In this document: piece after piece, positions 1-64,000 of the stretch | Layout: each line of letters starts with the position of its first letter | How positions within the stretch are numbered: position 1 is the stretch's first letter | Virus record (IMG/VR): IMGVR_UViG_3300019776_000324 | Coordinates: 1-64,000 of that record | Length of the DNA stretch: 64,000 nucleotides | Direction: 5' to 3' (one strand) | Position numbers and translations under genes: made by a program | The notes under the pieces: generated by a model | Seen by the model: only the letters and a program-made list of their open reading frames with translations | What the model was told of the DNA's origin: nothing | Database searches by the model: none

Positions 1-2
1 CC

Positions 3-1103
3 GAACATATCAAGAATCATTACGGACGCTGGGCACACAATACCTACATCCTGGCCTTTACACTTGTTACTATTACAGCACTAAGTTTAAATATCTACGC
101 TGGCAGTAAACTGATACAAACTATCACTGGTTTGAACATGAATATTTCTGCTGCCTTTTTAATTTTTAGTGCTGTAATATTTTCTGTATTTAGAGGCCTG
201 CGCAGTACCAATGTAACTGAAATATTTAAAATGGTTGTGGTTGTGCTTACTGCTGTTCTTATTGTTCCGCAGGTATGGAACATTGTTGGCTGGGATGTCA
301 TTGCCAAGGGCATGACTGGTGCTACTGGGCAGTACGGAGCATTGTGGGGGACTACTGAAGCAACAACTGTATTTTTAACCACTGGTATCTATTTCTTGTT
401 TAGACATATTAGTTTGCCCTGGGCTGACAACAGTTTTTGGCAACGGGCATTTGTTATTAACCCAGCTAAAATTAAACGAGCCTATGCAGGAGCGGCCGCA
501 TTGTTTTTTATTGCGCCAGCTATGTTTGCTAGTTTAGGTTTTGTTGCTGCTGGACTAGGACTCAAACCAGATAATGTACAGTTAACTAATGTGCTGGTCA
601 TTGCAAAATTATTAGATCCATGGGCGTTGGGCTTGGTTGTGTTCATGTTATTAACTGCCTTGACAAGTATATTGGATAGCCAAATAACAAGTCTTACTAC
701 CTTGGTTAGCCATGACATTGTGCCTCAAGTAAACAAGACCTTGACTGAATCAAAAATTATTGACTATAGTAGATTAATAGTGTTAGGCGTAGTTGGGCTT
801 AGTTGGGCGTTTATTAATGTGCCTGGCGTTAATATTTTGTATTTTGGATTCTTAACTGGATGTATTTGTATGACATTCTTTGTACCAAGTGTAATCGCAC
901 TATTTGCTCCACACTTGCAATCTGCTCGTGGGTTAGTAGCTGGCATATTGCTGGGGCTAGTTGTTGGATTTCCTATGTATGCCTATGCTAGTTTAAATAA
1001 ATTAACTGATTTATCGTTGGTTGGTTTCTTTTCTTGTTTGGTAATATCGTCAATTTTTAGCTTGGTCAGCGGGCAACTGCAATCTGCAAAAAAGACATAC
1101 TAG
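3..1103 (+). CDS. Sodium:solute symporter family (SSS; DUR3/PutP-like) transporter, 5' end outside window
   Basis: Frame is open from nt 3 (EHIKNHYGRWAHN...). Many hydrophobic TM segments, plus SSS-type motifs 'WADNSFWQRAF' and 'LTALTSILDSQITSLTTLVSHDI'. Confidence 0.8.
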   Translation, partial: EHIKNHYGRWAHNTYILAFTLVTITALSLNIYAGSKLIQTITGLNMNISAAFLIFSAVIFSVFRGLRSTNVTEIFKMVVVVLTAVLIVPQVWNIVGWDVIAKGMTGATGQYGALWGTTEATTVFLTTGIYFLFRHISLPWADNSFWQRAFVINPAKIKRAYAGAAALFFIAPAMFASLGFVAAGLGLKPDNVQLTNVLVIAKLLDPWALGLVVFMLLTALTSILDSQITSLTTLVSHDIVPQVNKTLTESKIIDYSRLIVLGVVGLSWAFINVPGVNILYFGFLTGCICMTFFVPSVIALFAPHLQSARGLVAGILLGLVVGFPMYAYASLNKLTDLSLVGFFSCLVISSIFSLVSGQLQSAKKTY

Positions 1104-1114
1104 CCATAATAGCA

Positions 1115-1120
1115 TAAATA
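1115..1120 (+). promoter_or_regulatory. Putative phage late-type promoter core TAAATA
   Basis: Intergenic TAAATA upstream of AAGGA SD and ATG 1145. The same hexamer precedes 19841, 46959 and 47752. Confidence 0.4.
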
Positions 1121-1144
1121 TTAGAATATTAAAAGGATACAATT

Positions 1145-1471
1145 ATGACTACTTTAGTTACCGTAAAATTTCAAAAACTTGGAGCAGTTTTTTCAACAGC
1201 CGACGAAGCATCTGATGATCGATATGTTGGTGCTGACCCAACCCTATTGGAAGAAACTGCGGCTCTAAACACTACATTTTTAGCCAATGGCGTAATGTCT
1301 GCGCCAAACTCAAAAACTTGGGATCAAGATACCAATACACTTACTGTAGTAAAATACATTAACAGTATTGCTGATTACGATGCAGGTTGGGCGCCATTTG
1401 GTACAGAGCTTAATACTGTAGCTGTAAACAATGGCTGGACTCTAGTTTCTAAAGAAGTTGTTGAGCAGTAA
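1145..1471 (+). CDS. Hypothetical protein (108 aa, acidic)
   Basis: ORF with AAGGA SD; no recognisable motif. Confidence 0.75.
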   Translation: MTTLVTVKFQKLGAVFSTADEASDDRYVGADPTLLEETAALNTTFLANGVMSAPNSKTWDQDTNTLTVVKYINSIADYDAGWAPFGTELNTVAVNNGWTLVSKEVVEQ

Positions 1472-1492
1472 AAACAAATCATATCTGTAGTA

Positions 1493-1567
1493 GGGCGGCC
1501 AGTCCGCCCCGATCAATCACAAGATCAAAAGGTTTGCTAGTTGCCTGTAGTAACAACTAGCATTTTT
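1493..1567 (+). promoter_or_regulatory. Two intergenic hairpins; the second is terminator-like
   Basis: GGGCGG-ccagt-CCGCCC (1493-1509) and TGCTAGTTG-N10-CAACTAGCA (1535-1562) followed by TTTTT. Confidence 0.45.
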
Positions 1568-1569
1568 CA

Positions 1570-2721
1570 ATGTCTATTATACCCTCAATAAAAGTCGAAG
1601 ACGATGTAGCCTCGGTACCATTTGTATCAAAGAATGGCTACTATCGTGTTGGCAATAAAAACTTTAATTTCAAGATCAATGCGTTAGAGGAAGCTACTCG
1701 TACACGGCAAGAAGTTGTGTGGGATTTCAATAACAATGTCTACCAAAATCTCAATTGGCGAGTTAATACTAATGTTGGTTTAAAGAATTTATATCGCATG
1801 CGAGCTCAACAGCTCAGAAACAAATATGATTATCTAGTGCTGTCGTTTAGTGGTGGTGCTGACAGTTTCACAGTATTAAAAAGTTTCATTGACAATAATA
1901 TCAAACTGGACGAGATCATTTGCGATTGGCCTATCAGTTATACTGAGTCAAAGCACCATAACAGTAGCAATGTTGACGCTGAAAATTATCTCAGCGAATG
2001 GAACTTGGCCATCAAGCCAATGTTAAAATATGTTTCTGAACATCATCCAGACATAAAGATTACAGTTACAGATAGCCTTGCTGAGTTAACTACTGAAGAC
2101 GCTGAAGATACTTGTACAATTACACAAATACACAATTATATCAGCGTTAAACGATATCGTGTAATCTCAAATCGACTAAAAGAACTAAGCGATCAGCATG
2201 CCGAAGTGGCCATAGTATTAGGTATTGAAAAACCAATTGCAACTATTGAAAGAGATATTTTTTGTGTGTTTTTTAGTGACGAGCATTGTTGGTTCAAGTC
2301 TAGTATTGCAGATTACAAGCGTAATGTTGAATATTTTTACTGGTCAGCAGATCTTCCTGAGATTGTGCTTGAACAAGGACATGCAATATTTCAACAGGTA
2401 AAAGCCAACAAGCAACTGTTAAACTTATACAATAAAACACTAGGACTGCACGAAGCTAACCGTAATTTTGCAAAGAGTATAATTTACCCAGACTGGAATC
2501 CTAATGTGTTCCAAGCCAACAAAGGAACTTCGCTGATTTACAACGAGCAATATTCTTGGTTTTTTAATCAAAATCAAACTAGAGAAGTGCAATCATGGGA
2601 AAGTTCAATGAATACCAGACTGGCTCTAGTTGATCCTAAGTATTTGCTTTACTTTAATAATTCTAAATTTAAAGGATACGAGTACTTCCATTCTCGATTA
2701 TACCCAATAGGAAAACTATAA
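1570..2721 (+). CDS. PP-loop (adenine nucleotide alpha-hydrolase-like) protein
   Basis: 'LVLSFSGGADSFTVL' contains the SGGxDS PP-loop signature. Confidence 0.65.
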   Translation: MSIIPSIKVEDDVASVPFVSKNGYYRVGNKNFNFKINALEEATRTRQEVVWDFNNNVYQNLNWRVNTNVGLKNLYRMRAQQLRNKYDYLVLSFSGGADSFTVLKSFIDNNIKLDEIICDWPISYTESKHHNSSNVDAENYLSEWNLAIKPMLKYVSEHHPDIKITVTDSLAELTTEDAEDTCTITQIHNYISVKRYRVISNRLKELSDQHAEVAIVLGIEKPIATIERDIFCVFFSDEHCWFKSSIADYKRNVEYFYWSADLPEIVLEQGHAIFQQVKANKQLLNLYNKTLGLHEANRNFAKSIIYPDWNPNVFQANKGTSLIYNEQYSWFFNQNQTREVQSWESSMNTRLALVDPKYLLYFNNSKFKGYEYFHSRLYPIGKL

Positions 2722-3620
2722 TGAAAAAACTTATTACACTATTACTACTGCTGGTATCTACATGTGCATTGGCCTGGCCCAATAAAGAAATTACATTGAT
2801 TGTTCCTTATCCACCAGGTGGCGTTAACGATCAACTGGCAAGAATCATGCAACCAGATCTTGAAAGTATTCTTCGAGTTCCTGTACAAATTAAAAACATG
2901 CCCGGAGCAGCCAATGGTGTAGCAATCAATCATGTGTTAGGTACAGCCAACGATGATCATACTTTTATAATCACCATGGACGACTTTGTACTAGGACCCT
3001 TGTATCAAGGTAATCGATCCTATACCAATTTCAAAGCAACCAACATCATTGGAACTGTGCCATATGTATTATTTGGTGGACAAAATTCATCTGCGGAACA
3101 CTTTAAACAACAGATAAAAAATAAACAAATAGTTAATATTGGAAACAACGGAATCAATGGTGGCGCACACCTTTGGGGAGAACAATTAAAATCCAAAGTA
3201 CGGGTCAATCCAATTTTTTACAAAGGATCAGCACCACTAATAACTGATGTGATTGCAGGACACACCGAGTATGGAATATCATCCTTGACTGCATCCTATC
3301 AGTTTGTGCAAAGTGGTAAGTTAAGACCTATACTGCAATCTGGTCGTACTAGAAGTGTAACTTATCCTGATGTTCCTACTGCTAGAGAGTCAGGCATCAA
3401 AGTAGCAGATGCCGCCACATGGTTTGGCGTGTTTACTCGACGAGATACATCATCAACTGCTACCAACAGAATGTCCACAGTGGTCAAATTAATAGTGGCC
3501 AATAACAGTAAGATACAGGAATTTAAAACTTCTGGAATGAATCTTAATAACTTAACACAGGACTTGTCTGATCAATTCTTTGTGCAACAAATACAACAGT
3601 TTGAACAGCAAAAACAGTAA
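2721..3620 (+). CDS. Bug/TctC-family tripartite tricarboxylate transporter substrate-binding protein
   Basis: Signal peptide, then 'WPNKEITLIVPYPPGGVNDQLAR', 'NMPGAANG', 'YKGSAPLITDVIAG' and 'PDVPTARESG', all Bug/TctC hallmarks. Confidence 0.9.
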   Translation: MKKLITLLLLLVSTCALAWPNKEITLIVPYPPGGVNDQLARIMQPDLESILRVPVQIKNMPGAANGVAINHVLGTANDDHTFIITMDDFVLGPLYQGNRSYTNFKATNIIGTVPYVLFGGQNSSAEHFKQQIKNKQIVNIGNNGINGGAHLWGEQLKSKVRVNPIFYKGSAPLITDVIAGHTEYGISSLTASYQFVQSGKLRPILQSGRTRSVTYPDVPTARESGIKVADAATWFGVFTRRDTSSTATNRMSTVVKLIVANNSKIQEFKTSGMNLNNLTQDLSDQFFVQQIQQFEQQKQ

Positions 3621-3624
3621 AATA

Positions 3625-3648
3625 AGGGCTTAACGGCCCTATTTTTTT
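3625..3648 (+). terminator. Rho-independent terminator
   Basis: AGGGC-ttaacg-GCCCT followed by A-T7. Confidence 0.7.
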
Positions 3649-3663
3649 GGATGTTTTTTCTGG

Positions 3664-3692
3664 TTGACCCAAAATGCCCAATTTGCTATAAT
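3664..3692 (+). promoter_or_regulatory. Sigma70-type early promoter
   Basis: TTGACC-17bp-TATAAT, then AAGGAG SD and ATG 3723. Confidence 0.85.
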
Positions 3693-3722
3693 AGTTGTAT
3701 AGTAAGTAAAAAGGAGCACAAA

Positions 3723-4073
3723 ATGAGTCAAAAATTCTTCCTAGGCGATCGTGTTCGTATTGCTAAAGACTTAGGTGCAAGCATGAGCCACTTTGAGAGC
3801 GATTGTGAAGCTATTGTGATGTATTCATATGCTGAACAATACGACGGTAGTGCTAAGAATGTTGATAAGTTTAGCCTGTATATACTTCCTAATCGTGGTG
3901 AAACTTCATGGTACTATGCTGACCAACTTACTCTTATCGAACCAGATCGTTTGGATCTGTTGCCAAAAAGCCACATTGCTCGTAAAAACTCTGAAGCTAA
4001 ACAAGCTCGCGACAAGGATCTTGTAGTGTGGTTAAAACAAGGCATCAAAGAAAAAGAATTAGTAGTTGACTGA
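3723..4073 (+). CDS. Hypothetical early protein (SH3-like 'F..GDRVRI' start)
   Basis: True start is likely 3723 (SD AAGGAG 3711-3716); the ORF-track start 3651 lies upstream of the promoter. Confidence 0.7.
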   Translation: MSQKFFLGDRVRIAKDLGASMSHFESDCEAIVMYSYAEQYDGSAKNVDKFSLYILPNRGETSWYYADQLTLIEPDRLDLLPKSHIARKNSEAKQARDKDLVVWLKQGIKEKELVVD

Positions 4074-4094
4074 TAATTCAGTTAATTGTATAAT
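4066..4094 (+). promoter_or_regulatory. Sigma70-type promoter
   Basis: TTGACT-17bp-TATAAT overlapping the upstream stop codon. Confidence 0.8.
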
Positions 4095-4145
4095 GTAGTT
4101 TAGTAGTTAATTTTAATCGTAGTTTAATTTTTTAAGGACACAGCC

Positions 4146-5231
4146 ATGTCAGATACAAGAACAGTCAATTCAGTTCAAGCTCGTAAAAGTTTACTGAAAG
4201 CATTCAAAAAACAACGCCCATTATTTTTATGGGGTCCTCCTGGTATTGGTAAGTCAGAGTTGGTTGCTGACTTGACTGAAGAACTAGGTGGTGCTATGAT
4301 CGACCTTCGGTTGGGTCAGATGGAGCCGACAGATATTCGCGGTATTCCTTTTTATAACAAAGATTTGGGCAAGATGGATTGGGCTGAGCCTATCGATTTG
4401 CCAGATGCAGAATTTGCTGGACAGTATCCGATTGTAGTCTTGTTCTTGGACGAGATGAATTCAGCGGCACCATCAGTTCAAGCGGCTGCTTATCAGTTGA
4501 TTTTGAATCGTCGTATTGGCAAGTATAAAATGCCAGACAATGTAGTTATTGTGGCCGCAGGTAATCGCGAGTCAGACAAAGGTGTTACATATCGTATGCC
4601 TACTCCGCTTGCAAATCGTTTCATTCACCAAGAGATGAAGGTAGACTTTGCGGCTTGGCAAGATTGGGCTGTTAACCACGGCATCCATAAAGATGTGGTT
4701 GGTTACTTGACCTACGCTAAACAGGACTTGAATGAGTTCGATGCTAAATCAGCTAGTCGTGCATTCGCTACTCCACGCTCATGGACATTCGTATCACAGT
4801 TGTTAGAAGACGAAGATGGTGATGATGACACTATCATGAACTTGGTTGCAGGCACTGTAGGTGAAGGACTTGCTGTTAAGTTTATGGCACACCGCAAGAT
4901 TGCTGGTAAAATGCCTAAGCCAGAAGATATCTTGGCTGGTAAGGAAAAAGAGCTGAATGTCAAAGAAGTATCGGCTATGTACAGCTTGGTAATCTCCATG
5001 TGCTACGAGCTTAAAGCGGCTGTAGAAGCCAAGGTAGAGGACAAGAAGTTCCATGAAATGGCAGATAACTTCTTTGCCTACATGATGAAGAACTTTGAAA
5101 CTGAACTTGTGGTAATGGGAGCCCGCATAGCACTTACGACCTATAATTTGCCATTCCAACCAACTAAGTTGAAAAACTTTGATGAGTTCCATAAAAGATA
5201 CGGCAAGTATATTTTACAAGCCAGTGCATAG
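4146..5231 (+). CDS. MoxR-like/dynein-related AAA+ ATPase
   Basis: Walker A GPPGIGKS, Walker B LFLDEMN, sensor AAGN, Arg finger 'PLANRF' and 'TPRSW'. Confidence 0.9.
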   Translation: MSDTRTVNSVQARKSLLKAFKKQRPLFLWGPPGIGKSELVADLTEELGGAMIDLRLGQMEPTDIRGIPFYNKDLGKMDWAEPIDLPDAEFAGQYPIVVLFLDEMNSAAPSVQAAAYQLILNRRIGKYKMPDNVVIVAAGNRESDKGVTYRMPTPLANRFIHQEMKVDFAAWQDWAVNHGIHKDVVGYLTYAKQDLNEFDAKSASRAFATPRSWTFVSQLLEDEDGDDDTIMNLVAGTVGEGLAVKFMAHRKIAGKMPKPEDILAGKEKELNVKEVSAMYSLVISMCYELKAAVEAKVEDKKFHEMADNFFAYMMKNFETELVVMGARIALTTYNLPFQPTKLKNFDEFHKRYGKYILQASA

Positions 5232-5282
5232 TAAACAACTTGGGTGGTGCCACCCAAGGCTGTGTCTCACTACCCAGGTTGG

Positions 5283-5310
5283 CAAAAGGAGCTTAGGCTC
5301 CTTTTGTTTT
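5283..5310. terminator. Bidirectional rho-independent terminator
   Basis: CAAAAGGAGC-ttag-GCTCCTTTTG followed by TTTT; the loop holds the stop of the minus-strand NUMOD3 ORF. Confidence 0.7.
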
Positions 5311-5465
5311 GCCCTTTAATGCTTCACTAATCTTACGCTTGGTCTCTTCACTCATTGTATAGGTCCGACCTTTCATTGGCGATACACGACCTTTTAATTT
5401 AGCTGATCTTTTAGCATTCGCTTCTTCGGTTTGCGGTTTACCAGGCAACCCATTTTTAGCCCAGG
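5293..5465 (-). pseudogene. Homing-endonuclease remnant (NUMOD3 DNA-binding repeats only)
   Basis: 'QTEEANAKRSAKLKG' and 'MSEETKRKISEALKGK' are NUMOD3-type motifs. No nuclease domain; the upstream part is the antisense of a promoter. Confidence 0.6.
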
Positions 5466-5494
5466 TTGACCTGAAATTAGCTCTATAGTATAAT
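5466..5494 (+). promoter_or_regulatory. Sigma70-type promoter driving the small-ORF array
   Basis: TTGACC-17bp-TATAAT. Confidence 0.8.
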
Positions 5495-5525
5495 AGTGTT
5501 ATCATGTTAAAAACAGGGGCAAATA

Positions 5526-5753
5526 ATGACTAAACTATTAATAGATCGCCTAGATAGATTAACTCTCCTGGTATCTGAATACTATTTTCCTCAATGGATC
5601 GAACAAGGGTATGGAGCACCAAAAGAAAGCTCCTGGCGTCAAATATTTGAATGGTGTTTAGACTGTGGCATTGAGTGTAATAGAGGTCGTGGCACTACCT
5701 TAAGATTTCATAAAGAAACAGATGTTACAGCATTTATGTTAAAGTGGAGTTGA
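5526..5753 (+). CDS. Small FxL[RK]W-family protein
   Basis: Ends DVTAFMLKWS; internal WC motif. Confidence 0.75.
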   Translation: MTKLLIDRLDRLTLLVSEYYFPQWIEQGYGAPKESSWRQIFEWCLDCGIECNRGRGTTLRFHKETDVTAFMLKWS

Positions 5754-5755
5754 AA

Positions 5756-5956
5756 ATGAACTATTTAAGTATAGCACAGATTGATGAAGTAAAGATGGAA
5801 ATGGATGACCTGCTGATACCTATCGCAAAGATTAGTTTAAGTATTCGTCCTGAAGATATACAAAATATGATAATGATGCACGGCCCAGACTTTATGCCAG
5901 AACTACAGCGTATGATTGGCGAAATTGTATTGGATTCTTATAAGACTCAGGATTAA
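5756..5956 (+). CDS. Hypothetical protein
   Basis: ATG 5756 follows a GGAG SD formed by the upstream W-S codons. Confidence 0.65.
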   Translation: MNYLSIAQIDEVKMEMDDLLIPIAKISLSIRPEDIQNMIMMHGPDFMPELQRMIGEIVLDSYKTQD

Positions 5957-6002
5957 ACAGGCTGTGTCGCTACAGCCTTCCACCTTTACTATTATGTTCA
6001 CT

Positions 6003-6332
6003 ATGAAATTTAAAATCGTCAAAACTGATCGTAGGCATACTGCCAATCAAGTATTCCGGTACTATGTTGAGCCTGCATACGAATTAGGTGTTGGCCGTGA
6101 CGAGCGTATTGAAATGTTTAAAGAGTTGCGAGCTTGGTGTTGGGAACAGTTTGGGCCTGGTTGCGAGCGTGATTATGTTGTGCTACACCCGGTTCCTGCG
6201 GGCATAGATGGTCAGTGTCGAATGGCAACTCAAGAGCGTTGGGCTTGGCTTACTACAACTGACACTAATTCGGTGTTGAGAATCTATTTTAACGATGATG
6301 AACTAGCGTGGTTTAAACTCAAGTGGGCATGA
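6003..6332 (+). CDS. Small FxL[RK]W-family protein
   Basis: 'WCWEQFGPG...DDELAWFKLKWA'; start uncertain (5994 or 6003). Confidence 0.75.
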   Translation: MKFKIVKTDRRHTANQVFRYYVEPAYELGVGRDERIEMFKELRAWCWEQFGPGCERDYVVLHPVPAGIDGQCRMATQERWAWLTTTDTNSVLRIYFNDDELAWFKLKWA

Positions 6333-6538
6333 TGATTCGAATTGCCAATTTACAACAGCGTGATGGAATCCATCACTGGCTCAAAGATCGTGGAATCTAT
6401 CGTGATCTTTATGAGTTGGGTTATGACTTTGGTGATTCATCTGACGAGGGCATAGAACTCTGGCCCGTGCTTAGAATCAACGACGGTGTGTTATCAGCAA
6501 CTGATGTAACTGAATTTATATTAAGGTTTGGTGTATGA
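6329..6538 (+). CDS. Small FxL[RK]W-family protein
   Basis: Ends TEFILRFGV; ATGA overlap. Confidence 0.7.
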   Translation: MMIRIANLQQRDGIHHWLKDRGIYRDLYELGYDFGDSSDEGIELWPVLRINDGVLSATDVTEFILRFGV

Positions 6539-6735
6539 CCCAGGTTGAATGTCACATACCTATGAGCCGTATGGAGGAGATTACAGAATGGTTGCACAAC
6601 AACATCGGCCCAGGTTGGATACACCCCGACACACATGTTTGGAGTTATGGTGAGCTGTATGAATCAGTTCATTTTAGCCGTGAACAGGATGCCGTTATGT
6701 TTAAACTAAAATGGGCTGGAAATGAAAACATATAA
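6535..6735 (+). CDS. Small FxL[RK]W-family protein
   Basis: 'WLHNNIGPGW...EQDAVMFKLKWAG'. Confidence 0.75.
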   Translation: MTQVECHIPMSRMEEITEWLHNNIGPGWIHPDTHVWSYGELYESVHFSREQDAVMFKLKWAGNENI

Positions 6736-7075
6736 GCGTACAATTATTATCCGTGAAAGAGATCTTTGTAGTCTAATGTACAAGACTATTAAAAAAGGCC
6801 TGTTTGACCGCATTGATGTAGAACCGTTAACCTATCAAGAAATACAAAACGAAATATTAATAGATACATTAAAGGGCACACCAACTCGTAAGTGGAGTGT
6901 ATTGCCTGATGTGTATGAAACACTAATGTACAAGGAAGGTAACTTGTACAACAAGCAGTATTTGTCCTGGTTGTTGACCATGGATTATCCTAACGGACAG
7001 ATCTATGTGCAGAGCCGTTCAGGCGAACCCACTGATCCTTTACACCGTGTGACTTTTGAGAAAGACTATGCGTAA
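6722..7075 (+). CDS. Hypothetical protein
   Basis: Coupled ORF in array; no motif. Confidence 0.7.
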   Translation: MKTYKRTIIIRERDLCSLMYKTIKKGLFDRIDVEPLTYQEIQNEILIDTLKGTPTRKWSVLPDVYETLMYKEGNLYNKQYLSWLLTMDYPNGQIYVQSRSGEPTDPLHRVTFEKDYA

Positions 7076-7313
7076 ACGCCTACACGAATCTCGTTACTTT
7101 AGACTGCAACAAGAGCACACAGCCAAAGGTCGCAAGTTCTATAGAATTGTATTCTGGAAACTGTGGCCACTGAGCGTAGACGACGAAGAACGAATTAGAG
7201 ATGTAATAGATCCACAGCGTAGCCGAAGTGGTCGAAATGGAACCAATTGGAAATATACTAATCGCAAGGAAGCAGAACAAATGTATAGTATGTTGTTGTT
7301 AAGGTGGAGTTAA
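7068..7313 (+). CDS. Small FxL[RK]W-family protein
   Basis: Ends EAEQMYSMLLLRWS. Confidence 0.7.
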   Translation: MRKRLHESRYFRLQQEHTAKGRKFYRIVFWKLWPLSVDDEERIRDVIDPQRSRSGRNGTNWKYTNRKEAEQMYSMLLLRWS

Positions 7314-7315
7314 AG

Positions 7316-7675
7316 ATGAAACATTATTTGTCATTTATTCAGTGGTTAATTCAGCGTATGTTTCGGACTGTTATATCAGGACCAGTTAGACTTTTTAAAT
7401 GGTATAAAGGTCGACTATATTACGAAACATTTTTAACCATACTGGCATCCATTGTTGGTTGGGCCATGCTGTTATTTGCAGGTGCTGTCGCATCAACTAC
7501 TAATGTTAATGGTAAGTTGGTAGTTGAGACTGATGATGTTTGGCCATTTATAATAGCTTTGTTTGCGCCGCCTGTGGTGTTTATTGTGGCTTGCGTTTCT
7601 ATTCAATATGATCATTACTGTTCAGAGCTAGAGCGCACTATGAAAACTCTTAAAGGCAAGCATGACAGTATATAA
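7316..7675 (+). CDS. Hypothetical membrane protein (2 TM)
   Basis: Two hydrophobic segments; SD comes from upstream AAGGTGGAG. Confidence 0.7.
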   Translation: MKHYLSFIQWLIQRMFRTVISGPVRLFKWYKGRLYYETFLTILASIVGWAMLLFAGAVASTTNVNGKLVVETDDVWPFIIALFAPPVVFIVACVSIQYDHYCSELERTMKTLKGKHDSI

Positions 7676-7865
7676 AGCAAAGATGCCAGAAGCATGGGCT
7701 CGTATGGAATGGTGTCGAGCTCAGTTCGGTGGCGAAGGTGAACCAAATTGGGAAAAGTATGGCGGAGTTGATATTGCCCATGGACTACGCTGGTGGCGTA
7801 GACAAGGCTACTTGTTCTTTCGCAATGAACGAGATTTTGTCCTATACTGTTTGAGGTGGGCATGA
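7662..7865 (+). CDS. Small FxL[RK]W-family protein
   Basis: 'WCRAQFG...ERDFVLYCLRWA'. Confidence 0.75.
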   Translation: MTVYKAKMPEAWARMEWCRAQFGGEGEPNWEKYGGVDIAHGLRWWRRQGYLFFRNERDFVLYCLRWA

Positions 7866-8227
7866 AGATTAAAGAATTTTACCATGAGTTTGAAATGCTA
7901 GTGCGACCAAGTTCACGCAGGTTGCGTCGTATGAAAAATCCTGGATACAGATCCGATGTATGGAATGCCTATATCGATGATTCTATGATATATGACATCA
8001 GTAATGTTGCTGAAGAAGTTGAGTGTGTGGAGGTGCTCATGCCTGCGGACCGTCTTGAAGAGTTGGAACAACTATTAAAACATTATGAAAAAATGGAAGA
8101 ATCGCATCAGCACAGGCATGTTGTTATTAGTAAGCTGAGAGAGGACGAGCGAGTGCGTATTAAAAATCCTGCTGTTCGTCAAGCATGGGAACACTACTTA
8201 ACATTATTAAACTTGTGCAGAGATTAA
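7862..8227 (+). CDS. Hypothetical protein
   Basis: ATGA-coupled; helical C-terminus 'NPAVRQAWEHYLTLLNL'. Confidence 0.7.
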   Translation: MKIKEFYHEFEMLVRPSSRRLRRMKNPGYRSDVWNAYIDDSMIYDISNVAEEVECVEVLMPADRLEELEQLLKHYEKMEESHQHRHVVISKLREDERVRIKNPAVRQAWEHYLTLLNLCRD

Positions 8228-8228
8228 G

Positions 8229-8471
8229 ATGAATAGCAAAGATAGACGCAAAGATCGTAGAGCATGGAAGTATTCTGTAGCTACTCCTCATGTAATGATG
8301 ACTGGAGTTGCGGGCATGCAAGACGAGTATGATGCAATGTGGAACTGGTGCAAGGAAAACTTTGGTAGCGATGCTCGTTACTGTGGATGGCGTGATCGTG
8401 AGTGGGGTGAGCGTTGGGAGTTTAACGACAGTAAGAAAGCTGCACTATTTTCTCTAAGGTGGAGTAGATGA
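8229..8471 (+). CDS. Small FxL[RK]W-family protein
   Basis: 'WCKENFG...KKAALFSLRWSR'; N-terminus is paralogous to 12569. Confidence 0.75.
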   Translation: MNSKDRRKDRRAWKYSVATPHVMMTGVAGMQDEYDAMWNWCKENFGSDARYCGWRDREWGERWEFNDSKKAALFSLRWSR

Positions 8472-8803
8472 AACTAGAACCTTGGCAGGCAGAAGTATTT
8501 GTTAAGTATTGCGAGAATGATATCAAAATGACCATGAATATAGGCCGTCAGACGGGCAAATCAACATGGGTAAGTATGTTAAGGAACTTTATGGAACGAC
8601 CAGAAAAACGATTTCAATTAGTATCGGGAATCTATAACTACTCACTAATGATCGAAGACTACATGTGGTGGGCTGACAATGAGCGTGAAATACTTAACTG
8701 GATGGCGGAGAACTTACCGCGCGGCATTGAACATCAACAGGGCATGATTCTTACATTTGATACAGACAAACAGCGTATGATGTTCTTGTTGAGGTGGGCA
8801 TGA
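8468..8803 (+). CDS. FxL[RK]W-family protein with N-terminal P-loop-like fragment
   Basis: 'LEPWQ...GRQTGKST' then ...QRMMFLLRWA. Confidence 0.7.
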   Translation: MKLEPWQAEVFVKYCENDIKMTMNIGRQTGKSTWVSMLRNFMERPEKRFQLVSGIYNYSLMIEDYMWWADNEREILNWMAENLPRGIEHQQGMILTFDTDKQRMMFLLRWA

Positions 8804-9075
8804 CAGTAAAGTATGTTGACGGTTGGTACGAAATAGAGCATCTCCCGCCTAAAGAGATCTGGGCAGTTCATAGCAAAGAATGGGCATGGAAACCTAGACG
8901 AAATTGGTGTAGGAAAACATTTGCTCCGGGTGAATGGGAAATGCGCGATCCTATATATCATTACAGTATAGGTCCTAGCGGACCCGGTAAACGAATACTA
9001 TCAACTACACCATTAACCTGGCGATTCAAGCGTGAAGCTGATGCCTTGTTGTTTACCTTAAGGTGGGCCAAATGA
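8800..9075 (+). CDS. Small FxL[RK]W-family protein
   Basis: 'WCRKTF...EADALLFTLRWAK'. Confidence 0.75.
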   Translation: MTVKYVDGWYEIEHLPPKEIWAVHSKEWAWKPRRNWCRKTFAPGEWEMRDPIYHYSIGPSGPGKRILSTTPLTWRFKREADALLFTLRWAK

Positions 9076-9353
9076 ATGTTGCTATCCAGCGTGTAACCGA
9101 TATACTTGAAAATTTAATAGCCGAAGAGGCCGCAAAAGAAATGCAAGCAAGTATGGACTATGATGTGCTATGTGAAGTAATGATACCATTTGGTTATACT
9201 GCTGTCCAAATTGAGTACGGCAACAACAAGCGGTGGATTGATGTCATGGCATGGGTGGACAGCAACCGTGTTGGTGATTATCAAGAGCACAAAGGTAAAT
9301 GGTTGTTTAAAAATGAACAAGATGCTATAATGTTTAAGTTGAGGTGGGCCTGA
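9072..9353 (+). CDS. Small FxL[RK]W-family protein
   Basis: Ends EQDAIMFKLRWA. Confidence 0.75.
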   Translation: MNVAIQRVTDILENLIAEEAAKEMQASMDYDVLCEVMIPFGYTAVQIEYGNNKRWIDVMAWVDSNRVGDYQEHKGKWLFKNEQDAIMFKLRWA

Positions 9354-9544
9354 TGTTTGATGAAAAGAATCGTGTTATAGTATTATCCGCTGGCAGTACA
9401 CAACAGGAGAAACTTGATTGGTGTTGTGATCATTTGGCAGGAACGGTTATGTGCCATCCTATCACTTACGGTCTTGATGATGCTGAGATATGGTATTTTG
9501 AAACGGGTGAAGAATCTACTATGTTTGCGTTAAGGTGGGCATGA
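9353..9544 (+). CDS. Small FxL[RK]W-family protein
   Basis: 'WCCDHLAG...EESTMFALRWA'; TGATG overlap. Confidence 0.75.
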   Translation: MFDEKNRVIVLSAGSTQQEKLDWCCDHLAGTVMCHPITYGLDDAEIWYFETGEESTMFALRWA

Positions 9545-9780
9545 AGATAGAAACTACATGGGATAACCTTAATAAGGTCCCTTGGACAGCAATTAACCGA
9601 GCTGGTGACTATTATCATACGCATGTTAGATCTACAAAGGGTGCTTTCATTGATAGATTAAAGGCCGGTGCCGAATATAGCGCCTGGATGCGAAACAATT
9701 GGGGAATACACCACGAGCCTTTGGAATTCAAAATAGTCGATGAGAAAAAATACACCATGTTCTTGTTGAGGTGGGCATGA
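9541..9780 (+). CDS. Small FxL[RK]W-family protein (DEKKY subtype)
   Basis: Ends IVDEKKYTMFLLRWA. Confidence 0.75.
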   Translation: MKIETTWDNLNKVPWTAINRAGDYYHTHVRSTKGAFIDRLKAGAEYSAWMRNNWGIHHEPLEFKIVDEKKYTMFLLRWA

Positions 9781-10007
9781 AAGTAAAGAAAACCGATCCA
9801 ACCTTGTTTGTTGATCCGTATGGAGAAGCCAAACAGAAGTTGTTGAACCGAGGCTATGTTGCTATACCAGTGACTAAGAATCATAACTGGACCGGCATTC
9901 ATGAATGGTGCAAACAATATCTACACTTTGACTACACCTGGTTTGGTTTAGAATTTTGGTTTGCTGACGAACAAGATGCTGTGTTATTTCAGTTGAGGTG
10001 GGCATAA
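9777..10007 (+). CDS. Small FxL[RK]W-family protein
   Basis: 'WCKQY...EQDAVLFQLRWA'. Confidence 0.75.
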   Translation: MKVKKTDPTLFVDPYGEAKQKLLNRGYVAIPVTKNHNWTGIHEWCKQYLHFDYTWFGLEFWFADEQDAVLFQLRWA

Positions 10008-10177
10008 TGTCACTTAATCAAGATTATGCAGTTTCGTGTAAAAACATAACCAACGACCAATGGAACTGGTTGTGCAATACCATAGGAACTCCTACAAAAG
10101 ATTGGCACTATAACTTTGCACATATTTGGTTCTATAAAGAAGAACATAAGACTCTTTGGCTGTTGAGGTGGGCATAA
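10007..10177 (+). CDS. Small FxL[RK]W-family protein (56 aa, missing from ORF track)
   Basis: Translated by hand: MSLNQDYAVSCKNITNDQWNWLCNTIGTPTKDWHYNFAHIWFYKEEHKTLWLLRWA; TAATG overlap. Confidence 0.75.
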   Translation: MSLNQDYAVSCKNITNDQWNWLCNTIGTPTKDWHYNFAHIWFYKEEHKTLWLLRWA

Positions 10178-10178
10178 C

Positions 10179-10427
10179 ATGGCACAATTTTATCAAGGAC
10201 CACACTTTTGGGACAAGAGTACTTACGAAGTTACTGTAAAGACTACTCGGTATCGCGTTCGCCAAGTGTGGATTGATGATATGATCAAGTGGGCTAAAGA
10301 ACGAGAAATAAGCATTCACTGGCAAGGCGAAAGCACTCATGTCCACAACGATGATGAATGGCACGAAGCACACTTCTGCATTTACGACAGCAATGATCGT
10401 ATGTTATTTGCGTTGAGGTGGGCATGA
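10179..10427 (+). CDS. Small FxL[RK]W-family protein
   Basis: Ends NDRMLFALRWA. Confidence 0.75.
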   Translation: MAQFYQGPHFWDKSTYEVTVKTTRYRVRQVWIDDMIKWAKEREISIHWQGESTHVHNDDEWHEAHFCIYDSNDRMLFALRWA

Positions 10428-10723
10428 GTCTATCAAATCAAGCAAAGAATATAAAAGGTCACATGGATCTGTTTCCAGAAAAGTGGAACGATAACCGTGC
10501 CAAACGAGATAGATTTTGGGCGATGTTAAGACGGGTCAAATCAGACTATTTTACCCTAGTCAAAGATTTGGGCAACGATCCCGACGATGGAAGTTTTTAT
10601 ACATACATGCAGGATACCTATGGTATAAAACTAATATTAACAAACCGTGGTGAGATCACAGACATGTTTGAAGTTACAGATGAAAAGAAACAAATGATGT
10701 TTATTTTAAAATACGGATCATGA
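10424..10723 (+). CDS. FxL[RK]W-family protein (DEKK subtype)
   Basis: 'YGIKL...DEKKQMMFILKYGS'. Confidence 0.75.
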   Translation: MSLSNQAKNIKGHMDLFPEKWNDNRAKRDRFWAMLRRVKSDYFTLVKDLGNDPDDGSFYTYMQDTYGIKLILTNRGEITDMFEVTDEKKQMMFILKYGS

Positions 10724-10944
10724 TTAGAGTTAGTACCAAAGACGAAGCGTTTATGCAAGCATATCACAATGCTCGTCGTGCCTTACCGGTTGAAACTCTA
10801 GAAAGCCCCAGGCAGTATGGTGCTCGCTGGCGAGAAACATATTGTTGCAGAGTAGATGCAAACGGAAATAATAAGATAGACGAAACTTATTATGTCTTTG
10901 ACAACGATGAAGATTACACTTGGTTTATGTTACGATGGGGTTAA
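10720..10944 (+). CDS. Small FxL[RK]W-family protein
   Basis: Ends EDYTWFMLRWG. Confidence 0.75.
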   Translation: MIRVSTKDEAFMQAYHNARRALPVETLESPRQYGARWRETYCCRVDANGNNKIDETYYVFDNDEDYTWFMLRWG

Positions 10945-11159
10945 AGATCGCTGTCAAAGATTCAGCCGAAGCATTTGGCCTTAAAATGGAAGTAGACCGT
11001 CATGGCCTGCGTCCTGGTGCAGGATATACTTGGCGTTATACTCCAGCGGTAAGAGATTACTTTGGCCTCATAGCCGAAGAAGAGGATGTGGCTCGAGTAG
11101 AGTTTGAGTTTGACGATCCAAAGTGGGCAACATATTTTCAATTACGGTGGGCACAATGA
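10935..11159 (+). CDS. Small FxL[RK]W-family protein
   Basis: Ends PKWATYFQLRWAQ; start uncertain. Confidence 0.7.
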   Translation: MGLKIAVKDSAEAFGLKMEVDRHGLRPGAGYTWRYTPAVRDYFGLIAEEEDVARVEFEFDDPKWATYFQLRWAQ

Positions 11160-11470
11160 CAACTACAACAGTATATAATCTAGCAGATGGTAGTGTAGTA
11201 GAGCTAAAAACCAATCCAGGTGCAGCACCTATTGTATTCCTTAATGGTGTTATACAACAACCTGGAACTTATTCCTTGTCAGGAACAAATGTCATATTTG
11301 ATACACCGCAAAAAACATGGCAATGGCAACAGCATTATGCTTGGTTACCAAAGCGCATTAATGGTAAGTGGTATTGGTTTACTTATGTTTATCGTTACTG
11401 GTGTCTATCGCCTGGCGGAGGATTTTGGCGATATGGCGACGACTTTGACAAATTAAAGGACACCAAATGA
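11156..11470 (+). CDS. Chimeric hypothetical protein (virion-type beta repeat plus Trp-rich domain)
   Basis: 'VFLNGVIQQPGTYSLSGTNVIF' then 'WQQHYAWLPKRINGKWYW'. Confidence 0.65.
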   Translation: MTTTTVYNLADGSVVELKTNPGAAPIVFLNGVIQQPGTYSLSGTNVIFDTPQKTWQWQQHYAWLPKRINGKWYWFTYVYRYWCLSPGGGFWRYGDDFDKLKDTK

Positions 11471-11724
11471 GTTGGAAACCCATGGTAGACTATGAAGAAT
11501 CGGTTCCTCTAAAGCGTCGAGCAACCAAGAAAAAGGTTTGGGATGAATTGACTCAAACCTGGAAAGATGCTACAATATGGACTGTAATCTATAATCGTGA
11601 GCTAAAGGATTGGTTAGAAGAGACCTATCCTGGCAAGCAAGGGTGGGGCACTGCCTGGAGCGATAGCAAGATTATCATGGAAGAACCAGTTTACTTACAT
11701 TATTGTTTAAAGTTTGGAGCATGA
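11467..11724 (+). CDS. Small FxL[RK]W-family protein
   Basis: Ends VYLHYCLKFGA. Confidence 0.7.
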   Translation: MSWKPMVDYEESVPLKRRATKKKVWDELTQTWKDATIWTVIYNRELKDWLEETYPGKQGWGTAWSDSKIIMEEPVYLHYCLKFGA

Positions 11725-11951
11725 TGTCACCTTGGGAATACTTACGCGAGTGGAATCTAATGGAAAAGCCGGATTCACGCCGAGCCAGTAGAGAGTGGAT
11801 CAATCAAGAAATGCAGAGTCACTGGCCAGGTCCGTATCGTGTGGAACGATGCCAATCACGCTATGCTGGCACAGGTTGGCGTATTGATTACGAGATTAAA
11901 TTTGCGGATCCTCAAGAAGAAACAATGTTTAGATTAAAGTTTGGAGCATAA
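11721..11951 (+). CDS. Small FxL[RK]W-family protein
   Basis: Ends EETMFRLKFGA. Confidence 0.7.
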   Translation: MMSPWEYLREWNLMEKPDSRRASREWINQEMQSHWPGPYRVERCQSRYAGTGWRIDYEIKFADPQEETMFRLKFGA

Positions 11952-12334
11952 TGGATAGAGATTTAGAAGACGATCTTAAGAACGATGCCTTGGTCATGGA
12001 AAAGATCAAGGATCGTCGCTATGCTCAAAATGTCTATGCCGCACTGTGCAACATGCGTTGGCAACCTGAGGAAGTATGGCCTGTGCTCACTGATGAATAC
12101 TGGTCATGTAGTTGGCGCAGTGCTGGTGGGCTTGTAGCTGATCTTAGAGTTGACTTTAATGAAGATTACATGGATTGGTATTGTTCAGGTATTAGTGGAG
12201 GATTTGATTTTGAATCTGATGACGAAGAGCGTAATAAAGGATATGTTGCAGAAGGGGAAGTAACAGATGAAATTCGTGAAGATTTTGCTCGCTTGGGTTG
12301 GCATCCAAGTCCATGGCCTAAAGACGAGGTATAA
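11951..12334 (+). CDS. Hypothetical protein
   Basis: 'YAQNVYAALCN...WSCSWRSAGGLVA...YMDWYCSG'. Confidence 0.75.
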   Translation: MDRDLEDDLKNDALVMEKIKDRRYAQNVYAALCNMRWQPEEVWPVLTDEYWSCSWRSAGGLVADLRVDFNEDYMDWYCSGISGGFDFESDDEERNKGYVAEGEVTDEIREDFARLGWHPSPWPKDEV

Positions 12335-12338
12335 TAAT

Positions 12339-12572
12339 ATGTTTGTTAAAGATGTTGAAAAAATGATTATCGGCAGTTTAAAAGAAGTTATGAAGGATCG
12401 CAATCTTTTTTATAACTCAACTGTGGGGCCGGAGTACTGTCACTTAACCAACGAGGGTGCAAAGGCTATTACTGACATGTGTAATGTCTTACTACCTAGG
12501 TTGCTTAAAGCACAAGAGCTAGAAGATATTGAACGCAGTAAAATGATAGTTATGCAAGAACTTAAAAAATGA
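12339..12572 (+). CDS. Hypothetical protein
   Basis: ATG 12339 follows a GAGGT SD. Confidence 0.7.
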   Translation: MFVKDVEKMIIGSLKEVMKDRNLFYNSTVGPEYCHLTNEGAKAITDMCNVLLPRLLKAQELEDIERSKMIVMQELKK

Positions 12573-12835
12573 ACAGTCACGACCGTAGAGTTGTAGAGCG
12601 AGCATGGCCACACCATGTTTATCTGCACGATGGTGACAGTTTAGTTGAAGATTGTTTTGAATGGTTACACACAAATTTTGGTTCATGCCGTTGGACTGGC
12701 AAGCGCAATCCGCGCTGGTGCTGGCGTCCAGATATGGGTCAAGGCCCTAACTTTGTTATAATGCGACATGGTGTAGAAATATTCTTCCGTAAGAAAGAAG
12801 ATTACGCTTGGTTTATGTTAAAGTGGGATAGATGA
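12569..12835 (+). CDS. Small FxL[RK]W-family protein
   Basis: 'WLHTNFG...EDYAWFMLKWDR'. Confidence 0.75.
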   Translation: MNSHDRRVVERAWPHHVYLHDGDSLVEDCFEWLHTNFGSCRWTGKRNPRWCWRPDMGQGPNFVIMRHGVEIFFRKKEDYAWFMLKWDR

Positions 12836-13116
12836 ATTACTATTACGAAATTAGTGAAAAGTATGATGGCACTGTGTTTGGCGACCGGTGGCGTTACTGG
12901 TGCTTGGCCAACTGTAGCCCAGCTGAAGGTGGCAAAATGTGTTTTAAAACACACGACGAGTTTGTAGCTCGTAGCAGTCGTGTATGGTTAGAAAATGCCA
13001 ATGGTGTTTATCAAATCAAGCCCGACTGGTATGGCATGCGTGGGCAAGTGGATCCACATGAGTTTACTATGATTAAACTAAAATCACGAGTGTATAAATG
13101 GTGGTACGATGAATGA
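12832..13116 (+). CDS. Hypothetical protein (degenerate FxLK motif)
   Basis: 'HEFTMIKLKSR' near the C-terminus. Confidence 0.7.
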   Translation: MNYYYEISEKYDGTVFGDRWRYWCLANCSPAEGGKMCFKTHDEFVARSSRVWLENANGVYQIKPDWYGMRGQVDPHEFTMIKLKSRVYKWWYDE

Positions 13117-13450
13117 TGATGACATAAAAGCCTTGCATAACAAGCTACGAGGTTACAGCAAACAACTACCTGGGCAAGCCGGCGACGAATACTATGAAAG
13201 TCAGGCCGCTAGATTAGATACTATCATAGGTGGCGACACTGGCCACTTCCAACGCTTGCAACGAGTACGCAACGAATGGGACGAGCTAGCTAGAGCTGTG
13301 CCTGTTGGACAAGGTTTCTTAACATTCTACGACTATGTAAAAGAGTACTATGGTATCAAACTAATGTATGACGGCGATGATCTAAAGTTAGAATATAGTA
13401 TTATAGACGAAAAGAAGTACACTGTGTTCTTATTGAAGTTTGATAGATAA
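13109..13450 (+). CDS. FxL[RK]W-family protein (DEKKY subtype)
   Basis: 'YGIKL...IIDEKKYTVFLLKFDR'. Confidence 0.75.
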   Translation: MNDDDIKALHNKLRGYSKQLPGQAGDEYYESQAARLDTIIGGDTGHFQRLQRVRNEWDELARAVPVGQGFLTFYDYVKEYYGIKLMYDGDDLKLEYSIIDEKKYTVFLLKFDR

Positions 13451-13704
13451 TGCATATAAACAATTTTACTTTACCTACTCCGCCGCAGGAATTACTAGAC
13501 AAGTGTATTCAAGTTGCATTTGATGGTGAGGGCCGGTTTATGAGTAAAATGCGCCGCTGGTGTTACGATCATACAGAATCATTTGTATGGGCAGATCGTA
13601 TTGACATGAGCGATAGTAGCTACTGGACCGGCCCGGATGATTATGTAGTGTTTTATTTTTATAAAGAAATTGATGCTACACTATTTAGATTAAAGTGGCT
13701 ATGA
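13450..13704 (+). CDS. Small FxL[RK]W-family protein
   Basis: 'WCYDH...EIDATLFRLKWL'. Confidence 0.75.
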   Translation: MHINNFTLPTPPQELLDKCIQVAFDGEGRFMSKMRRWCYDHTESFVWADRIDMSDSSYWTGPDDYVVFYFYKEIDATLFRLKWL

Positions 13705-13925
13705 TTGATCGTAATCCACTGTTAACCATTCCTGTAAAAACCTACGCTCATTATAGTGAGTGCGAACCTTGGCTGTTGGCCAATGTAGGTGGCTGGAATG
13801 ACTTATGGTGGAGAGATTTTCAAGATGTTGCTATGCATGTGGCCTTAGGCGAAGGAACACAACCAGACTGCTATTGGTTTTGTCGTGAACAAGATGCCTT
13901 GATGTTTAGGTTAAAATTTCAATGA
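13701..13925 (+). CDS. Small FxL[RK]W-family protein
   Basis: 'WLLANVG...EQDALMFRLKFQ'. Confidence 0.75.
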   Translation: MIDRNPLLTIPVKTYAHYSECEPWLLANVGGWNDLWWRDFQDVAMHVALGEGTQPDCYWFCREQDALMFRLKFQ

Positions 13926-14143
13926 TATGGTCCATGATCATTGCCAAGGTCTTGACTACAGTGATGTCGTGGTTAGATGCTGGCAATCTACGCAACAAGG
14001 TTTACAAGCAGGCTGAAGAAGCAGAAATCATGATGACTGCCTTAGAAGATATTGAACGCATGAGCAAGGAAGACCGGATCAAACACTATGCTCGTACAGC
14101 AATTAACACAGTAAAAGGATTGCCCATTGAAGACGACTATTAA
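13922..14143 (+). CDS. Hypothetical protein
   Basis: ATGA-coupled ORF. Confidence 0.7.
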   Translation: MIWSMIIAKVLTTVMSWLDAGNLRNKVYKQAEEAEIMMTALEDIERMSKEDRIKHYARTAINTVKGLPIEDDY

Positions 14144-14468
14144 GCACAACTTGATTATCTTTCATCGTCCTAAAGAGTGGGATGAACTACAACAACGATT
14201 AATAGATGAATATGGTCGTAGTGTTATTCTGGTTCGAGACAAGTGTCGTCGTGAGCTGGGATTTACTCCCCGCCATCACAGGGGTTTAATTCCTTACCTA
14301 GACAAATGGGGACACGGCGTGGTAAGAAACTCTGGTGCTACCAAAGAGCAAGCTGACAAGTTTATTGCAGAAAATAAACACAAAATGGCCTACGACAATC
14401 AGGTACATTTAGACTTCTATAGCGAAGCAGCAATGAGCTGGTTTGTGCTAAAATATCTTAATGACTAG
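14127..14468 (+). CDS. FxL[RK]W-family protein
   Basis: Ends EAAMSWFVLKYLND; TTG start after AAGGA. Confidence 0.7.
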   Translation: MKTTIKHNLIIFHRPKEWDELQQRLIDEYGRSVILVRDKCRRELGFTPRHHRGLIPYLDKWGHGVVRNSGATKEQADKFIAENKHKMAYDNQVHLDFYSEAAMSWFVLKYLND

Positions 14469-14471
14469 CGG

Positions 14472-14500
14472 TTGACCAGAAATTCCATTTCGGTTATAAT
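14472..14500 (+). promoter_or_regulatory. Sigma70-type promoter (probable leaderless mRNA)
   Basis: TTGACC-17bp-TATAAT; ATG is 6 nt downstream and has no SD. Confidence 0.8.
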
Positions 14501-14506
14501 AGTAGT

Positions 14507-14797
14507 ATGAAAGTGATTAAATTAGACCGAAGATACGCCGGCTTTCCTAAGTGGAAGTATGCCTGCCAATTTCCTGTAAGAAATCACAATTATCGAAAAG
14601 AATATTTTAACTACGTTCGGACATTTAAAGAATTGTTTGGTGCAGAATCTCAGTCAAACCCTGACCGTAATACCGGCGATTGGTCTAAGCCTTTTTGGAT
14701 TTATAACGAGCACTGGTGCACTGACTTTCCTAAACAGCGAATTCTTGTTAAAGATCAAGCGGTTATAAGCATGATCATGCTGAAAATGCCCGGTTGA
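14507..14797 (+). CDS. Hypothetical protein (degenerate family member)
   Basis: Starts 'MKVIKLDRR' like 6003 ('MKFKIVKTDRR'); ends SMIMLKMPG. Confidence 0.7.
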   Translation: MKVIKLDRRYAGFPKWKYACQFPVRNHNYRKEYFNYVRTFKELFGAESQSNPDRNTGDWSKPFWIYNEHWCTDFPKQRILVKDQAVISMIMLKMPG

Positions 14798-14822
14798 CTC
14801 GAAATGCCCAAAATGCTATAAT
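14794..14822 (+). promoter_or_regulatory. Sigma70-type promoter
   Basis: TTGACT-17bp-TATAAT; the spacer (gaaatgcccaaaatgc) nearly matches the 3664 promoter. Confidence 0.85.
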
Positions 14823-14852
14823 ATTACATATAGTTAGAAATTAGGAGCAGAA

Positions 14853-15143
14853 ATGGACAAGATTTACTTCGTACTTGGGTTTACTTTGTTTTGGACTGTG
14901 GCTATTGTTCTGGCAGGTATTGTTCTTATGTATGTTTACCATGCTGTTAAAACCGTTCCAATGGCAATAGATTTTTTTCGCTGGTACCGATTTTATGCTA
15001 TTCGACATAATCCTGAATGGGAATCTCGAGTAGGTATTGTTCACAATTATATTGCGGCATTTATTAGTGTTTGGGATTACAACGAAAATACCCGTATCAC
15101 TCACCATGCTGGTGTAGTTTACAAACCCTACGCATGGAAGTGA
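14853..15143 (+). CDS. Hypothetical membrane protein
   Basis: N-terminal TM; AGGAG SD. Confidence 0.7.
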   Translation: MDKIYFVLGFTLFWTVAIVLAGIVLMYVYHAVKTVPMAIDFFRWYRFYAIRHNPEWESRVGIVHNYIAAFISVWDYNENTRITHHAGVVYKPYAWK

Positions 15144-15172
15144 TTGACCAAATAATCCATTTATAGTATAAT
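15144..15172 (+). promoter_or_regulatory. Sigma70-type promoter
   Basis: TTGACC-17bp-TATAAT-AGTTGTATAGT. Confidence 0.85.
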
Positions 15173-15200
15173 AGTTGTATAGTTAATAAAAGGAGCCCAT

Positions 15201-15530
15201 ATGTTAGAACGCAATTTAGATACTAGAGAAGCACCTACAAAATGGTGGGCGGCGCAAGATGCTCGCATGCGTAACTTGGCAAATAAAAGTCACTACGATG
15301 AGCAAACTCAAATTCGCGTTGAACGCATGATCATGGCCCTGGGTCTTTGCTACAATGCAAAAGGTATTCACGAAGCGTTTGGCAAGCGGGGTGTGAGTAT
15401 CAAAGTAGACCGTCCTACTTCAATCAAAGATCGCGTGAATCTCAAATTGCTAGAACAAGATTGGGAAGAGGCGGGTGTAACTAAAAAGGTAAGCCCACAG
15501 GGCGTTATCTATAGATTCTCTGCAGATTGA
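15201..15530 (+). CDS. Hypothetical protein
   Basis: AAGGAG SD and its own promoter. Confidence 0.75.
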   Translation: MLERNLDTREAPTKWWAAQDARMRNLANKSHYDEQTQIRVERMIMALGLCYNAKGIHEAFGKRGVSIKVDRPTSIKDRVNLKLLEQDWEEAGVTKKVSPQGVIYRFSAD

Positions 15531-15555
15531 CCTATAATTCCATTAATAGTATAAT
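15527..15555 (+). promoter_or_regulatory. Sigma70-type promoter
   Basis: TTGACC-17bp-TATAAT overlapping the upstream TGA. Confidence 0.85.
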
Positions 15556-15583
15556 AGTAGTATAGTTAATAACAAAGGCAGAT

Positions 15584-16867
15584 ATGACCACTAGCACACA
15601 AAACAAAAAAGAATCAGACAAGTTTAAAAACTTATTGGGTCCGACTAACCCTAAAGTTGATGCAGATGTTCGTGAGAAGTTGATTACTGCTCGTGTGGGC
15701 TTGTTACTTCGTGCAAGTTTCTTTGGTAACTTGGCTACTCGCTTAAAGTTAGTCAATGCTGATGAATGGTGTCCAACAGCCGCAACTGATGGTCGTCACT
15801 TTTACTACAATACCCGTTTCGTAAACATGCTCAAGCCAAAAGAGATTGAGTTCTTGTTTGGTCATGAGGTCTTGCACTGTGTTTACGATCACTTTGGCCG
15901 TCGTGGCGATCGTGACCATCAACTGTTTAACATTGCCAATGACTATTGCGTAAACGCAGACTTGAAGAAACATCGTGTGGGCGAGTTTATTACATCAGTA
16001 CCTTGCTTGTACGATGCCAAGTACGAAGGTATGAGTTCAGAAGAGATTTATGATCTCTTGTATGAAAATGCTGAAAAGATCAATATCAGTGATTTGATTG
16101 ACAAATTGCTCGATGATCACTTGGATGGTAATGGTGACGGGGAAGGTGAAGATGGCGATGAGAAAGATGGCAAAGGCAAGGGTCGCCCTAAACTAAGCGC
16201 AGAAGAGCGTCAACAGATCAAAGATGAGATCAAAGAAGCTGTATTGGCTGCGGCTGCCGCTAGCGACGGTGCAGGTAACTTGCCAGCAGGTGTCAAGCGT
16301 ATCATTGAAGATATGACTGCACCTAAAATGAACTGGCGCGAGTTGTTGCGTATGCAATTAGAGTCAACTATCAAGACTGACTACACTTGGATGCGCTCTA
16401 GCCGTAAAGGCTGGCACATGGATGCTATTATGCCTGGACAGAAGTTTGATGAGCTTATTGATATTGCTGTTAGTATTGACGCTTCAGGCAGTATGGGCGA
16501 AGCTATGCTCAAAGATATCTTGTCAGAAGTGCAAGGTATTGTAGACAGTTTCCCAGCTTACAAACTGCACATTGTATCGTTTGATACTCAGATTTACAAT
16601 CCACAGACTTACGACAGTGAGAACTTGGACAATCTAGTAGACTACGAAATCCACGGTGGTGGCGGTACAGACTTTGATTGTGTGTTTGAATACTTCAAAG
16701 AAAATGACATCCAACCCAAGCGTCATATCATGTTTACTGACGGTTACCCATGTGGTAGTTGGGGTGATGAGAACTACTGTGATACTGTGTTTATCATGCA
16801 CGGTACTACTAGCATTGTTCCACCGTTTGGTCAGTACGCTTACTATGAGGAAGAAAAGAGTCACTAA
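15584..16867 (+). CDS. DUF2201-type metallopeptidase plus vWA-domain protein (MoxR partner)
   Basis: 'TAATDG', HEXXH 'HEVLH', acidic/Gly linker, MIDAS 'DASGSM', 'GGGGTDF' and 'FTDG'. Confidence 0.85.
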   Translation: MTTSTQNKKESDKFKNLLGPTNPKVDADVREKLITARVGLLLRASFFGNLATRLKLVNADEWCPTAATDGRHFYYNTRFVNMLKPKEIEFLFGHEVLHCVYDHFGRRGDRDHQLFNIANDYCVNADLKKHRVGEFITSVPCLYDAKYEGMSSEEIYDLLYENAEKINISDLIDKLLDDHLDGNGDGEGEDGDEKDGKGKGRPKLSAEERQQIKDEIKEAVLAAAAASDGAGNLPAGVKRIIEDMTAPKMNWRELLRMQLESTIKTDYTWMRSSRKGWHMDAIMPGQKFDELIDIAVSIDASGSMGEAMLKDILSEVQGIVDSFPAYKLHIVSFDTQIYNPQTYDSENLDNLVDYEIHGGGGTDFDCVFEYFKENDIQPKRHIMFTDGYPCGSWGDENYCDTVFIMHGTTSIVPPFGQYAYYEEEKSH

Positions 16868-17142
16868 TGAACGAGCGTATTCAACGGCTCAAAGATCAGG
16901 CGTTAAAAGAATGCCTGGATAAATCTGACAGCTTGGTCCAAGGTGAAACTATTACTCTACGAGAGTTTCACAACATTGTAGAGGACAAGTTTGTTAATTT
17001 ATTGCTTGCCGACTTAGCTGATGAACTGATTGATGTTGCTCGAGGTAGTAAGAAAGTTAATCCAGAATGGGCCAACGGCGTGAACCATGCGGCCATGTTA
17101 GCCCAGCGTATGACTATGAACTTACCCAAGGAAGAAAAATGA
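16867..17142 (+). CDS. Hypothetical protein (MNERI family)
   Basis: 'MNERIQRLKDQA...DKFVNLLL'; paralogous to 17744 and 18563. Confidence 0.7.
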   Translation: MNERIQRLKDQALKECLDKSDSLVQGETITLREFHNIVEDKFVNLLLADLADELIDVARGSKKVNPEWANGVNHAAMLAQRMTMNLPKEEK

Positions 17143-17426
17143 TTAAAATGCCATGGCAGGACAGCGCGGAAACTATCGCAAACAAAGAACTGCTTGCTAA
17201 GAACCTAGCTGAAAAGAAAGAGTTAGAGCGAGCAGAAGCTGAAAAGGAAGAAGATGGGCTACCGTGCTACCAAGTTGGTGTATCTAAGGATAATCGTGTT
17301 ACACTTAGACTAGGCAGTGAATCGTGGTATAGCACACTTACCATGACTAACGAAGGTGTTGACCGTATGATTCGTATGCTGGAAGCCGCAAAAGATCAAG
17401 TCAATGCTGAAGAGGTTAAAGAGTGA
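17139..17426 (+). CDS. Hypothetical protein
   Basis: Likely start at the ATGA overlap 17139 (MIKMPW). Confidence 0.65.
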   Translation: MIKMPWQDSAETIANKELLAKNLAEKKELERAEAEKEEDGLPCYQVGVSKDNRVTLRLGSESWYSTLTMTNEGVDRMIRMLEAAKDQVNAEEVKE

Positions 17427-17617
17427 TCTCTGGATGGATCCTAGTAGTACTGCAATCAACTGCACCATATGTGTATGGTTGGCAACCCATTGGTGAGTTT
17501 GCTTACGAGCAAGAGTGTAAGCAGGCTATCGTGCAATTGCAAACCCGTGCTAAAGAATACAGTACGGTTACTGTGCGTGACTATATTTGTATTCCAAGAT
17601 CAAGGAGTTCCACATGA
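17423..17617 (+). CDS. Hypothetical small protein with two Cys
   Basis: GTGA overlap; 'F..EQECKQA...YICIPR'. Confidence 0.6.
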   Translation: MISGWILVVLQSTAPYVYGWQPIGEFAYEQECKQAIVQLQTRAKEYSTVTVRDYICIPRSRSST

Positions 17618-17760
17618 TGTATAAATTTTTATGGAATGTAAAACTATGGTTAACGGGTATTGTTATACTTGTTATGATACCCGTTGTGTTTGTATGGGCC
17701 GTGTTGGTTGACGGCCCGATTGAACTAACTAAAAGGTTTATGAGTGAACGAGAAGATTAA
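17614..17760 (+). CDS. Small membrane protein (48 aa, missing from ORF track)
   Basis: AAGGAG SD; MMYKFLWNVKLWLTGIVILVMIPVVFVWAVLVDGPIELTKRFMSERED. Confidence 0.6.
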   Translation: MMYKFLWNVKLWLTGIVILVMIPVVFVWAVLVDGPIELTKRFMSERED

Positions 17761-17995
17761 ACAACTGGCTAAACAGTCCGGTATTTGGTTCGAGGACACA
17801 AAAGAGATTAGAACTCATTCCATTAGCACTACTACCTTGGAAAAGTTTGCTGTTTCGATTGTACAAGAATGCCTGGATTCAATTGTTGCTACCAAGGATC
17901 GTCCGACTGATAATGATCTTTTATTTTACCAGGGCCTGTTTACAGCAATTGACGGAATTAAAAAACGATTTGGAGTAGAGCATGAAAAGGATTAA
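17744..17995 (+). CDS. Hypothetical protein (MNERI family)
   Basis: 'NEKIKQLAKQS...LEKFAVSIVQEC...IKKRFGVE'. Confidence 0.7.
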   Translation: MNEKIKQLAKQSGIWFEDTKEIRTHSISTTTLEKFAVSIVQECLDSIVATKDRPTDNDLLFYQGLFTAIDGIKKRFGVEHEKD

Positions 17996-18194
17996 AGCGT
18001 TATTCCCGCGCTCGGGTGCTACCTGGTTGTTTGGGTGGACCTTTGTGTATGCTGTTGTAGCTGTGTATTCGGTATTTGTTGAGCCTGTTGCCAGTATAGA
18101 ATTGATACAAGCAGCGTGGTTATTGATTTGTAGCATGCCATTGTGGATTCCTCCACTGGCACGATTTTTAAGGATGCGTGTATTATGGAAATAA
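17982..18194 (+). CDS. Small membrane protein
   Basis: GGAG SD; two hydrophobic segments. Confidence 0.65.
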   Translation: MKRIKALFPRSGATWLFGWTFVYAVVAVYSVFVEPVASIELIQAAWLLICSMPLWIPPLARFLRMRVLWK

Positions 18195-18382
18195 AACTTA
18201 ACCAATTGGTCAAAGAGCAGGCGAATGTCAACAGCATTGACAAATTAATGATCTTAGTATATAATTTAATTTTAGTAGCTGGTGCATGCTATCTGGTTTA
18301 TTACAAGGATGCCAGTGCTTGGTTGTTCTTGTTGGTGCTAGCACTGGCTGGTAGTTGGAAAGAAAGCAAAAAAGATGATTAA
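18185..18382 (+). CDS. Small membrane protein
   Basis: Two TM segments; start uncertain. Confidence 0.55.
   Translation: MEIKLNQLVKEQANVNSIDKLMILVYNLILVAGACYLVYYKDASAWLFLLVLALAGSWKESKKDD
18237..18265 (+). promoter_or_regulatory. Perfect-consensus sigma70 promoter inside a CDS
   Basis: TTGACA-17bp-TATAAT. Confidence 0.7.
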
Positions 18383-18551
18383 AATTTGGTTAGGATTTGC
18401 AATATTGTTTAGTGCGTTTTACACTGGTATTCCGACATTTAGACATATGACTGGTAAAGAAAAGTGGAACTTGACAAAAACTGTATTGTTTAGTATAATT
18501 TGTAGTGCGTTAGCAATTGCCACAATGATGTTATTTGTAATTGTATTCTAA
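18375..18551 (+). CDS. Small membrane protein (58 aa, missing from ORF track)
   Basis: MIKIWLGFAILFSAFYTGIPTFRHMTGKEKWNLTKTVLFSIICSALAIATMMLFVIVF; two TM segments. Confidence 0.7.
   Translation: MIKIWLGFAILFSAFYTGIPTFRHMTGKEKWNLTKTVLFSIICSALAIATMMLFVIVF
18471..18499 (+). promoter_or_regulatory. Perfect-consensus sigma70 promoter inside a CDS
   Basis: TTGACA-17bp-TATAAT. Confidence 0.75.
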
Positions 18552-18562
18552 AGGGAATTAAA

Positions 18563-18799
18563 ATGAACGACAAGATTCAACAATTAATTAAACAAGCAAA
18601 TCGTGAAATTGGTGAGCAACTAGGCCAGTCTGGAGTGTATTTAAACTTTGGCCCTGCAAAATATTTTGCCGAACTTATTGTTAAAGAATGTGCCGATGTA
18701 TGTAGGAAAGAATGGTTGGCAAGTAGTTCTGCACAACGATACGGCGATCAGTGCGCCGACTCAATTGAACATCATTTTAATATTAAGGAAACAGTATGA
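18563..18799 (+). CDS. Hypothetical protein (MNERI family)
   Basis: 'MNDKIQQLIKQA...KYFAELIVKECA...IEHHF'. Confidence 0.7.
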   Translation: MNDKIQQLIKQANREIGEQLGQSGVYLNFGPAKYFAELIVKECADVCRKEWLASSSAQRYGDQCADSIEHHFNIKETV

Positions 18800-19593
18800 A
18801 CAAGACTTTTAAATTAAGTATTTTGGCCGCGGCCCTCGTAGCAACCACAGCATGTACTCGTATTGAAACAGGTACAGTGGGCCTGCGTGTTGACATGAGC
18901 AAGCAGATTGCTGGTGCTGAATTACAGCCGGGATCTTGGAATCAAACACTGTTTGGTGATGTACTTGAGTTTCAAGTTCGTAGTATTCAAGTTGCTTGGA
19001 ACAATCTTACTCCACAGACAGCAGATAACAGTACACTCAAAGACTTTGATGTAGCAATGATTTACGAAATTAATCCAACCGCAGTTAGCGAATTGTGGAT
19101 TAACCAAAGCCGTAGCTTCCATACTTATAAAGATGGCGAATACTACTTGATGTTCAACTACATGACTCAACTGTTGAACTCTGCTACAGCCAAGGCTGTT
19201 CGCAAGTACAAGGCACTTGAAGTAGCAGACAACCGTGCTAATATCGAAGCTGATATTCGTGCCACAGTTGATGCCATGCTCAAAGAAGAAAAACTAGACA
19301 AGAGTATTACAGTCAGCCAAGTTCGAGTAGCTAATGCAGTACCAGCAGATGACATTGTGGCCAGTGCTAATGCCGCAGTTAAAGCTACAAACGATTTGAA
19401 AACTAAACAGGTTGAAGTACAGATTGCTCAACAAGAAGCTATCCGTATCCAAACACTTAACTCAAACTCGCAAGCTATCCCATACATGAACGCTATGGCT
19501 AATATGGAAATTGCCAAGGCAGTTCGCGAAGGCAAGGTTCAAACAATTGTTGTGCCTGCGGATTTCAAAGGCATGCTGAATGTGGGCAAATAA
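18796..19593 (+). CDS. SPFH/Band 7 (prohibitin-like) lipoprotein
   Basis: Lipobox-like 'ATTAC', then 'TRIETGTVGLRV', 'PQTADN' and a C-terminal coiled coil. Confidence 0.8.
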   Translation: MNKTFKLSILAAALVATTACTRIETGTVGLRVDMSKQIAGAELQPGSWNQTLFGDVLEFQVRSIQVAWNNLTPQTADNSTLKDFDVAMIYEINPTAVSELWINQSRSFHTYKDGEYYLMFNYMTQLLNSATAKAVRKYKALEVADNRANIEADIRATVDAMLKEEKLDKSITVSQVRVANAVPADDIVASANAAVKATNDLKTKQVEVQIAQQEAIRIQTLNSNSQAIPYMNAMANMEIAKAVREGKVQTIVVPADFKGMLNVGK

Positions 19594-19594
19594 T

Positions 19595-19762
19595 ATGGAC
19601 AAGATCAGACAGTGGTACTTGAACAACTATACTGAGATTACTTGGTTCCTAATTGGCTTCTTAACACTAGCTGGATTCCAAGATCTAGCCCGTGGTGATT
19701 ATGTTCAAGCAGTTATTAGTTTTGCACTGGTAGCATTAAACTACTCATTGAGCCAGAAATAA
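19595..19762 (+). CDS. Small membrane protein
   Basis: MDKIRQWY... with two TM segments. Confidence 0.65.
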   Translation: MDKIRQWYLNNYTEITWFLIGFLTLAGFQDLARGDYVQAVISFALVALNYSLSQK

Positions 19763-19779
19763 CAGTATCAATTTTACCG

Positions 19780-19811
19780 AAACACCCCTAAATGGGGTGT
19801 TTTTATTTTTT
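19780..19811 (+). terminator. Rho-independent terminator
   Basis: AAACACCCC-taaat-GGGGTGTTT followed by a T-tract. Confidence 0.85.
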
Positions 19812-19840
19812 GAGCTGTCATTTATACATTAAATATCAGT

Positions 19841-20074
19841 ATGGAAAATACAACTAACAATACCCAAATTACTATTGCAGATCTAGACACACTTAGAAAC
19901 ATTGTGGATCTGGCCTGCACCCGTGGTGCTTTCCGTGGCGCAGAACTTACACAAGTTGGTGTGATCTACGACAAGCTCACTCAGTTCCTTGCTGCCGTAA
20001 TCGAGCAAGCCAAGGCACAAGAAGAATCAAACAACTCAGCCGAGCCAGCTGACAACCAATCTCAAGGAGAATAA
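19841..20074 (+). CDS. Hypothetical protein
   Basis: 'ITIADL...IVDLACTRGAFRGAELTQVG..YDKL..FL'; preceded by TAAATA 5 nt upstream. Confidence 0.75.
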   Translation: MENTTNNTQITIADLDTLRNIVDLACTRGAFRGAELTQVGVIYDKLTQFLAAVIEQAKAQEESNNSAEPADNQSQGE

Positions 20075-20075
20075 C

Positions 20076-20804
20076 ATGGCATTTACTAAATTTGTAGGCA
20101 AACACGGAGATCGCAGAGTCTGCGTATTGTTCAGACAGGTACCCGGCGAAGATCACATGGCGTTGATTATCTATCCAGATACTATTCACGCACACTGGCA
20201 AGACGCTATTCAAAAGGTTCTTGAAAGTGACCTGTGTCAACAAGGCGAAGAGTTTGCTGATGCGCTACATCGCAACTACTTCCCAGACGGTCGTCCAATG
20301 TTAGAAACATTGCACCAAGAGCGCATGATCAAGAAGGTACGCACTGCTGATATCATCATGACTCCTAATGCTTCTAGCAACATTCGGTTAGATGAACTCA
20401 ACAAGATGTTGAACGAAATGAAACTGGGCGAAGCTGCTATCAAGAAAATGGCTGAAAGTGATGCTAGCCGTGGTATGGTTGCTCCAGAAGTCAAGCGCAA
20501 AGCTGAAGCAGAATACAAAGCTAGTCAAGCACAAAAAGCAGATCCTGCGTATGTTGCTCCCCCGACACTCAAAGCAGGTCAAGATGGTGCACTATCAGAC
20601 CGTGACATTGCTGCTAACATGTTGGCACAAGCCAAAGCTATGGAAGTTAACGCACACAATATGATCGCTGAAGCAGCACGCATGAAGAAAGATGCAGAAC
20701 GCATGGATCCGACTGTTACTGCTAAAGCAACGGCACCTACTACAACCCAGACTAAAGCTAAACGCGGCCGTCCTGCTAAGGTAGCAGATGCAGCTCAATC
20801 TTGA
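20076..20804 (+). CDS. Hypothetical protein with C-terminal AT-hook-like motif
   Basis: AAGGAG SD; 'KRGRPAK' near the C-terminus. Confidence 0.75.
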   Translation: MAFTKFVGKHGDRRVCVLFRQVPGEDHMALIIYPDTIHAHWQDAIQKVLESDLCQQGEEFADALHRNYFPDGRPMLETLHQERMIKKVRTADIIMTPNASSNIRLDELNKMLNEMKLGEAAIKKMAESDASRGMVAPEVKRKAEAEYKASQAQKADPAYVAPPTLKAGQDGALSDRDIAANMLAQAKAMEVNAHNMIAEAARMKKDAERMDPTVTAKATAPTTTQTKAKRGRPAKVADAAQS

Positions 20805-21090
20805 TTTTTTAGATCAGTGGGAACATATATTAGCAGATGTAGTTAAGACGGATGTTCCCCTAGAGTGTATTAAGAAAGTAGTTATCAAGTTAGCCGGTGG
20901 TAAACAGAAAACTATTAATGTACACACTCTATTAAAGCAGGGTATGGAGTTAGAAGAAGTTGAAAGCATGCTCACTAGATTTTTTAATGAGAACGATCAT
21001 CATATTCGCGATGTAGACTTTGTAGTAGACATCAACTCCGTAGCCAAAATTGTTCAACCAGAAACAGATAAATTATTAGGTAAACTTTGA
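20788..21090 (+). CDS. Hypothetical protein
   Basis: Coupled ORF upstream of thyX. Confidence 0.7.
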   Translation: MQLNLDFLDQWEHILADVVKTDVPLECIKKVVIKLAGGKQKTINVHTLLKQGMELEEVESMLTRFFNENDHHIRDVDFVVDINSVAKIVQPETDKLLGKL

Positions 21091-21749
21091 AAGTAACATT
21101 AGTTTCGTCGAGCCAACCTAGCGCAGAATTAGCAAGTCAAGGCATAATCAATTGCCAAGAGTTGGTTGCTTACTGCGCTAGGGTTAGCAATCCAGCTAAC
21201 CAAACCAACACAGACACCAGCGAAAAGCTGATCCGTTATCTTATCAAACACAAGCATTGGTCACCATTAGAAATGGTAAGTGCTTGTTTAGAAATTGAAA
21301 CTACAAGAGATATTGCTAGACAGATCTTGCGTCACCGTAGCTTCAGCTTCCAAGAGTTCAGTCAGCGTTATGCTGTAGCAGACTTGGGTTGGGAGTTTAA
21401 AGAAACCAGACTACAAGACACCAAGAACCGTCAAAACAGTCTGGCCACAGATGACCACATGTTAGACTACGAGTGGCAAACAGTACAAAAGAATCTTGTT
21501 GGGCAAGTACAAGAAGCATACGATTGGGCTATCAAGAACGGTATTGCCAAAGAACAAGCTAGAGCTGTGTTACCAGAAGGTATTACTACTAGCCGTTTAT
21601 ACATGCAAGGCACTTTGCGTAGCTGGTTACACTATATTGAATTGCGTAGTGGACCAGAAACACAAAAGGAACACCGTGAAGTTGCACAAGCCTGCGCTGG
21701 CGCACTTGAATCAATCTTCCCAATGGTTTCAGAATTCCTTGTAAAGTAA
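21087..21749 (+). CDS. thyX: Flavin-dependent thymidylate synthase
   Basis: ThyX motif 'RHRSFSFQEFSQRY', plus 'HWSPLE' and 'KEQARAVLP'. Confidence 0.95.
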   Translation: MKVTLVSSSQPSAELASQGIINCQELVAYCARVSNPANQTNTDTSEKLIRYLIKHKHWSPLEMVSACLEIETTRDIARQILRHRSFSFQEFSQRYAVADLGWEFKETRLQDTKNRQNSLATDDHMLDYEWQTVQKNLVGQVQEAYDWAIKNGIAKEQARAVLPEGITTSRLYMQGTLRSWLHYIELRSGPETQKEHREVAQACAGALESIFPMVSEFLVK

Positions 21750-21767
21750 ACATAATTCTGCTATAAT
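21739..21767 (+). promoter_or_regulatory. Sigma70-type promoter (probable leaderless mRNA)
   Basis: TTGTAA-17bp-TATAAT; ATG is 6 nt downstream. Confidence 0.6.
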
Positions 21768-21773
21768 AGCAGT

Positions 21774-22124
21774 ATGTTCAAGGCCATAAACGAATTGCAT
21801 CCGAGAAATCGTTCTGCTGAAGCAGACAAACTGTTCAAAGCACCAGAGTGGCGACTTGTTGACGATAAAGCTGTTAAGTTTTCGGATGTAATGGTTCATT
21901 CGTTCAACATGGGCGATGTAGAAGATCCAGATCTATATGCTGCACAACCCATTATGGAATGGCAGAACAGCGAAGCAGGACAATGGGTTATAGAACATGC
22001 TGTGGAGAAACCCTTCTGGCATCGTGTGTTGAGTCCTTACACTTATGGATGGACATATTATATTGTAGCTCGACTTGCTGAGCAAGATCAAACATACTGG
22101 ACACTTAAATGGCAAAAATCTTAG
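21774..22124 (+). CDS. Distant FxL[RK]W-family protein
   Basis: 'GDVEDPDLYAAQPI...EQDQTYWTLKWQKS'. Confidence 0.7.
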   Translation: MFKAINELHPRNRSAEADKLFKAPEWRLVDDKAVKFSDVMVHSFNMGDVEDPDLYAAQPIMEWQNSEAGQWVIEHAVEKPFWHRVLSPYTYGWTYYIVARLAEQDQTYWTLKWQKS

Positions 22125-23077
22125 TAACAGGCGGCCTAGGCTTTATTGGCCATAATGTTGTTGCCCTGTTAGAACAGCAAGGACATGCAGTTGTTGTAGT
22201 TGATAACTTGACTGACTATGGCATTATACCTGCACAAGAACTTGCTTGGTTGGTTGAACACCGCCGTAGAAAAATCAAAACACAACATATCTACAAGGAT
22301 GATATTGCTTGGTTAAACATCAGCAGAATCATTCAAGAGCATGAGATAGATACAGTCATACACTTGGCCAGCTTTCCCAGACAAAAAGTAGTCAATAACA
22401 ATCCGCAATGGGGCAGTCGTACCATGAGCGAGGGCCTGCTTAACTTGTTAGAAGCCAGTACCAGCAACAGTGTACGCAAGTTTGTATATGTTAGCAGCAG
22501 TATGGTCTATGGTAACTTCAAGGACAAATATTCAGACGGCGTAGATGAAAATCATGCTTGTAATCCCCTAGGGCAATACGGTATTATGAAGCTGGCAGGA
22601 GAATGGTTGGTCAAAGACTATGCTCGCCGTACTGGTATTGCTTATACTGTTATACGCCCTAGTGCTGTGTATGGACCCTTGGATGTAGAAGATCGTGTGG
22701 TCAGCAAGTTCTTGTTAACAGCCATGCGTGGTGGAGAAATACAAGTCAACGGCGATAAGGAAAGTTTAGACTTTACCTATGTAGACGATGCCGCAGATGG
22801 TATTGTGAGTGCTAGTATAAGCAACGACACAGACAACATGACATATAACATTACTCGTGGGTCTAGTCGTACCTTATTAGAAGCTGCAGAACTAGCTGTG
22901 CGTATAGTAGGCACAGGAACTATCCGTGTTAATCCAGCAGACAATAACTTTCCCAGTCGCGGTCAGTTAAATACGACTAGAGCATATCAAGACTTTGGAT
23001 ACATGCCTGCAACTGATATAGAACAAGGATTTGAGGAATACTATGCCTGGCTTAAAGATTCCATTTACCGGACTTAA
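22109..23077 (+). CDS. NAD-dependent nucleotide-sugar epimerase/dehydratase (extended SDR)
   Basis: TGGLGFIG, 'SSSMVYG', YxxxK 'YGIMK' and 'DFTYVDD'. Confidence 0.9.
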   Translation: MAKILVTGGLGFIGHNVVALLEQQGHAVVVVDNLTDYGIIPAQELAWLVEHRRRKIKTQHIYKDDIAWLNISRIIQEHEIDTVIHLASFPRQKVVNNNPQWGSRTMSEGLLNLLEASTSNSVRKFVYVSSSMVYGNFKDKYSDGVDENHACNPLGQYGIMKLAGEWLVKDYARRTGIAYTVIRPSAVYGPLDVEDRVVSKFLLTAMRGGEIQVNGDKESLDFTYVDDAADGIVSASISNDTDNMTYNITRGSSRTLLEAAELAVRIVGTGTIRVNPADNNFPSRGQLNTTRAYQDFGYMPATDIEQGFEEYYAWLKDSIYRT

Positions 23078-24122
23078 AAAGCAGTATAACAATCTGCGTA
23101 CAGAGATCTTAGATGTCACTGATGAAGTGTTAAGGTCAGGACAACTCATGGCTGGCAATTATACCGCAGAGTTTGAAAATTGGCTGGCTCATCGCAATCA
23201 CAGCAAATACGCTATAACATGTCACTCAGGCAGTCAAGCCCTAGAGATAATTGCCGAATACTATCGTACACAAACTAGTACTCGCCCACCCAGAGTAGTT
23301 GTACCATCAATGACTTATGTGGCCACTGCTAATGCATTTATACGAGCAGGTTGGGAAGTATGGATCGCAGACACTGACAAGTACGGTTTACTAGACAACA
23401 AGAAGCATGTGCCTGTGGATCTAAGTGTACAAGCAACTGTGCTGGTTGGCCTGTATGGTGCGGCTGTTAATGCTGATCGCTTTTGGGGTACGGACCTAGT
23501 TATAGAAGATGGTGCACAACACTGGTTGGCAAACAATTCAAATCGTGTGGGCAATGCTTGTGCTATCAGCTTTGACCCTATGAAGAACTTGAATGCTTAT
23601 GGCAACGGTGGTGCTGTAGTAACTGACGATATAGACTTGTTGGAGTTTGCTAGAGAGTGGACCAACAATGGCAAGCCCACGCACACAAACATAGGCACTA
23701 ACAGTAGAATGAGTGAGATAGAGTGTGCGCAGATGATGGTTAAAACACAGCACATTGATTCATGGCAAGCTCGTCGTGAAAACATATCCAAGTACTGGAT
23801 GGGCCGATTAAAGAACACAGGTATTAGAAGTTTAATTGATGCACACAATGTTGAAACACACTCGTATCACAAGTTTGTTATTGATGTGGACAATAGAGAT
23901 ATCCTTGCTCGTAACTTGGATATCAAAGGCATTGAAACTAGAGTACACTACAAGCAACCGCTACATGAACTGCCAGCTTACAGTAATTGCACTGGTCCTG
24001 ACATGTTAAGTGTTGCCAGTGCGTTGTCACGCAGAGTATTAAGTTTACCTATCTATCCAGAACTAACTGATCTGGAAGTAGAATATATTATTGATCAGGT
24101 ATTAGATTCCGCTTTATCATAG
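23043..24122 (+). CDS. DegT/DnrJ/EryC1/StrS PLP-dependent sugar aminotransferase
   Basis: 'TYVATANA', 'IEDGAQ', PLP-lysine motif 'SFDPMKNLNAYGNGG' and 'LSLPIYP'. Confidence 0.9.
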   Translation: MPGLKIPFTGLKKQYNNLRTEILDVTDEVLRSGQLMAGNYTAEFENWLAHRNHSKYAITCHSGSQALEIIAEYYRTQTSTRPPRVVVPSMTYVATANAFIRAGWEVWIADTDKYGLLDNKKHVPVDLSVQATVLVGLYGAAVNADRFWGTDLVIEDGAQHWLANNSNRVGNACAISFDPMKNLNAYGNGGAVVTDDIDLLEFAREWTNNGKPTHTNIGTNSRMSEIECAQMMVKTQHIDSWQARRENISKYWMGRLKNTGIRSLIDAHNVETHSYHKFVIDVDNRDILARNLDIKGIETRVHYKQPLHELPAYSNCTGPDMLSVASALSRRVLSLPIYPELTDLEVEYIIDQVLDSALS

Positions 24123-26484
24123 CATAAGTGGCCAACCACGCCCAGTCGTAGCTTTTCCGCAATTCAGCAAAATCCCCTGCCACAGCATCGTAGTATTCGA
24201 CAGCATCTTGTGCTCCGTAGATACTGTACTGCCCATATGGCTGACCCATGGCCACTGTTAACCATTTGTTTAGTCTATATTGACTTTCTACATCTGTGCT
24301 GTCTCGCAATTTGATACACTCACGGAAGGCTGTACGCCAAGCCGACCATTTACTGTGCGCATATTCTGCTGTGCCTGAACGAATAGGTACTACTTCGTGC
24401 GCACTGTCTAAGGTAAAGTCCAGGCCAACTCCAGGATTGTTTAGTACCAACTGCTTGTTATAAGCAATCAAGGCTTGATGCCCGTACTCTAGTCCATTGA
24501 TAGGATTGAATGCGTGGAAGATATAGTGCTTGGGTTCTTGTAGTCGATCAGGTTGCCACGACCAGTCAAACTGTGTATCAACACGCAACTTGGCAAACAC
24601 AGCAAAGAACCAAGGAGTAGTGCTTAACTCAGCGGCAGCTTGATAAGCGGCAACACGACCGTTGACTCCACTACTGCGTTCTATACGCTGACTGGTAAAC
24701 ATGTGACACTGCTTAAGGATGTTCCAGTTGGTTTCAGCATTGGGTTCACCGTTGTCAATAAACACTATGTCCAACGGTTCATCCTTGAGCATGTGACGCT
24801 GACTACGATCTATATTGGCGTAATCATATAGCTGTGTCTTTATGTAAGGAACTGCCACCTTGGGTACTATAACTGTGCTAGCGCCTGAACTTAGCGGAAC
24901 AATGGTCTTGGTCTTTTCTCTCCATAATGGCACAGCAGGAGGCGGTATTACTTGTGCTCCGTTAGTGGTATACACCGCCAAGGGTCCCGTAAAGTCCAGG
25001 GTCTTGACAGCTTCCACATGCGTATCGTAGTTGTGTTGTATAACTGGTAAGGCTCTGCGTGGTACATCCTTGTCCATGTAATTGAGATCATACCAATCTA
25101 ACAACTGTAGCTTGTCTGCACGATGCTTGAATGTAGGTACATGCATAAAGAAAGTATCACCGAACTTCATGCCATCGCTAGGGAATACATGTAGCATGGT
25201 AGCTTGCCAGACTTCAGGATGCCAAGTAAAGTCAAAGTCAGTGTAGTCACAGATACTGCTACAGATCCATACAAACTCATGTTCGCAGGTATTTGCTATG
25301 CGCTTTAAGGTATCCAAGTAGTTGTCAAAGTAGCGCACAGTCTTGGTAGTATTGGCGATTTGACCTGCATTACCATCCATGTGATCTATTTCATATATAG
25401 CAGTGGCAACACGGCCTGTCTTAATGCGAATTTGATCTATGTATTTTACATCCGTGGCCCCAGCTACATGATACTGTGGACCACCTGTGCGTTGATGTTG
25501 TGTACCAAATTGATATTGATAAGGTTGTTCTGTAGCATCTGGATGCCAGGTAAAATCAAAGCTGTCTGTATCAACATTATCAGGTACTGTCCATGCATTA
25601 TCTATGGCAGTTTTAACAGCTCTGGGTGCAGTGATATACTTTACTTCTTCAGCGCCGGTGACAACATAACTAGGGCCGCCAGTCTTTTGCCACTGTGTAC
25701 CAAACTGATAAATCATAGGCGGATCTCCAGGATCAGGCCGCCAACTGTAATCAAATGTGTCAGCATCTATAGTATCAGGAGTCACCCAATTATCTACGCA
25801 AGCTGCCAGTTCAGCTCTGGGATAAGGCATGTACTTGCGCTCACTAGCACCGGGCGCATGATACTCTACAGTGGCCATTTTATTAGCAGGCCACCATTGG
25901 TTGCCAAACACATATATGTAAGGAGGATCTCCTGGATCAGGTACCCACGAATAGTCAAACTTGCAGTCAATGAGTGTGTGCCAATGATTAGTGTGTTGTT
26001 CGTGTAACTGTGCCCTGGGTGCAGTCATGTATTTGCGTTCTGTAGCACCAGGTGCGTGATATTCCACTGTGGGCATGATTGTAGCCGGATACCATTGATT
26101 ACCAAACACATATATGTAAGGCGGGTCAAATGGATGCGGTTGCCAGGTATAGTCAAAGCTACATGAAGAATAATTAACTACATAATTGTCACGATTTTCC
26201 TGTGTGGGCAACACTTGTTCATGAAACTTGTAGTTGATTTCACCTGACTTGGGTACTAGATATGTGCCAGAAAATTCGTGATGCTGACTGGGCCAAGCAT
26301 GTGTGTATTCAGCTTGCCAAGGCACAGGTTCAAATAAAAAGTCAAAGCCGGTATAATCAGTTAAATAGTTTACCCACCAGAAATACCTAGTACTGCTTAA
26401 TTCCTGCGCATGTTGAATATCTCGAGCTGCTCGCTCATGCGGAAATAAGTTAGGCTTTGCTCCAGAATAAAAAATATCAAACAT
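24088..26484 (-). CDS. Repeat-containing protein with C-terminal glycosyltransferase-like (GT-A) domain
   Basis: Four tandem 'FD[YF][ST]W.P...' units; the C-terminal domain aligns by eye with the 41321-42247 protein. Confidence 0.65.
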   Translation of the reverse strand: MFDIFYSGAKPNLFPHERAARDIQHAQELSSTRYFWWVNYLTDYTGFDFLFEPVPWQAEYTHAWPSQHHEFSGTYLVPKSGEINYKFHEQVLPTQENRDNYVVNYSSCSFDYTWQPHPFDPPYIYVFGNQWYPATIMPTVEYHAPGATERKYMTAPRAQLHEQHTNHWHTLIDCKFDYSWVPDPGDPPYIYVFGNQWWPANKMATVEYHAPGASERKYMPYPRAELAACVDNWVTPDTIDADTFDYSWRPDPGDPPMIYQFGTQWQKTGGPSYVVTGAEEVKYITAPRAVKTAIDNAWTVPDNVDTDSFDFTWHPDATEQPYQYQFGTQHQRTGGPQYHVAGATDVKYIDQIRIKTGRVATAIYEIDHMDGNAGQIANTTKTVRYFDNYLDTLKRIANTCEHEFVWICSSICDYTDFDFTWHPEVWQATMLHVFPSDGMKFGDTFFMHVPTFKHRADKLQLLDWYDLNYMDKDVPRRALPVIQHNYDTHVEAVKTLDFTGPLAVYTTNGAQVIPPPAVPLWREKTKTIVPLSSGASTVIVPKVAVPYIKTQLYDYANIDRSQRHMLKDEPLDIVFIDNGEPNAETNWNILKQCHMFTSQRIERSSGVNGRVAAYQAAAELSTTPWFFAVFAKLRVDTQFDWSWQPDRLQEPKHYIFHAFNPINGLEYGHQALIAYNKQLVLNNPGVGLDFTLDSAHEVVPIRSGTAEYAHSKWSAWRTAFRECIKLRDSTDVESQYRLNKWLTVAMGQPYGQYSIYGAQDAVEYYDAVAGDFAELRKSYDWAWLATYAMIKRNLIPDQ

Positions 26485-27568
26485 GATTAGAATAGACGAA
26501 ATTTACAACAATACTTTTTGGCCTTGGTTTGCTAAAAATAGACCCGGCACCAGAGTGTTTTTTTGTGACCCTTTTGGGCATACTGATCGTGATCATTTAT
26601 TTAATCTTGGCACGGATGACATGGTAGAAAACGACTATGTGTATTTGCATGATCAAGAACCTGTTCATTTAGACCTGCACCAACCCTTGTTTGACGATGT
26701 TATCCGACGAAACGAAGATATCTGGGCCAAACCCGCAGGACATATTGTAGTCAGCGAACGCGGTGAATTTGTTGAAGAACTCAGCAGACAATACGGATGG
26801 ACCACACACTATTACTTCTTTCACGGCTGGGCTTGTCAGGACTGGTTCCGCGGCTACGATAAAACATTCCTTATTCCCAGAGCTAGAGATCGTAGCCCTA
26901 CTAGGACTTTTATGAGTCCCAATCGTATTGTAGCAGGCAAGCGTGATCATCGTGTGTTGTTTCTTTATAATGTGTTTAAGCATGGGCTAGAGTCAAATCA
27001 TATATCAGCACCCAGAACTTGTCAGTACGAAGGTGTAGATATTAGTAGTATAGCACAAAAGTATCAACATGTATACCAGGATATTACTCAAGTGTTTGAT
27101 CAAGCTGAATTACCCAGATTATTTGAGGGAGAAGAGCAACAGGAAATGACCAGTTGTTGGTTAAGCAACTTCACAGAAGCCCAAGATAGTTTAGTATATG
27201 TGCCTACTGAAACTGTGTACTTTGGGCGCAGACAGCACATAACCGAAAAGACATTTAAAGCAATAGCATTAGAAATGCCCTTTGTTCTAGTAGCACCCGC
27301 AGGCAGTTTGGCGTATATGCGTGAATACGGATTTAAGACTTTTGATACTGTATTTGACGAAAGCTACGATACCGAAACCAACGATGTTCGTAGAATAGAA
27401 CGGGTAACCAAACTATTAAAAGAATTAGATAGTTTAAGTTTAAAAGAAAGACAGCAAATACATCGTGCATGTTTACCCATAGTAGAACACAATTTTAATC
27501 ATTTCTATTCAGGCGGACTTACTGAAGTATTATGGGCAGAACTCAGGGCCATGTTAAATGAGTTTTAA
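26483..27568 (+). CDS. Glycosyltransferase-like protein (ET..TEKTFK..PF family)
   Basis: 'PTETVYF...ITEKTFKAIALEMPF...GFKTF...DESYD' resembles the GT10/GT-B donor-binding motif. Confidence 0.55.
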   Translation: MIRIDEIYNNTFWPWFAKNRPGTRVFFCDPFGHTDRDHLFNLGTDDMVENDYVYLHDQEPVHLDLHQPLFDDVIRRNEDIWAKPAGHIVVSERGEFVEELSRQYGWTTHYYFFHGWACQDWFRGYDKTFLIPRARDRSPTRTFMSPNRIVAGKRDHRVLFLYNVFKHGLESNHISAPRTCQYEGVDISSIAQKYQHVYQDITQVFDQAELPRLFEGEEQQEMTSCWLSNFTEAQDSLVYVPTETVYFGRRQHITEKTFKAIALEMPFVLVAPAGSLAYMREYGFKTFDTVFDESYDTETNDVRRIERVTKLLKELDSLSLKERQQIHRACLPIVEHNFNHFYSGGLTEVLWAELRAMLNEF

Positions 27569-28706
27569 CTTTGTTTGCGATCGTATAGTCAAGGACAAAG
27601 CATATCCAGCCTTAGCTCAACATCAAGCAGAACCTTATACACAGCAGTGGCGCGAATTTGTGCAGCATTGGCCCAATACAGTGCCTTGTGAGCTACACGA
27701 GCACTGTTCAACACACGGTTATCCATATACCTTAAGCACAGACACAGGTGACTATTACTGTATAGGCTTGGGCTTCTTTAATTTTGATACAGATTATATT
27801 GCGCTAATTCCTGAAAAGATTCGAAAAGAATCCTGCACTATTTTATTCTATTATCATGAAGGCGATAATCCAGCAAACATTAAAAAAAGACTAGATCATT
27901 TATGTGATCAACATGGTGTGAGTAGAGATCTTTATCGATTCATTTCGGGTAATACTGCCGCAGACAAAATACCTCAATTCGCATGGTTCCCTGATCACGA
28001 GCTATTATACTGGCATCGCAACCGTAGTGTACTGCCTGCTAGTGTACACTTGAACCCTAGACCCTATGACTTTACCTTGTTAAGCCGTACACACAAGTGG
28101 TGGCGGGCTACTGTGGTCACAGACCTACATCGTTCAGGGCTATTAGACTCAAGTCAGTGGAGTTATAATACTGTAGACATAGGTGATCAGCCCGAGGACA
28201 ACCCAATTGAAATAGACAGTTTAAATATTAGAGATCATGTTGAGGCTTTTTTAGCAGGAGCGCCATATAGCTGTGATAGCTTGACAGCCGAAGAACACAA
28301 TGATCACCATCGTACTGAATATCAGCACTACCAGGCCAGTTACTTTAATATCATACTAGAAACTCATTTTGATGCTGACGGCAGCGGTGGAGCCTTTTTA
28401 ACAGAAAAGACTTTTAAACCCATCAAACACGGACAACCGTTTGTTGTAGTGGGCGCACCAGGTACATTAGCAGCATTAAGAACCCTGGGCTATCGTACAT
28501 TTGATTCAGTATTAGATAACACATACGATACTATAACAGATAATACTCAACGCTGGTTGGCAGTTCGATCCGTAATTGAACGAATTAAATCCAATCCTGC
28601 GCATTACTTTAAACTGTGTTTAAATGATATTCTACACAACCAACAATTATTTGCCGCTAGCAAATACAACCGCTTAAATAGCTTACTTGAAAGATTACAA
28701 AAATGA
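27551..28706 (+). CDS. Glycosyltransferase-like protein (ET..TEKTFK..PF family); ORF 27558-28706
   Basis: 'ILETHF...LTEKTFKPIKHGQPF...GYRTFD'. Confidence 0.55.
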
Positions 28707-29722
28707 TTAATAGTTATACATCCTGGCAACCACTTGAAGAAGTCATTGTAGGTCGTGCATATAGTCCCGACTATTTTGACTTTATTGACAACCCACAAGT
28801 GCGAGCACAACTACAGCAAATTCTAGCTGAAACAGAAGAAGATTTAAACAACTTACAAAAGACCATTGAAACTTATGGTGCCCGTGTACGCAGACCCAAT
28901 TTGCCCAGTAAAGATCAATTTCAATGGTTCCAAACAGAAGGCGGTGGCGCTCCACTTCCTCCTTTAACTCCTAGAGATTGGCAGATCAGTATGGGCGATA
29001 AGTTGTTGCGTGTACTAGCTATGCCAGAGTTAGATGAAATATGTGCTGACTATGCAGATCAAGTTGTTAATCCACATAAAAGTGCTTGGGATCCAGACTG
29101 TATATTAAATCAAGCCAGTGCTAGTTGTATAGTGCGTGTAGGTGAAGATGTGTTCTTTGATAATTCAGACTTCCTGCGTCCAGAACAAACACAATGGATT
29201 GTGGACAACTGTTTAGACAGTCGTTATAGAATACACGAAGCTATTACAGACGGACACGGCGATGCTGTATTTGCTATCCTAAAGCCCGGAGTTATATTGT
29301 CAAGCAAGCACGATGTTAATTTAGATCTAGCAGGCGACTTTCCAGGTTGGGAAGTATTAAAGATTTGGGATAGTAGTATTTGGGCTGCTATGGAAGTGGG
29401 CAAATTTAAATATGAACAAAGTCCCGGCGCATGGTATGTACAAGGACAAACACCCACTGCTGAATTTACTGCTTTTGTGGACACCTATTTAAATAAATGG
29501 ACTGGCTTTGTGGCTGAAACAGTGTTTGATGTCAACTGTTTAGTGTTGGATGAAAGTAATGTTATCTTTAGTGCTTACAATAAAGAAGTATTTGATTTCT
29601 GTCACAAGCATCGAATCAATCCTATTATTAGCGAATTGCGTCATAGTTATTTCTGGGACGGCGGTATTAGTTGCTGTACACAAGACTTAACTAGACGCGG
29701 TGGCTTAGAGCGTTATCTTTAA
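28703..29722 (+). CDS. Amidinotransferase (glycine/inosamine-phosphate amidinotransferase family)
   Basis: 'NSYTSWQPLEEVIVG', 'PRD', 'HGD' and a C-terminal catalytic Cys in 'DGGISCCTQDLTR'. Confidence 0.85.
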   Translation: MINSYTSWQPLEEVIVGRAYSPDYFDFIDNPQVRAQLQQILAETEEDLNNLQKTIETYGARVRRPNLPSKDQFQWFQTEGGGAPLPPLTPRDWQISMGDKLLRVLAMPELDEICADYADQVVNPHKSAWDPDCILNQASASCIVRVGEDVFFDNSDFLRPEQTQWIVDNCLDSRYRIHEAITDGHGDAVFAILKPGVILSSKHDVNLDLAGDFPGWEVLKIWDSSIWAAMEVGKFKYEQSPGAWYVQGQTPTAEFTAFVDTYLNKWTGFVAETVFDVNCLVLDESNVIFSAYNKEVFDFCHKHRINPIISELRHSYFWDGGISCCTQDLTRRGGLERYL

Positions 29723-30264
29723 CGGAACTGCCAGTAACTACTGACTCTAATAGACCCTGCAGGCACAGGATTAAACATGCCGTGCCACTGCAAGGGTTGA
29801 CTGCCATCTTCATTTAAATGATTTAACATTATGTAACCGGTGTTGGGTACACTAGCAAATTGATACAATAAAGATTTGGGATCTTTATAATGATAAAATC
29901 CAGTGCCATATTCAGGACCGGGCACTATCCAATACATTTGTAAACTGTTTGCTAAATGTCCGTCTGTGTGCATGTCAACTTGAAATCCAGGTTGATCCAC
30001 CCAAAAGATACCACTGGCCTGTGTAAATTCACTGCCTGTGGCTTGATTAATTGCAGGTAATTGTTGACTTATATAATTGCTTAGTTGTTGCGCAACAGGA
30101 TCATTCCACTGTATTTGTCTACGCAACCAATTTTCTTGTTTGGCGCCACGGACCCAGGTCAAATTTAACCAGTCTGCGGCTTGTATTTGATCAGCCTGTT
30201 CAGCAGGTAATAGATCTGTAACTTGCCATAAACGGCCCGGAACAATGGCGGTAAATTGGGCCAT
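29719..30264 (-). CDS. 2OG-Fe(II) oxygenase-like protein
   Basis: HxD 'MHTD', distal His 'QWHG' and 'RVS'. Confidence 0.65.
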   Translation of the reverse strand: MAQFTAIVPGRLWQVTDLLPAEQADQIQAADWLNLTWVRGAKQENWLRRQIQWNDPVAQQLSNYISQQLPAINQATGSEFTQASGIFWVDQPGFQVDMHTDGHLANSLQMYWIVPGPEYGTGFYHYKDPKSLLYQFASVPNTGYIMLNHLNEDGSQPLQWHGMFNPVPAGSIRVSSYWQFR

Positions 30265-31773
30265 TTAAGAGCAGACCTTTACTCCATATAATGCTTCAAA
30301 GCGGTCAGCGTCTGCTCTATCATTTACCATGGGCTCGCCTCTTATATTAAGACTAGTGTTTAATAACATAGGACAGCCAGTTAACACATACCATTTTTCA
30401 AGTAGCTTTCTAATGCCTGAGCCATTATCTGGCACCGTTTGTACTCGGCTAGTACCGTCGTGATGCACAATAGCAGGAAAAGCGTCAGGCTGGCGGCAAT
30501 AAGCTGTTGACTGCATATAAGGACTATGGCGGAAACCACAGGGCATACTAAAAAATTCATTAGCAAGCTCATCCAATATAACTGGCGCAAATGGCCTAAA
30601 CTTTTGTCTACGCTTGATTTCATTTACACGATCCTTTATATCCGGTCCTCGGGGGTCGGCGAGGAGACTTCTATTGCCCAGTGCCCTAGGGCCGAATTCG
30701 GCTCGTCCTGAAGCAACTCCAACGATCTTATCCCGTAGTAAGCTATCGAGTAGGGCATTGACAGGATATTCTCCGCCGATGTTATGACCCAAGTATGCGT
30801 GATCAAACTTAATTGGGCCACCATAGGCGAGGGCAGCAGCTCCGAGACTGCTACCGCTATCGCCAGGGCTAGGCATAATCCATATGTTTTCAAAATAATT
30901 TCCAAGTTCTCTATTAGCTAAACAGTTCAGGGCAACGCCGCCCTGGTATACTAGATTTGTGCTGAACCCAAAATTCTGGGCCCTAAGCATAACACTATAT
31001 ATCAATTCTTCTACCAAGTGCTGTGCTGCACCTGCAATATCATAATCATCAACACCGGCCATAAAGTTCGAGTCCAAGCCCAGGTGTAAATTCTCTTTAA
31101 ATTCAATATCTTTAATGCTGCGAATCAATTGCTCGCGCATGGGAATAGCATATACATTACCGTGTGTACTGTAAGCACTCATGCCCATGGTAATATATTC
31201 TTCGTCTAGTGGGTGTAGGCCAACTCGCTGAGTAATTGCACTATAAAAGAGTCCGATTGAATGTGGGTATTTTTGTCCCCAAAGCTTCTTATAAACTGCA
31301 CGACCCGTTCGATCATATTCTGCTCCGTATATTGATATTGTATCAAACTCACCTATGGCATCTATTACCACAACAGTGGCACGATCAAAAGGACTGGTTT
31401 GGAAGCCACTTGCTGCGTGACTTAAATGATGGTTATAGCATACTGTTTTTCTGGGTGCGTGTAACAACTGATCGCCCAGTTGTTCTTTTAACATGCTGTT
31501 TACTGTTAAACGCTTAACATCAAAGCCTTCACCTGACCGCAAGCGTCTTAATTGCTTCATCCAAGGACGCTCGTACCAGGCTACTGTATCTATATAATAG
31601 TTAGAAAACTCTGCCAGCAAAGCAGGGCATATATCAGCGTCATTCTTTTGTTTACTGTAACGCTCACTGTGCCCAGCAAATACAATTTCACCGTGGGTAT
31701 TAATTAGTGTGGCTGCTGCGTCGTGAAAGCCTGCGCTGACACCTAGAATATTTTTATAAGGCTCTAATTTCAT
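30265..31773 (-). CDS. O-carbamoyltransferase (NodU/CmcH/TobZ family)
   Basis: 'HDAAA', 'HHLSHAAS', 'GGVALN', 'EFGPRALGNRS', 'FRPFAP', 'DGTSRVQTV' and 'LLNTSLNIRGEP'. Confidence 0.95.
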   Translation of the reverse strand: MKLEPYKNILGVSAGFHDAAATLINTHGEIVFAGHSERYSKQKNDADICPALLAEFSNYYIDTVAWYERPWMKQLRRLRSGEGFDVKRLTVNSMLKEQLGDQLLHAPRKTVCYNHHLSHAASGFQTSPFDRATVVVIDAIGEFDTISIYGAEYDRTGRAVYKKLWGQKYPHSIGLFYSAITQRVGLHPLDEEYITMGMSAYSTHGNVYAIPMREQLIRSIKDIEFKENLHLGLDSNFMAGVDDYDIAGAAQHLVEELIYSVMLRAQNFGFSTNLVYQGGVALNCLANRELGNYFENIWIMPSPGDSGSSLGAAALAYGGPIKFDHAYLGHNIGGEYPVNALLDSLLRDKIVGVASGRAEFGPRALGNRSLLADPRGPDIKDRVNEIKRRQKFRPFAPVILDELANEFFSMPCGFRHSPYMQSTAYCRQPDAFPAIVHHDGTSRVQTVPDNGSGIRKLLEKWYVLTGCPMLLNTSLNIRGEPMVNDRADADRFEALYGVKVCS

Positions 31774-31871
31774 TTATAGATAAATGGATCTCTTTTACGC
31801 AGTTCTTTTAATTTTTTGCGGTATCTAATTTCCAATTTAATTTTATTAATTAAGTTTGTAATCCACTTCAT
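31770..31871 (-). CDS. 33-aa basic peptide coupled to the carbamoyltransferase (missing from ORF track)
   Basis: MKWITNLINKIKLEIRYRKKLKELRKRDPFIYK; ATGA overlaps at both ends. Confidence 0.7.
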   Translation of the reverse strand: MKWITNLINKIKLEIRYRKKLKELRKRDPFIYK

Positions 31872-32902
31872 TTTAATTCCTTTATTTGTAGTAGAGCATA
31901 ATCAGGATCAGCCCACGAATATGGATATGTTGCTTCTGCATCGCTGGTTCTTATTGCTGCTACATCGAGACGAGTATTTAACTTGTCCCATATATAGCGG
32001 TAATCTTCTGTGCCAAAGCTACGCCGTAAGTCTACTTGTCCTACCTTAGGATGTCCTATAGTTAGTGTTTTATCTTCTGGGTCAAAGCCATTGTCTGTTA
32101 ACCAGCCGCGAAACTCCTTTAACTGCTTGATCTGCCAAGGAAATGCGCCGGGATCATTGGCCCATTCTATATCAAAATCGCCTGCGGCCAAGGTCTGTGC
32201 TGCTAGTGTTGTAGTAGTTAATTCATCGATACGGCTGTCTCTGCCTTCGTCACAAAACACTTCCCAATGGTGCTTGCCCACTGCTTTATTAACTCCCACA
32301 TATACTCCGCCCAAGCTACGGTTAATTGTTTCTATGCCAAACAGCTCATAATCCTCCGCATCCAGTGCAAAGCGTGGAGCATTTAGCCAGCACATTAATT
32401 GACTGGGTCTTTGCCATTCGGGTGCTGTGTGCTTTTTACGCCAACTTAATTGCCATGATTCAAACTCATGACACAGTAAATTTAACTGTCTAATATGCCA
32501 GCGTGTAGCAGGATCTGCTTGTGCGTATAAAGGACTAGGAGCAGCAGCAGTACCTTGTAGATCTTCAAAGTATCTGTGTAGCAGATTAAACTGTGCATGA
32601 TTAACTCCGCCCGAATCGTCTACACTGTTTTCTAGCGTAAAATGATTGTCAATTTGATAGTTTAATTCGCTGGCATTAATTGCAGCAATGGAACGATTAA
32701 TTTCTTTGATTAATAATTCACCGTTGCGTGGACCGTCTGCAAAGCCAAAGAAACAATAGTTCTTTTCTAAATGATAATTGTTGCGGATTAATTCATTTAA
32801 TGCTGCCAGCCATTTACGACTTAAACTGTTGTCGTACACATTGATATAAACAGTTAGATCATTTAGATCTAATTCAACAACATCAAGTAATAATTGATTC
32901 AT
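31868..32902 (-). CDS. Hypothetical protein (344 aa)
   Basis: In operon; 'NLLHRYFE' and 'LNLLCHEFE' His/Glu motifs could bind metal. Confidence 0.75.
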   Translation of the reverse strand: MNQLLLDVVELDLNDLTVYINVYDNSLSRKWLAALNELIRNNYHLEKNYCFFGFADGPRNGELLIKEINRSIAAINASELNYQIDNHFTLENSVDDSGGVNHAQFNLLHRYFEDLQGTAAAPSPLYAQADPATRWHIRQLNLLCHEFESWQLSWRKKHTAPEWQRPSQLMCWLNAPRFALDAEDYELFGIETINRSLGGVYVGVNKAVGKHHWEVFCDEGRDSRIDELTTTTLAAQTLAAGDFDIEWANDPGAFPWQIKQLKEFRGWLTDNGFDPEDKTLTIGHPKVGQVDLRRSFGTEDYRYIWDKLNTRLDVAAIRTSDAEATYPYSWADPDYALLQIKELK

Positions 32903-34175
32903 ACCATTCCTGTATTTCTTTATCTTCGCTTAGGATATCTCCTAGCGTATATGCGTCGCCACGGATCGCTTCTAATTGTAACACACGACGCTTGCCCTTT
33001 ACAAGTCCTGCTTGATGCGTGTCAGGCCATTGTTCTGCAAATACAGGGCGTGTCTTTAACTGTACCAGCACATCCTGTAACGAACCCGAGGTTAAGGGTA
33101 TTAATTCATCCAATTTACGGTGTAATACAGATCGAGGTAGTGCTAGCGGACTTAATAAGATATCGGGTGAAAAGCTGAATACTACTTTGGCCAGGATTTC
33201 AGTGTCTAATTCTTGTGCAAGTCGCATAATGCGTTCAATTTCAAACAGTCCGGGCAAGGTAAGTGTAAAGTCGATTCGGACCTGGCGGCTGTAATGTCTG
33301 TGTGCAACTGCTTGACGCATGTTTCTAAGCCATGAATCGTAGTCGAGGCCTGTTCTAATGTATTCGCCAATCCGGCCCGTTCCGTCGATGCTCGCACAGA
33401 TCTGGTAATCTCGAATATGATCAAGAATATCACTGAACAGGTTAATACCCCTATAGTCACAACGACTAAGGTTGGTATTGTATCTAGCGTATATCTTAGG
33501 CCCATCACCCAGTTCAATTATGCGTTTCATATAACGCCAGTGTTGCTCGTACATTAGGGGCTCTCCGCCTACCCAATATACTTCTTCTACACGGTGTTCT
33601 TCAACAGCTTGAGCAAACTCTGCTTCAATTTGGCTGTCCTGAAACGCTGTAATCTCTTTCTTAACTTCTGGCAACATCCAATTGTTCTTGGAATTTGACC
33701 AGTCTATCATGTTGTGTGTACGCTGTTCTGATTCCCACGCACTTGACAACATGTCACCACACATACGGCACTTAAAGTTACACAAGTTACTGAAACGATA
33801 ATCCCAGCTAACGGGTTTCATTTCGGTTGCGCCATCTGCTGTGGTTAGCTCCATAGCTAATGGGTATTTACTGCCAAATAAATGATCGAAATATGTACGG
33901 TAAACCGCAGTGTTTAGCAGTTTATCATTGCATACAGCGCACTCAGGCAACTCTTCTCCGGCCATCATTCTGCGACGCACACTCTTCATATGCTCACTAT
34001 TCCAGTGTTCTTCTAAGCTGATAGGAATATACCGGCCCGTGCCTGAGCTAGTATCTATATACTGTTCAAAGTTCTGTGCAGGCTCACGGCTAGCGCAACA
34101 CATACGCCGTTCTGTTTGTGGACTTAGATAAGTGTGTGTCCACGGTGCCATGCACAAGGTTGCTGGTTTTGTCAT
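32883..34175 (-). CDS. Radical SAM protein with N-terminal twitch/SPASM-like Cys cluster
   Basis: CNFKCRMC and GGEP; N-terminal C..PW...CC...CxxC. Confidence 0.9.
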   Translation of the reverse strand: MTKPATLCMAPWTHTYLSPQTERRMCCASREPAQNFEQYIDTSSGTGRYIPISLEEHWNSEHMKSVRRRMMAGEELPECAVCNDKLLNTAVYRTYFDHLFGSKYPLAMELTTADGATEMKPVSWDYRFSNLCNFKCRMCGDMLSSAWESEQRTHNMIDWSNSKNNWMLPEVKKEITAFQDSQIEAEFAQAVEEHRVEEVYWVGGEPLMYEQHWRYMKRIIELGDGPKIYARYNTNLSRCDYRGINLFSDILDHIRDYQICASIDGTGRIGEYIRTGLDYDSWLRNMRQAVAHRHYSRQVRIDFTLTLPGLFEIERIMRLAQELDTEILAKVVFSFSPDILLSPLALPRSVLHRKLDELIPLTSGSLQDVLVQLKTRPVFAEQWPDTHQAGLVKGKRRVLQLEAIRGDAYTLGDILSEDKEIQEWYESIIT

Positions 34176-35395
34176 TAAAAGTCTGCTTTATTATATTCAA
34201 TTATGGCTGCAAACTCTGGCTCAGCTAGACTTAAATCTTGATTGCGTTTACGATCTAAATCAGCTATTTTCATTTTGAGTAAAAAGCCATCTAAACTTGC
34301 GCCATTATTCATAAAATCTACAACACGATCAAATTCACCGCGAGCATGATCATTTACTTGAACAGTGGCCAATTTGGCAGCAATTACTTGTTTGGCTGTG
34401 TCGGGCAAGGTACTGATACTAAAATAATAAGCTTCATGCATCATATTCCAATAGACATAATCAAACCCTTGAGCATAAACAAATTCAGCCAGTTCATCCA
34501 AGTAATAAACATTAAACACATTAATGGTGCAACAGAATTGTAATTGTATATTTGTGTGTCTGCTCTTTAATTGTTTAAATCTTTCAATATTAACTTGTAC
34601 TTCGGACCAAACAGCGCCGGATCGTTGATATTCAAAGCGTGAACCAACATCATCAATACTTACAGCTATTTCAACCATTTTAAAATGGCTCCAAATTGAT
34701 TCAGCTTCTTCGGGATATTGTGTGCCATTTGTATTGTAATGAATTTCAATATTGCCAGCAATACCGCGATCAACTAGGCCTCGAAGCATGTCAAAGTGTT
34801 CGCGAATCATAAAAGGCTCGCCACCTGTAAACTCTATATAACGAATTTGATCTACTACTTGATCTATTTCAGTCCAAAAATTAGGATTCTCTCTGGGCCA
34901 TGCACCTTGTCTAAGCATTTGATAATGATGGCTGGACTTCTTTTGTTCGGGTGGCATGAACTGTAGTTCTTCTGTGGCAAATGTACTTGAACTCCATGAG
35001 CCGCAAATACGGCACTTTAAGTTGCAGATATTACCCAGCTTTAGATCCAAGAACATCAGGGGTTTGGCATCTAAGGTCCAGTCAGCTTCGTTGGCCAGCA
35101 TGTGCTTTAAACGGTCTAAGGTATGCATACGCTTGCTGGTACGGCCTGCTCGCTCTTCTCTAAAGCATTTGCGACATGTTTGCGGTTGCTTCTTGTCTAC
35201 AAACTCCTGGCGCAACTTACGCATGCTATGGCTATTTTGTATAGTGCTAAAGCTGGCAGTAGCTAGATTAAACTTCTCTCCGGCATTGTCTACCAGTTCT
35301 TCTTCAGCCAAACAGCAAGGGCGTACTGTGCCAATAGGACTGGCTTCTATACTGACCCAGGGCAATACGCAAAATTTATCGTGTGGTATATTCAT
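34175..35395 (-). CDS. Radical SAM protein with N-terminal twitch/SPASM-like Cys cluster
   Basis: CNLKCRIC and TGGEPF; N-terminal CVLPW...PCC...CRKC. Confidence 0.9.
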   Translation of the reverse strand: MNIPHDKFCVLPWVSIEASPIGTVRPCCLAEEELVDNAGEKFNLATASFSTIQNSHSMRKLRQEFVDKKQPQTCRKCFREERAGRTSKRMHTLDRLKHMLANEADWTLDAKPLMFLDLKLGNICNLKCRICGSWSSSTFATEELQFMPPEQKKSSHHYQMLRQGAWPRENPNFWTEIDQVVDQIRYIEFTGGEPFMIREHFDMLRGLVDRGIAGNIEIHYNTNGTQYPEEAESIWSHFKMVEIAVSIDDVGSRFEYQRSGAVWSEVQVNIERFKQLKSRHTNIQLQFCCTINVFNVYYLDELAEFVYAQGFDYVYWNMMHEAYYFSISTLPDTAKQVIAAKLATVQVNDHARGEFDRVVDFMNNGASLDGFLLKMKIADLDRKRNQDLSLAEPEFAAIIEYNKADF

Positions 35396-36852
35396 TGTGG
35401 CGGTATTAAATTAAGTGTTTGTTTTACTTCTTGCTGTATAGCTTCGGGCAAGTTGTAAAACTCTTCAACAGTGGAAATCGTAGGCCAACCGGGGTCAGCT
35501 ACATCGGCGTAACCTTGTACAAAGGCCTGCTGTTCTGCTTGATACTTACTGCTGTATTTTAAAATTTGTTTGAGCTCTGGAACTACTGCCAGTAAACTTT
35601 CATTACGCACTGCATCCAAGTCCGTGGTTAAATTCCAAAACTTGTCTAGTAAGTGGCTGTTGTCCTGTGCCATCATAAACTCAATTGCGCCTTGGAATCC
35701 GCCCACTGCTCGTTGTATTGTATCAATGGGTCGTAGCCATTCGATATGCTGTTCAAACTCTGCTTTGAATTGGAGTTTTACATCCTCGGGCAACACATCA
35801 ATTCTGTATGCTTCTGGTCCTTGTAGTATGTTCAAGTTAAAGTCTTTGGCTTCAATAAAGCCCGATTCGACCATGTAACGATGGAAGCGAGTAAAGTTCC
35901 AAATATTCATCATGCTTAAGGTAGGACTGATCATAAAGTCTATATGCGGACATTCACGCTTGAGATCTCTAATGTTTTGTTCTACTTTGGCCCAGTCCGT
36001 TCCTGAGCGTATAACTTCTGCTCGATCGCCCATGTCATCCAAGCTGGCAGCCACGCATACATTAGGAAACTGTTTCCATAGCTCTAGTACGCTTTCTTTT
36101 TTAAAGCGCAAATCATTTAGGTTGGTATTGTAAATTAACCGTACATTGGTGTTGCCCTTTTCTATCAGCAACTTTAATATGCGATTATGCTCTTCCATGA
36201 TTAGCGGTTCGCCGCCGGCAAAGTAGATTTGATCTAAATGGGGAATATGCTCTTGCATCTGCTCCCATACATCTTCTTCGTGACGGCCAGCAAACTGTAC
36301 ACGGGGGCGTAGTTCTTTACCCCATAGCTTGACATCATCGTCGTACCAGCGACTGCTAAAGATACTACCGCAACTACGGCATTTGAGCTGACAGATGTTA
36401 CTGAAGCGCACATCCCAGTAGTGTAGCTTAAAGTCTGGTACACTGCCGTCTGCACGGGTTTGATCTATTTCAGCTATGTGTTGCCCAAAGTTCTTGTTTG
36501 AGTTGTTGCGCATACTGGCAAAGCCAAATGATTCCTGCTCGTAGCAATCACCGCATTCTTTACAAGGCAAATCTGCCAGCATGTTTCTACGCATTTGCCG
36601 CATGGGCTCATCGTTCCAGATTTCACGCATGGGCTTTTGTTTAAAGTTGCCCACAGGATGTTCGGCCTTGCCCAAACAGCAAGGATAAGCACGACCATCG
36701 GGCCATGCGTGTAAATGTATCCAAGGTAGCATACAGAAAGTGTCTGACTCCATGAGTCTGTGCTTTTGTTGTTCTGTTAGTTGTTCCAGCTTGATATAAC
36801 TGGGCACACGGTCTTGCCAGTTGTACTTGCCTATAATTTTTTGTTCGCTCAT
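35392..36852 (-). CDS. Radical SAM protein with N-terminal twitch/SPASM-like Cys cluster
   Basis: CQLKCRSC and AGGEPL; N-terminal CMLPW...PCC...CGDC. Confidence 0.9.
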   Translation of the reverse strand: MSEQKIIGKYNWQDRVPSYIKLEQLTEQQKHRLMESDTFCMLPWIHLHAWPDGRAYPCCLGKAEHPVGNFKQKPMREIWNDEPMRQMRRNMLADLPCKECGDCYEQESFGFASMRNNSNKNFGQHIAEIDQTRADGSVPDFKLHYWDVRFSNICQLKCRSCGSIFSSRWYDDDVKLWGKELRPRVQFAGRHEEDVWEQMQEHIPHLDQIYFAGGEPLIMEEHNRILKLLIEKGNTNVRLIYNTNLNDLRFKKESVLELWKQFPNVCVAASLDDMGDRAEVIRSGTDWAKVEQNIRDLKRECPHIDFMISPTLSMMNIWNFTRFHRYMVESGFIEAKDFNLNILQGPEAYRIDVLPEDVKLQFKAEFEQHIEWLRPIDTIQRAVGGFQGAIEFMMAQDNSHLLDKFWNLTTDLDAVRNESLLAVVPELKQILKYSSKYQAEQQAFVQGYADVADPGWPTISTVEEFYNLPEAIQQEVKQTLNLIPPQ

Positions 36853-38180
36853 AATGTATTGTACCAGTCTGCTAGTTGTGGGAATGTTTTGGTAAAGTTC
36901 TTGCCACGGCGTTGATCGTATTGAGTGTAGAACTGTTTAAAATCATTCAACAACTTGGGCATGTCAAATGCTTCCGAATGCGGAGTTTTAACCACATCCA
37001 AGTAATCAATTAACCGTTGCATGTGATTGATTTCGTGCTCGTGTAACAGTGGACTAGTTCTGTTAAGATCTAACCATGCCTGTAAACTATCTTTGTACTG
37101 TGTTCTCAGTGTGTCTGGAAGCACTAATGCACTTTGAAAACTTGGAAAGCGCAGGATGTTTAGTGTAAAACTAACACGCTCACGCCCATAACAAGTCTTG
37201 AGATGGTTAATAGAATTCAGCAGTTTAGGTAAGGTTTCTAAACATAAGGCGTTGATAGTGGCCATACAATGTACAGCACGAATATCGTCTGAATCCAACA
37301 AGCGTTGTACATTGCGCAACCAAGCTGAATAATCCAGGCCGTCGCGCACATACTCTGCTTGTTCAGCCGTGGCTTCCTGGCTGGTGTATATGTCTACTTC
37401 TAGTCCATCAATGCTTGATAACAAGCGATCTAAGTCTACTTCTGGACCCAGGTTACTGTTAATGGCTAGTCGTGTTTGACTTTTGCCCTTGTTCTCTTTG
37501 AACCAGTCGAGTAGCTTCCAAGTGTCGCCCGACATAAGCGGCTCCCCGCCCGTGATGCGTAACTCTTGGAGTGTTTTATGCAGGTCTGACTCCCACCACT
37601 TAAAGAACGCTTCAACATAGGGATTCGTTTCGCCAAACTTGTATAGTTGACTGCTAGGGTGATCATGAGTAAAGTGGTTACGCCCATCAGACACCAAGGA
37701 CTCATAGGGACCGTTGGATCGTATGTCTTTAACCCATGTGCTACTGAAAGCAGGGTTACAATAGCTACAAGCGAATTGGCAAGTGCGATCGAATGCGATT
37801 TCAAGTGTGCGAAGATTGACATCTTCTTGGTGTGGTTTTGTGTATGCTTCATCTAGGGCCTCTATAGGGTAAATTTTACTTTTGTACACACGATCGCTAA
37901 TAGCATCGCGACCCATGTCTTCAATCTTCCAGCAGTATTCACAGCCTCTAGGACGCTGGCCGATCTGCATGTTTAGTCGATCTATCTTCTTTTCCACTGT
38001 GTTGTGTATAGCACTGGGATTGGTTTTGATCAATTCCTCATCAATTTTGTGTGCTGGAGGATGATGACAACTTGTAGTCTGTCCTGATCCTAGCCATATA
38101 GTAGCGTTGTACCATTTGGCAGCGCAGAAGCTGGCACTTTTTGTGTCCAGCACTTGTTGTTTAAATTCCAAATCGTTCAT
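36849..38180 (-). CDS. Radical SAM protein (CxAKW/SCxH subtype)
   Basis: CQFACSYC and TGGEPL; N-terminal CAAKW...SCHH...CEYCW. Confidence 0.9.
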   Translation of the reverse strand: MNDLEFKQQVLDTKSASFCAAKWYNATIWLGSGQTTSCHHPPAHKIDEELIKTNPSAIHNTVEKKIDRLNMQIGQRPRGCEYCWKIEDMGRDAISDRVYKSKIYPIEALDEAYTKPHQEDVNLRTLEIAFDRTCQFACSYCNPAFSSTWVKDIRSNGPYESLVSDGRNHFTHDHPSSQLYKFGETNPYVEAFFKWWESDLHKTLQELRITGGEPLMSGDTWKLLDWFKENKGKSQTRLAINSNLGPEVDLDRLLSSIDGLEVDIYTSQEATAEQAEYVRDGLDYSAWLRNVQRLLDSDDIRAVHCMATINALCLETLPKLLNSINHLKTCYGRERVSFTLNILRFPSFQSALVLPDTLRTQYKDSLQAWLDLNRTSPLLHEHEINHMQRLIDYLDVVKTPHSEAFDMPKLLNDFKQFYTQYDQRRGKNFTKTFPQLADWYNTL

Positions 38181-39291
38181 GTATGTATTGTTCAAAGTGT
38201 TTGGGGAATTCTTGGCGAATGCTAGGGCGAAGTTCTAGCATCAATTGTTGATTGTATTTACATGTTTCGTCTGCGGCAGTTATAAAAGCTGGCAAGTCCT
38301 GCCGACAAAGGTCCTCTACTACTTGCGCTATTCGCTCAAGTCTAGTTTGATTATCCTCAATAAGATCAAAACTTTCATCAATCAAGTGTCCAAATGTGCG
38401 AAATCCTAGGTTGTGTAAGTCTCGATAGTAGCCATAGTTACTAGCCACAATAAATGGGTGACCCATAGCCACTGGTTTCCATATCTTTTCTGTTCTAAAA
38501 GAATGCGGATAGGTAAACACTGTTTCAGTAACTAGACTAAAGTAAGTGTCAAGGTACGGCAAGGGTGCTAGATATATTTCGCCCCACTCTCGTTTGAACA
38601 AATGATTTTTAGCATAGAATCCATCTGTTGAATCTTTAGCTGGTACTGCTACTGCTTGGGATTGATATCTATCAACTTCGTATTTTGGAGGCAAATAGTG
38701 TATGGGATTCTCTGTCAGTTTAATATCTAGTAGTTCGGTGTTGCCCACAACATCATCCAAGTTTGTCCAAAGGCATTGATCAATCAAACCAGACTCTTTA
38801 AAACTATCTAATAGATATTTTCTATGAGCACGGAATCTACCATTTAAAAACAAAAACTTATATGGACGGTCTGTGCTTTTCTTTTCTTGGTACTCAGCAA
38901 TTGCCTGTATATTTTCTTCGTAGTCGTGTACTAATGTTAGAAAATGTTCATGATACAAGTGCGGTATTTCTGTGGGCAGGTGCCCGCCAACAATAAGTCC
39001 TACAGGAAGATTATGGGTCAACATGTATTCAATACCAAAAGTACGATACATCCATAACATACTGTAAGATCCTTCAGCAGGGTTACATAGTATTGCAGTT
39101 ATGGTATTGCTTGAAACTAATTCTTGTATGCGGTTTTTATGCTCAGCAAACTGTTGCCGACCAAATATGTATATTGCACCTGGAATGATTTTGCACTCAT
39201 TTAAATCCCAAAACTCTTCGTCTGCATAGGGTTTAAGTAGATTTTGTATTTCACAAAAGCTGTTTAATACTACTTTACGATTGCCGAGCAT
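38161..39291 (-). CDS. Glycosyltransferase-like protein (ET..TEKxxK..PF family)
   Basis: 'VTETVF...RTEKIWKPVAMGHPF...GFRTF...DESFD'. Confidence 0.55.
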   Translation of the reverse strand: MLGNRKVVLNSFCEIQNLLKPYADEEFWDLNECKIIPGAIYIFGRQQFAEHKNRIQELVSSNTITAILCNPAEGSYSMLWMYRTFGIEYMLTHNLPVGLIVGGHLPTEIPHLYHEHFLTLVHDYEENIQAIAEYQEKKSTDRPYKFLFLNGRFRAHRKYLLDSFKESGLIDQCLWTNLDDVVGNTELLDIKLTENPIHYLPPKYEVDRYQSQAVAVPAKDSTDGFYAKNHLFKREWGEIYLAPLPYLDTYFSLVTETVFTYPHSFRTEKIWKPVAMGHPFIVASNYGYYRDLHNLGFRTFGHLIDESFDLIEDNQTRLERIAQVVEDLCRQDLPAFITAADETCKYNQQLMLELRPSIRQEFPKHFEQYIHERFGI

Positions 39292-40687
39292 AGTACTCAC
39301 ACTCCTTCCACCATGCTGACATTTCTGGAAATACAGTTAAAAAGTCTGTGCCGTGGCGACGGTCTGCTTCGCTGAAGAACTTAAAGAAGTCTGCTTTACA
39401 TTGATTAATGTATGCAGGATCTAGCTTTTGTCCGTCGCGCATCCACGCAATATCTCTATCCAATCTAGCAATCTCATAGTCCTTGAATCCTTGAAAGCGT
39501 GTGGCGTCTGTTTCAATTTGACGGATCATCCAGGCCCACAAGTGTTCTAGTTGCTCTACATAGCTTTCTGGAAGTATTTGTAAACTTTGCCAGGCAGGTT
39601 GTCTAAGCACAGGAGTATCAAACCATACACGCTGATAAGTTTTACTGTATATTTTTCTTAGACCCAGGATACCAGCAAACAAACTACTTAGGTTAGTCAC
39701 ACTTAGGTTATTCATAGTGACAATAAAAGTTATACTGTTATAACTAGGAACTTCAGTAAGGAATTGATTTACACGATCCCACAACAAATCAAAGTCAAGA
39801 CCGTGTCTGATGTACTCTGCTTGTGGTCCAAAGCTGTCCAAGCTGATGTACTGCATAAAGTGTTCCAAGTTGCCTTCTTGGCATAGTTGTTTACAATAGC
39901 CCAGGTACTTTTGCCAGGTCTTTTCGTCTACACTGAAGTTGCTGGTTACATTTAAGTGTAGATCTGGCTTGGGGTTGGCCAACACATAATCAAACACACG
40001 ATAGGTATTCTTGTCTAGCATGGGCTCGCCACCAGTCATGCGGAAGTGCTGTAGTTCTGGGTACAAGGTAGGCCACCAATCCCAAAACGCATCTACATAA
40101 GGATTATCATGGCTAACAGGGATAGGCTTATTACGACCGGTGAAATGGCTAGGATCGTTATGAGTAGTACTTGTAGGGTATCCGCCGTACTTGTCCACCT
40201 CAGCTTGCCAAGTGCTTGAAAATTGCGGACTGCAATAACTACAAGCCAAGTTACAAACATGATTGAAATTAACTTCCACATAGCTAGGTGTAACATCTTC
40301 ATCTCCGGTTGAATTCATTATACTATCAAAGTCTTTGGCGGCCCATGGTTCACCAGATCGATAGTGGCGGTCGCTTAACTTGTTGTTATCTTCCATAGCC
40401 CAGCAATAAGAGCATTCGCTAGGGCGTTCTTGCTTTAACATAATCTTACGCTGTTCTTTCTTATGCGGAGTATTATGTAGTGCTGACGAATTGTCTGCTA
40501 ATAGGCCAGCATCAATTGGGTGCAGGGGAGGATGATAACAACTGTTGTTGAGTCCGGTAGGCAAGTGTAGGCTAACTTGTTTCCATTTGGCCAAACACAT
40601 GCCGTGACCCAAGCGATCCTTCATCTCTTCTGCTGAGCTTAAGAACTTGCTTTTGTTATCTACTGATTCGTCGCCTTTGTTATTCAT
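39275..40687 (-). CDS. Radical SAM protein (CxAKW/SCxH subtype)
   Basis: CNLACSYC and TGGEPM; N-terminal CLAKW...SCYH...CSYCW. Confidence 0.9.
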   Translation of the reverse strand: MNNKGDESVDNKSKFLSSAEEMKDRLGHGMCLAKWKQVSLHLPTGLNNSCYHPPLHPIDAGLLADNSSALHNTPHKKEQRKIMLKQERPSECSYCWAMEDNNKLSDRHYRSGEPWAAKDFDSIMNSTGDEDVTPSYVEVNFNHVCNLACSYCSPQFSSTWQAEVDKYGGYPTSTTHNDPSHFTGRNKPIPVSHDNPYVDAFWDWWPTLYPELQHFRMTGGEPMLDKNTYRVFDYVLANPKPDLHLNVTSNFSVDEKTWQKYLGYCKQLCQEGNLEHFMQYISLDSFGPQAEYIRHGLDFDLLWDRVNQFLTEVPSYNSITFIVTMNNLSVTNLSSLFAGILGLRKIYSKTYQRVWFDTPVLRQPAWQSLQILPESYVEQLEHLWAWMIRQIETDATRFQGFKDYEIARLDRDIAWMRDGQKLDPAYINQCKADFFKFFSEADRRHGTDFLTVFPEMSAWWKECEYYARQS

Positions 40688-41321
40688 TGTGGAAATGCCC
40701 TTGAGAATATTGCCATGATCCTAGTTGTTCCTGTACATAATCCAAGTTTGAAAACATGTCAGATAAAGGAAAAGCAAATTGATTTTTAAAAATGTTTGTT
40801 TGAGTGTTAAAAGTTAAGTTCTCGTAACACAATACAAAGTCTGGTAAAAAATAATCATCTACCAGTTGTTCTAGTTTAAACTGATCAATATCTTGTTTGG
40901 TTGCTGTGATTTCTTTTTCTTTCACTCTTGTATTATTTGGGGTGTGATTATGCCAGCCGTGTAATCCTGTTGGATCCATAACTCTAAAGTATATCCAACT
41001 TGAAAATTGTTTTACTTTATCCATGCGCTTGATGTTGACAATTATGTTGCGTTGTTTAATTTGATCTACATCGATTGCCAGGGTCATTTTGGGAGTCAAC
41101 TGAACTAGTTGCGCTACTGTAAGTGTTGATGCTGAAGATAACTTGTTGATATCATCCCACGGATTATCACAATATCCTACCTTGCAAATTTCTTCTAAGT
41201 TTTTTGCACCACTGATTGCACAAAGTTCTGCAGATAGGGCATGAGTTCCGGATCGCGGAGCTCCTATAATTAAAATATTTTTCTGCTGTTGTTTAGCACA
41301 ATCAATAATAGTTTGATACAT
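40680..41321 (-). CDS. Sulfotransferase-like P-loop protein
   Basis: 'IIGAPRSGTHAL' (5'-PSB-like), 'KRMDKVKQFSSW' (3'-PB-like) and 'YENL'. Confidence 0.55.
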   Translation of the reverse strand: MYQTIIDCAKQQQKNILIIGAPRSGTHALSAELCAISGAKNLEEICKVGYCDNPWDDINKLSSASTLTVAQLVQLTPKMTLAIDVDQIKQRNIIVNIKRMDKVKQFSSWIYFRVMDPTGLHGWHNHTPNNTRVKEKEITATKQDIDQFKLEQLVDDYFLPDFVLCYENLTFNTQTNIFKNQFAFPLSDMFSNLDYVQEQLGSWQYSQGHFHNE

Positions 41322-42247
41322 TACCAACCTTCTTGGCTTCTAATAACATCCATTTCTCTGATCATAACTCCTTGGTTATGCCAGTTACTGCGATAATGCT
41401 GTTTAAAGAATTTACTTTCCGGCCCTAGTATATTGAGCATTGATAAATCTAATTGTGTAGCAAGATCTTCAGCTACTAGTCCAGCAACCATTTCGGGGTT
41501 TTTATCTTCTATAGTTGACCACAGTTCTTTTAGTGCATCAAAACTTTGTACTTGTTTGTAGTCCCATTCAGGAGTAATCATGGTCATGTAGGTGCCCATT
41601 CTTGCGCCAGCAATGGCCCAGATACCATGGTCAACATCGCGTCCTACATTGTGCCATATAGTTAAATGATCCAAGTTACGATGATGCACACGATTTTTAA
41701 ATTCTTGTAAGCTAGGGCGGGCACCTTTGTTTAGGCACATCTTAACACCTTCGCGGAAGCCAGCTCGCCATGCTTGGAACGCACTGGCATTAGGATATGT
41801 AGTACTGTAGCAATCGTGCATGGCAATGTAGTTAGGATAAAAACAAAACTCCACATCATTCTCTGCTGTGCCGTCTGTATTCTCGTGCGTTTTCATGTTG
41901 TAAACAAAATCCTTAGTCCAACAACTTAGTCCACCATTGCCATACATGAGTCCGTTGATGTGATTGCGAGCTCTCCAACGGAATACACAATCTTCATCGC
42001 GTTCTTGTAGGGTCAGTGTCAAGTTAAAAAACTTATCATCTGGAATGTTGTCGCCGTCAATTAACACAAAGCGATCTGTATTACTAGCATCTGCTGCTGC
42101 TTTATGTGCTGCATCCGATCCTTTAACACCATCTACACGAACAGCCCAAGGTACCATGTTTTTAATTTTAACCCAGGTATCTTCTTTGTTGGGTTCGTCG
42201 TAGCTTAGATAAACACAATCTAAATCTGCAATATCAATTTGTTTCAT
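41321..42247 (-). CDS. Glycosyltransferase-like protein (GT-A, DxD)
   Basis: 'YLSYDEPN', 'IDGDN' DxD, 'NGLMYGNGG' and 'AWRAGFREGVK'. Confidence 0.6.
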   Translation of the reverse strand: MKQIDIADLDCVYLSYDEPNKEDTWVKIKNMVPWAVRVDGVKGSDAAHKAAADASNTDRFVLIDGDNIPDDKFFNLTLTLQERDEDCVFRWRARNHINGLMYGNGGLSCWTKDFVYNMKTHENTDGTAENDVEFCFYPNYIAMHDCYSTTYPNASAFQAWRAGFREGVKMCLNKGARPSLQEFKNRVHHRNLDHLTIWHNVGRDVDHGIWAIAGARMGTYMTMITPEWDYKQVQSFDALKELWSTIEDKNPEMVAGLVAEDLATQLDLSMLNILGPESKFFKQHYRSNWHNQGVMIREMDVIRSQEGW

Positions 42248-42581
42248 TTCTTGTTTTGTTCCATTTTGTATGTGGTAGCGAGTTGTCAACTACAATACAA
42301 ACATCGTACGGGCTACATGCTGTGCCTGCGGTGCTGGGTTGTAGTTTTGTTATAGTTCTAATTGGTTTAATGTGGACCAGTTTATTGTTAATTACTTTGA
42401 CATTAAACGGCGCTAGAACATAAGTTTTTTGATCGACTTCTATATAATTACCTGGCAACTCCTCCATGCTATAGATAATAGGACTTCCGTCGTCATTGTA
42501 ATACAATCTGTAGAATATTGGCTTTGCTTCGGGCATAGCATATAAGATTGACCAGAATTCGTCTGGAGTCATTTCACTCAT
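42234..42581 (-). CDS. Hypothetical protein
   Basis: Coupled ORF; 'FYRLYYNDDGS'. Confidence 0.7.
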   Translation of the reverse strand: MSEMTPDEFWSILYAMPEAKPIFYRLYYNDDGSPIIYSMEELPGNYIEVDQKTYVLAPFNVKVINNKLVHIKPIRTITKLQPSTAGTACSPYDVCIVVDNSLPHTKWNKTRNETN

Positions 42582-42843
42582 CGTTGCTCTTGTTATCTGC
42601 TTTAAGTTGTGCGTCAGCTTTACGCTCTTGCATAGTTTTTTCTTTAAATGCCTTGCGTGGATTCATGCAAAAGATACAATTAGGATTACCACAACTAAAC
42701 ACGCTACACTTAAGATACTTGTGTGGTTGTGCTAAAATATGTTTCCATCCATATGCTTTAGCAACCTTCATTTTGTTTTTTACGACGCTTTCCTTTTGAT
42801 GAATGCGCTTGCTGTGTTTCTTTTTATCTTCATCTTTACTCAT
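42574..42843 (-). CDS. Small basic Cys-rich protein
   Basis: 'CGNPNCIFCMNPRK', a possible Zn site. Confidence 0.65.
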   Translation of the reverse strand: MSKDEDKKKHSKRIHQKESVVKNKMKVAKAYGWKHILAQPHKYLKCSVFSCGNPNCIFCMNPRKAFKEKTMQERKADAQLKADNKSNDE

Positions 42844-43561
42844 TTCGCCACTCCTTTATGTGATAGTGTACTAACCCTGACTGTGCCACAGTGTTAATTC
42901 TAAATGGATCGTTTTCCCATACTAGTTCTTTGGTCCAATCATCTCCTTGTATAGGATTGATATGGCGTTTCATATGTACAATCGTTGGTCCTAATCCTGC
43001 TGGCAATGTTACTTGTTCCGGGCCCATAATAACTGCTGCAACGGCATACACTACATCAGTAGTTGGACGCTCGTCTGGAAATTTTAACAGTGTTCGATAG
43101 GATTCCCACTGTTCAAATATATTTTTTACTAGATCGAAAAATTCTCTAGCAGTGTTGCTCAACCGCCAATAGGTAACCGCATTATAAACATCTGGTAAGT
43201 TGTTATTATCAAATATTTTTCTGTAATATCTTGATTCAGCAGGTTGATCATAAAATGTTCTAGCACCTTGACTAACCACAACATCTCTGCGCTCAAACAA
43301 TGTCCACCAGTGATCAATAGGGCTGGCACAGATCATGTCTGCTTCTAATTTAATAGTTTGTCTATACGGACTACACTGAAACATTTGCCAGTCGTTCGCG
43401 TATCCACCCAGATCTCCATATGGCAGTGCATCTTTATTAATAATAGTTATATCGGCTGCGGGATGAAAGTTAAGTATGCTTGCTCGTAATTGCTCAGCAC
43501 ACCTAATGTACTCATCTCCAAAGGCTGGAATAATATAACCGCGTTCAGCAAGGACTGGCAA
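42836..43561 (-). CDS. Nucleotide-diphospho-sugar transferase-like (GT8-like) protein
   Basis: 'SPYRQTIKLEAD', 'TTDV' and 'VHMK'. Confidence 0.6.
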   Translation of the reverse strand: MPVLAERGYIIPAFGDEYIRCAEQLRASILNFHPAADITIINKDALPYGDLGGYANDWQMFQCSPYRQTIKLEADMICASPIDHWWTLFERRDVVVSQGARTFYDQPAESRYYRKIFDNNNLPDVYNAVTYWRLSNTAREFFDLVKNIFEQWESYRTLLKFPDERPTTDVVYAVAAVIMGPEQVTLPAGLGPTIVHMKRHINPIQGDDWTKELVWENDPFRINTVAQSGLVHYHIKEWRNE

Positions 43562-44306
43562 CGATCTCTCCTAGTTGTTGTTTACCCATAGCGTGGAAGT
43601 CTTGCCGCAATTCAATCCAGCGTGGCTTATTTTCTGCATTTACAAAATCTACACGGTAACGATCTGTATCTAACTGTGTTAACTTATGCTCTGGAGTTAA
43701 ACTTGCTAACAGCCACGGAATACCTGCATGATCAATGGTATGCCCATTTACTATACCCAACGCAATACTTAACGCATGATCATTTCTATATGTTGGCTTT
43801 GAATTTTTATATAAAGCACAATAGTGATTCCAGTTATCGCGAATCATTTGCATTGAATCAAATATTAATTCTGCTTGCTTACTACGACGAAACATCATTA
43901 CCGTTGCCCACCACATAGGCATGCGATTGTCTCCAAAGTAATTTAATCCTTCAAAGTTATTACAACCAGTGACATCATAGGCCCAACGATGTGCTAGAAA
44001 GTCTTGATCGGCTTCTAATACTGACTTTAGCTGATCACTAGCTACAACATAGTCCGCATCTAATACTAATGTTCTATCCCACGGCGACAAACGATATGCA
44101 TCCATGCGATTAAGATTGTGCCAAGTAACTGTGCCTACATCGCTAAAGTATCTTGTGTTAGTACCTTCTGCGGTGTCTGTTACTTCTGTTACTATGTGCG
44201 TTGGTATGCCAAGGTGACGCTCAATGTTCTTTGCAGACCACTTAGCCATGGCAAGATAGTCAATCTGTTCATTGTTACGAGCAAAGATTAAAGCACCTGT
44301 GGTCAT
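43545..44306 (-). CDS. Nucleotide-diphospho-sugar transferase-like (GT8-like) protein
   Basis: 'SPWDRTLVLDADY' DxD, 'RNDHA' and 'HAMGK'. Confidence 0.65.
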   Translation of the reverse strand: MTTGALIFARNNEQIDYLAMAKWSAKNIERHLGIPTHIVTEVTDTAEGTNTRYFSDVGTVTWHNLNRMDAYRLSPWDRTLVLDADYVVASDQLKSVLEADQDFLAHRWAYDVTGCNNFEGLNYFGDNRMPMWWATVMMFRRSKQAELIFDSMQMIRDNWNHYCALYKNSKPTYRNDHALSIALGIVNGHTIDHAGIPWLLASLTPEHKLTQLDTDRYRVDFVNAENKPRWIELRQDFHAMGKQQLGEIVASPC

Positions 44307-44605
44307 CTATTTCGGTTTAGTTCTTCGTACTCTACAAGCCAGGCATTGAGTTGTTCTTGCCAGCGTTGTAGTACTTGTTCGTAAAACTCTTCGGCATTGA
44401 CCTGTACAGGATTTTGGTACAAATCCTGTATCACTACAGTTCCAGTACAGCATTTTAAAGTGGTTAATAGCTCAGGACCAGCTTGCCACATTCCACCTGC
44501 GTGTGCAAATATAAATTTGGCTTGATATTTTTCTCGAAGATTCCGTTTAGCCGATTCGTGGTCAAAACGGGCACGGGCGTGTGCGATTAAGTTTTCAGTG
44601 TCCAT
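44303..44605 (-). CDS. Hypothetical protein
   Basis: First ORF after the promoter at 44612-44640. Confidence 0.75.
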   Translation of the reverse strand: MDTENLIAHARARFDHESAKRNLREKYQAKFIFAHAGGMWQAGPELLTTLKCCTGTVVIQDLYQNPVQVNAEEFYEQVLQRWQEQLNAWLVEYEELNRNR

Positions 44606-44611
44606 AGGTTT

Positions 44612-44640
44612 ATTATACTACAAAAAGCGGATAAGGTAAA
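44612..44640 (-). promoter_or_regulatory. Sigma70-type promoter heading the minus-strand tailoring operon
   Basis: On the minus strand, TTTACC-17bp-TATAAT; ATG is 6 nt downstream. Confidence 0.65.
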
Positions 44641-44658
44641 GCCCCTTGCGGGGCTTTT
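44638..44658 (-). terminator. Rho-independent terminator (GCAA tetraloop)
   Basis: On the minus strand, AAAGCCCC-gcaa-GGGGCTTT. Confidence 0.75.
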
Positions 44659-44676
44659 GGTAAAGCTACAGTGCCG

Positions 44677-45666
44677 TTAGGCTACAGATGCGGCAATAGT
44701 TGGGGTACCCCAAGTATTTGTCAAATAGGTTGTACTTGGTGGAATATAAGTTACTAATGTTGTTGGTGCTGTAGCAGCGCCAATTGTGGTTGATGGACTT
44801 GCTACAGCAGTACCACCAGAAATATTACTTGTTGTTCCTGGTGCACTAACCGCTGGTTGAACCCAAGTAGTAACAAGTGTTAATACTGTGCTTGATGTTG
44901 CTGTGGCAGTTGTACGGATATATTCGCCTGTGTATGGTGTGCCGGCATTGTTTAATTGGAAAATTGTTGTTGGCGTTCCAATAAGATTATACCAGCCAGT
45001 GCTAGTAGCCAAAGTAGTTTGTGTACCACCTGTACCACCTAAGCGTGTTGTACCTGTGTAGGCTTGAGCTGCAATAGTTTGTGCGCCGCCGGTGATATTA
45101 ATACTACCGCATTGGCCTGCAAATGTGTTCCAGTCAGCATCAAGGTCAGTACCGGTACTTGATTTACCGTATTGAATTTTTACAATGCCGCCGGCATTAA
45201 AGAAATAACGAGTTTGGTCAGCACTTGGAAATGTTACTGTATGAGTAAATGTAATTGTCCAGGCACCTTGTGTTCCGTTACTAGTTGCTGTAGTTTTACT
45301 TGTCGTTCCGCTAAATGTACCATAAGCAGCACCAGAAGTAGATGCATTACCGCGATTGTTGTAGCAGTTTGTTAAGTCTGTACTAACTGCGGCTAGTGCA
45401 GTAATGGTCTGACCTGCTGTAGGAGCAGTTCTTGATGTAAGAGTTGTGCCAGTTTGACTACCCATGAGTGCCAAGGTATTAACCAAACTTGCCCAATTTG
45501 TTGCTGTTACAGTGCCGCCAATACCTACTGTGCTTAGTGCAGATTGCCCCCAGCCAGCATTAGTAGTACCTGTGCTCCATGTTGCGTTAACGTTGGCGCC
45601 TGATGTTGTGCTAACAAAACCATTATAGTCTGATGCTTGAATTAATCCACCTGATGAATATGTCAT
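44677..45666 (-). CDS. Thr/Ser/Gly-rich virion (fibre/baseplate) protein
   Basis: 'MTYSSGGLIQASDYN...GWGQ...W..L...RYFFNAGG'; very high T/S/G/A content. Confidence 0.65.
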   Translation of the reverse strand: MTYSSGGLIQASDYNGFVSTTSGANVNATWSTGTTNAGWGQSALSTVGIGGTVTATNWASLVNTLALMGSQTGTTLTSRTAPTAGQTITALAAVSTDLTNCYNNRGNASTSGAAYGTFSGTTSKTTATSNGTQGAWTITFTHTVTFPSADQTRYFFNAGGIVKIQYGKSSTGTDLDADWNTFAGQCGSINITGGAQTIAAQAYTGTTRLGGTGGTQTTLATSTGWYNLIGTPTTIFQLNNAGTPYTGEYIRTTATATSSTVLTLVTTWVQPAVSAPGTTSNISGGTAVASPSTTIGAATAPTTLVTYIPPSTTYLTNTWGTPTIAASVA

Positions 45667-45681
45667 ACTTTATTTTTCCAA

Positions 45682-46959
45682 TTAATTTGTAGTAACGATT
45701 GCTTCTACTGTACCTTCGGTTGCATCTAATTTATCGCGTAATGCACGACCAATAACATTAAAAGCTGTAGCTTCGCCAGGTTGTGCTGCTCTTGCTAACC
45801 CATTACCTGCGCTTACTAATCGATCACCTTTGTAGATGATTCCAACGGATCTAACCGGTACTCGTCCAGTCATTGCAACTGGTGGATGTGTAGCGTCTGT
45901 ACCAGCTTGGCTATTCATTAAGTAAGCAGCTCTTGTACTTATCACACCAAAAACTTTTTCACTTAATTCGCTAGTAACTTGAGTGATTTCAGCTGAACCG
46001 CCGAGCTCTACCACAGTACCAGGAACCATTTCTACATCTGCTTCAAAGCGTTCTGCAACGTCAGCGTAGTTTGCGTTGATTTGGTTACCACTGATAGTGC
46101 CGTTAGCACCGTAAATAGTCATTGCTGTAGTTGGTGTACCACCAATGTTTACACTGAATGAAAGATTACCGTTGCTAGTTTGATTTGATACTGATACATT
46201 TGTGTTAGATACCTGAACTCTGAAATCTGAGTTTAAGCCAACTGCTAAACCTGTATTGTTAAGAACACTCACAGTTCCTGTAGTTTGTGTATTTGCATCA
46301 CTGCGCATAAACTGAGTGCTAGACAAACTATTTAACTGTTGAGCGTTTGTTGCTGTGCCTTGGAACAATGGAACCTGTGAACCAACTAATGTTGACAATG
46401 TGATACCAGGGCGAACTGTTGTGAATCCACTTAGTGGAGGACTTGGGGTAAATGCAGCATCTTTACTGATAATACCAACAATACTGTTGTTTACATATAA
46501 TTCTACAACAACGTGATTGGTAGTGCCGTCTGACAATGTTGCTACGATTGCACCTGTTGTGCCTGTACCTGCGGTAAACTGTGGTCCAATTAATAACCAT
46601 GCACTACCAGTCCAAACATTTAACTGAGCATTTGTAGTGTCGTACCATAAGTCACCTGTACTGTTGCTTGTCGGAGCAGTTGAGCTAGCAGTAGCGGCAC
46701 TAATAGTTTTGAAAAGTGTACCGTTGTAAACTTTTAAAAGATTATTACCAGAATCCCACCAAAGCTGACCTGTTAATGGTGCTCCAGGAGGTGTTGTATT
46801 TGAACCGTTTTCTAGTAAATGAATAAAGTTGGTATCTAAAAAGTCGCCGTAACCAGCGTAGTTTTTACCAATCAAGGTCATTGAACTTGATGTGTTGATG
46901 GTACCGTCTGCTATTGTAGCAAAGACTGTACCGTCAGTTAAATTAATTGTATATGCCAT
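45682..46959 (-). CDS. Tail fibre-like protein with C-terminal intramolecular-chaperone-like domain
   Basis: N-terminal 'LIGKNYAGYG..NF.HLLEN', 'GQLWWD' and 'GDLWYD'; C-terminal 'YADVAERF...PGTVV...GVIST...GRVPV'. Confidence 0.7.
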   Translation of the reverse strand: MAYTINLTDGTVFATIADGTINTSSSMTLIGKNYAGYGDFLDTNFIHLLENGSNTTPPGAPLTGQLWWDSGNNLLKVYNGTLFKTISAATASSTAPTSNSTGDLWYDTTNAQLNVWTGSAWLLIGPQFTAGTGTTGAIVATLSDGTTNHVVVELYVNNSIVGIISKDAAFTPSPPLSGFTTVRPGITLSTLVGSQVPLFQGTATNAQQLNSLSSTQFMRSDANTQTTGTVSVLNNTGLAVGLNSDFRVQVSNTNVSVSNQTSNGNLSFSVNIGGTPTTAMTIYGANGTISGNQINANYADVAERFEADVEMVPGTVVELGGSAEITQVTSELSEKVFGVISTRAAYLMNSQAGTDATHPPVAMTGRVPVRSVGIIYKGDRLVSAGNGLARAAQPGEATAFNVIGRALRDKLDATEGTVEAIVTTN

Positions 46960-46978
46960 TTATTGCTCCGTCTTTGTA

Positions 46979-46984
46979 TATTTA
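46979..46984 (-). promoter_or_regulatory. Putative late promoter TAAATA
   Basis: GGTAAATA upstream of GGAG SD and ATG 46959. Confidence 0.45.
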
Positions 46985-47006
46985 CCGCAAAATAATATAC
47001 TCATAT

Positions 47007-47615
47007 TTATGCTGTACTCAAGTTAGTTAAAGTTTGAATACGCAAAGTATAATCAATTTGAATTTGGCGATTTAAGCTCTTTTGTACTGGGTGGAAAATT
47101 ACATGAGTAATTAGCAATAAATTAGTAGCACTTCCGTTCCAGCACTGTAAGCCCAATTCGTCAAATACGAATTCACCGTTAAAATTGGTACTATTATCAA
47201 ATGCTTGTTGTCCAGCAGGTTCGCCGTAATCTAACAAGCAAGTAGTTACAATATCAGTATAAACATTACCTGATGTATGTAAAACTGTGAGATAGTTATT
47301 TGCTGGGTCAACATCGGCTGCTGAATTGTTATCAACTACCTTGGAATATGTTTCGTTATACAAACTGGCATTTTGTCCAGTTGTGTTTGGCGGCAAATAA
47401 GTGATAACACCGGTTGGATCAACTGCGCTGCCGCCGTTGCCGAATGCCATTTTATAGATAAATCCTGTATTTTTATCAGCTAGAGTATTAGCCATGCAAA
47501 TACTAATGTTCTCGTAGTGAATTGCATTCTTTTTATCTACAAATACTTCACCCGATGCTGGGTCATAAACTTTTAAAAAGCCTTGAATGCTAGTTAAGCC
47601 TGGGGTTAAAATCAT
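47007..47615 (-). CDS. Virion/baseplate structural protein
   Basis: In the late cluster; 'MAFGNGG', 'FDELGL' and 'THVIFHPVQKSLNR.I.I.YT'. Confidence 0.65.
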   Translation of the reverse strand: MILTPGLTSIQGFLKVYDPASGEVFVDKKNAIHYENISICMANTLADKNTGFIYKMAFGNGGSAVDPTGVITYLPPNTTGQNASLYNETYSKVVDNNSAADVDPANNYLTVLHTSGNVYTDIVTTCLLDYGEPAGQQAFDNSTNFNGEFVFDELGLQCWNGSATNLLLITHVIFHPVQKSLNRQIQIDYTLRIQTLTNLSTA

Positions 47616-47752
47616 GCTCGTTTCTCCACGAATACCTTTTTAGTGTTTGGGTCAAAAATCTTTACAAAACCTTCAACAGAAACCGATCCTGTTTCGTTAG
47701 GGCGCTTTGGTGCAGGAGTTGGAGCTGGCTTTGGTGTAATATTTTCAGTCAT
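47612..47752 (-). CDS. 46-aa peptide (missing from ORF track)
   Basis: MTENITPKPAPTPAPKRPNETGSVSVEGFVKIFDPNTKKVFVEKRA; ATGA overlap with 47615 and TAAATA at 47757-47762. Confidence 0.7.
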   Translation of the reverse strand: MTENITPKPAPTPAPKRPNETGSVSVEGFVKIFDPNTKKVFVEKRA

Positions 47753-47768
47753 GATTTATTTACCTGGT

Positions 47769-50700
47769 TTATAGACCCCGTAAAAACCTTGCGGCCTTAG
47801 TTTCGGTTTCTTGTAGCGGAACACCGTTACTTGCGGTGCCTGCACCTTGCTCGTACCATGTTACACCTCTGCGAACCAACATTGTAACTTCTGCTCCAGC
47901 AGGCGGTGCATCAGTAAATGTAATTTCTGCTGGATTTTCGCCTGTAACTGTGTAGCCAGTAGTTACTCTGGTTCCGCCAACATATACTTCTAAACTTTCG
48001 TCACGGATTGAACTATCTTCCAACAACAAATTGATATCAACTGCGGTAAACACTGTAGTTGATCCATCAGCTATTGCGCTGTTAGTTACAATATAGTTTT
48101 GATATTGTTCTGGTAACAAATTGCCGCGGCCTAGGTTATAAACTATTGCATCACTATCGTGCGGTGCAGCGGCTGTACCGGCAGTTCCTCTTAGCAAGCC
48201 ACTTACAGTACCAGTTTGTTCATCCCAATAACGATACATGATACGCTCAGCATCAATTGTTAACACTCCCCAAATATTAGCAGCAAAATTTGGTTGTGTC
48301 AATGCTAGAATATTACCAACATAGATAACATCATCATCTTGAGCAACTGGTTGAGTAGTTACTGTTGTTGTTTGTGGAGTCATTCTATAAGTAGCCTGTA
48401 CTCCGCGCATGTCCTGGAATATTCTAAACTCCATAGATCCTGGAACTACACTTTGAGTAAAGCTGGTAATTGCCACAACTGTCTGTGCTGGGATCGTAGG
48501 GCCTAGGATAACAACATTTGATCCGTCAACTGTAAATCCAATGCCATTAAAGATCCATTCTCCGTTGACTGTAACCAGAAGTCTGTCTGGATTGTCGATG
48601 ATTGTACCAGTATCAAATACATTGGATTGTATTTGTGAACCAACACTGTAATCATACGATCCAGTAGTGTTGTTAACTGATGCGCTGTCAAAATCAACAC
48701 TATCGTATCCTTCTGATATTGTTATTCCAGAAGTAGTTGGGCCTACAAACACTTGTGTAAGTATGCCTTGTTCACTGGTGTCATTCCAAGTCACAAATTC
48801 AAGAAGGTCACCAACTTGCGGACTTAATCCTGCTTCTGGAAGGAAAGTTAATTCGTTGCCAGATATATTATACTGTGCTCCAGTTGAAACAGAAACTATC
48901 AATACTGTTCCTGGTGCTGGTGGAAATGCCATTGTAATAGTACGATTAGAAGAACCGTCCCATGGGCTAACTACATAAACAACATTTTGTTCTTGTAGTA
49001 CATTGTTGAAATATACTTCTACATCTGAGTCAGCAATCAATCCTTCGCTATATCCGCCGCGACTTGGTAAATCAAAAGTCTCAGTAGATCCATCACCAAT
49101 ATATCGTACGCTTTCGTATGGACGAGCTCTTACACCGTTACGCAATACCATTATGTTAACTGGGTTTGTACCTTGTAAACTATTAGTTAATGTGTAAGTT
49201 AATTGTGATGAGTCAGTAACTGTAGTAGTCTGGAATACTGGTAAACTCCAACTGTAAGTTGTGCCGTTGTAACCATATCCAAACGCAGCAAGATTGATAC
49301 GATCTGTAATGCCGTAAGTATCAGTGAATGTTACTAGAGTATTGTTTGTTCCAGCAATCTGCGCATAGGTATAATCAACTCCATTGACTAATTGTGTTTC
49401 GCCATTATAAATTAGGAATTCATATATGAGAGCCGCACCTGAAATTTCTGTCCAATAAGTTGTATTAGTTGGTAGTTGTCCAGAAAAATCATTGTCAATT
49501 GATTGATAGAACAGATTGTTATAAGAAACTACATCACCGTAGAAATATGTTGTTGAACTATTAAAAGCAACCGGAGTTGTAAACGGTACAACGACTGAGT
49601 CAAGTGATGCTTCGTTATAGGTCTCAAGATACAGTTGATTTCCACCGCCTACACCTGTAACATACGCAATTATAGTGTCGCCAGCTCTTGCTGTAGTTGG
49701 ATCAACAGTTAATTCATACTCAGCCCAATTGTACGACAACGGCTCAATTGCTAATTCAAGAGTAGCATTAAACAATATTACAACCATTGGATTTGCTAGT
49801 ACATTAGCAAAACTTATTGTAGGGTTAGCAGGATCGTACTCATAGCGACGACTAGCTATTGGGAATCCGTGTCCAAGGCCAAGCCAGTCAGCACCAGGAG
49901 TTGTGTAAACTCTAAAGTCTAAGGTATCAAATTCTGCACCTGGGATTAATTCTTCTGGTGCATGACTACTATATGTGTCAACATAGGCGCCGCCGTCAAC
50001 ATTAATGTCAGTAGGTCTTGTACCTAAATAGGTATCCAAGTACGAGCTTGAATATATTGCATCTAAAATTTCAGGTGAGTATGTTGGTGCACCTTCTGCT
50101 CCATATGCAATGTTATCAAACGGGTTGATGTCAAAATTACCAACATCAAAACCAGTATTTTGACTGAATGTAGGAGCAGTTACTTGTACACCTGGATAAT
50201 CAATACCATCTATCAACAGTGGAAGGCTCAAGCCAGGCATGTTGATACCAGGAACATAGTATCCCATTGTGCGGTCAACACCGCTTAGGTCACCAGCTTC
50301 GATTAATGTCCAATTGCTAGGAACAAACACAGAACTTGATCCAGATTGATCAGCTTCCCAAACTGCGTTAGACCAGCGTACTCTTGCGCCCTGGATGTAG
50401 GTTACATTGGCTTGCCATTCAGCAATACTGGTTGAATATTGATAACGGTCGTATTTGATTGTAGTCTTAATAGATCGTACAAGGCCGTTGCCCATTTGTG
50501 ATACAGCTATGGCTCCAGATCCGTTACCGCCAGTGAATGTAATAATTGCAGTAGTACTATATCCGTAACCTGGATCTACTATATTAACGCCACTAACTTG
50601 TCCAGAACCGTTGATGATTGCTGTAATAGTTGCTGGAGTAATGCAATCACCAGTTACTACTACATCAGGAGCAATAGTATATCCAGATCCGCCATTGATA

Positions 50701-53700
50701 ACTGTAACGCCTTCAATTTCTAACAAGTAATTGTTGTACCATTGTGCCCATGGATTTTCTAACCATATTTGTGCGTTAGGCGCAGCATCACTATTAGTTG
50801 ATTCAACTAAACTACCTGACATGGTATAAGGAGTTAACACTGGGCTTGTAAACTGAGGAATAGGTAATGCAGTATTCCAGTAAGCCGGAACATCAAAGTC
50901 TATTAGGTTACCTGGATACTCATCAGATCCATCATAGATTAAATTGAACGCAAGATTTTGTACATGGAATGGTTTAACTTCATTCAAGTAATCCAACACG
51001 AATGTTTGATTGTCTGGCTGGAATAACTGATACGGCAATAATCCACGAATCACATGATCTACATCAATGTAACTGGTCTTGATTAACCAGTACGGGTTAG
51101 TAAATTCAGTGTAAATGTACTGGAACATCAACATCAATAACTGATTGCGTTCAATTAATAAATCGCCAACAAATAATTCTTCGTTGATTGCTTTAATAAT
51201 TTGACGAGTCTCGATTACTGGTTCTTGATCAAAGTACTGTGCATCAAATACTTCACTGTCAAATCCGTATAGTCCGACTGAGTAATTCCATAGTTCTTCT
51301 TTAAATGCAATAGTACCATCTTCAAGGCCAACACGATCCCAACCTAGGTCTGTACGCAGGTAAATTTCATATTTTCCTTGGCCGTTGGCAGTAACTTTAG
51401 CACTACCACCAACTGGCACAGTTGCCAGGCTCAAAGTTTGTAGATTTGAAACATTTTGAACTGTTGCCAACGGCTGTACAGAACTATTGTATCCAGGAAG
51501 ATACCAATTGATATAATTCCAATACAGTGCTGTATCGTAATTTTGTACACGAACCAAACTTAACTCTTTTGATCCTACAGTTGTACCTGCAACAACTTCA
51601 TAAATTGTCCACAGACCGTTTTGTGTACTGTCTGACAATACCAAATACAAATATCCATAAGGAACAAGTGCAAGATCCTGGTACGCCAACACTTCAAGGT
51701 TTGGAACTTCATAGTTCCATGCACCTGAATTGGCAGCAGGAGTTGGCTCTGAACTGTTTAATAAGTTAAAGCTACGAGTTTCGCTAATTGGAAATTGTGC
51801 CAATATTGAGTTTGCACGACCTAGATAATTCTGTAAAGCAGTAAATCGGTCAACAAACATACTTTGGCGTGGGCGGAATTCTACACCAAATTGAAGTCCT
51901 GGACTCAATAATGGATCTGGAACTGCGTTGCCTACTGTGTCAACACCGCATAAGCTGTCAATTAACTTACGATATAAATTGGCATTTAAAAATGCATTTG
52001 CTCGCCCGTCTGCTATGAATTGATATTCAGTGTGAATGTCTGCGTTGCCACCAAGTGCTTGACGATCGTACTCAACATGCAATATTGTATCACTTGCTGA
52101 CAATAAACTTGAAGCATTGTAAACTGCTACAGTGTTTGCGTTGATACCAGCAATGTACGGAAGTCCGCTGCTGATTGGATTTAAAATATAACTGGCAATA
52201 GCGTTTGTGCTGAGTGTTTTACCATAAGCGGTCGCTACAGTTGATAATCCTCTTACCCAGAAATAGTAGCTAGTAACTAATATTCCAGTGTCTGTAATTG
52301 ATGACTTAACTGTGTAACTGGTAGAACTAAGCGGAGTACCGTCACCAGTGTAGTTAGCAGGAGGAACTGAACTTTCAACCCACTGATAAATGTCAATGGT
52401 ACTGCCTGGAAATACTTGACTCCATCTGCGGCTAGCATAGATAATATTGTCTTGATTAGGATCAATAAATCTAACACTATTTGTATCCCACCAAATTTGA
52501 CCTACATGAGTTTCACCCCAGCTGGTTCCAATGTTATGAATAGTTCCAGAATTGTAATTAGCAGGATCAACTGCGCCAATGTAGTCAATGTTTCTACGAG
52601 CCACACCTAGGATCTTACCTTGTAGTGGATCAATAAAGTCAAAATATGTTTGTGCTTGGTTAGTTGTAGCTAACTTGTTATAAGAATAAACAGAATTCAA
52701 TAGAGAAACATCAACAGTCGGTTGTTGTGCATGTATCACTGTCCAGACCGGAGCATCTGTTGGGTTATCCAACACTGCTACTTGTCCATAGTTAGCTGAA
52801 CTGTCGCCAAGGTCGCTTCCCGGAGCACCAACTAATAGACGCTGACTACGATAATTTACTGCAAGACCAAACTGGTCGCCTGTGTTCAAATCAGATGAAT
52901 ATACTTGCTGACCAAAAACAAAGTTACCTGGATCAGTAATTGATGAAGTTGCGCTAGGCAAGTAATCAAATGTGTATGCTACACCAGAATTTACAATAGT
53001 GTTAAAGAATGTAGTGCTACGGTCATCAAAGTATGTTTCGCCACCATCAAATGTAGTTGGCTCATATACATCACCGTTTGGTGCGCCTACTACTAAATTA
53101 ACTGCATTGGTATTCACACTAACAGCTGAACCAAACTGTGCATAATCTGTTGGGTTAGGACTGGTAATAGTCTGAGTGTAAGGATAAGTTACAAAACCAA
53201 TGTCATAAAATGCAGAACCAATTACGCCTGGTAACACTGTTAATTTATTAAAGGTTATTGCTGCATCTGTATTGATAACATTAATTGTTATTTTTCCAGA
53301 TACTACTTTAATTGTTGCGCCATATGACGGTGCCAACACAAATGCAATCTGTTGTGTGGTATTGTTGTAGGTATAGTTAACTCCAACTGTTTGTAATGTG
53401 TCATTTACATACACTACAGTATTGTAAGAGCTAGCAGAAGAGTACATGTTACCAATTTCAAATATTTTTGTTGAGCCATCGCCTGTTAAGTAAACATCGG
53501 CGCTGCTTGTAGAAGTAACATTTGGAATGCCGGAAGAGTTGATTACAGAAACCAATCCAGCGATTGTGTTGTTTGGTGAATCTGGTATTGTAACTTCAGT
53601 ATTATTGATGCGAATAGTATCGCCACCTGTTAGCACTGGGTTTGCAATAGTTGATGTTGTTACGCCGTACACACGAGATTGATTGACATTTCGTTGAGCG

Positions 53701-56700
53701 GAGCCAGCTTGTACTCGCACAGAACCATCGAGCGGAGCACCTGTATATACGCTACAGTTGTTGTAGCAAATATCAATAGAATGACCAAATGCTGATTCAT
53801 CAATTGGATTGTTAGGCTCAACTTTTTCTACTAACTGGAATTGATTTGTTTCAATTTCAATTATGTCGCCAATGGTTAATGTAAGCTCGCTAGATAAAAT
53901 AATATCACTGCCGCTTACTGTAAATTGACCGTTGATGTATTGAGCATTATTAGTTAAGTATTGGTTGTTTAACAATACTGCCACTGGGTCTGCAAATGAA
54001 CCAGGAATTTCGTAGGTGTATTGTGTTGCATTAGATACAATATAACGAACCGCACTTCGATCAATAGCGTACACAGCACCAGAGTTAATTGACTGATTGT
54101 TAGAGTCCAGTACTACCTCGTTTGGTGCGCCTATTAGAATCTGTCTTCCTAAGCGATCTGTTGTAATGCTAGATCCAAAATTAGCGGCAGAGTCTACTCC
54201 ATCTACTTCAATTGAATCTACATACTTCCAGTAAGTTCCTGTTACTACTTGAATTATAGCACTCACTGACGGCACTGTTATGAAAGTAAGAGTTGTTCCA
54301 CTGAATGTATAATCAATGTATGGTCTTTGTAGCACTCCATCAACTTCAACTGTGAAGGAATCATAACTTGTGGCTGTGTATAAAGAAAGTGCAAGGTTAT
54401 ACGATGGACCTGCAGTGGCATCTAAAGTAGCAACTTGACGACGAGTTATAATTAATTCTTGTCCAGGTGCAGGAACATATAAAAATTGAACCAATGTAGC
54501 ATTGATCAAGTAATCTACACCATACTGTGCTTCAAAGTTACCAATGGATACAGTTAACTGATCGTGGTTGGTAGAATTGATTTCAATATCGGTGTTGTAA
54601 ATGTAGGTAGCTGTGATTCCGTCAGTTACATATTTTACAACTTGTACCGGAATATCTACACGACCGTATGCATACACTCGATTTGCACCTGGTGCGCCGA
54701 TGTACATCCATCGTTCGTCGTCACTTATTTGTACTGCCGATCCAAACCCAATTGCGCTAAAGTCTTGATCTGGTGCAACTAATAATTGTGTCTGTACATA
54801 GTTTGCTGTGCCAGGAACAAGATAAAGAGTAGTTGCATAACCAGCACCAGAGTTACTAGTGTTAGCACCTGCGACTGACCAAACGCGATTACCAAAATCA
54901 ACACTGCAACCATAACCACTTGCGTCAGTTGCTGTTAAAATTAATTCTAAATTTTCAACATAATGATTGGTTGAATCTACACGATATGTATAAACTGCAC
55001 CACGACCAGAATCATCATTTGGACTGCCAACTAACAATGCGAAGTGATCTGCGCTTTGTGAAAGGCTACTACCATACAATGAATTAGGCTGAACTGCTGA
55101 TGCACTCAATAATTCAATTTGACTAAACGGATTTTGTTTTTGTATTACTTCCCAATGTCCTGATCCATCATTGTCTACCCATGCTGTTGCTCCTGGAACC
55201 AATTGTGTAGTGTATGGCAAATTAATAACATCGCTTGCTTGGCTAACACGCATGGTTTGTAAATAGAATACAATGCCGGTTCCGGTTACAGAAGTTTGGT
55301 TTGTATTAACGAATGCATATTCAATTGTAACAGAATTTATCGATGGAATACTTAGTACTCGATACACACCGTCAATTGAGCTGTCAAAGAATCGAACAAT
55401 AATTAAATCGCCAACACTAAGATTAACCACAGATGAGAATTGTGCAATACTTGTACCGTTAAGATTATCAGTTACTTGTACTAAACGCCCAGGAACTTGT
55501 TGACATTGATATATGTTCCAGTTGTAACTGTTATCTTGTGCTACCCATATTGTAGTTCCATTGCCAATTGTATCAAGTTTAGCAGAAATTGAGCTTGGAT
55601 CATTTAAGTTAAACACAGTGATGTCAGCATCGTTGATGTTAACATATCCGGCAGTCGGCAACGCAGTGTCAAGATTGCGAGTGTAAGTCGTTGGCAATAT
55701 ATCTGTTGTTGGGATCTTATAGCTTTCTGCCCACAAGTTGTTTAGATACACTGGTTGGTTTGCTAGACTTGTTTCGCCTGGGTTGATAATTTGTATTGTG
55801 CTTGGATTGCCAGTTAGTGCAGCTTCGTTTAAGTCAACTTCAAACCAACTGCGATTAGCATTTGCACCGTATGTGCCAACTAATATACCCCAGTTTTCGT
55901 AGATGTTGTACTGTCCTGTTTCCTTGTTGAAATTAACATTGGTAAACAAGTCTGTGGCCTTCAAGGTACCCTTGGTCTTGATAAACTCTTGATACAGATT
56001 AACCTGGCTAGTGTCGCTAAGGTCAAGATCAACCATGTATTGGCGCGGACGGAATCCAATCAATCCATAGGCTAATAAATCATTATCGTTGTTAAGATTT
56101 GCAGTTTGTGTGTCATAACTGTTGGCCAACTGATCAGCTTTAGTTGCTAAGTTTTGCAATAGGCCTTGTTGTATTAAATTATAATTGCTCTTATACCAGT
56201 CAGTATATTCAAACTTCTCTTTAGGTTGAACAATTGTTGCTGCTTGCCAATAGCTGTTTTTGTAAATAACAATTTCACCCTTGGTGTACTTGGTGTTTGG
56301 CTTCCATGCTACAACATTGTTTTGATTTAATATAAATCCTTGCGCATCAAGTGTACCATCCCAGTCAGTTGATGTTGATGCTACCATTCTTAAACGACTT
56401 TGGCGTTCAGCGGTTACAGTATTATAAACTAAATCGTTAAAAATTGTACGATTGTCTAATACAATCATGTCTTCGTAATCAGTAAATTTTAACTGTAAGA
56501 AGCTAATGGTCTGATTGCGGCCAGGAGTAACACCCACTGAGAATGAGTCTCCTTCGCGTTGTATTACTAAGTTGCGAGATTCAATTACTTGACGGTTTTG
56601 ATCAAGCAACATGTTTTCTGGTGAGTAACTTATAATGTTATCAACAACTGCGCCAGGTCTTAATGCGTTGATCTGGGTAGCAGATGGATTTAAGTTGATA

Positions 56701-59700
56701 ATGGTTCCAGCACCCCAGCCTTGATTTGAGAAGTATAAAAACTCTTGCGCCATTTGCAACCAGTTAAGAGTATAACCGTTTTCTTTTACTGTAAACTCTA
56801 AACCTTGACTAGACAGATACGCACCATAACTCAACAAGAAGTCAACGACACTGGTTTGATTGCTAAATGTGTAACCATAAGGAACATTTACAATACTGTC
56901 GCTGTATTGACTTGGCACTGTCACTGATGTATTTCCAGCAGACACTACTTGAGAGATACCGTTTATTTTACTTGACAGGATTGGGAAATACGGAACTACA
57001 CTATTATAACCGTACACTGCATATCCATCGGATGTGACTTCAACAATTACAGCACTGTATGAAATTTCATTGAATGGTTGATTCTTGTACAATAATAAAT
57101 TATAACTCTCGGGTGGAATCAACAAGCTACTATTTTGACTGCTTGGATTAGATTTTTCAAGATATAAATTTAAATTTTGTTCTGGAATAAATGATGCTGC
57201 ACGATAGCAAAGTCTAACATCAAGATTAGACAAATCAGTAGTTAATGCATCGGTGCTGTTAATACCTAGCTGACGATTATAATCAACGATCCAGTTAATA
57301 TAGCTTGCCTTGCTTAGGCCATTACCATATACTTGAATACTTTGTGGTTGAATTCTATAACGACCATTATACAAATATTGATCAAATTCTGCGTTGTAAC
57401 GATATAAGTCACGGTCAGCAAACAAGCTAAAGAATTCTGCAGGGCGTGTAAGGATTAACAAACGCATTACTGCAAATGGGTAGCTTGAACTTGCCCACCA
57501 AGACGCTTCAGTAGGACCACCATCGCCAACTTGCCAGCTCTTAACAAATCCAGTTGGATCGTAATTTCCAACTACGCTGTCTAATGGTGCCAATAATTCG
57601 CCTTGCTCACCAACTGGAATAACTTGTGTCAATCCTGGACGAACATATTTAGGATTAATGTAATAACCTACTGGATCTGCTACTAAACCTGCTTCTAGGT
57701 CGCCCCAGAGAACCAAGTTGTCACTAGTATATGGTGCTGGACCATAACGATTTTCCCACCAGTCTGGTTGCTCGCTAAAGCCTAACATTTCCCACGGAGA
57801 TATGTTAGGAGCAAGAGTATCATAGAAGTAACGATAGATGCCGCGCCATGCTCCTAGCAGACTAGCATCGTTTAGTTTATTACCAGCTTGACTATAGTTG
57901 TAGGTGAACTCATTTCCTGGAATATAATTTTGAGTGTTGTAATCAACTTTGTTATATCCAACCCAGGTTAAAAATTCTTCGCCAAGAATTTGATTAATTT
58001 CAGATGAAGTATAATCTGTTGTGCGGAAGAAACCTGGCAATACATCCTCAATTACCAACGGAGGAGGGTTACCATCATTTTTAAGATTATTAAAAATTCG
58101 TGTTTCAAATTCTAACAACACTTGGTCGCGAATATCGCCAAACGCTACTGTGATACTGCCGTCGTGGCCTTGAATTACTGTAGTTGGATCAACATAGTCT
58201 GGGTCAACAAAAATCTCTGGACGATACTTAGGATATAATCCAAGTTTAGTTGGTGTGTTTGGAACAAAATTACCAGCTGTGTTTGTGTACTCGTTAATGG
58301 TAACAACATCGCCAACTGCCAAAGGAATAGTGATAGTTAATGTAGGTCCTTCGGTGGACACTACATAATCATAATTGCGGGTTAATAAAACATTATTAAC
58401 ATATACCAACAACCCTTGATAACTTGATGTTGTGTAACTGTAAGTTTGAGTTAAGTTAAACACCTGTGTGGTTATAGGATTAACTGTTGTCACTGATGAA
58501 GTGAATGTTGGGCCAGTTGGTAACATATCACTCCAGTAGAATGGAGTCAAGCTAGTGTCACCTAAATTTATCTGCGCTATTGCAGCATCTAATAGTTCAG
58601 CCACAGTCATTGTTTGGTATTCTGCCAAACTAAATTTAGTAACTGTTTGCAATAATATTGATTTAAACTTAATATACTCGCGGCTGTTATATTCTAATGC
58701 AGCAAAAATATTGTAGTTTGGATCGCGCATAAAATAACCAGTTAAGGTTAGCGGCGAACTTTGCTGTAGGATCTGTAAACCGTAAGGAATAATATTGCCA
58801 AGGTCTCTGGTATTGTTTGCACCAATTACCGGACCACTTAGATCAATAAGATTTTCTGCGATTGTACTGTAGTGATTGCGTATTGTACCTAAAGTAAACT
58901 GTGTACTGTTGCCATTCAATGGATTGTTTGACAAGTTCATCGGAACTTGGTAGAATCCAACTTTACTAACTTGGTCACTTAACACTAGAACTTCGACTAA
59001 ATCACCATTGGTATATGTTGACAACAAATTAATAGTTGTGGTGTTGGTACCAATGGTTACAGTATACTGATTAGATTCTATAAATGTATCATTGATAAAA
59101 ATTTGTATTGACGGAACTACTTCGTTAGGATTTACTGCTACATCTAATAGCAGTGGAGATCCATCATAGGTAAATTGAAATTGTTGGCGTACAAGACTAG
59201 GAGTAGCAGCAGTCTGCCATCCAATTTCTCTTGTATAAGTTATGCGATCGCTGTATTGTCTTACAAAACCTGTACTGATGTCAACTGTTTTTCCAACAGA
59301 GTCAATGGTGTAATTAAAAGAATCTGCGTAGAGATTATTGTCAAAAACAATATCTCCAAGGTTAGTTAGGCTTAGATAAGTTAGTGGGAATCCTAAGATT
59401 AAATCTGGATCTCCATCACCTATAGCATAGCTGAACAATGGACTACCAGTAAATGTACTACTAGGATAAATTGCTTTATTGCCAAAACTTATACCATTGG
59501 AATCAAATACATCAAACAAAGGAGGTTGGTTAACACTATTTTTTTGTTGTGCTTCTAACCATTCAACACCGTCAAAGTAATAAGTTAACATTGCTTCGGT
59601 GTTGCCGTTTAAAATTAACACGCTTTGATCAAACAATACTGTTGCATCAGCGGCAGGAATCAGCGCAATAATTGGTTCATCGATCAAGGGCTCTACAGTG

Positions 59701-61925
59701 TCAGGAGTAATGAATTGCACTGTATAAATTGTTCTACGAACTTCTGGATCGGTATCTGCAGCAAAAATAACTCGTGAACCGTTGACGAATTGATAGCCGT
59801 CTACTGTATATCCAGGCTGTCCATTGACATTACTTAATGCGTCTGTTTGATTAAAATCAATGATGTTAACTGCTGGCTTACCTTGAGTGCCAAAATTAAA
59901 TAATCTTGTTCCAGCACGATATTCTAAAATAGGTCTAGCAGCACGGAAATTATTATCCAACACTGGAACAGTATTGTTGTAGGCCGCCGAGGAATTGATT
60001 ACATCAATATGGAACCAACGATTGGTTCTTGTCCATGGATTTAAATCTGGACTAGCACGATTGATTGTTAGATAATCTGGGATCGTTGCCTGGTCAGCAC
60101 TTGCTTCAAATATGCTAGTTGACAATAACTGAATAGATGTTCCTACTCCCTCAACATAGTAAGTGTTATTTTGATAACTTGCAGGCGCAACGGATCCACG
60201 GAATACAACTTTCATTCCATTAGTGAAAACCACTCCATTGGGACTGGTGTAGTTTTGTTGACCGAGTATACTAGAAACATCAATAGTACTAGCAGCAGCT
60301 TGATCAATAATTCTAAACGCACCAAAAATATTAGGGTCTGTGCCGTCTTGATAATACAGTACATTTTTAGTAGCAGTTAGTAATGGAATCTGCTCAAAGA
60401 ATCCATCTGAATTTTTATACCAACTGGTACTAGAATATTGTGTACCAAATAAAATATTAAATTTGTTTAATTCAGCAACCGGCATCACACTAACTAACGA
60501 AATGTATAATTCTCCGTCAGGTGCTGGAACATACTGTATCTGCCAAACACTATATTGTATAGCAGGATCAGTAATAAAGGTAGTTTGATCAAATAGTTGT
60601 GTATCAAATGATCCAATATCGGTATTGAAGGTATCATTTCTTGGCAATGGATCAAAGAATGTAGTTTGTTGCCAACCACCAGTGTCAGGATCTGAGTTAT
60701 TGTTAACAAAAACAATAGTGCGATTATTTAAGTCGCGAGTTCCATCGATACCAGTAGGGTTTGTTTCAAAGAATGCACTAACAGTTTGATTATTAACTTG
60801 ATCAAACTGTAAAGTGGTAGTAATTAAATCAACACTGCCAATGCTTGGCATGTCATAATAAAAATTCTGGGCTGTTGCTAGTGGAACATTAAATGTAACT
60901 GTTCCAAGGTCTTCGCCGTTGTTAACAACACCTAATACATCACGACTGCTGATGTTTGGTGTAGCTGGAATTCGACCATTAACACCTGGATCGGTCTGAA
61001 TCCAAAATCCAGGACCTGTGCCAGATTCAGCATCAACCACAATGAACTGTCCACTAAAATTAAGATCAGTATCATTAGAATAATACAATACATCTGGACT
61101 ATCTTGCGGTACTGTGAAAGTTATTAGTCCAGTACTTGCGCCGTTATTAGTAACACCGTTGCTATAGATATTTGTTGTACCAAGGCTTATTTGAGTCTTG
61201 ATATAAAAAGCTCTTGCTACTTTCTGTGTGAGATCAAACACATAGGTATTTCCACGAACCAATGTTAGTGTTGGATTTGGTGCATAATCAATAGCCCAGC
61301 TGGTTGGATTATCAGTTACACGAAAGTTTTCAGTCTCGGACTGATTTTGTGCTACTTGAAAAGTATAAGTGCCGCCACGAACTAGTGTGATTTCAGGATC
61401 GTTGCCATTGTAGCCAGAAAAAGTATAGGCACCGTTGGCTCGAGTAACTACAAAATTATCAGTTAGTGGATAACCGCCACTGAATACATCAACTTCGTCG
61501 GGTCCTTGTGGTAACCAATAATATTGAGCATAGTTTACAAACTTGTCAAAGTCTACAAACGGATCCCATGTGTAATAGTCGCTTGTGTACAAGCTGTCCG
61601 AGTTAGAAACATTAGCGCCTTGCAATTCTAGTGCATCGTTAATTCCAGGATAGGTAATAGCATCAATTACACGACGAGAATTGTCTGGGTCTAATTGAAC
61701 TACGCCTGGCTCTAATTGATAATCTCTGCGAGCGTTGGTTGGTTCGACTACATAACCATCATTGGCATTAACACCAGGTCCAACACGACGACCAACAAAT
61801 CCTTGTGTCTTTTTAAATGACGGATTTTGAACAAGCTGATCTAATGTTGCATTTAAAAATTGACGATTAACTGGTGTTTGAAATATCTCTGGCAGTAAAT
61901 TAACTGTGCGAATTTGATTAGCCAT
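47769..61925 (-). CDS. Giant (4718 aa) multidomain virion baseplate/adhesion protein
   Basis: Single uninterrupted ORF with FG-GAP-like repeats, CBM5/12-like motifs, an 'NGGSGY' repeat and many 'GDG.T..F / V..[ND]G..Q...Y' beta domains. Confidence 0.75.
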   Translation of the reverse strand: MANQIRTVNLLPEIFQTPVNRQFLNATLDQLVQNPSFKKTQGFVGRRVGPGVNANDGYVVEPTNARRDYQLEPGVVQLDPDNSRRVIDAITYPGINDALELQGANVSNSDSLYTSDYYTWDPFVDFDKFVNYAQYYWLPQGPDEVDVFSGGYPLTDNFVVTRANGAYTFSGYNGNDPEITLVRGGTYTFQVAQNQSETENFRVTDNPTSWAIDYAPNPTLTLVRGNTYVFDLTQKVARAFYIKTQISLGTTNIYSNGVTNNGASTGLITFTVPQDSPDVLYYSNDTDLNFSGQFIVVDAESGTGPGFWIQTDPGVNGRIPATPNISSRDVLGVVNNGEDLGTVTFNVPLATAQNFYYDMPSIGSVDLITTTLQFDQVNNQTVSAFFETNPTGIDGTRDLNNRTIVFVNNNSDPDTGGWQQTTFFDPLPRNDTFNTDIGSFDTQLFDQTTFITDPAIQYSVWQIQYVPAPDGELYISLVSVMPVAELNKFNILFGTQYSSTSWYKNSDGFFEQIPLLTATKNVLYYQDGTDPNIFGAFRIIDQAAASTIDVSSILGQQNYTSPNGVVFTNGMKVVFRGSVAPASYQNNTYYVEGVGTSIQLLSTSIFEASADQATIPDYLTINRASPDLNPWTRTNRWFHIDVINSSAAYNNTVPVLDNNFRAARPILEYRAGTRLFNFGTQGKPAVNIIDFNQTDALSNVNGQPGYTVDGYQFVNGSRVIFAADTDPEVRRTIYTVQFITPDTVEPLIDEPIIALIPAADATVLFDQSVLILNGNTEAMLTYYFDGVEWLEAQQKNSVNQPPLFDVFDSNGISFGNKAIYPSSTFTGSPLFSYAIGDGDPDLILGFPLTYLSLTNLGDIVFDNNLYADSFNYTIDSVGKTVDISTGFVRQYSDRITYTREIGWQTAATPSLVRQQFQFTYDGSPLLLDVAVNPNEVVPSIQIFINDTFIESNQYTVTIGTNTTTINLLSTYTNGDLVEVLVLSDQVSKVGFYQVPMNLSNNPLNGNSTQFTLGTIRNHYSTIAENLIDLSGPVIGANNTRDLGNIIPYGLQILQQSSPLTLTGYFMRDPNYNIFAALEYNSREYIKFKSILLQTVTKFSLAEYQTMTVAELLDAAIAQINLGDTSLTPFYWSDMLPTGPTFTSSVTTVNPITTQVFNLTQTYSYTTSSYQGLLVYVNNVLLTRNYDYVVSTEGPTLTITIPLAVGDVVTINEYTNTAGNFVPNTPTKLGLYPKYRPEIFVDPDYVDPTTVIQGHDGSITVAFGDIRDQVLLEFETRIFNNLKNDGNPPPLVIEDVLPGFFRTTDYTSSEINQILGEEFLTWVGYNKVDYNTQNYIPGNEFTYNYSQAGNKLNDASLLGAWRGIYRYFYDTLAPNISPWEMLGFSEQPDWWENRYGPAPYTSDNLVLWGDLEAGLVADPVGYYINPKYVRPGLTQVIPVGEQGELLAPLDSVVGNYDPTGFVKSWQVGDGGPTEASWWASSSYPFAVMRLLILTRPAEFFSLFADRDLYRYNAEFDQYLYNGRYRIQPQSIQVYGNGLSKASYINWIVDYNRQLGINSTDALTTDLSNLDVRLCYRAASFIPEQNLNLYLEKSNPSSQNSSLLIPPESYNLLLYKNQPFNEISYSAVIVEVTSDGYAVYGYNSVVPYFPILSSKINGISQVVSAGNTSVTVPSQYSDSIVNVPYGYTFSNQTSVVDFLLSYGAYLSSQGLEFTVKENGYTLNWLQMAQEFLYFSNQGWGAGTIINLNPSATQINALRPGAVVDNIISYSPENMLLDQNRQVIESRNLVIQREGDSFSVGVTPGRNQTISFLQLKFTDYEDMIVLDNRTIFNDLVYNTVTAERQSRLRMVASTSTDWDGTLDAQGFILNQNNVVAWKPNTKYTKGEIVIYKNSYWQAATIVQPKEKFEYTDWYKSNYNLIQQGLLQNLATKADQLANSYDTQTANLNNDNDLLAYGLIGFRPRQYMVDLDLSDTSQVNLYQEFIKTKGTLKATDLFTNVNFNKETGQYNIYENWGILVGTYGANANRSWFEVDLNEAALTGNPSTIQIINPGETSLANQPVYLNNLWAESYKIPTTDILPTTYTRNLDTALPTAGYVNINDADITVFNLNDPSSISAKLDTIGNGTTIWVAQDNSYNWNIYQCQQVPGRLVQVTDNLNGTSIAQFSSVVNLSVGDLIIVRFFDSSIDGVYRVLSIPSINSVTIEYAFVNTNQTSVTGTGIVFYLQTMRVSQASDVINLPYTTQLVPGATAWVDNDGSGHWEVIQKQNPFSQIELLSASAVQPNSLYGSSLSQSADHFALLVGSPNDDSGRGAVYTYRVDSTNHYVENLELILTATDASGYGCSVDFGNRVWSVAGANTSNSGAGYATTLYLVPGTANYVQTQLLVAPDQDFSAIGFGSAVQISDDERWMYIGAPGANRVYAYGRVDIPVQVVKYVTDGITATYIYNTDIEINSTNHDQLTVSIGNFEAQYGVDYLINATLVQFLYVPAPGQELIITRRQVATLDATAGPSYNLALSLYTATSYDSFTVEVDGVLQRPYIDYTFSGTTLTFITVPSVSAIIQVVTGTYWKYVDSIEVDGVDSAANFGSSITTDRLGRQILIGAPNEVVLDSNNQSINSGAVYAIDRSAVRYIVSNATQYTYEIPGSFADPVAVLLNNQYLTNNAQYINGQFTVSGSDIILSSELTLTIGDIIEIETNQFQLVEKVEPNNPIDESAFGHSIDICYNNCSVYTGAPLDGSVRVQAGSAQRNVNQSRVYGVTTSTIANPVLTGGDTIRINNTEVTIPDSPNNTIAGLVSVINSSGIPNVTSTSSADVYLTGDGSTKIFEIGNMYSSASSYNTVVYVNDTLQTVGVNYTYNNTTQQIAFVLAPSYGATIKVVSGKITINVINTDAAITFNKLTVLPGVIGSAFYDIGFVTYPYTQTITSPNPTDYAQFGSAVSVNTNAVNLVVGAPNGDVYEPTTFDGGETYFDDRSTTFFNTIVNSGVAYTFDYLPSATSSITDPGNFVFGQQVYSSDLNTGDQFGLAVNYRSQRLLVGAPGSDLGDSSANYGQVAVLDNPTDAPVWTVIHAQQPTVDVSLLNSVYSYNKLATTNQAQTYFDFIDPLQGKILGVARRNIDYIGAVDPANYNSGTIHNIGTSWGETHVGQIWWDTNSVRFIDPNQDNIIYASRRWSQVFPGSTIDIYQWVESSVPPANYTGDGTPLSSTSYTVKSSITDTGILVTSYYFWVRGLSTVATAYGKTLSTNAIASYILNPISSGLPYIAGINANTVAVYNASSLLSASDTILHVEYDRQALGGNADIHTEYQFIADGRANAFLNANLYRKLIDSLCGVDTVGNAVPDPLLSPGLQFGVEFRPRQSMFVDRFTALQNYLGRANSILAQFPISETRSFNLLNSSEPTPAANSGAWNYEVPNLEVLAYQDLALVPYGYLYLVLSDSTQNGLWTIYEVVAGTTVGSKELSLVRVQNYDTALYWNYINWYLPGYNSSVQPLATVQNVSNLQTLSLATVPVGGSAKVTANGQGKYEIYLRTDLGWDRVGLEDGTIAFKEELWNYSVGLYGFDSEVFDAQYFDQEPVIETRQIIKAINEELFVGDLLIERNQLLMLMFQYIYTEFTNPYWLIKTSYIDVDHVIRGLLPYQLFQPDNQTFVLDYLNEVKPFHVQNLAFNLIYDGSDEYPGNLIDFDVPAYWNTALPIPQFTSPVLTPYTMSGSLVESTNSDAAPNAQIWLENPWAQWYNNYLLEIEGVTVINGGSGYTIAPDVVVTGDCITPATITAIINGSGQVSGVNIVDPGYGYSTTAIITFTGGNGSGAIAVSQMGNGLVRSIKTTIKYDRYQYSTSIAEWQANVTYIQGARVRWSNAVWEADQSGSSSVFVPSNWTLIEAGDLSGVDRTMGYYVPGINMPGLSLPLLIDGIDYPGVQVTAPTFSQNTGFDVGNFDINPFDNIAYGAEGAPTYSPEILDAIYSSSYLDTYLGTRPTDINVDGGAYVDTYSSHAPEELIPGAEFDTLDFRVYTTPGADWLGLGHGFPIASRRYEYDPANPTISFANVLANPMVVILFNATLELAIEPLSYNWAEYELTVDPTTARAGDTIIAYVTGVGGGNQLYLETYNEASLDSVVVPFTTPVAFNSSTTYFYGDVVSYNNLFYQSIDNDFSGQLPTNTTYWTEISGAALIYEFLIYNGETQLVNGVDYTYAQIAGTNNTLVTFTDTYGITDRINLAAFGYGYNGTTYSWSLPVFQTTTVTDSSQLTYTLTNSLQGTNPVNIMVLRNGVRARPYESVRYIGDGSTETFDLPSRGGYSEGLIADSDVEVYFNNVLQEQNVVYVVSPWDGSSNRTITMAFPPAPGTVLIVSVSTGAQYNISGNELTFLPEAGLSPQVGDLLEFVTWNDTSEQGILTQVFVGPTTSGITISEGYDSVDFDSASVNNTTGSYDYSVGSQIQSNVFDTGTIIDNPDRLLVTVNGEWIFNGIGFTVDGSNVVILGPTIPAQTVVAITSFTQSVVPGSMEFRIFQDMRGVQATYRMTPQTTTVTTQPVAQDDDVIYVGNILALTQPNFAANIWGVLTIDAERIMYRYWDEQTGTVSGLLRGTAGTAAAPHDSDAIVYNLGRGNLLPEQYQNYIVTNSAIADGSTTVFTAVDINLLLEDSSIRDESLEVYVGGTRVTTGYTVTGENPAEITFTDAPPAGAEVTMLVRRGVTWYEQGAGTASNGVPLQETETKAARFLRGL

Positions 61926-64000
61926 TAAATTACTCCACTGCCAGGTGCGGTTTGTAAGTTAGTACTAGTCAATGCAGAAATAACTTCAATGTCATTGACA
62001 GTAGCGCCGTTTACAAATATTTGATTTGGTGCAGATCTAATTTCATACAAATCACCAAAACTCTTTTGTGGGTTTAAAGGAACCAATACTACAGAACTCA
62101 CAACATCACCAATGTTTTGATGTATGTAAGCACTCAGTTCACTGAAATAGAATGTGTCGCCAAAGTTCCAAGAATCAAGATTAAAGAATGCATCCATATT
62201 AGCCACAACTAAATTCTTAATTGCACTAACGCTAGCAGTACTTTGAGTAGACTGAATAACTTTAATAGTTGCTCGTAATGCAGGCTGTGCCTTTTGTCCA
62301 AACAACGGTTGGAAGTCAACACTGTTAAGAATCATGTTATCTGAAATCATTTTATAATCTTGCAATCCTGCATAGGCTGTGTTTAGTTCGTCAATGGTTG
62401 GCATCTCAGGCTTCTGTACGGTACCGGTGGTATCTTTCAACCAATTTTGATAGGCTGTATAATAGTCGTTGGTTACTAGGTAAACATCAATGATGTTTGT
62501 TGATCCAGGATCAATACGACTAGTCAACGGACTGTTATGGCGATATTGGAAATACAAATTCTGGCGACCTGTTTGCGCAAGATATGAGCTGTCCACAGTT
62601 AGTGTAGGGTTGCCTAGATTATCAACACCAAGAACATAAAATACTTGATTTTGGCCAACTGAGTTTGTTTCAGCATAAGCATAAAACACTTGCCCTAATG
62701 AGTATTGTGTCTGAACTGCTTGTATCTCAGACAATGTTCCGTAGCTACTGTCAATGGTGCCTTTGGTTCCAGTGTTTGCAACTAGTAGATATCGTTGTAG
62801 GTTATCAAAATCCACAGTTGACTGGAAGTACACATATTTGTCAGTGGAGTTAACAGATGGTGCTACGATATCGTCAAAGAAATCTGGATTAACAGGAGTT
62901 AGTCCGTTGTTGGCTCTAGCAAAACTAACTTCAACTTGGAAGTCATCTACTAGTCCGTCACTTAAGATTGGCTGATCAATAATAGTTAAAACATTATCTG
63001 TACCCAATGTTACTGCACTGTCAGGGCGACTGTTAATTTTTAAAACATTTACATAGTCACGGATAACTGTGCCTGTTCTGCTATCGTAGATTGGATCGCT
63101 AGTGTAAAAGAAGAATCTTGTTTCTAACACGCTACCAAAATAATAGTTCAATGATCTTGAAACCACAGTATAACTGTATCCGTTGTAGGTGCACTGTATT
63201 AACCAACTAGCATCCTGATTGGTACCAGTAGTGCTTTGTGCATTTTCTAGACTGAATGTCGCATTCTCATCAAGATTGTTCGAAGTAATCACATACCATG
63301 TGCTAGTTAAATTATTGTAACCAATACCAAAATTTTGATTTAAGTAAATCTGATTTACAATAGTTTGTTGCACTGTAGTTGGAATATCTGTGGTAAACAC
63401 AGGAATAACTTGTACAGGAATAGCACCAGTTGGAACAAAAGTATTCAACACCACTGGACCAGATCCGTTAGGAAGATTACCAAGGCCGTCAGCTGTGCCT
63501 GCCAAATATACAGCAGTGGGGCTAGCCCAGATTACTGTTTTTTCGTCTGGTAATGTTGCTGTTCCTGCTACTAATTCGTTTTCTTTATTGAAGTAATACC
63601 CATCAGGCGGAACAAACTTTACTAAACTGCCTACTTGAATATACTTGGCGTTATTACTAGCATAGGTTCCAATCGAAACTGGCTCGCCAGCGGCATTCTG
63701 AAAGTATCCAGTTGTTTCATTTGTAATTACAGTGCTTTGATGCCATGTGTAATTTAATACTGCTAAATTTGGTCTTAAAAAATTAGCATAATAAAATTGT
63801 TGCATGCCAGACTTAAGAACCAATGGATCGATTTGATTTAGTACAGCATCACTGATGTCATTGGTTGTTAACCAGCTGAACTGAAATGCCGGCAAGGTAT
63901 CAACTTCATATAGTGCGCCATCGCTAGCAAAGATGTTTGTACTAGAATATTTGCCAGTACCGTCAACCAAGTCAAGGTATCGGCTAGTACCAATGCTTGC
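61925..64000 (-). CDS. Baseplate wedge subunit-like protein, 5' end outside window
   Basis: Frame is open to 64000; C-terminal 'FFNLDSWNFGDTFYFSELSAYIH...SVVLVP' resembles the myovirus wedge (gp6-like) C-terminus; coupled to the giant ORF. Confidence 0.6.
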   Translation of the reverse strand, partial: ASIGTSRYLDLVDGTGKYSSTNIFASDGALYEVDTLPAFQFSWLTTNDISDAVLNQIDPLVLKSGMQQFYYANFLRPNLAVLNYTWHQSTVITNETTGYFQNAAGEPVSIGTYASNNAKYIQVGSLVKFVPPDGYYFNKENELVAGTATLPDEKTVIWASPTAVYLAGTADGLGNLPNGSGPVVLNTFVPTGAIPVQVIPVFTTDIPTTVQQTIVNQIYLNQNFGIGYNNLTSTWYVITSNNLDENATFSLENAQSTTGTNQDASWLIQCTYNGYSYTVVSRSLNYYFGSVLETRFFFYTSDPIYDSRTGTVIRDYVNVLKINSRPDSAVTLGTDNVLTIIDQPILSDGLVDDFQVEVSFARANNGLTPVNPDFFDDIVAPSVNSTDKYVYFQSTVDFDNLQRYLLVANTGTKGTIDSSYGTLSEIQAVQTQYSLGQVFYAYAETNSVGQNQVFYVLGVDNLGNPTLTVDSSYLAQTGRQNLYFQYRHNSPLTSRIDPGSTNIIDVYLVTNDYYTAYQNWLKDTTGTVQKPEMPTIDELNTAYAGLQDYKMISDNMILNSVDFQPLFGQKAQPALRATIKVIQSTQSTASVSAIKNLVVANMDAFFNLDSWNFGDTFYFSELSAYIHQNIGDVVSSVVLVPLNPQKSFGDLYEIRSAPNQIFVNGATVNDIEVISALTSTNLQTAPGSGVI

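Follow-up and report, generated by a model that had tools for sequence, protein, structure and literature searches.

A putative glycan assembly and tailoring cluster beside the fibre genes of an uncultured jumbo phage

What would a phage make with ~23 genes for building and decorating sugars? These genes are packed into 21.8–44.6 kb of the window analysed here, the opening 64 kb of a 344,244-bp JGI metagenome contig from an uncultured phage. Its baseplate wedge protein is ~30% identical to the Atu_ph07 and 121Q counterparts, and the source phage is therefore classed, by sequence, as a jumbo myovirus; the lineage carrying the module is one of jumbo myoviruses of about 320–350 kb. The ~22-kb enzyme cluster first annotated at 22109–44306 is indeed tightly packed, with the enzymes found at these coordinates and overlaps of 1–25 nt between most adjacent genes. 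Its limits would extend to 21774 and 44605, because two small ORFs there are co-conserved with the cluster. The features, with strand, are:

21774..22124 (+): 116-aa ORF, heading a unit with the SDR and DegT genes
22109..23077 (+): extended SDR on NDP-sugar, epimerase or oxidoreductase type (Pfam Epimerase 1.8e-42)
23031..24122 (+): DegT/PseC/WecE-type PLP sugar aminotransferase (Pfam DegT 3.5e-58)
24088..26484 (−): 798-aa repeat protein, four tandem ~66-aa repeats and two more FD[YFW][ST]WxP copies
26483..27568 (+): GT-B-like glycosyltransferase, paralogue 1, 361 aa (aligns with the other two; fold via family model)
27558..28706 (+): GT-B glycosyltransferase, paralogue 2, 382 aa, the modelled member (AF2 and Foldseek)
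28703..29722 (+): amidinotransferase, 339 aa, accessory (profile against solved structures)
29719..30264 (−): 2OG/Fe(II)-oxygenase-like protein, 181 aa, accessory (motif only)
30265..31773 (−): O-carbamoyltransferase, NodU/CmcH/TobZ family (Pfam Carbam_trans_C 1.4e-47, Carbam_trans_N 1.4e-31, each exceeding its gathering score)
31868..32902 (−): conserved 344-aa protein, invariably flanked by the radical SAM block and the carbamoyltransferase
32883..34175 (−): N-terminal-twitch radical SAM enzyme 1, 430 aa (NF033640 5e-85, 286 bits)
34175..35395 (−): N-terminal-twitch radical SAM enzyme 2, 406 aa (NF033640 7e-98; SPASM 9–77, Radical_SAM 120–279)
35392..36852 (−): N-terminal-twitch radical SAM enzyme 3, 486 aa (NF033640 3e-122; SPASM 40–103, Radical_SAM 149–307)
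36849..38195 (−): N-terminal-twitch radical SAM enzyme 4, 448 aa (NF033640 9e-87; 37% identical to RsoM2USA ORF349)
38161..39300 (−): GT-B-like glycosyltransferase, paralogue 3, 379 aa (aligns with the other two; fold via family model)
39275..40687 (−): N-terminal-twitch radical SAM enzyme 5, 470 aa (NF033640 8e-91; 35% identical to RsoM2USA ORF349)
40680..41327 (−): sulfotransferase-like P-loop protein, 215 aa, accessory (weak Pfam Sulfotransfer_1 and Sulfotransfer_3, E 0.04–0.05)
41321..42289 (−): GT-A/GT2-like glycosyltransferase, 322 aa, core gene (weak Pfam Glyco_tranf_2_3, 0.0048)
42234..42581 (−): conserved small ORF, 115 aa, found in 23 relatives
42574..42843 (−): Lys- and Cys-rich small ORF, 89 aa, found in few relatives
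42836..43561 (−): putative nucleotide-sugar transferase, 241 aa, paralogue of the next (phrog_1903)
43545..44306 (−): putative nucleotide-sugar transferase, 253 aa, invariant D-x-D (D83, D85)
44303..44605 (−): 100-aa ORF that opens the cluster's transcription unit, kept in 49 loci
44612..44654 (−): boundary element, GC hairpin (44641–44654), then sigma-70-type promoter
44677..45666 (−): Thr-rich fibre-like protein, 329 aa, neighbour directly upstream and candidate acceptor
45682..46959 (−): fibre protein, 425 aa, neighbour (PHROG tail fibre and structural matches)

The SDR epimerase-type enzyme, DegT aminotransferase, amidinotransferase, O-carbamoyltransferase and five radical SAM enzymes are securely identified on sequence grounds. 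The first four had been named in the initial annotation and were upheld, three by Pfam and the amidinotransferase by a profile against the PDB. The SDR contains SSSMVYG and YGIMK, and its top NCBIfam matches fall far under their cut-offs; since it is without the T-D-E dehydratase triad, how a keto sugar would arise for the DegT enzyme is in doubt. The NCBIfam matches of the latter, to PseC (2e-38) and to a dTDP-4-amino-4,6-dideoxygalactose transaminase model (8e-32), are both below cut-off. Both genes are accompanied in loci L039 and L060 by the 116-aa ORF, which has no match in Pfam or NCBIfam and lies behind a promoter-like site (TTGTAA-17-TATAAT, 21739–21767). The amidinotransferase was missed by single-sequence Pfam and NCBIfam searches; a 15-sequence profile matched AGAT (3.2e-18), HsvA (3.5e-14), StrB1 (3.6e-13) and SxtG (7.8e-13) in the PDB, with the catalytic Cys and His aligned. 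The O-carbamoyltransferase is kept in most relatives at 59–72% identity.

All five radical SAM enzymes match NCBIfam NF033640 'N_Twi_rSAM' at 286–408 bits (cut-off 170 bits), in agreement with the number proposed earlier, and retain the CxxxCxxC motif and the N-terminal Cys set. In enzyme 1, Pfam places SPASM at residues 8–83, followed by Radical_SAM at 127–312. The earlier comparison with BtrN did not hold, as the twitch Fe-S domain is N-terminal in all five, whereas it is C-terminal in the BtrN type, and no BtrN model matched. The five orthologous lineages stay separate across ~55 loci (44–88% identity, CxxxCxxC intact in each). Bacterial neighbourhoods of NF033640 enzymes are mixed, with ketosynthases, PhyH dioxygenases, a halogenase, other rSAM/SPASM proteins and some glycosyltransferases. 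The 344-aa protein has no match in Pfam, NCBIfam, PHROG or the PDB; it is found in 54 loci and has 64 invariant positions (n = 17 sequences).

The seven glycosyltransferase-like proteins fall into three families, none covered by Pfam. For paralogue 2 of the first, the AF2 model (pLDDT 96.8, pTM 0.93) has top Foldseek matches in the PDB that are all GT-B (SenB at 2.5e-5, then TreT, PglA, T4 beta-glucosyltransferase and SdgB), and the three-paralogue family is thus predicted to have the GT-B fold. The family spans 12,302 representative clusters; in one member the transferase is joined to a UDP-glucose dehydrogenase. The protein at 41321–42289 (AF2 pLDDT 77; invariant D78-G79-D80 in its family; >8000 homologue clusters in metagenomes) resembles hyaluronan synthase (3.7e-5), SunS/ThuS, RmlT and ppGalNAcT in Foldseek, as well as viral GT-A enzymes, including the mycobacteriophage Che8 glycosyltransferase. 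From modelling, it and the C-terminal part of 24088–26484 appear GT-A/GT2-like. In the 798-aa protein this domain is paralogous to 41321–42289 (25% identity in alignment) and is without the DGD motif; the top structural matches are similar proteins of 800–1076 aa from uncultured phages. The remaining pair, 42836–43561 and 43545–44306, belong to families related at 99.6% in hhalign. The count of about seven is real, with GT-B for three and GT-A/GT2-like for two, but the putative pair has no match in Pfam or the PDB.

The 2OG oxygenase and the sulfotransferase proposed earlier have conserved motifs, but neither has a PDB match, and the 2OG-like protein has none in Pfam either. In the latter H99-x-D101...H161...R173 is invariant (n = 36 sequences). 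In the sulfotransferase-like protein G-x-x-R-S-G-x-H and R-x-x-K-x-x-Q-x-x-S-W are invariant (n = 5 sequences), and both motifs resemble the two PAPS-binding loops. The 115-aa and 100-aa ORFs have no family match.

Co-occurrence in relatives, which had been named as a check, was confirmed: gene order and content are conserved in ~55 of 60 related IMG/VR loci, and the order is therefore not due to chance. It is invariant from the fibre genes through to the carbamoyltransferase, past which the tailoring genes vary, as in strain-variable glycan loci. The conserved core consists of the 100-aa ORF, the two paralogous putative nucleotide-sugar transferases, the GT-A/GT2-like transferase, the five radical SAM enzymes, the 344-aa protein and the O-carbamoyltransferase. 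The variable shell comprises the three GT-B transferases, the amidinotransferase, the 2OG-oxygenase-like and sulfotransferase-like proteins, the SDR and DegT aminotransferase, and the 798-aa protein, which is retained in most relatives. The amidinated, oxidised and sulfated glycan proposed earlier stands as the source phage's variant but not as the conserved core, since the genes concerned occur in ~18 (closer relatives only), 4 and 4 of 59 loci. A minimal version of the module (two putative transferases, GT-A, radical SAM, GT-A) adjoins fibre and giant structural genes in RsoM2USA, a cultured Ralstonia phage related only distantly by its baseplate; this version includes homologues of 42836–43561 and 43545–44306 and two copies of the GT-A/GT2-like gene.

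The gene set is, as first proposed, one for modifying sugar nucleotides, transferring glycosyl units and tailoring by group transfer, and the cluster probably encodes a cytoplasmic pathway of glycan assembly and tailoring. Host NDP-sugars would be taken up, one of which the SDR and DegT enzymes would convert to an amino sugar. A short oligosaccharide would be assembled on a macromolecule by the GT-A and GT-B enzymes, and each radical SAM enzyme may carry out a separate hydrogen-abstraction step on the sugars (e.g. epimerisation, oxidation or dehydration). Carbamoyl, amidino (converting an amine to a guanidino group) and possibly sulfate groups would be added afterwards. An alternative acceptor is DNA, but the presence of seven transferases points more to an oligosaccharide than to base modification. 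Another alternative is a small-molecule product; the likeness drawn earlier to aminoglycoside and saxitoxin clusters holds at the level of enzyme families only, as no cyclitol, 2-deoxy-scyllo-inosose or SxtA-like enzyme was found in any search.

The most likely acceptor is the virion fibres, above all the 329-aa protein directly upstream (24% Thr, 33% Ser+Thr, charged residues nearly absent), whose gene is conserved beside the cluster; the outcome would be a virion with a strain-variable glycan coat. The whole reading, of a glycan pathway acting on a virion acceptor, is tentative and may well be wrong. Fibre adjacency, from which it was first argued, is conserved as far as RsoM2USA, but a hairpin and promoter split the cluster from the fibre operon. 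The hairpin follows the fibre gene and precedes a sigma-70-type promoter (TTTACC, 44635–44640; 17 nt; TATAAT, 44612–44617), so the cluster is its own transcription unit and does not extend the fibre operon, which weakens the virion reading. Relatives likewise have a hairpin and promoter ahead of the homologous gene; the stem sequences differ. The same promoter class has nine plus-strand sites at 3.6–18.5 kb, in an early-looking region of small ORFs (10 found in the scan, 1.9 expected).

Adjacency may also not be a functional link, because variable regions beside the tail-fibre genes of T4-like cyano- and pelagimyophages also carry glycosyltransferases and radical SAM cassettes and were interpreted as modifying the host O-antigen (PMC7029224). 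The host envelope is a rival acceptor. No cluster protein has transmembrane segments, and the cluster holds no flippase or polymerase; this absence is weak evidence, since soluble transferases can also act on lipid-linked glycans of the host on the inner face of the membrane. The cluster can be regarded as a variant within virus-encoded glycosylation clusters. Counted in favour of a glycan on the virion were the peptide/protein glycosyltransferases (SunS/ThuS, ppGalNAcT) among the GT-A structural neighbours, the dehydrogenase fusion in the GT-B family and the Ser+Thr content of the adjacent fibre protein. The 425-aa fibre protein weakly matches an intramolecular-chaperone domain (Pfam Peptidase_G2, 0.0015).

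On its predicted genes, the source phage is a jumbo myovirus. It comes from contig Ga0197937_1108542 (JGI metagenome; 344,244 bp), which is IMG/VR UViG_3300019776_000324, and the window is its first 64 kb. An ORF at 61925–63970 resembles the PHROG 'baseplate wedge subunit' (7e-114), and its product is about 30% identical to the baseplate wedge proteins of Agrobacterium phage Atu_ph07, Escherichia phage 121Q and their relatives. DNA near-identical to the window was not found among 50,697 GenBank phage records. The genes that frame the sugar-building cluster are:

47769–61925, minus strand: giant ORF (4718 aa), flanked by the baseplate wedge gene and the fibre genes
47007–47615, minus strand: fibre-like ORF
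45682–46959, minus strand: fibre-like ORF
44677–45666, minus strand: fibre-like ORF, after which the cluster follows
21087–21749, plus strand: ThyX thymidylate synthase (6.7e-43), just upstream of the cluster and adjoining the SDR/DegT unit
18796–19593, plus strand: SPFH/Band 7 protein (5.8e-14), just upstream of the cluster

The giant protein contains 1% Lys, 0% His and 0% Cys. Its counterpart in the cultured Ralstonia phage RsoM2USA, ORF361 (2541 aa), has been detected in the virion by mass spectrometry (PMC8504454). The fibre-like protein at 44677–45666, encoded directly ahead of the cluster boundary, is rich in Thr (24%), Gly (12%) and Ala (12%) and almost uncharged (K 1%, E 0%, D 2%, R 2%), and is a possible substrate for O-glycosylation.

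An IMG/VR scan with one of the radical SAM (rSAM) proteins returned 60 loci, many from contigs of 317–354 kb. The 59 loci outside the window's own contig were compared with 27 window proteins by tblastn, and their layout was analysed. Gene order is fixed as fibre (425)–fibre (329)–u100–GT253–GT241–(small ORFs)–GT-A–(sulfotransferase-like)–rSAM–(GT-B)–rSAM–rSAM–rSAM–rSAM–u344–carbamoyltransferase, where u100 is the first gene of the cluster, GT253 and GT241 are two putative transferases and u344 encodes a 344-aa protein. Each of the five rSAM genes is conserved as a separate orthologue (44–88% identity). Past the carbamoyltransferase the gene content is variable. Extra rSAM copies, GT-B paralogues, a 798-aa protein and the SDR/DegT genes occur in some loci only. 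Of the 59 loci, about 18, all closer ones, carry the amidinotransferase, and four each the 2OG-like and the sulfotransferase-like gene. The conserved core is therefore the transferases, the five rSAM enzymes, the 344-aa protein and the carbamoyltransferase. The initial annotation expected an oxidised, amidinated and sulfated product, which describes the accessory shell of the window phage and not the conserved core. That the core is fixed and the tailoring shell variable suggests that selection acts on a structure that is recognised or exposed at a surface, which bears on how large environmental phages deal with hosts, defences and grazers.

Among cultured phages, RsoM2USA (343.8 kb) carries a minimal module in the same place, downstream of ORF361 and fibre-like ORFs, made up of GT253, GT241 and GT-A homologues, one rSAM enzyme with an N-terminal twitch domain (35–37% identical) and a second GT-A. 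Loci L064–L071 and L083 bear the labels of bacterial metagenome-assembled genomes (Porticoccaceae, Legionellales, Verrucomicrobia TMED56, Betaproteobacteria TMED41, Haliscomenobacter, Rickettsiales, Flavobacterium and Bacteriovoracaceae). Most of these contigs hold several phage-type rSAM paralogues, and several hold other cluster genes and fibre genes. L064–L071 were discarded as bacterial context, being phage contigs binned into such genomes, as L083 probably is too. Two of the contigs, of 148 and 183 kb, are labelled Haliscomenobacter, which might hint at a host or reflect co-abundance only. We found no paper on such a cluster in jumbo phages.

Most genes of the minus-strand block overlap or abut, and the 71 nt that separate the Thr-rich fibre gene from the first gene of the cluster hold two elements:

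44641–44654, minus strand: GC hairpin
44640–44612, minus strand: promoter TTTACC–17 nt–TATAAT, directly after the hairpin and ending 6 nt before the start codon

This promoter belongs to a class, TTGAC(C/A/T)–N17–TATAAT, whose exact TTGACC form occurs five times in the window against 0.05 expected. With one mismatch allowed there are ten sites against 1.9 expected, all with a 17-nt spacer. Nine of them lie on the plus strand between 3664 and 18499, several directly ahead of an HNH gene or of genes in the small-ORF array, and the tenth stands at the head of the cluster. The baseplate, giant and fibre genes of the window have no such site ahead of them. Generic promoter and terminator counts over the region were not above chance, this class alone being enriched. 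The small-ORF array (5526–15530, plus strand) consists of about 40 abutting or overlapping ORFs of 59–138 aa on one strand with high GC skew, and looks like a set of early host-takeover genes. Stop-codon recoding in the ORF-poor stretch at 5–15.5 kb was ruled out, as all three stops occur in every frame. The short gaps upstream of two of the fibre genes hold instead the only two copies of GGTAAATA in the 64 kb (46979–46986 and 47757–47764, minus strand). This count is not above chance, and the element may belong to a late promoter. Relatives usually have a hairpin, whose complementary stem sequences differ, and −35/−10-like boxes in the gap ahead of their u100 homologue; the strict pattern was found in 16 of 41 distinct sequences, most of the others being near matches. 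A similar promoter-like site precedes the unit of g116 (the ORF at 21774–22124), SDR and DegT. From this arrangement we conclude that the cluster is a separate unit and not the tail end of the fibre operon. Its transcription probably falls to the host sigma-70 polymerase, as for the early-looking genes, with timing inferred from the promoter class. Elsewhere in the window, ARAGORN reported a 92-nt tRNA-Pro (anticodon AGG) at 521–612 (plus strand) within the ORF at 132–1103 (phrog_20720). The Rfam scan over the whole window gave no match at gathering score, and the tRNA may be a false call.

For the unassigned ORFs, searching Pfam, NCBIfam and PHROG with single sequences gave almost nothing. 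Seven proteins had been called glycosyltransferase-like at the outset, and this holds in that they sort into three families, none covered by a Pfam model and one of them a pair whose fold is putative:

26483–27568, plus strand: family 1 (GT-B)
27558–28706, plus strand: family 1 (GT-B)
38161–39300, minus strand: family 1 (GT-B)
41321–42289, minus strand: family 2 (GT-A/GT2-like)
24088–26484, minus strand: 798-aa protein, family 2 in its C-terminal third
42836–43561, minus strand: family 3 (putative transferase, GT241)
43545–44306, minus strand: family 3 (putative transferase, GT253)

The members of family 1 align with one another and share an invariant T-E-K...K...P-F block. A profile search of 1.84 billion representatives returned 12,302 clusters at 50% identity; many members among P0241–P0390 are 700–980 aa long, with two or three matched stretches. 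Fifty distant members contained no Pfam domain save for one fusion to a UDP-glucose/GDP-mannose dehydrogenase, which fits a sugar-nucleotide donor. Family 1 had no sequence-level match to Pfam or PDB. The AlphaFold2 model of 27558–28706 is very confident (pLDDT 96.8), and Foldseek against the PDB places only GT-B enzymes among its top 22 matches (E ≤ 1e-3, TM 0.4–0.57), including SenB, TreT, PglA, SdgB, BshA, glycogen synthase and T4 beta-glucosyltransferase (rank 8, E 1.4e-4). Family 1 is thus predicted by its model to have the GT-B fold.

The two family 2 sequences are paralogous. The protein at 41321–42289 has an invariant D-G-D and a weak, below-threshold Pfam GT2 match; the copy in the 798-aa protein lacks a DxD. 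The 798-aa protein also carries four tandem repeats of about 66 aa (FD[YF][ST]WxP...Y.FG.Q) and two further copies of the motif. Its start codon overlaps that of the divergent gene at 26483–27568 (26482–26485), which leaves no intergenic room for promoters between the two. The model of 41321–42289 (pLDDT 77) matched hyaluronan synthase, SunS/ThuS, RmlT and polypeptide GalNAc transferases in the PDB (E 4e-5 to 1e-2). TM scores are low (0.25–0.3) because only the N-terminal half aligns. SunS and ThuS are peptide S-glycosyltransferases. Against a viral structure library the matches included the glycosyltransferase of mycobacteriophage Che8 and giant-virus GT2/GT25 enzymes, the best being two proteins of 800–1076 aa from uncultured phages; a TET-associated glycosyltransferase was among the weak GT-A matches. 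The model supports a predicted GT-A nucleotide-sugar-binding fold. Family 2 has more than 8000 homologue clusters in metagenomes; among GenBank phages only RsoM2USA carries it. The family 3 pair, putative GT8-like or nucleotide-diphospho-sugar transferases, is homologous (hhalign 99.6%), with an invariant DxD after a beta-strand-like stretch; none of 36 members matched Pfam, and the family had no PDB match. Profile searches of the GT-A-like, GT-B-like, GT241/GT253 and 344-aa families against solved structures gave no credible match.

The tailoring enzymes fall into those with a secure family and those called from motifs. The proposed SDR epimerase (Pfam Epimerase, 1.8e-42) and DegT aminotransferase (Pfam, 3.5e-58) are borne out. 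The SDR has the motifs S-S-S-M-V-Y-G and Y-G-I-M-K and lacks the T-D-E of 4,6-dehydratases, and so offers no obvious route to a keto sugar for the DegT enzyme. The O-carbamoyltransferase scores above the gathering threshold for both Carbam_trans_N (110.6 bits; cut-off 24) and Carbam_trans_C (161.8 bits; cut-off 27). It misses the NodU equivalog cut-off (135 against 1000) and is therefore a member of the NodU/CmcH/TobZ family and not a NodU orthologue. The amidinotransferase (28703–29722) had no match in single-sequence Pfam and NCBIfam searches, and was recovered by a 15-orthologue profile, which found human AGAT (3.2e-18), HsvA, StrB1 (3.6e-13) and SxtG (7.8e-13) in the PDB over three aligned stretches (2–102, 140–202 and 275–339). 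Cys324 aligns with the catalytic Cys and His185 with the His of the AGAT P-H-I-D-A stretch, which we take to be the catalytic His; both are invariant, and the triad Asp falls just beyond the aligned stretch.

Two further assignments stand in part. The 181-aa protein had been named a 2OG oxygenase and does have an invariant H99-x-D101...H161...R173 (36 sequences). It had no Pfam match, none precomputed among the 120 homologues listed and no PDB match, so that the name is a motif-level call. The 215-aa sulfotransferase-like protein has two invariant stretches resembling the PAPS-binding loops, 5'-PSB and 3'-PB (five sequences), with a below-threshold Pfam match (E 0.04–0.05) and no PDB match for its profile.

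The five radical SAM proteins reported initially are confirmed by Pfam and NCBIfam alike. All five score above the curated cut-off (170 bits) of NF033640, named 'twitch domain-containing radical SAM protein' in NCBIfam (286, 328, 408, 292 and 305 bits), and in three of the five Pfam places SPASM/twitch ahead of the Radical_SAM domain, at the N-terminus. A nine-sequence alignment, which includes all five and homologues from Vibrio phage K566 and RsoM2USA, shows an invariant CxxxCxxC (C154/C158/C161) and four invariant N-terminal cysteines (C40, C59, C100 and C103). These residues indicate five intact enzymes of permuted domain order. The BtrN-type twitch proposed initially does not apply, as the order is reversed and no BtrN model was among the NCBIfam matches. 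No paper was found on N-terminal-twitch rSAM enzymes, the NF033640 family or its chemistry. The separate conservation of the five points to five distinct hydrogen-abstraction steps.

What these steps act on may be asked of relatives in other settings. Bacterial NF033640 members share the permuted order, are single-copy and are about 35% identical. They lie near ketosynthases, PhyH dioxygenases, a WelO5-type halogenase, other rSAM/SPASM proteins, GT1/GT4 enzymes, a carbamoyltransferase, a Sulfotransfer_4 protein and SxtJ, that is, in natural-product and glycan contexts without the phage transferase families. These contexts are mixed, and reading the substrate from them was abandoned as uninformative. 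In Vibrio phage K566 (254 kb; locus L062), four N-terminal-twitch rSAM genes (record positions 161548–168284) occur without the transferase families of the cluster and not beside annotated fibre genes, and the rSAM family thus travels in other phage settings too.

One reading is that the five rSAM enzymes modify protein and not sugar, introducing cross-links or epimerisations into fibre or other virion proteins, at side chains or in the backbone, much as SPASM/twitch maturases treat peptides, while the transferases add sugars separately. The fibre genes adjoin the cluster, other rSAM/SPASM proteins are among the bacterial neighbours, and the secondary NCBIfam matches are mostly to peptide-maturing SPASM enzymes. 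Those matches, however, reach 10–30 bits against cut-offs of 300–850, and the same lists hold BlsE, MoaA and viperin, which act on sugars or nucleotides. There is also neither a RiPP recognition element nor a precursor-peptide-like gene, and the rSAM genes are interleaved with the transferases in fixed order. We strongly doubt this reading.

Taken together, the gene set covers sugar-nucleotide modification (SDR, DegT), glycosyl transfer (GT-A, GT-B) and the transfer of carbamoyl, amidino and perhaps sulfo groups, and is probably a glycan pathway; the seven transferases point to an oligosaccharide. The cluster had been likened to aminoglycoside and saxitoxin pathways, and it could be a phage-borne cluster for a diffusible aminosugar or guanidino natural product that hits the host or competitors. 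The trio of amidino-, carbamoyl- and sulfotransferase does recall saxitoxin tailoring, the amidinotransferase profile matches StrB1 and SxtG, and several of the bacterial NF033640 neighbours (ketosynthases, PhyH, the WelO5-type halogenase, carbamoyltransferase, Sulfotransfer_4, SxtJ) would suit such a product. The cluster is nevertheless not a member of those pathways, since it lacks the scaffold enzymes that define them and has another type of radical SAM enzyme. Among the Pfam and NCBIfam matches of the cluster ORFs there was neither a cyclitol synthase nor an SxtA-like enzyme, nor any module for polyketide or non-ribosomal peptide synthesis; as seven cluster ORFs have no family assignment, this absence is not absolute. 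An exporter and a self-resistance gene are likewise missing. Three of the gene types (amidino-, sulfo- and 2OG-type) belong to the accessory set and not to the core, seven transferases indicate a polymer, and the place within the structural region is conserved. With neither scaffold enzyme nor exporter found, a metabolite is the least likely product and very improbable.

That the glycan is built on the virion is the reading we prefer, and the statement as a whole, pathway and acceptor together, is put forward tentatively as a real possibility. The adjacency to fibre genes is kept out to RsoM2USA, the adjoining fibre protein is Thr-rich and almost without charge, and the structural neighbours of the GT-A protein act on peptides or proteins and include the phage Che8 enzyme. 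Giant-virus fibril glycosylation clusters with SDR- and DegT-type enzymes provide a precedent (PMC10117803, PMC9614988). Against it stand the separate early-type promoter, the reading of comparable fibre-adjacent regions in T4-like marine phages as modifying the host O-antigen (PMC7029224), and the fact that soluble transferases could act on host lipid-linked intermediates.

A rival acceptor is the host envelope. Working from the cytoplasmic side, the enzymes would modify the host's own lipid-linked precursors of O-antigen, core or capsule and so alter the cell surface while the long infection lasts, perhaps as a block to superinfection. Transferases for LPS core and O-antigen are typically soluble GT-A or GT-B enzymes, and the promoter is of the sigma-70 class of the early-looking small-gene region, unlike the gaps before the fibre genes. 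The variable tailoring shell is reminiscent of serotype variation, and RsoM2USA has a latent period of 270 min. In T4-like marine phages, fibre-adjacent variable regions collect glycosyltransferases and radical SAM cassettes, and in pelagimyophages these are read as modifying the host O-antigen (PMC7029224). The cluster differs from a Wzx/Wzy- or ABC-type surface polysaccharide locus, however, in having no membrane-embedded initiating phosphoglycosyl transferase, flippase or polymerase, and no ligase. No transmembrane segment was found in the 27 proteins (no 19-residue window reaches a hydropathy of 1.6), so the chemistry would be cytoplasmic and the cluster alone could not build and export a lipid-linked polymer. 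The core is moreover kept across phages whose hosts probably differ greatly (Ralstonia in the case of RsoM2USA, the others coming from freshwater and soil metagenomes), which does not sit easily with a need for lipid-linked acceptors that are particular to a host, and none of the 70 genuinely bacterial loci examined holds any of the three transferase families or the 344-aa protein. Remodelling of the envelope is in our view unlikely.

DNA is a further candidate acceptor, with the transferases glycosylating a modified base and the other enzymes decorating the sugar, as a shield for the genome against nucleases of the host. Known thymidine hypermodification pathways include radical SAM and PLP enzymes, the promoter is of early type, ThyX adjoins the SDR/DegT unit, and T4 beta-glucosyltransferase (GT-B) and the TET-associated glycosyltransferase (weak GT-A) are among the structural matches. 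The T4 match is, though, no better than many other GT-B matches, and the 2OG-like protein, found in four loci, would supply no core base oxidation. DNA is less likely than the virion because no base-activating enzyme is linked (a base hydroxymethylase, kinase or pyrophosphorylase was not seen in or near the cluster within the 64-kb window), because ThyX is not co-conserved with the cluster in the loci of relatives (tblastn), and because seven transferases are, to our knowledge, far above the need of any known DNA glycan. We regard it as improbable.

Returning to the virion, the fullest version of the proposal, speculative and rather unlikely in all its particulars, is that a widespread jumbo-phage lineage of the environment coats its own fibres with an oligosaccharide whose sugars undergo five consecutive radical SAM steps and then carbamoylation, and in some strains also conversion to guanidino sugars and sulfation. 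If true, this would be fibre-glycan chemistry not known from any protein-linked glycan, and the families that carry it out, NF033640 and the three of glycosyltransferases, would all be uncharacterised ones.

By analogy, the cluster would work like the glycosylation gene clusters behind the fibril glycans of the Megavirinae (PMC10117803, PMC9614988). More remote parallels are the glycosylation of mycobacteriophage virions and the 'host recognition cluster' of marine myophages. With the giant viruses it shares its own SDR- and DegT-type sugar-nucleotide enzymes, several glycosyltransferases, and clustered genes that vary from clade to clade. It differs in belonging to a bacteriophage and not a eukaryotic virus, in having five rSAM enzymes, a carbamoyltransferase and an amidinotransferase without counterpart in giant viruses, and in its three transferase families without a Pfam model; in giant viruses the glycan decorates the virion fibres, whereas here the cluster is known from its genes. 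In mycobacteriophages, Che8-type glycosyltransferases beside structural genes are linked to capsid or tail glycosylation (PMC11256854). Those phages have two or three transferases, with neither tailoring nor radical SAM enzymes. GT-A transferases beside structural genes are common to both, and the Che8 enzyme is a structural match of the GT-A-like protein at the level of fold only (E 5e-3, 9% identity); an early-type promoter of its own sets the phage cluster apart.

The host recognition cluster of pelagi- and cyanomyophages is likewise a variable fibre-adjacent region with glycosyltransferases and radical SAM cassettes, and holds LPS-type sugar genes as well (PMC7029224). Those phages are a T4-like lineage of about 150–250 kb whose content is described as variable (PMC7029224), whereas in the lineage of the window phage about 55 contigs keep the genes of a 15-kb core in one order; the radical SAM likeness is by description. 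Aminoglycoside pathways (StsC/BtrR, StrB1, TobZ, BtrN, KanJ) share the DegT, amidinotransferase and TobZ-family carbamoyltransferase superfamilies and a radical SAM enzyme with a twitch-type auxiliary cluster. The phage cluster has no cyclitol-forming enzyme, no match to a BtrN or KanJ model, a twitch domain that is N-terminal and not C-terminal as in BtrN, seven transferases and a viral structural setting. New elements are its scale (about 23 genes), a radical SAM core that is fixed, five-fold and drawn from an uncharacterised family, the three transferase families without models, and carbamoyl and amidino tailoring in a phage.

Virus-encoded glycosylation is established in giant eukaryotic viruses and a few mycobacteriophages, and this cluster would be by far the most elaborate bacteriophage case. 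It also offers an abundant, conserved context for assigning chemistry to NF033640 and to the three Pfam-less glycosyltransferase families, one of which comprises more than 12,000 sequence clusters and another more than 8,000 metagenome homologue clusters. As RsoM2USA is cultured and carries the minimal module, the question of the acceptor could be answered by description alone.

What the first reader, a model, noticed from the sequence alone, without database searches (positions are those of the whole stretch)
32883..40687. Five tandem radical SAM paralogs with the auxiliary Cys cluster N-terminal, in two subtypes
Seen: all five have CxxxCxxC plus GGEP. The extra cluster motif (C..PW...CC...CxxC in three; C.AKW...SC.H...CxYCW in two) lies before the SAM motif. 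Established: SPASM/twitch auxiliary clusters are canonically C-terminal (anSME, BtrN, MoaA). Inference: this is a permuted twitch architecture expanded by duplication, with each copy possibly oxidising or epimerising a different sugar position. The second subtype may use His as an Fe-S ligand.
Basis: partly seen in the sequence, partly recalled or inferred. Interest (0 to 1): 0.68.

Follow-up and report, generated by a model that had tools for sequence, protein, structure and literature searches.

The report
Phage array of N-terminal-twitch radical SAM enzymes
Five old, diverged copies of a catalogued but unstudied radical SAM enzyme family, whose extra iron-sulfur domain sits at the front of the protein, lie in a conserved operon of a 344-kb freshwater jumbo phage beside sugar-pathway genes, where they probably tailor a sugar or glycan.

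Summary
Window 32883-40687 (- strand) has five intact radical SAM genes with CxxxCxxC, GGEP and an upstream Cys motif. It also has a sixth, non-rSAM gene (38161-39300) between copies 4 and 5.

The permuted-twitch reading is right but not new. All five score 286-408 bits (cut-off 170) on NCBIfam NF033640, "N_Twi_rSAM, twitch domain-containing radical SAM protein". The N-terminal domain aligns to the C-terminal twitch of BtrN, Cys on Cys.

Four twitch Cys are kept in 117-119 of 119 family members, including all 15 of subtype 2. A His ligand is therefore not needed.

The copies are only 15-36% identical and each groups with a different subfamily, so this is not a recent local duplication. The genome holds 12 such genes. 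Orthologues of R1, R3, R4 and R5 are present in 47 of 47 related phage loci.

Neighbours are a carbamoyltransferase, GT2-like and possible GT10-like proteins, an NDP-sugar dehydratase/epimerase and a DegT aminotransferase. About a third of bacterial loci show similar neighbours.

My best reading is stepwise radical tailoring of a sugar or glycan (confidence about 0.45). No substrate is known for this family.

The parts
32883..34175 (-). R1, N_Twi radical SAM, subtype 1 (430 aa). Twitch Cys region 33930-34154; CxxxCxxC 33759-33782.
   Evidence: NF033640 285.9 bits vs cut-off 170. Pfam SPASM at residues 8-83 and Radical_SAM at 127-312. Coordinates checked. Orthologue present in 47/47 related loci.
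34175..35395 (-). R2, N_Twi radical SAM, subtype 1 (406 aa). Twitch 35165-35371; CxxxCxxC 35003-35026.
   Evidence: NF033640 328.3 bits. AF2 model has pLDDT 93.2 and pTM 0.91. Core matches viperin, BlsE, SkfB and anSME at Z 11.7-12.1. Orthologue present in 35/47 loci.
35392..36852 (-). R3, N_Twi radical SAM, subtype 1 (486 aa). Twitch 36544-36735; CxxxCxxC 36370-36393.
   Evidence: NF033640 408.4 bits. Pfam SPASM E 3.6e-12 at residues 40-103. 4626 word-search relatives at E<=1e-10. Orthologue present in 47/47 loci.
36849..38195 (-). R4, N_Twi radical SAM, subtype 2 (448 aa). Twitch 37932-38126; CxxxCxxC 37758-37781.
   Evidence: NF033640 291.7 bits. AF2 model has pLDDT 94.7 and pTM 0.92. Core matches BlsE Z 13.7, DesII 13.5 and MoaA 13.3. 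The nearest Atlas clusters are all viral, one named 'twitch domain-containing radical SAM'. Orthologue present in 47/47 loci.
38161..39300 (-). 379-aa non-rSAM gene inside the array; possible GT10-like glycosyltransferase (a lead only).
   Evidence: No Pfam or PHROG hit. The Atlas gives viral hypothetical clusters; the nearest named cluster is GT10 at only 0.78-0.79. It is a paralogue of 26483-27568 and 27558-28706. No PDB support. Present in 15/47 related loci.
39275..40687 (-). R5, N_Twi radical SAM, subtype 2 (470 aa). Twitch 40403-40597; CxxxCxxC 40232-40255.
   Evidence: NF033640 305 bits. 35% identical orthologue in Ralstonia phage RsoM2USA (ORF349), flanked there by two GT2-like genes. 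Orthologue present in 47/47 loci.
40680..41327 (-). 215-aa ORF with a GAPRSGTH P-loop; possible sulfotransferase (weak).
   Evidence: Only sub-threshold Pfam hits: Sulfotransfer_1 E 0.042 and Sulfotransfer_3 E 0.05. No orthologue at >=40% identity in 47 related loci.
41321..42289 (-). GT2-like glycosyltransferase (322 aa), conserved partner of R5.
   Evidence: Atlas score 0.99 to a viral cluster named 'Glycosyltransferase 2-like domain-containing protein'. Pfam Glyco_tranf_2_3 is sub-threshold at E 0.0048. Present in 46/47 loci. 44% identical gene next to the R5 orthologue in RsoM2USA.
31868..32902 (-). 344-aa conserved protein of unknown function, overlapping the R1 stop.
   Evidence: No family or PDB hit. 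Present in the same position in 30/47 loci at >=40% identity, and weaker in the others.
30265..31773 (-). NodU/CmcH-type carbamoyltransferase at the end of the array.
   Evidence: Pfam Carbam_trans_N 1.4e-31 and Carbam_trans_C 1.4e-47. phrog_1601. Present in 44/47 loci. The same family also lies next to N_Twi genes in 3 bacterial loci and in L080.
26483..28706 (+). Two paralogues (361 and 382 aa) of the 379-aa gene that sits inside the array.
   Evidence: blastp E 1e-9 to 5e-17 and a shared C-terminal motif. Copies of these families sit inside the rSAM array in many related loci.
24088..26484 (-). 798-aa ORF whose C-terminus (residues 550-726) is homologous to the GT2-like gene.
   Evidence: blastp E 5e-6. 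Conserved flank of the island. Its homologue in L080 lies next to DegT and an epimerase.
23031..24122 (+). DegT/DnrJ/EryC1 sugar aminotransferase.
   Evidence: Pfam E 3.5e-58.
22109..23077 (+). NDP-sugar epimerase/4,6-dehydratase.
   Evidence: Pfam Epimerase 1.8e-42 and GDP_Man_Dehyd 1.4e-33.

Best explanation
R1-R5 are five distinct, anciently diverged members of the NCBIfam family N_Twi_rSAM (NF033640). Each has three parts: an N-terminal twitch domain (beta-hairpin plus helices) with four invariant Cys, which should bind a fully Cys-ligated auxiliary [4Fe-4S] cluster as in BtrN; a partial TIM-barrel radical SAM core with CxxxCxxC and GGEP; and a C-terminal helical region. They are translationally coupled in one operon. 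That operon is part of a glycan island in the tail/baseplate gene block of a 344-kb freshwater jumbo phage: NDP-sugar dehydratase/epimerase, DegT aminotransferase, two GT2-like and three possible GT10-like proteins, and a carbamoyltransferase.

Most likely mechanism (inferred, not shown). Each enzyme cleaves SAM to a 5'-deoxyadenosyl radical and abstracts an H atom from a different position or intermediate of a (nucleotide-)sugar or nascent glycan. The auxiliary cluster takes or gives the electron, so the net step is oxidation, epimerisation or dehydration. The glycosyl- and carbamoyl-transferases then build and cap the product. Its target, whether virion fibre or tail proteins or a host envelope glycan, is unknown.

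Shown: family membership, domain order, Cys conservation, conserved synteny. Inferred: cluster binding, sugar substrate, one step per paralogue.
For: Family and architecture:
- NF033640 scores are 286-408 bits against a cut-off of 170, over the full profile.
- Pfam SPASM matches the N-terminus of R1-R3.
- Profile positions 5-74 align to the BtrN twitch (residues 166-237), with its Cys on the family Cys. BtrN's auxiliary cluster has four Cys ligands and acts in a two-electron oxidation (PMC9012708).
- AF2 models reach pLDDT 93-95, with a hairpin-plus-helix N-domain followed by the barrel.
- The core matches BlsE, DesII, MoaA, SkfB and anSME at Z 12-13.7.
- The four Cys are kept in 117-119 of 119 sequences.

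Distinct functions:
- Paralogues are 15-36% identical.
- Each sits with a different subfamily in the tree.
- Orthologues are 44-88% identical, and R1, R3, R4 and R5 are present in 47/47 related loci in a fixed order.
- Natural fusions of 2-3 units exist.

Sugar context:
- Carbamoyltransferase, GT2-like, epimerase/dehydratase and DegT.
- A distant viral contig has an array of about eight rSAM genes plus carbamoyltransferase, DegT and an epimerase.
- RsoM2USA keeps GT2-like, R5, GT2-like next to its tail genes.
- 22 of 65 bacterial loci have an epimerase, DegT, UDP-sugar dehydrogenase, PMT_2, AlgX-like, UbiA or carbamoyltransferase neighbour.
Against: - No member of the family has a known substrate, and open-access literature searches found nothing on an N-terminal twitch.
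- 43 of 65 bacterial loci show no carbohydrate-type neighbour.
- Seven other N_Twi copies of this genome lie among replication and repair genes, not sugar genes.
- The glycosyltransferase calls are weak: GT2-like rests on an Atlas cluster name and a sub-threshold Pfam hit, and GT10-like is only a lead with no PDB support.
- Structural neighbours that act on sugars tie with those that act on peptides.
- The phage has no sugar nucleotidyltransferase.
- Model coordinates could not be read, so the Cys geometry and the distance between clusters were not measured.
Confidence: 0.45

Rival explanations
1. The enzymes are protein or peptide maturases. They would modify residues of virion proteins, such as the neighbouring 4718-aa fibre-like protein or tail proteins, or a small peptide, as anSME, sactisynthases and PqqE do. 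The glycosyltransferases would then act on the same proteins.
For: - The array sits in the tail/baseplate block, both here (baseplate wedge and giant ORF) and in RsoM2USA beside confirmed structural proteins.
- Most characterised SPASM/twitch relatives that match the core (SkfB, SuiB, CteB, anSME, ChlB, TigE) act on peptides.
- Multi-rSAM arrays and an ABC transporter in 8 bacterial loci recall RiPP clusters.
Against: - There is no RRE/PqqD-like domain, because the N-terminus is taken by the twitch.
- No conserved Cys-, Ser- or Thr-rich precursor ORF lies in the island; the small ORFs are either ordinary conserved proteins or present in few loci.
- The only NCBIfam model passed is NF033640. 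Every peptide-maturase model scores far below its cut-off.
Confidence: 0.25
2. The enzymes act on nucleotides or nucleic acids, either for DNA or tRNA hypermodification or to make or destroy modified nucleotides in the conflict with host defences.
For: - Seven other N_Twi copies lie among SbcCD-like, DnaB-like, clamp-loader and ClpP genes.
- ThyX lies 11 kb from the array.
- The cores resemble viperin and MoaA, which act on NTPs.
Against: - The viperin model scores 15-28 bits against a cut-off of 180.
- No 7-deazaguanine genes lie next to the rSAM gene at 114108.
- The conserved partners of the window array are a GT2-like protein and a carbamoyltransferase, not DNA-modification genes.
Confidence: 0.1
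3. The enzymes tailor a lipid or polyprenyl-linked molecule, such as an envelope glycolipid, rather than a soluble sugar.
For: In Bacteroidota the commonest neighbours are UbiA prenyltransferases (12 loci), PhyH dioxygenases (10 loci, 36 ORFs) and WelO5-like oxygenases (5 loci).
Against: The phage island has no UbiA or PhyH gene. UbiA-type enzymes also make polyprenyl-phospho-sugars, so this overlaps with the glycan reading rather than excluding it.
Confidence: 0.1

Closest known systems
NCBIfam NF033640, N_Twi_rSAM (twitch domain-containing radical SAM protein)
   Same: All five genes pass the curated cut-off over the full model length. They share the domain order and the Cys pattern.
   Different: The family is a 'subfamily' model with no assigned function. 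The phage copies fall into at least five deep branches of it, two of them in a His-rich subtype 2.
BtrN (2-deoxy-scyllo-inosamine dehydrogenase, PDB 4M7T/4M7S)
   Same: Twitch domain with the pattern C-x17/18-C ... CxxC, giving four Cys ligands. The two align Cys on Cys. BtrN acts on a small carbohydrate-like substrate in a two-electron oxidation.
   Different: In BtrN the twitch is C-terminal; here it is N-terminal, followed by a linker of 35-55 residues. The proteins here are 130-200 residues longer and have an extra C-terminal helical region. The similarity is weak (E 8.5e-6 with the whole profile, 0.015 with the domain alone).
anSME / AslB (anaerobic sulfatase maturase), the name JGI gives many homologues
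   Same: Radical SAM core of the SPASM/twitch group, Z 11.7-12.8.
   Different: anSME has a C-terminal 7-Cys SPASM domain with two clusters and acts on a protein. The sulfatase_rSAM model does not hit any of the five. The AslB label in metagenome records is an over-annotation.
BlsE and DesII (radical SAM enzymes acting on nucleotide-sugars)
   Same: Best or tied-best structural matches of the core: Z 13.7 and 13.5 for R4, and 12.1 (BlsE) for R2.
   Different: The equivalog model rSAM_BlsE scores 24 bits against a cut-off of 400. The matches cover the barrel only, and they tie with peptide-modifying enzymes.
MoaA (GTP 3',8-cyclase)
   Same: A twitch-type enzyme with core Z 11.2-13.3.
   Different: MoaA's auxiliary cluster has three Cys and an open Fe that binds GTP. 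Here four Cys are invariant. The moaA model scores 23-27 bits against a cut-off of 284.

Membership tests
NCBIfam NF033640 N_Twi_rSAM | Whole-protein HMM score at or above the curated cut-off (170 bits), over the full profile | tested here: met
   R1 285.9, R2 328.3, R3 408.4, R4 291.7 and R5 305.0 bits. Profile coverage runs from positions 1-4 to 386-398 of 398.
NCBIfam NF033640 N_Twi_rSAM | Twitch-type Cys domain placed N-terminal to the CxxxCxxC motif | tested here: met
   The four Cys lie 43-51 residues or more upstream of CxxxCxxC in all five. They are invariant in 117-119 of 119 family sequences.
Radical SAM superfamily (PF04055) | CxxxCxxC cluster motif, GGE SAM-binding motif and a partial TIM barrel | tested here: met
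   The motifs are present in all five. The Pfam gathering score is passed by R1-R3 (34.5-41.8 vs 29.5) but not by R4 or R5 (22.4 and 16.8). The AF2 barrels match solved rSAM cores at Z 12-13.7.
SPASM/twitch domain (PF13186, TIGR04085) | Sequence match to the SPASM/twitch model | tested here: met
   R1 22.0, R2 30.8 and R3 46.8 bits against a cut-off of 21.5. R4 and R5 are not detected by Pfam, but they align with R1-R3 and with the BtrN twitch through the family profile.
SPASM/twitch domain (PF13186, TIGR04085) | Domain is a C-terminal extension of the core (as stated in PMC9012708) | tested here: not met
   The domain lies at residues 8-103, before the core, in all five. Three other rSAM genes of the same genome have it at the C-terminus.
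Full SPASM (two auxiliary clusters) | Seven-Cys motif CX9-15GX4C...CX2CX5CX3C...C | tested here: not met
   Only four (subtype 2) or five (subtype 1) conserved Cys are present in the domain. This fits a single cluster, that is, a twitch.
BtrN-like fully ligated auxiliary [4Fe-4S] | Four Cys that actually bind a cluster | not testable with these tools
   Only sequence alignment and conservation are available. Model coordinates could not be read, and there are no Fe/S or EPR data.
Anaerobic sulfatase maturase (TIGR03942) | Equivalog HMM score above the cut-off | tested here: not met
   No hit at E<=0.01 for any of the five.
Prokaryotic viperin (NF038283) | Equivalog HMM score of 180 bits or more | tested here: not met
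   15.6-28.1 bits.

The most novel reading that the evidence does not exclude
This jumbo-phage lineage runs a virus-encoded, multi-step radical pathway. Four to eight N_Twi radical SAM enzymes per operon and 12-15 rSAM genes per genome, with glycosyl- and carbamoyl-transferases, would build a heavily rearranged sugar or glycan on the virion fibres or tail (or on the host surface). The subtype-2 His patch would form a second metal or substrate site. That would give the first substrates for a family of more than 8000 sequence clusters, and a new kind of phage virion chemistry.
Probability: 0.2. Interest if true: 0.8.

Novelty: new member of a known kind. Interest (0 to 1): 0.5.

Why it matters
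The family is very large: 8784 clusters at 50% identity at E<=1e-30. It occurs as multi-copy arrays in phages and in predatory and Bacteroidota bacteria, yet it has no known substrate. The phage operon offers a compact, conserved set of five distinct subfamilies with candidate partner enzymes. A culturable relative, Ralstonia phage RsoM2USA (ORF348-350), would allow one orthologue to be tested genetically. Finding the substrate would annotate thousands of genes now mislabelled as AslB or 'organic radical activating enzyme'. It would also show why jumbo phages invest in oxygen-sensitive radical chemistry.

Tried and rejected
- Megablast of the region against cultured phages found nothing. Only tblastn gave distant hits: Vibrio phages K566/K567, RsoM2USA and a marine SAG virus.
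A closer alignment, A5, worked.
- A 7-deazaguanine DNA-modification cluster around the rSAM gene at 114108 was rejected: no QueC/D/E, FolE or DpdA hits.
- His as a cluster ligand in subtype 2 was rejected, because four Cys are invariant.
- Recent tandem duplication was rejected.
- Decayed or inactive copies were rejected: all motifs are intact and orthologues are conserved.
- The promoter and terminator scans are at chance level (51 vs 48.3; 21 vs 16), so they say nothing about operon limits.
- PDB sequence searches for the GT2-like, 344-aa and GT10-like proteins gave nothing. The sulfotransferase reading of the 215-aa ORF stays sub-threshold.
- No flavodoxin and no sugar nucleotidyltransferase is encoded by the phage.
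- No conserved precursor-like small ORF was found.
- The IQ-TREE run did not finish in the time allowed, so FastTree was used instead and its supports are SH-like only.
- Sequencing runs gave only small shares in freshwater metagenomes and no RNA run.
- Literature searches for an N-terminal twitch or SPASM domain, circular permutation, or rSAM in jumbo or huge phages found nothing relevant.


Full report
WHAT IS THERE

The window is the first 64 kb of a 344,244-bp virus record with direct terminal repeats. It is a jumbo myophage, distantly related to the Atu_ph07, XacN1/RsoM2USA, SCTP-2 and 121Q group: its baseplate wedge protein is 27-31% identical to theirs.

On the - strand, 32883-40687 holds six tightly overlapping ORFs.
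- Five carry CxxxCxxC and GGEP: R1 (430 aa), R2 (406 aa), R3 (486 aa), R4 (448 aa) and R5 (470 aa).
- A 379-aa ORF without these motifs lies between R4 and R5.

IDENTITY

All five match one curated NCBIfam model, NF033640 'N_Twi_rSAM, twitch domain-containing radical SAM protein'. Scores are 286-408 bits against a cut-off of 170, over the whole model. Every other model is far below its cut-off, including viperin, MoaA, BlsE and the peptide maturases; the sulfatase maturase model gives no hit at all.

Several results show that the N-terminal domain is a twitch.
- Pfam finds its SPASM model at the N-terminus of R1-R3.
- A profile of the genome's 12 paralogues aligns its first 70 positions to residues 166-237 of BtrN. 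BtrN's twitch Cys fall on the family's first Cys, on the CC pair and on CxxC. The match is weak (E 8.5e-6 with the whole profile, 0.015 for the domain alone).
- Three other rSAM genes of the same genome carry the same hairpin-CC motif at the C-terminus, which is the canonical place.
- A review states that SPASM/twitch domains are C-terminal extensions, that BtrN's auxiliary cluster has four Cys ligands, and that MoaA's has three (PMC9012708).

AF2 models of R4 and R2 are confident (pLDDT 94.7 and 93.2). They show a beta-hairpin plus helices, then the partial barrel, then a helical C-terminal region. The barrels match BlsE, DesII, MoaA, SkfB, anSME and viperin at Z 11.7-13.7, and these matches are tied. 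The Cys geometry therefore remains unmeasured.

CLUSTER LIGANDS AND THE TWO SUBTYPES

I aligned 119 sequences: the 12 paralogues plus 107 single-unit representatives. The four twitch Cys are present in 117-119 of them.

Subtype 2 comprises R4, R5, two further genome copies and 11 representatives.
- It keeps all four Cys in 15 of 15 sequences, so a His ligand is not required.
- It has its own conserved His residues, next to the second Cys and in an HNTP motif. Their role is open.
- It forms one clade with SH-like support 95 in a FastTree tree.

Subtype 1 keeps a fifth Cys, the first of the CC pair, in 98 of 98 sequences.

NOT A RECENT DUPLICATION

The paralogues are 15-36% identical. In the tree each window copy pairs with a different metagenomic representative rather than with another window copy.

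The genome has 12 N-terminal-twitch rSAM genes. Ten pass the cut-off, one scores 163 bits and one 70 bits. It also has three C-terminal-type rSAM genes. Seven of the twelve lie among replication genes: one between SbcD-like and SbcC-like genes, and others next to a DnaB-like helicase, ClpP and a clamp loader.

The array is conserved in related phages. Forty-seven IMG/VR loci span the island.
- Orthologues of R1, R3, R4 and R5 are present in 47/47, and R2 in 35/47. Identities are 44-88%, in a fixed order.
- Four to eight rSAM genes lie between the GT2-like gene and the carbamoyltransferase.
- The 379-aa gene is present in 15/47 loci. The 215-aa ORF has no orthologue in any of them.

The family is huge: 8784 clusters at 50% identity at E<=1e-30. 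Thirty of the best 150 representatives are natural fusions of two or three units, and one fusion mixes both subtypes.

In species-representative bacterial genomes, two short patterns alone found 338 copies. They are mostly in Bacteriovoracaceae and Bdellovibrionales, Bacteroidota, Elusimicrobia and Polyangiaceae. Of 65 bacterial loci, 36 have two to eight copies. Two 'Haliscomenobacter MAG' contigs are in fact this phage type.

CONTEXT AND LIKELY FUNCTION

Downstream of R1 lie a conserved 344-aa protein and a NodU/CmcH-type carbamoyltransferase.

Upstream of R5 lie a 215-aa ORF with a sulfotransferase-like P-loop (sub-threshold) and a GT2-like protein (Atlas 0.99).

The 379-aa gene has two paralogues at 26483-28706. 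These are possibly GT10-like, which is a lead only.

A 798-aa ORF ends in a second GT2-like domain. Next to it lie a DegT aminotransferase and an NDP-sugar dehydratase/epimerase.

The same pairing recurs elsewhere.
- A distant viral contig has an array of about eight rSAM genes plus a carbamoyltransferase, DegT and an epimerase.
- Cultured Ralstonia phage RsoM2USA keeps u253, u241, GT2-like, R5 and GT2-like beside its tail sheath and confirmed structural proteins.
- In bacteria, 22 of 65 loci have carbohydrate-type neighbours.

I therefore favour radical tailoring of a sugar or glycan, one step per paralogue, with a BtrN-like auxiliary cluster as the electron conduit. This rests on context alone, and my confidence is about 0.45.

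The rivals are protein or peptide maturation (0.25), nucleotide or nucleic-acid chemistry (0.1) and lipid-linked substrates (0.1). The scattered copies among replication genes are not explained by the glycan reading.

KNOWN OR NEW

I found no paper on it and no known substrate.

To my knowledge three things are new:
- the conserved five-subfamily operon in a jumbo-phage lineage;
- the size of the rSAM complement per genome;
- the His-rich subtype.

I file it as a new member of a known kind, with moderate interest.

LIMITS

- There are no expression data: only small shares in freshwater metagenomes and no RNA run.
- The costly representative search was used once, to size the family and to build the alignments for folding.

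Noticed in passing
G000:C1 74339-80888, 156385-157374, 207527-208828, 243955-245337, 260035-261195, 288936-289985 (outside the window): Seven more N-terminal-twitch rSAM genes are scattered through the genome, several wedged between replication and repair genes. One lies between SbcD-like and SbcC-like genes with overlapping start and stop codons. Others follow a DnaB-like helicase, ClpP and a clamp-loader ATPase.
   Followed up: partly
G000:C1 79875-80888, 114108-114992, 328456-329655: Three further rSAM genes have the Cys-rich twitch/SPASM-like tail at the usual C-terminal position. None reaches any NCBIfam equivalog cut-off.
   Followed up: partly
window 47769-61925 (-): A 4718-aa ORF with FG-GAP repeats and a CBM_5/12 carbohydrate-binding module lies next to a baseplate wedge gene (61925-63970). 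It is probably a giant fibre or adhesin.
   Followed up: partly
window 36849-38195 and 39275-40687 (twitch regions 37932-38126 and 40403-40597): Subtype 2 has a conserved His patch (SC-H-H-P-x2-H-x-I-D and H-N-T-P) that subtype 1 lacks. Subtype 1 keeps a fifth Cys instead. The role of both is unknown.
   Followed up: partly
L085, L086 (NZ_JBBAKG010000003.1, NZ_JBBAKG010000001.1): Two contigs (148 and 183 kb) binned into a 'Haliscomenobacter sp.' MAG carry the whole island at 46-82% amino-acid identity to the window genes. They are phage contigs of this lineage. This is either a binning artefact or a weak hint of the host.
   Followed up: no
L020 (Ralstonia phage RsoM2USA 215949-222310): A cultured phage keeps the module u253, u241, GT2-like, R5 orthologue (ORF349) and GT2-like beside its tail genes. 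All of these genes are annotated as hypothetical.
   Followed up: partly
P0126-P0160 and others (metagenomic representatives): Thirty of the 150 best family representatives are single polypeptides with two or three complete N_Twi units. P0153 joins a subtype-2 unit to a subtype-1 unit.
   Followed up: partly
window 29719-30264 (-): A 181-aa ORF with an H-x-D ... H pattern recalls 2OG-Fe(II) oxygenases. It has no family hit and is found in only 4 related loci.
   Followed up: no
window 40680-41327 (-): A 215-aa ORF with a GAPRSGTH P-loop has only sub-threshold sulfotransferase hits. It has no orthologue at 40% identity or more in 47 related loci, so it looks like a recent insertion into the array.
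   Followed up: partly
window 2721-3620, 4146-5231, 15584-16867, 18796-19593, 21087-21749 (+): Other genes seen: a TctC-like solute receptor, a MoxR-like AAA ATPase, an HNH endonuclease (phrog_1314), an SPFH/Band 7 protein and ThyX.
   Followed up: no
L117, L106, L110 (Bacteriovoracaceae, Oligoflexia and Halobacteriovoraceae MAGs): Bacterial or MAG loci carry six to nine N_Twi genes in a row, some mixing both subtypes. In Bacteroidota the genes sit with several UbiA, PhyH and WelO5-like genes.
   Followed up: partly
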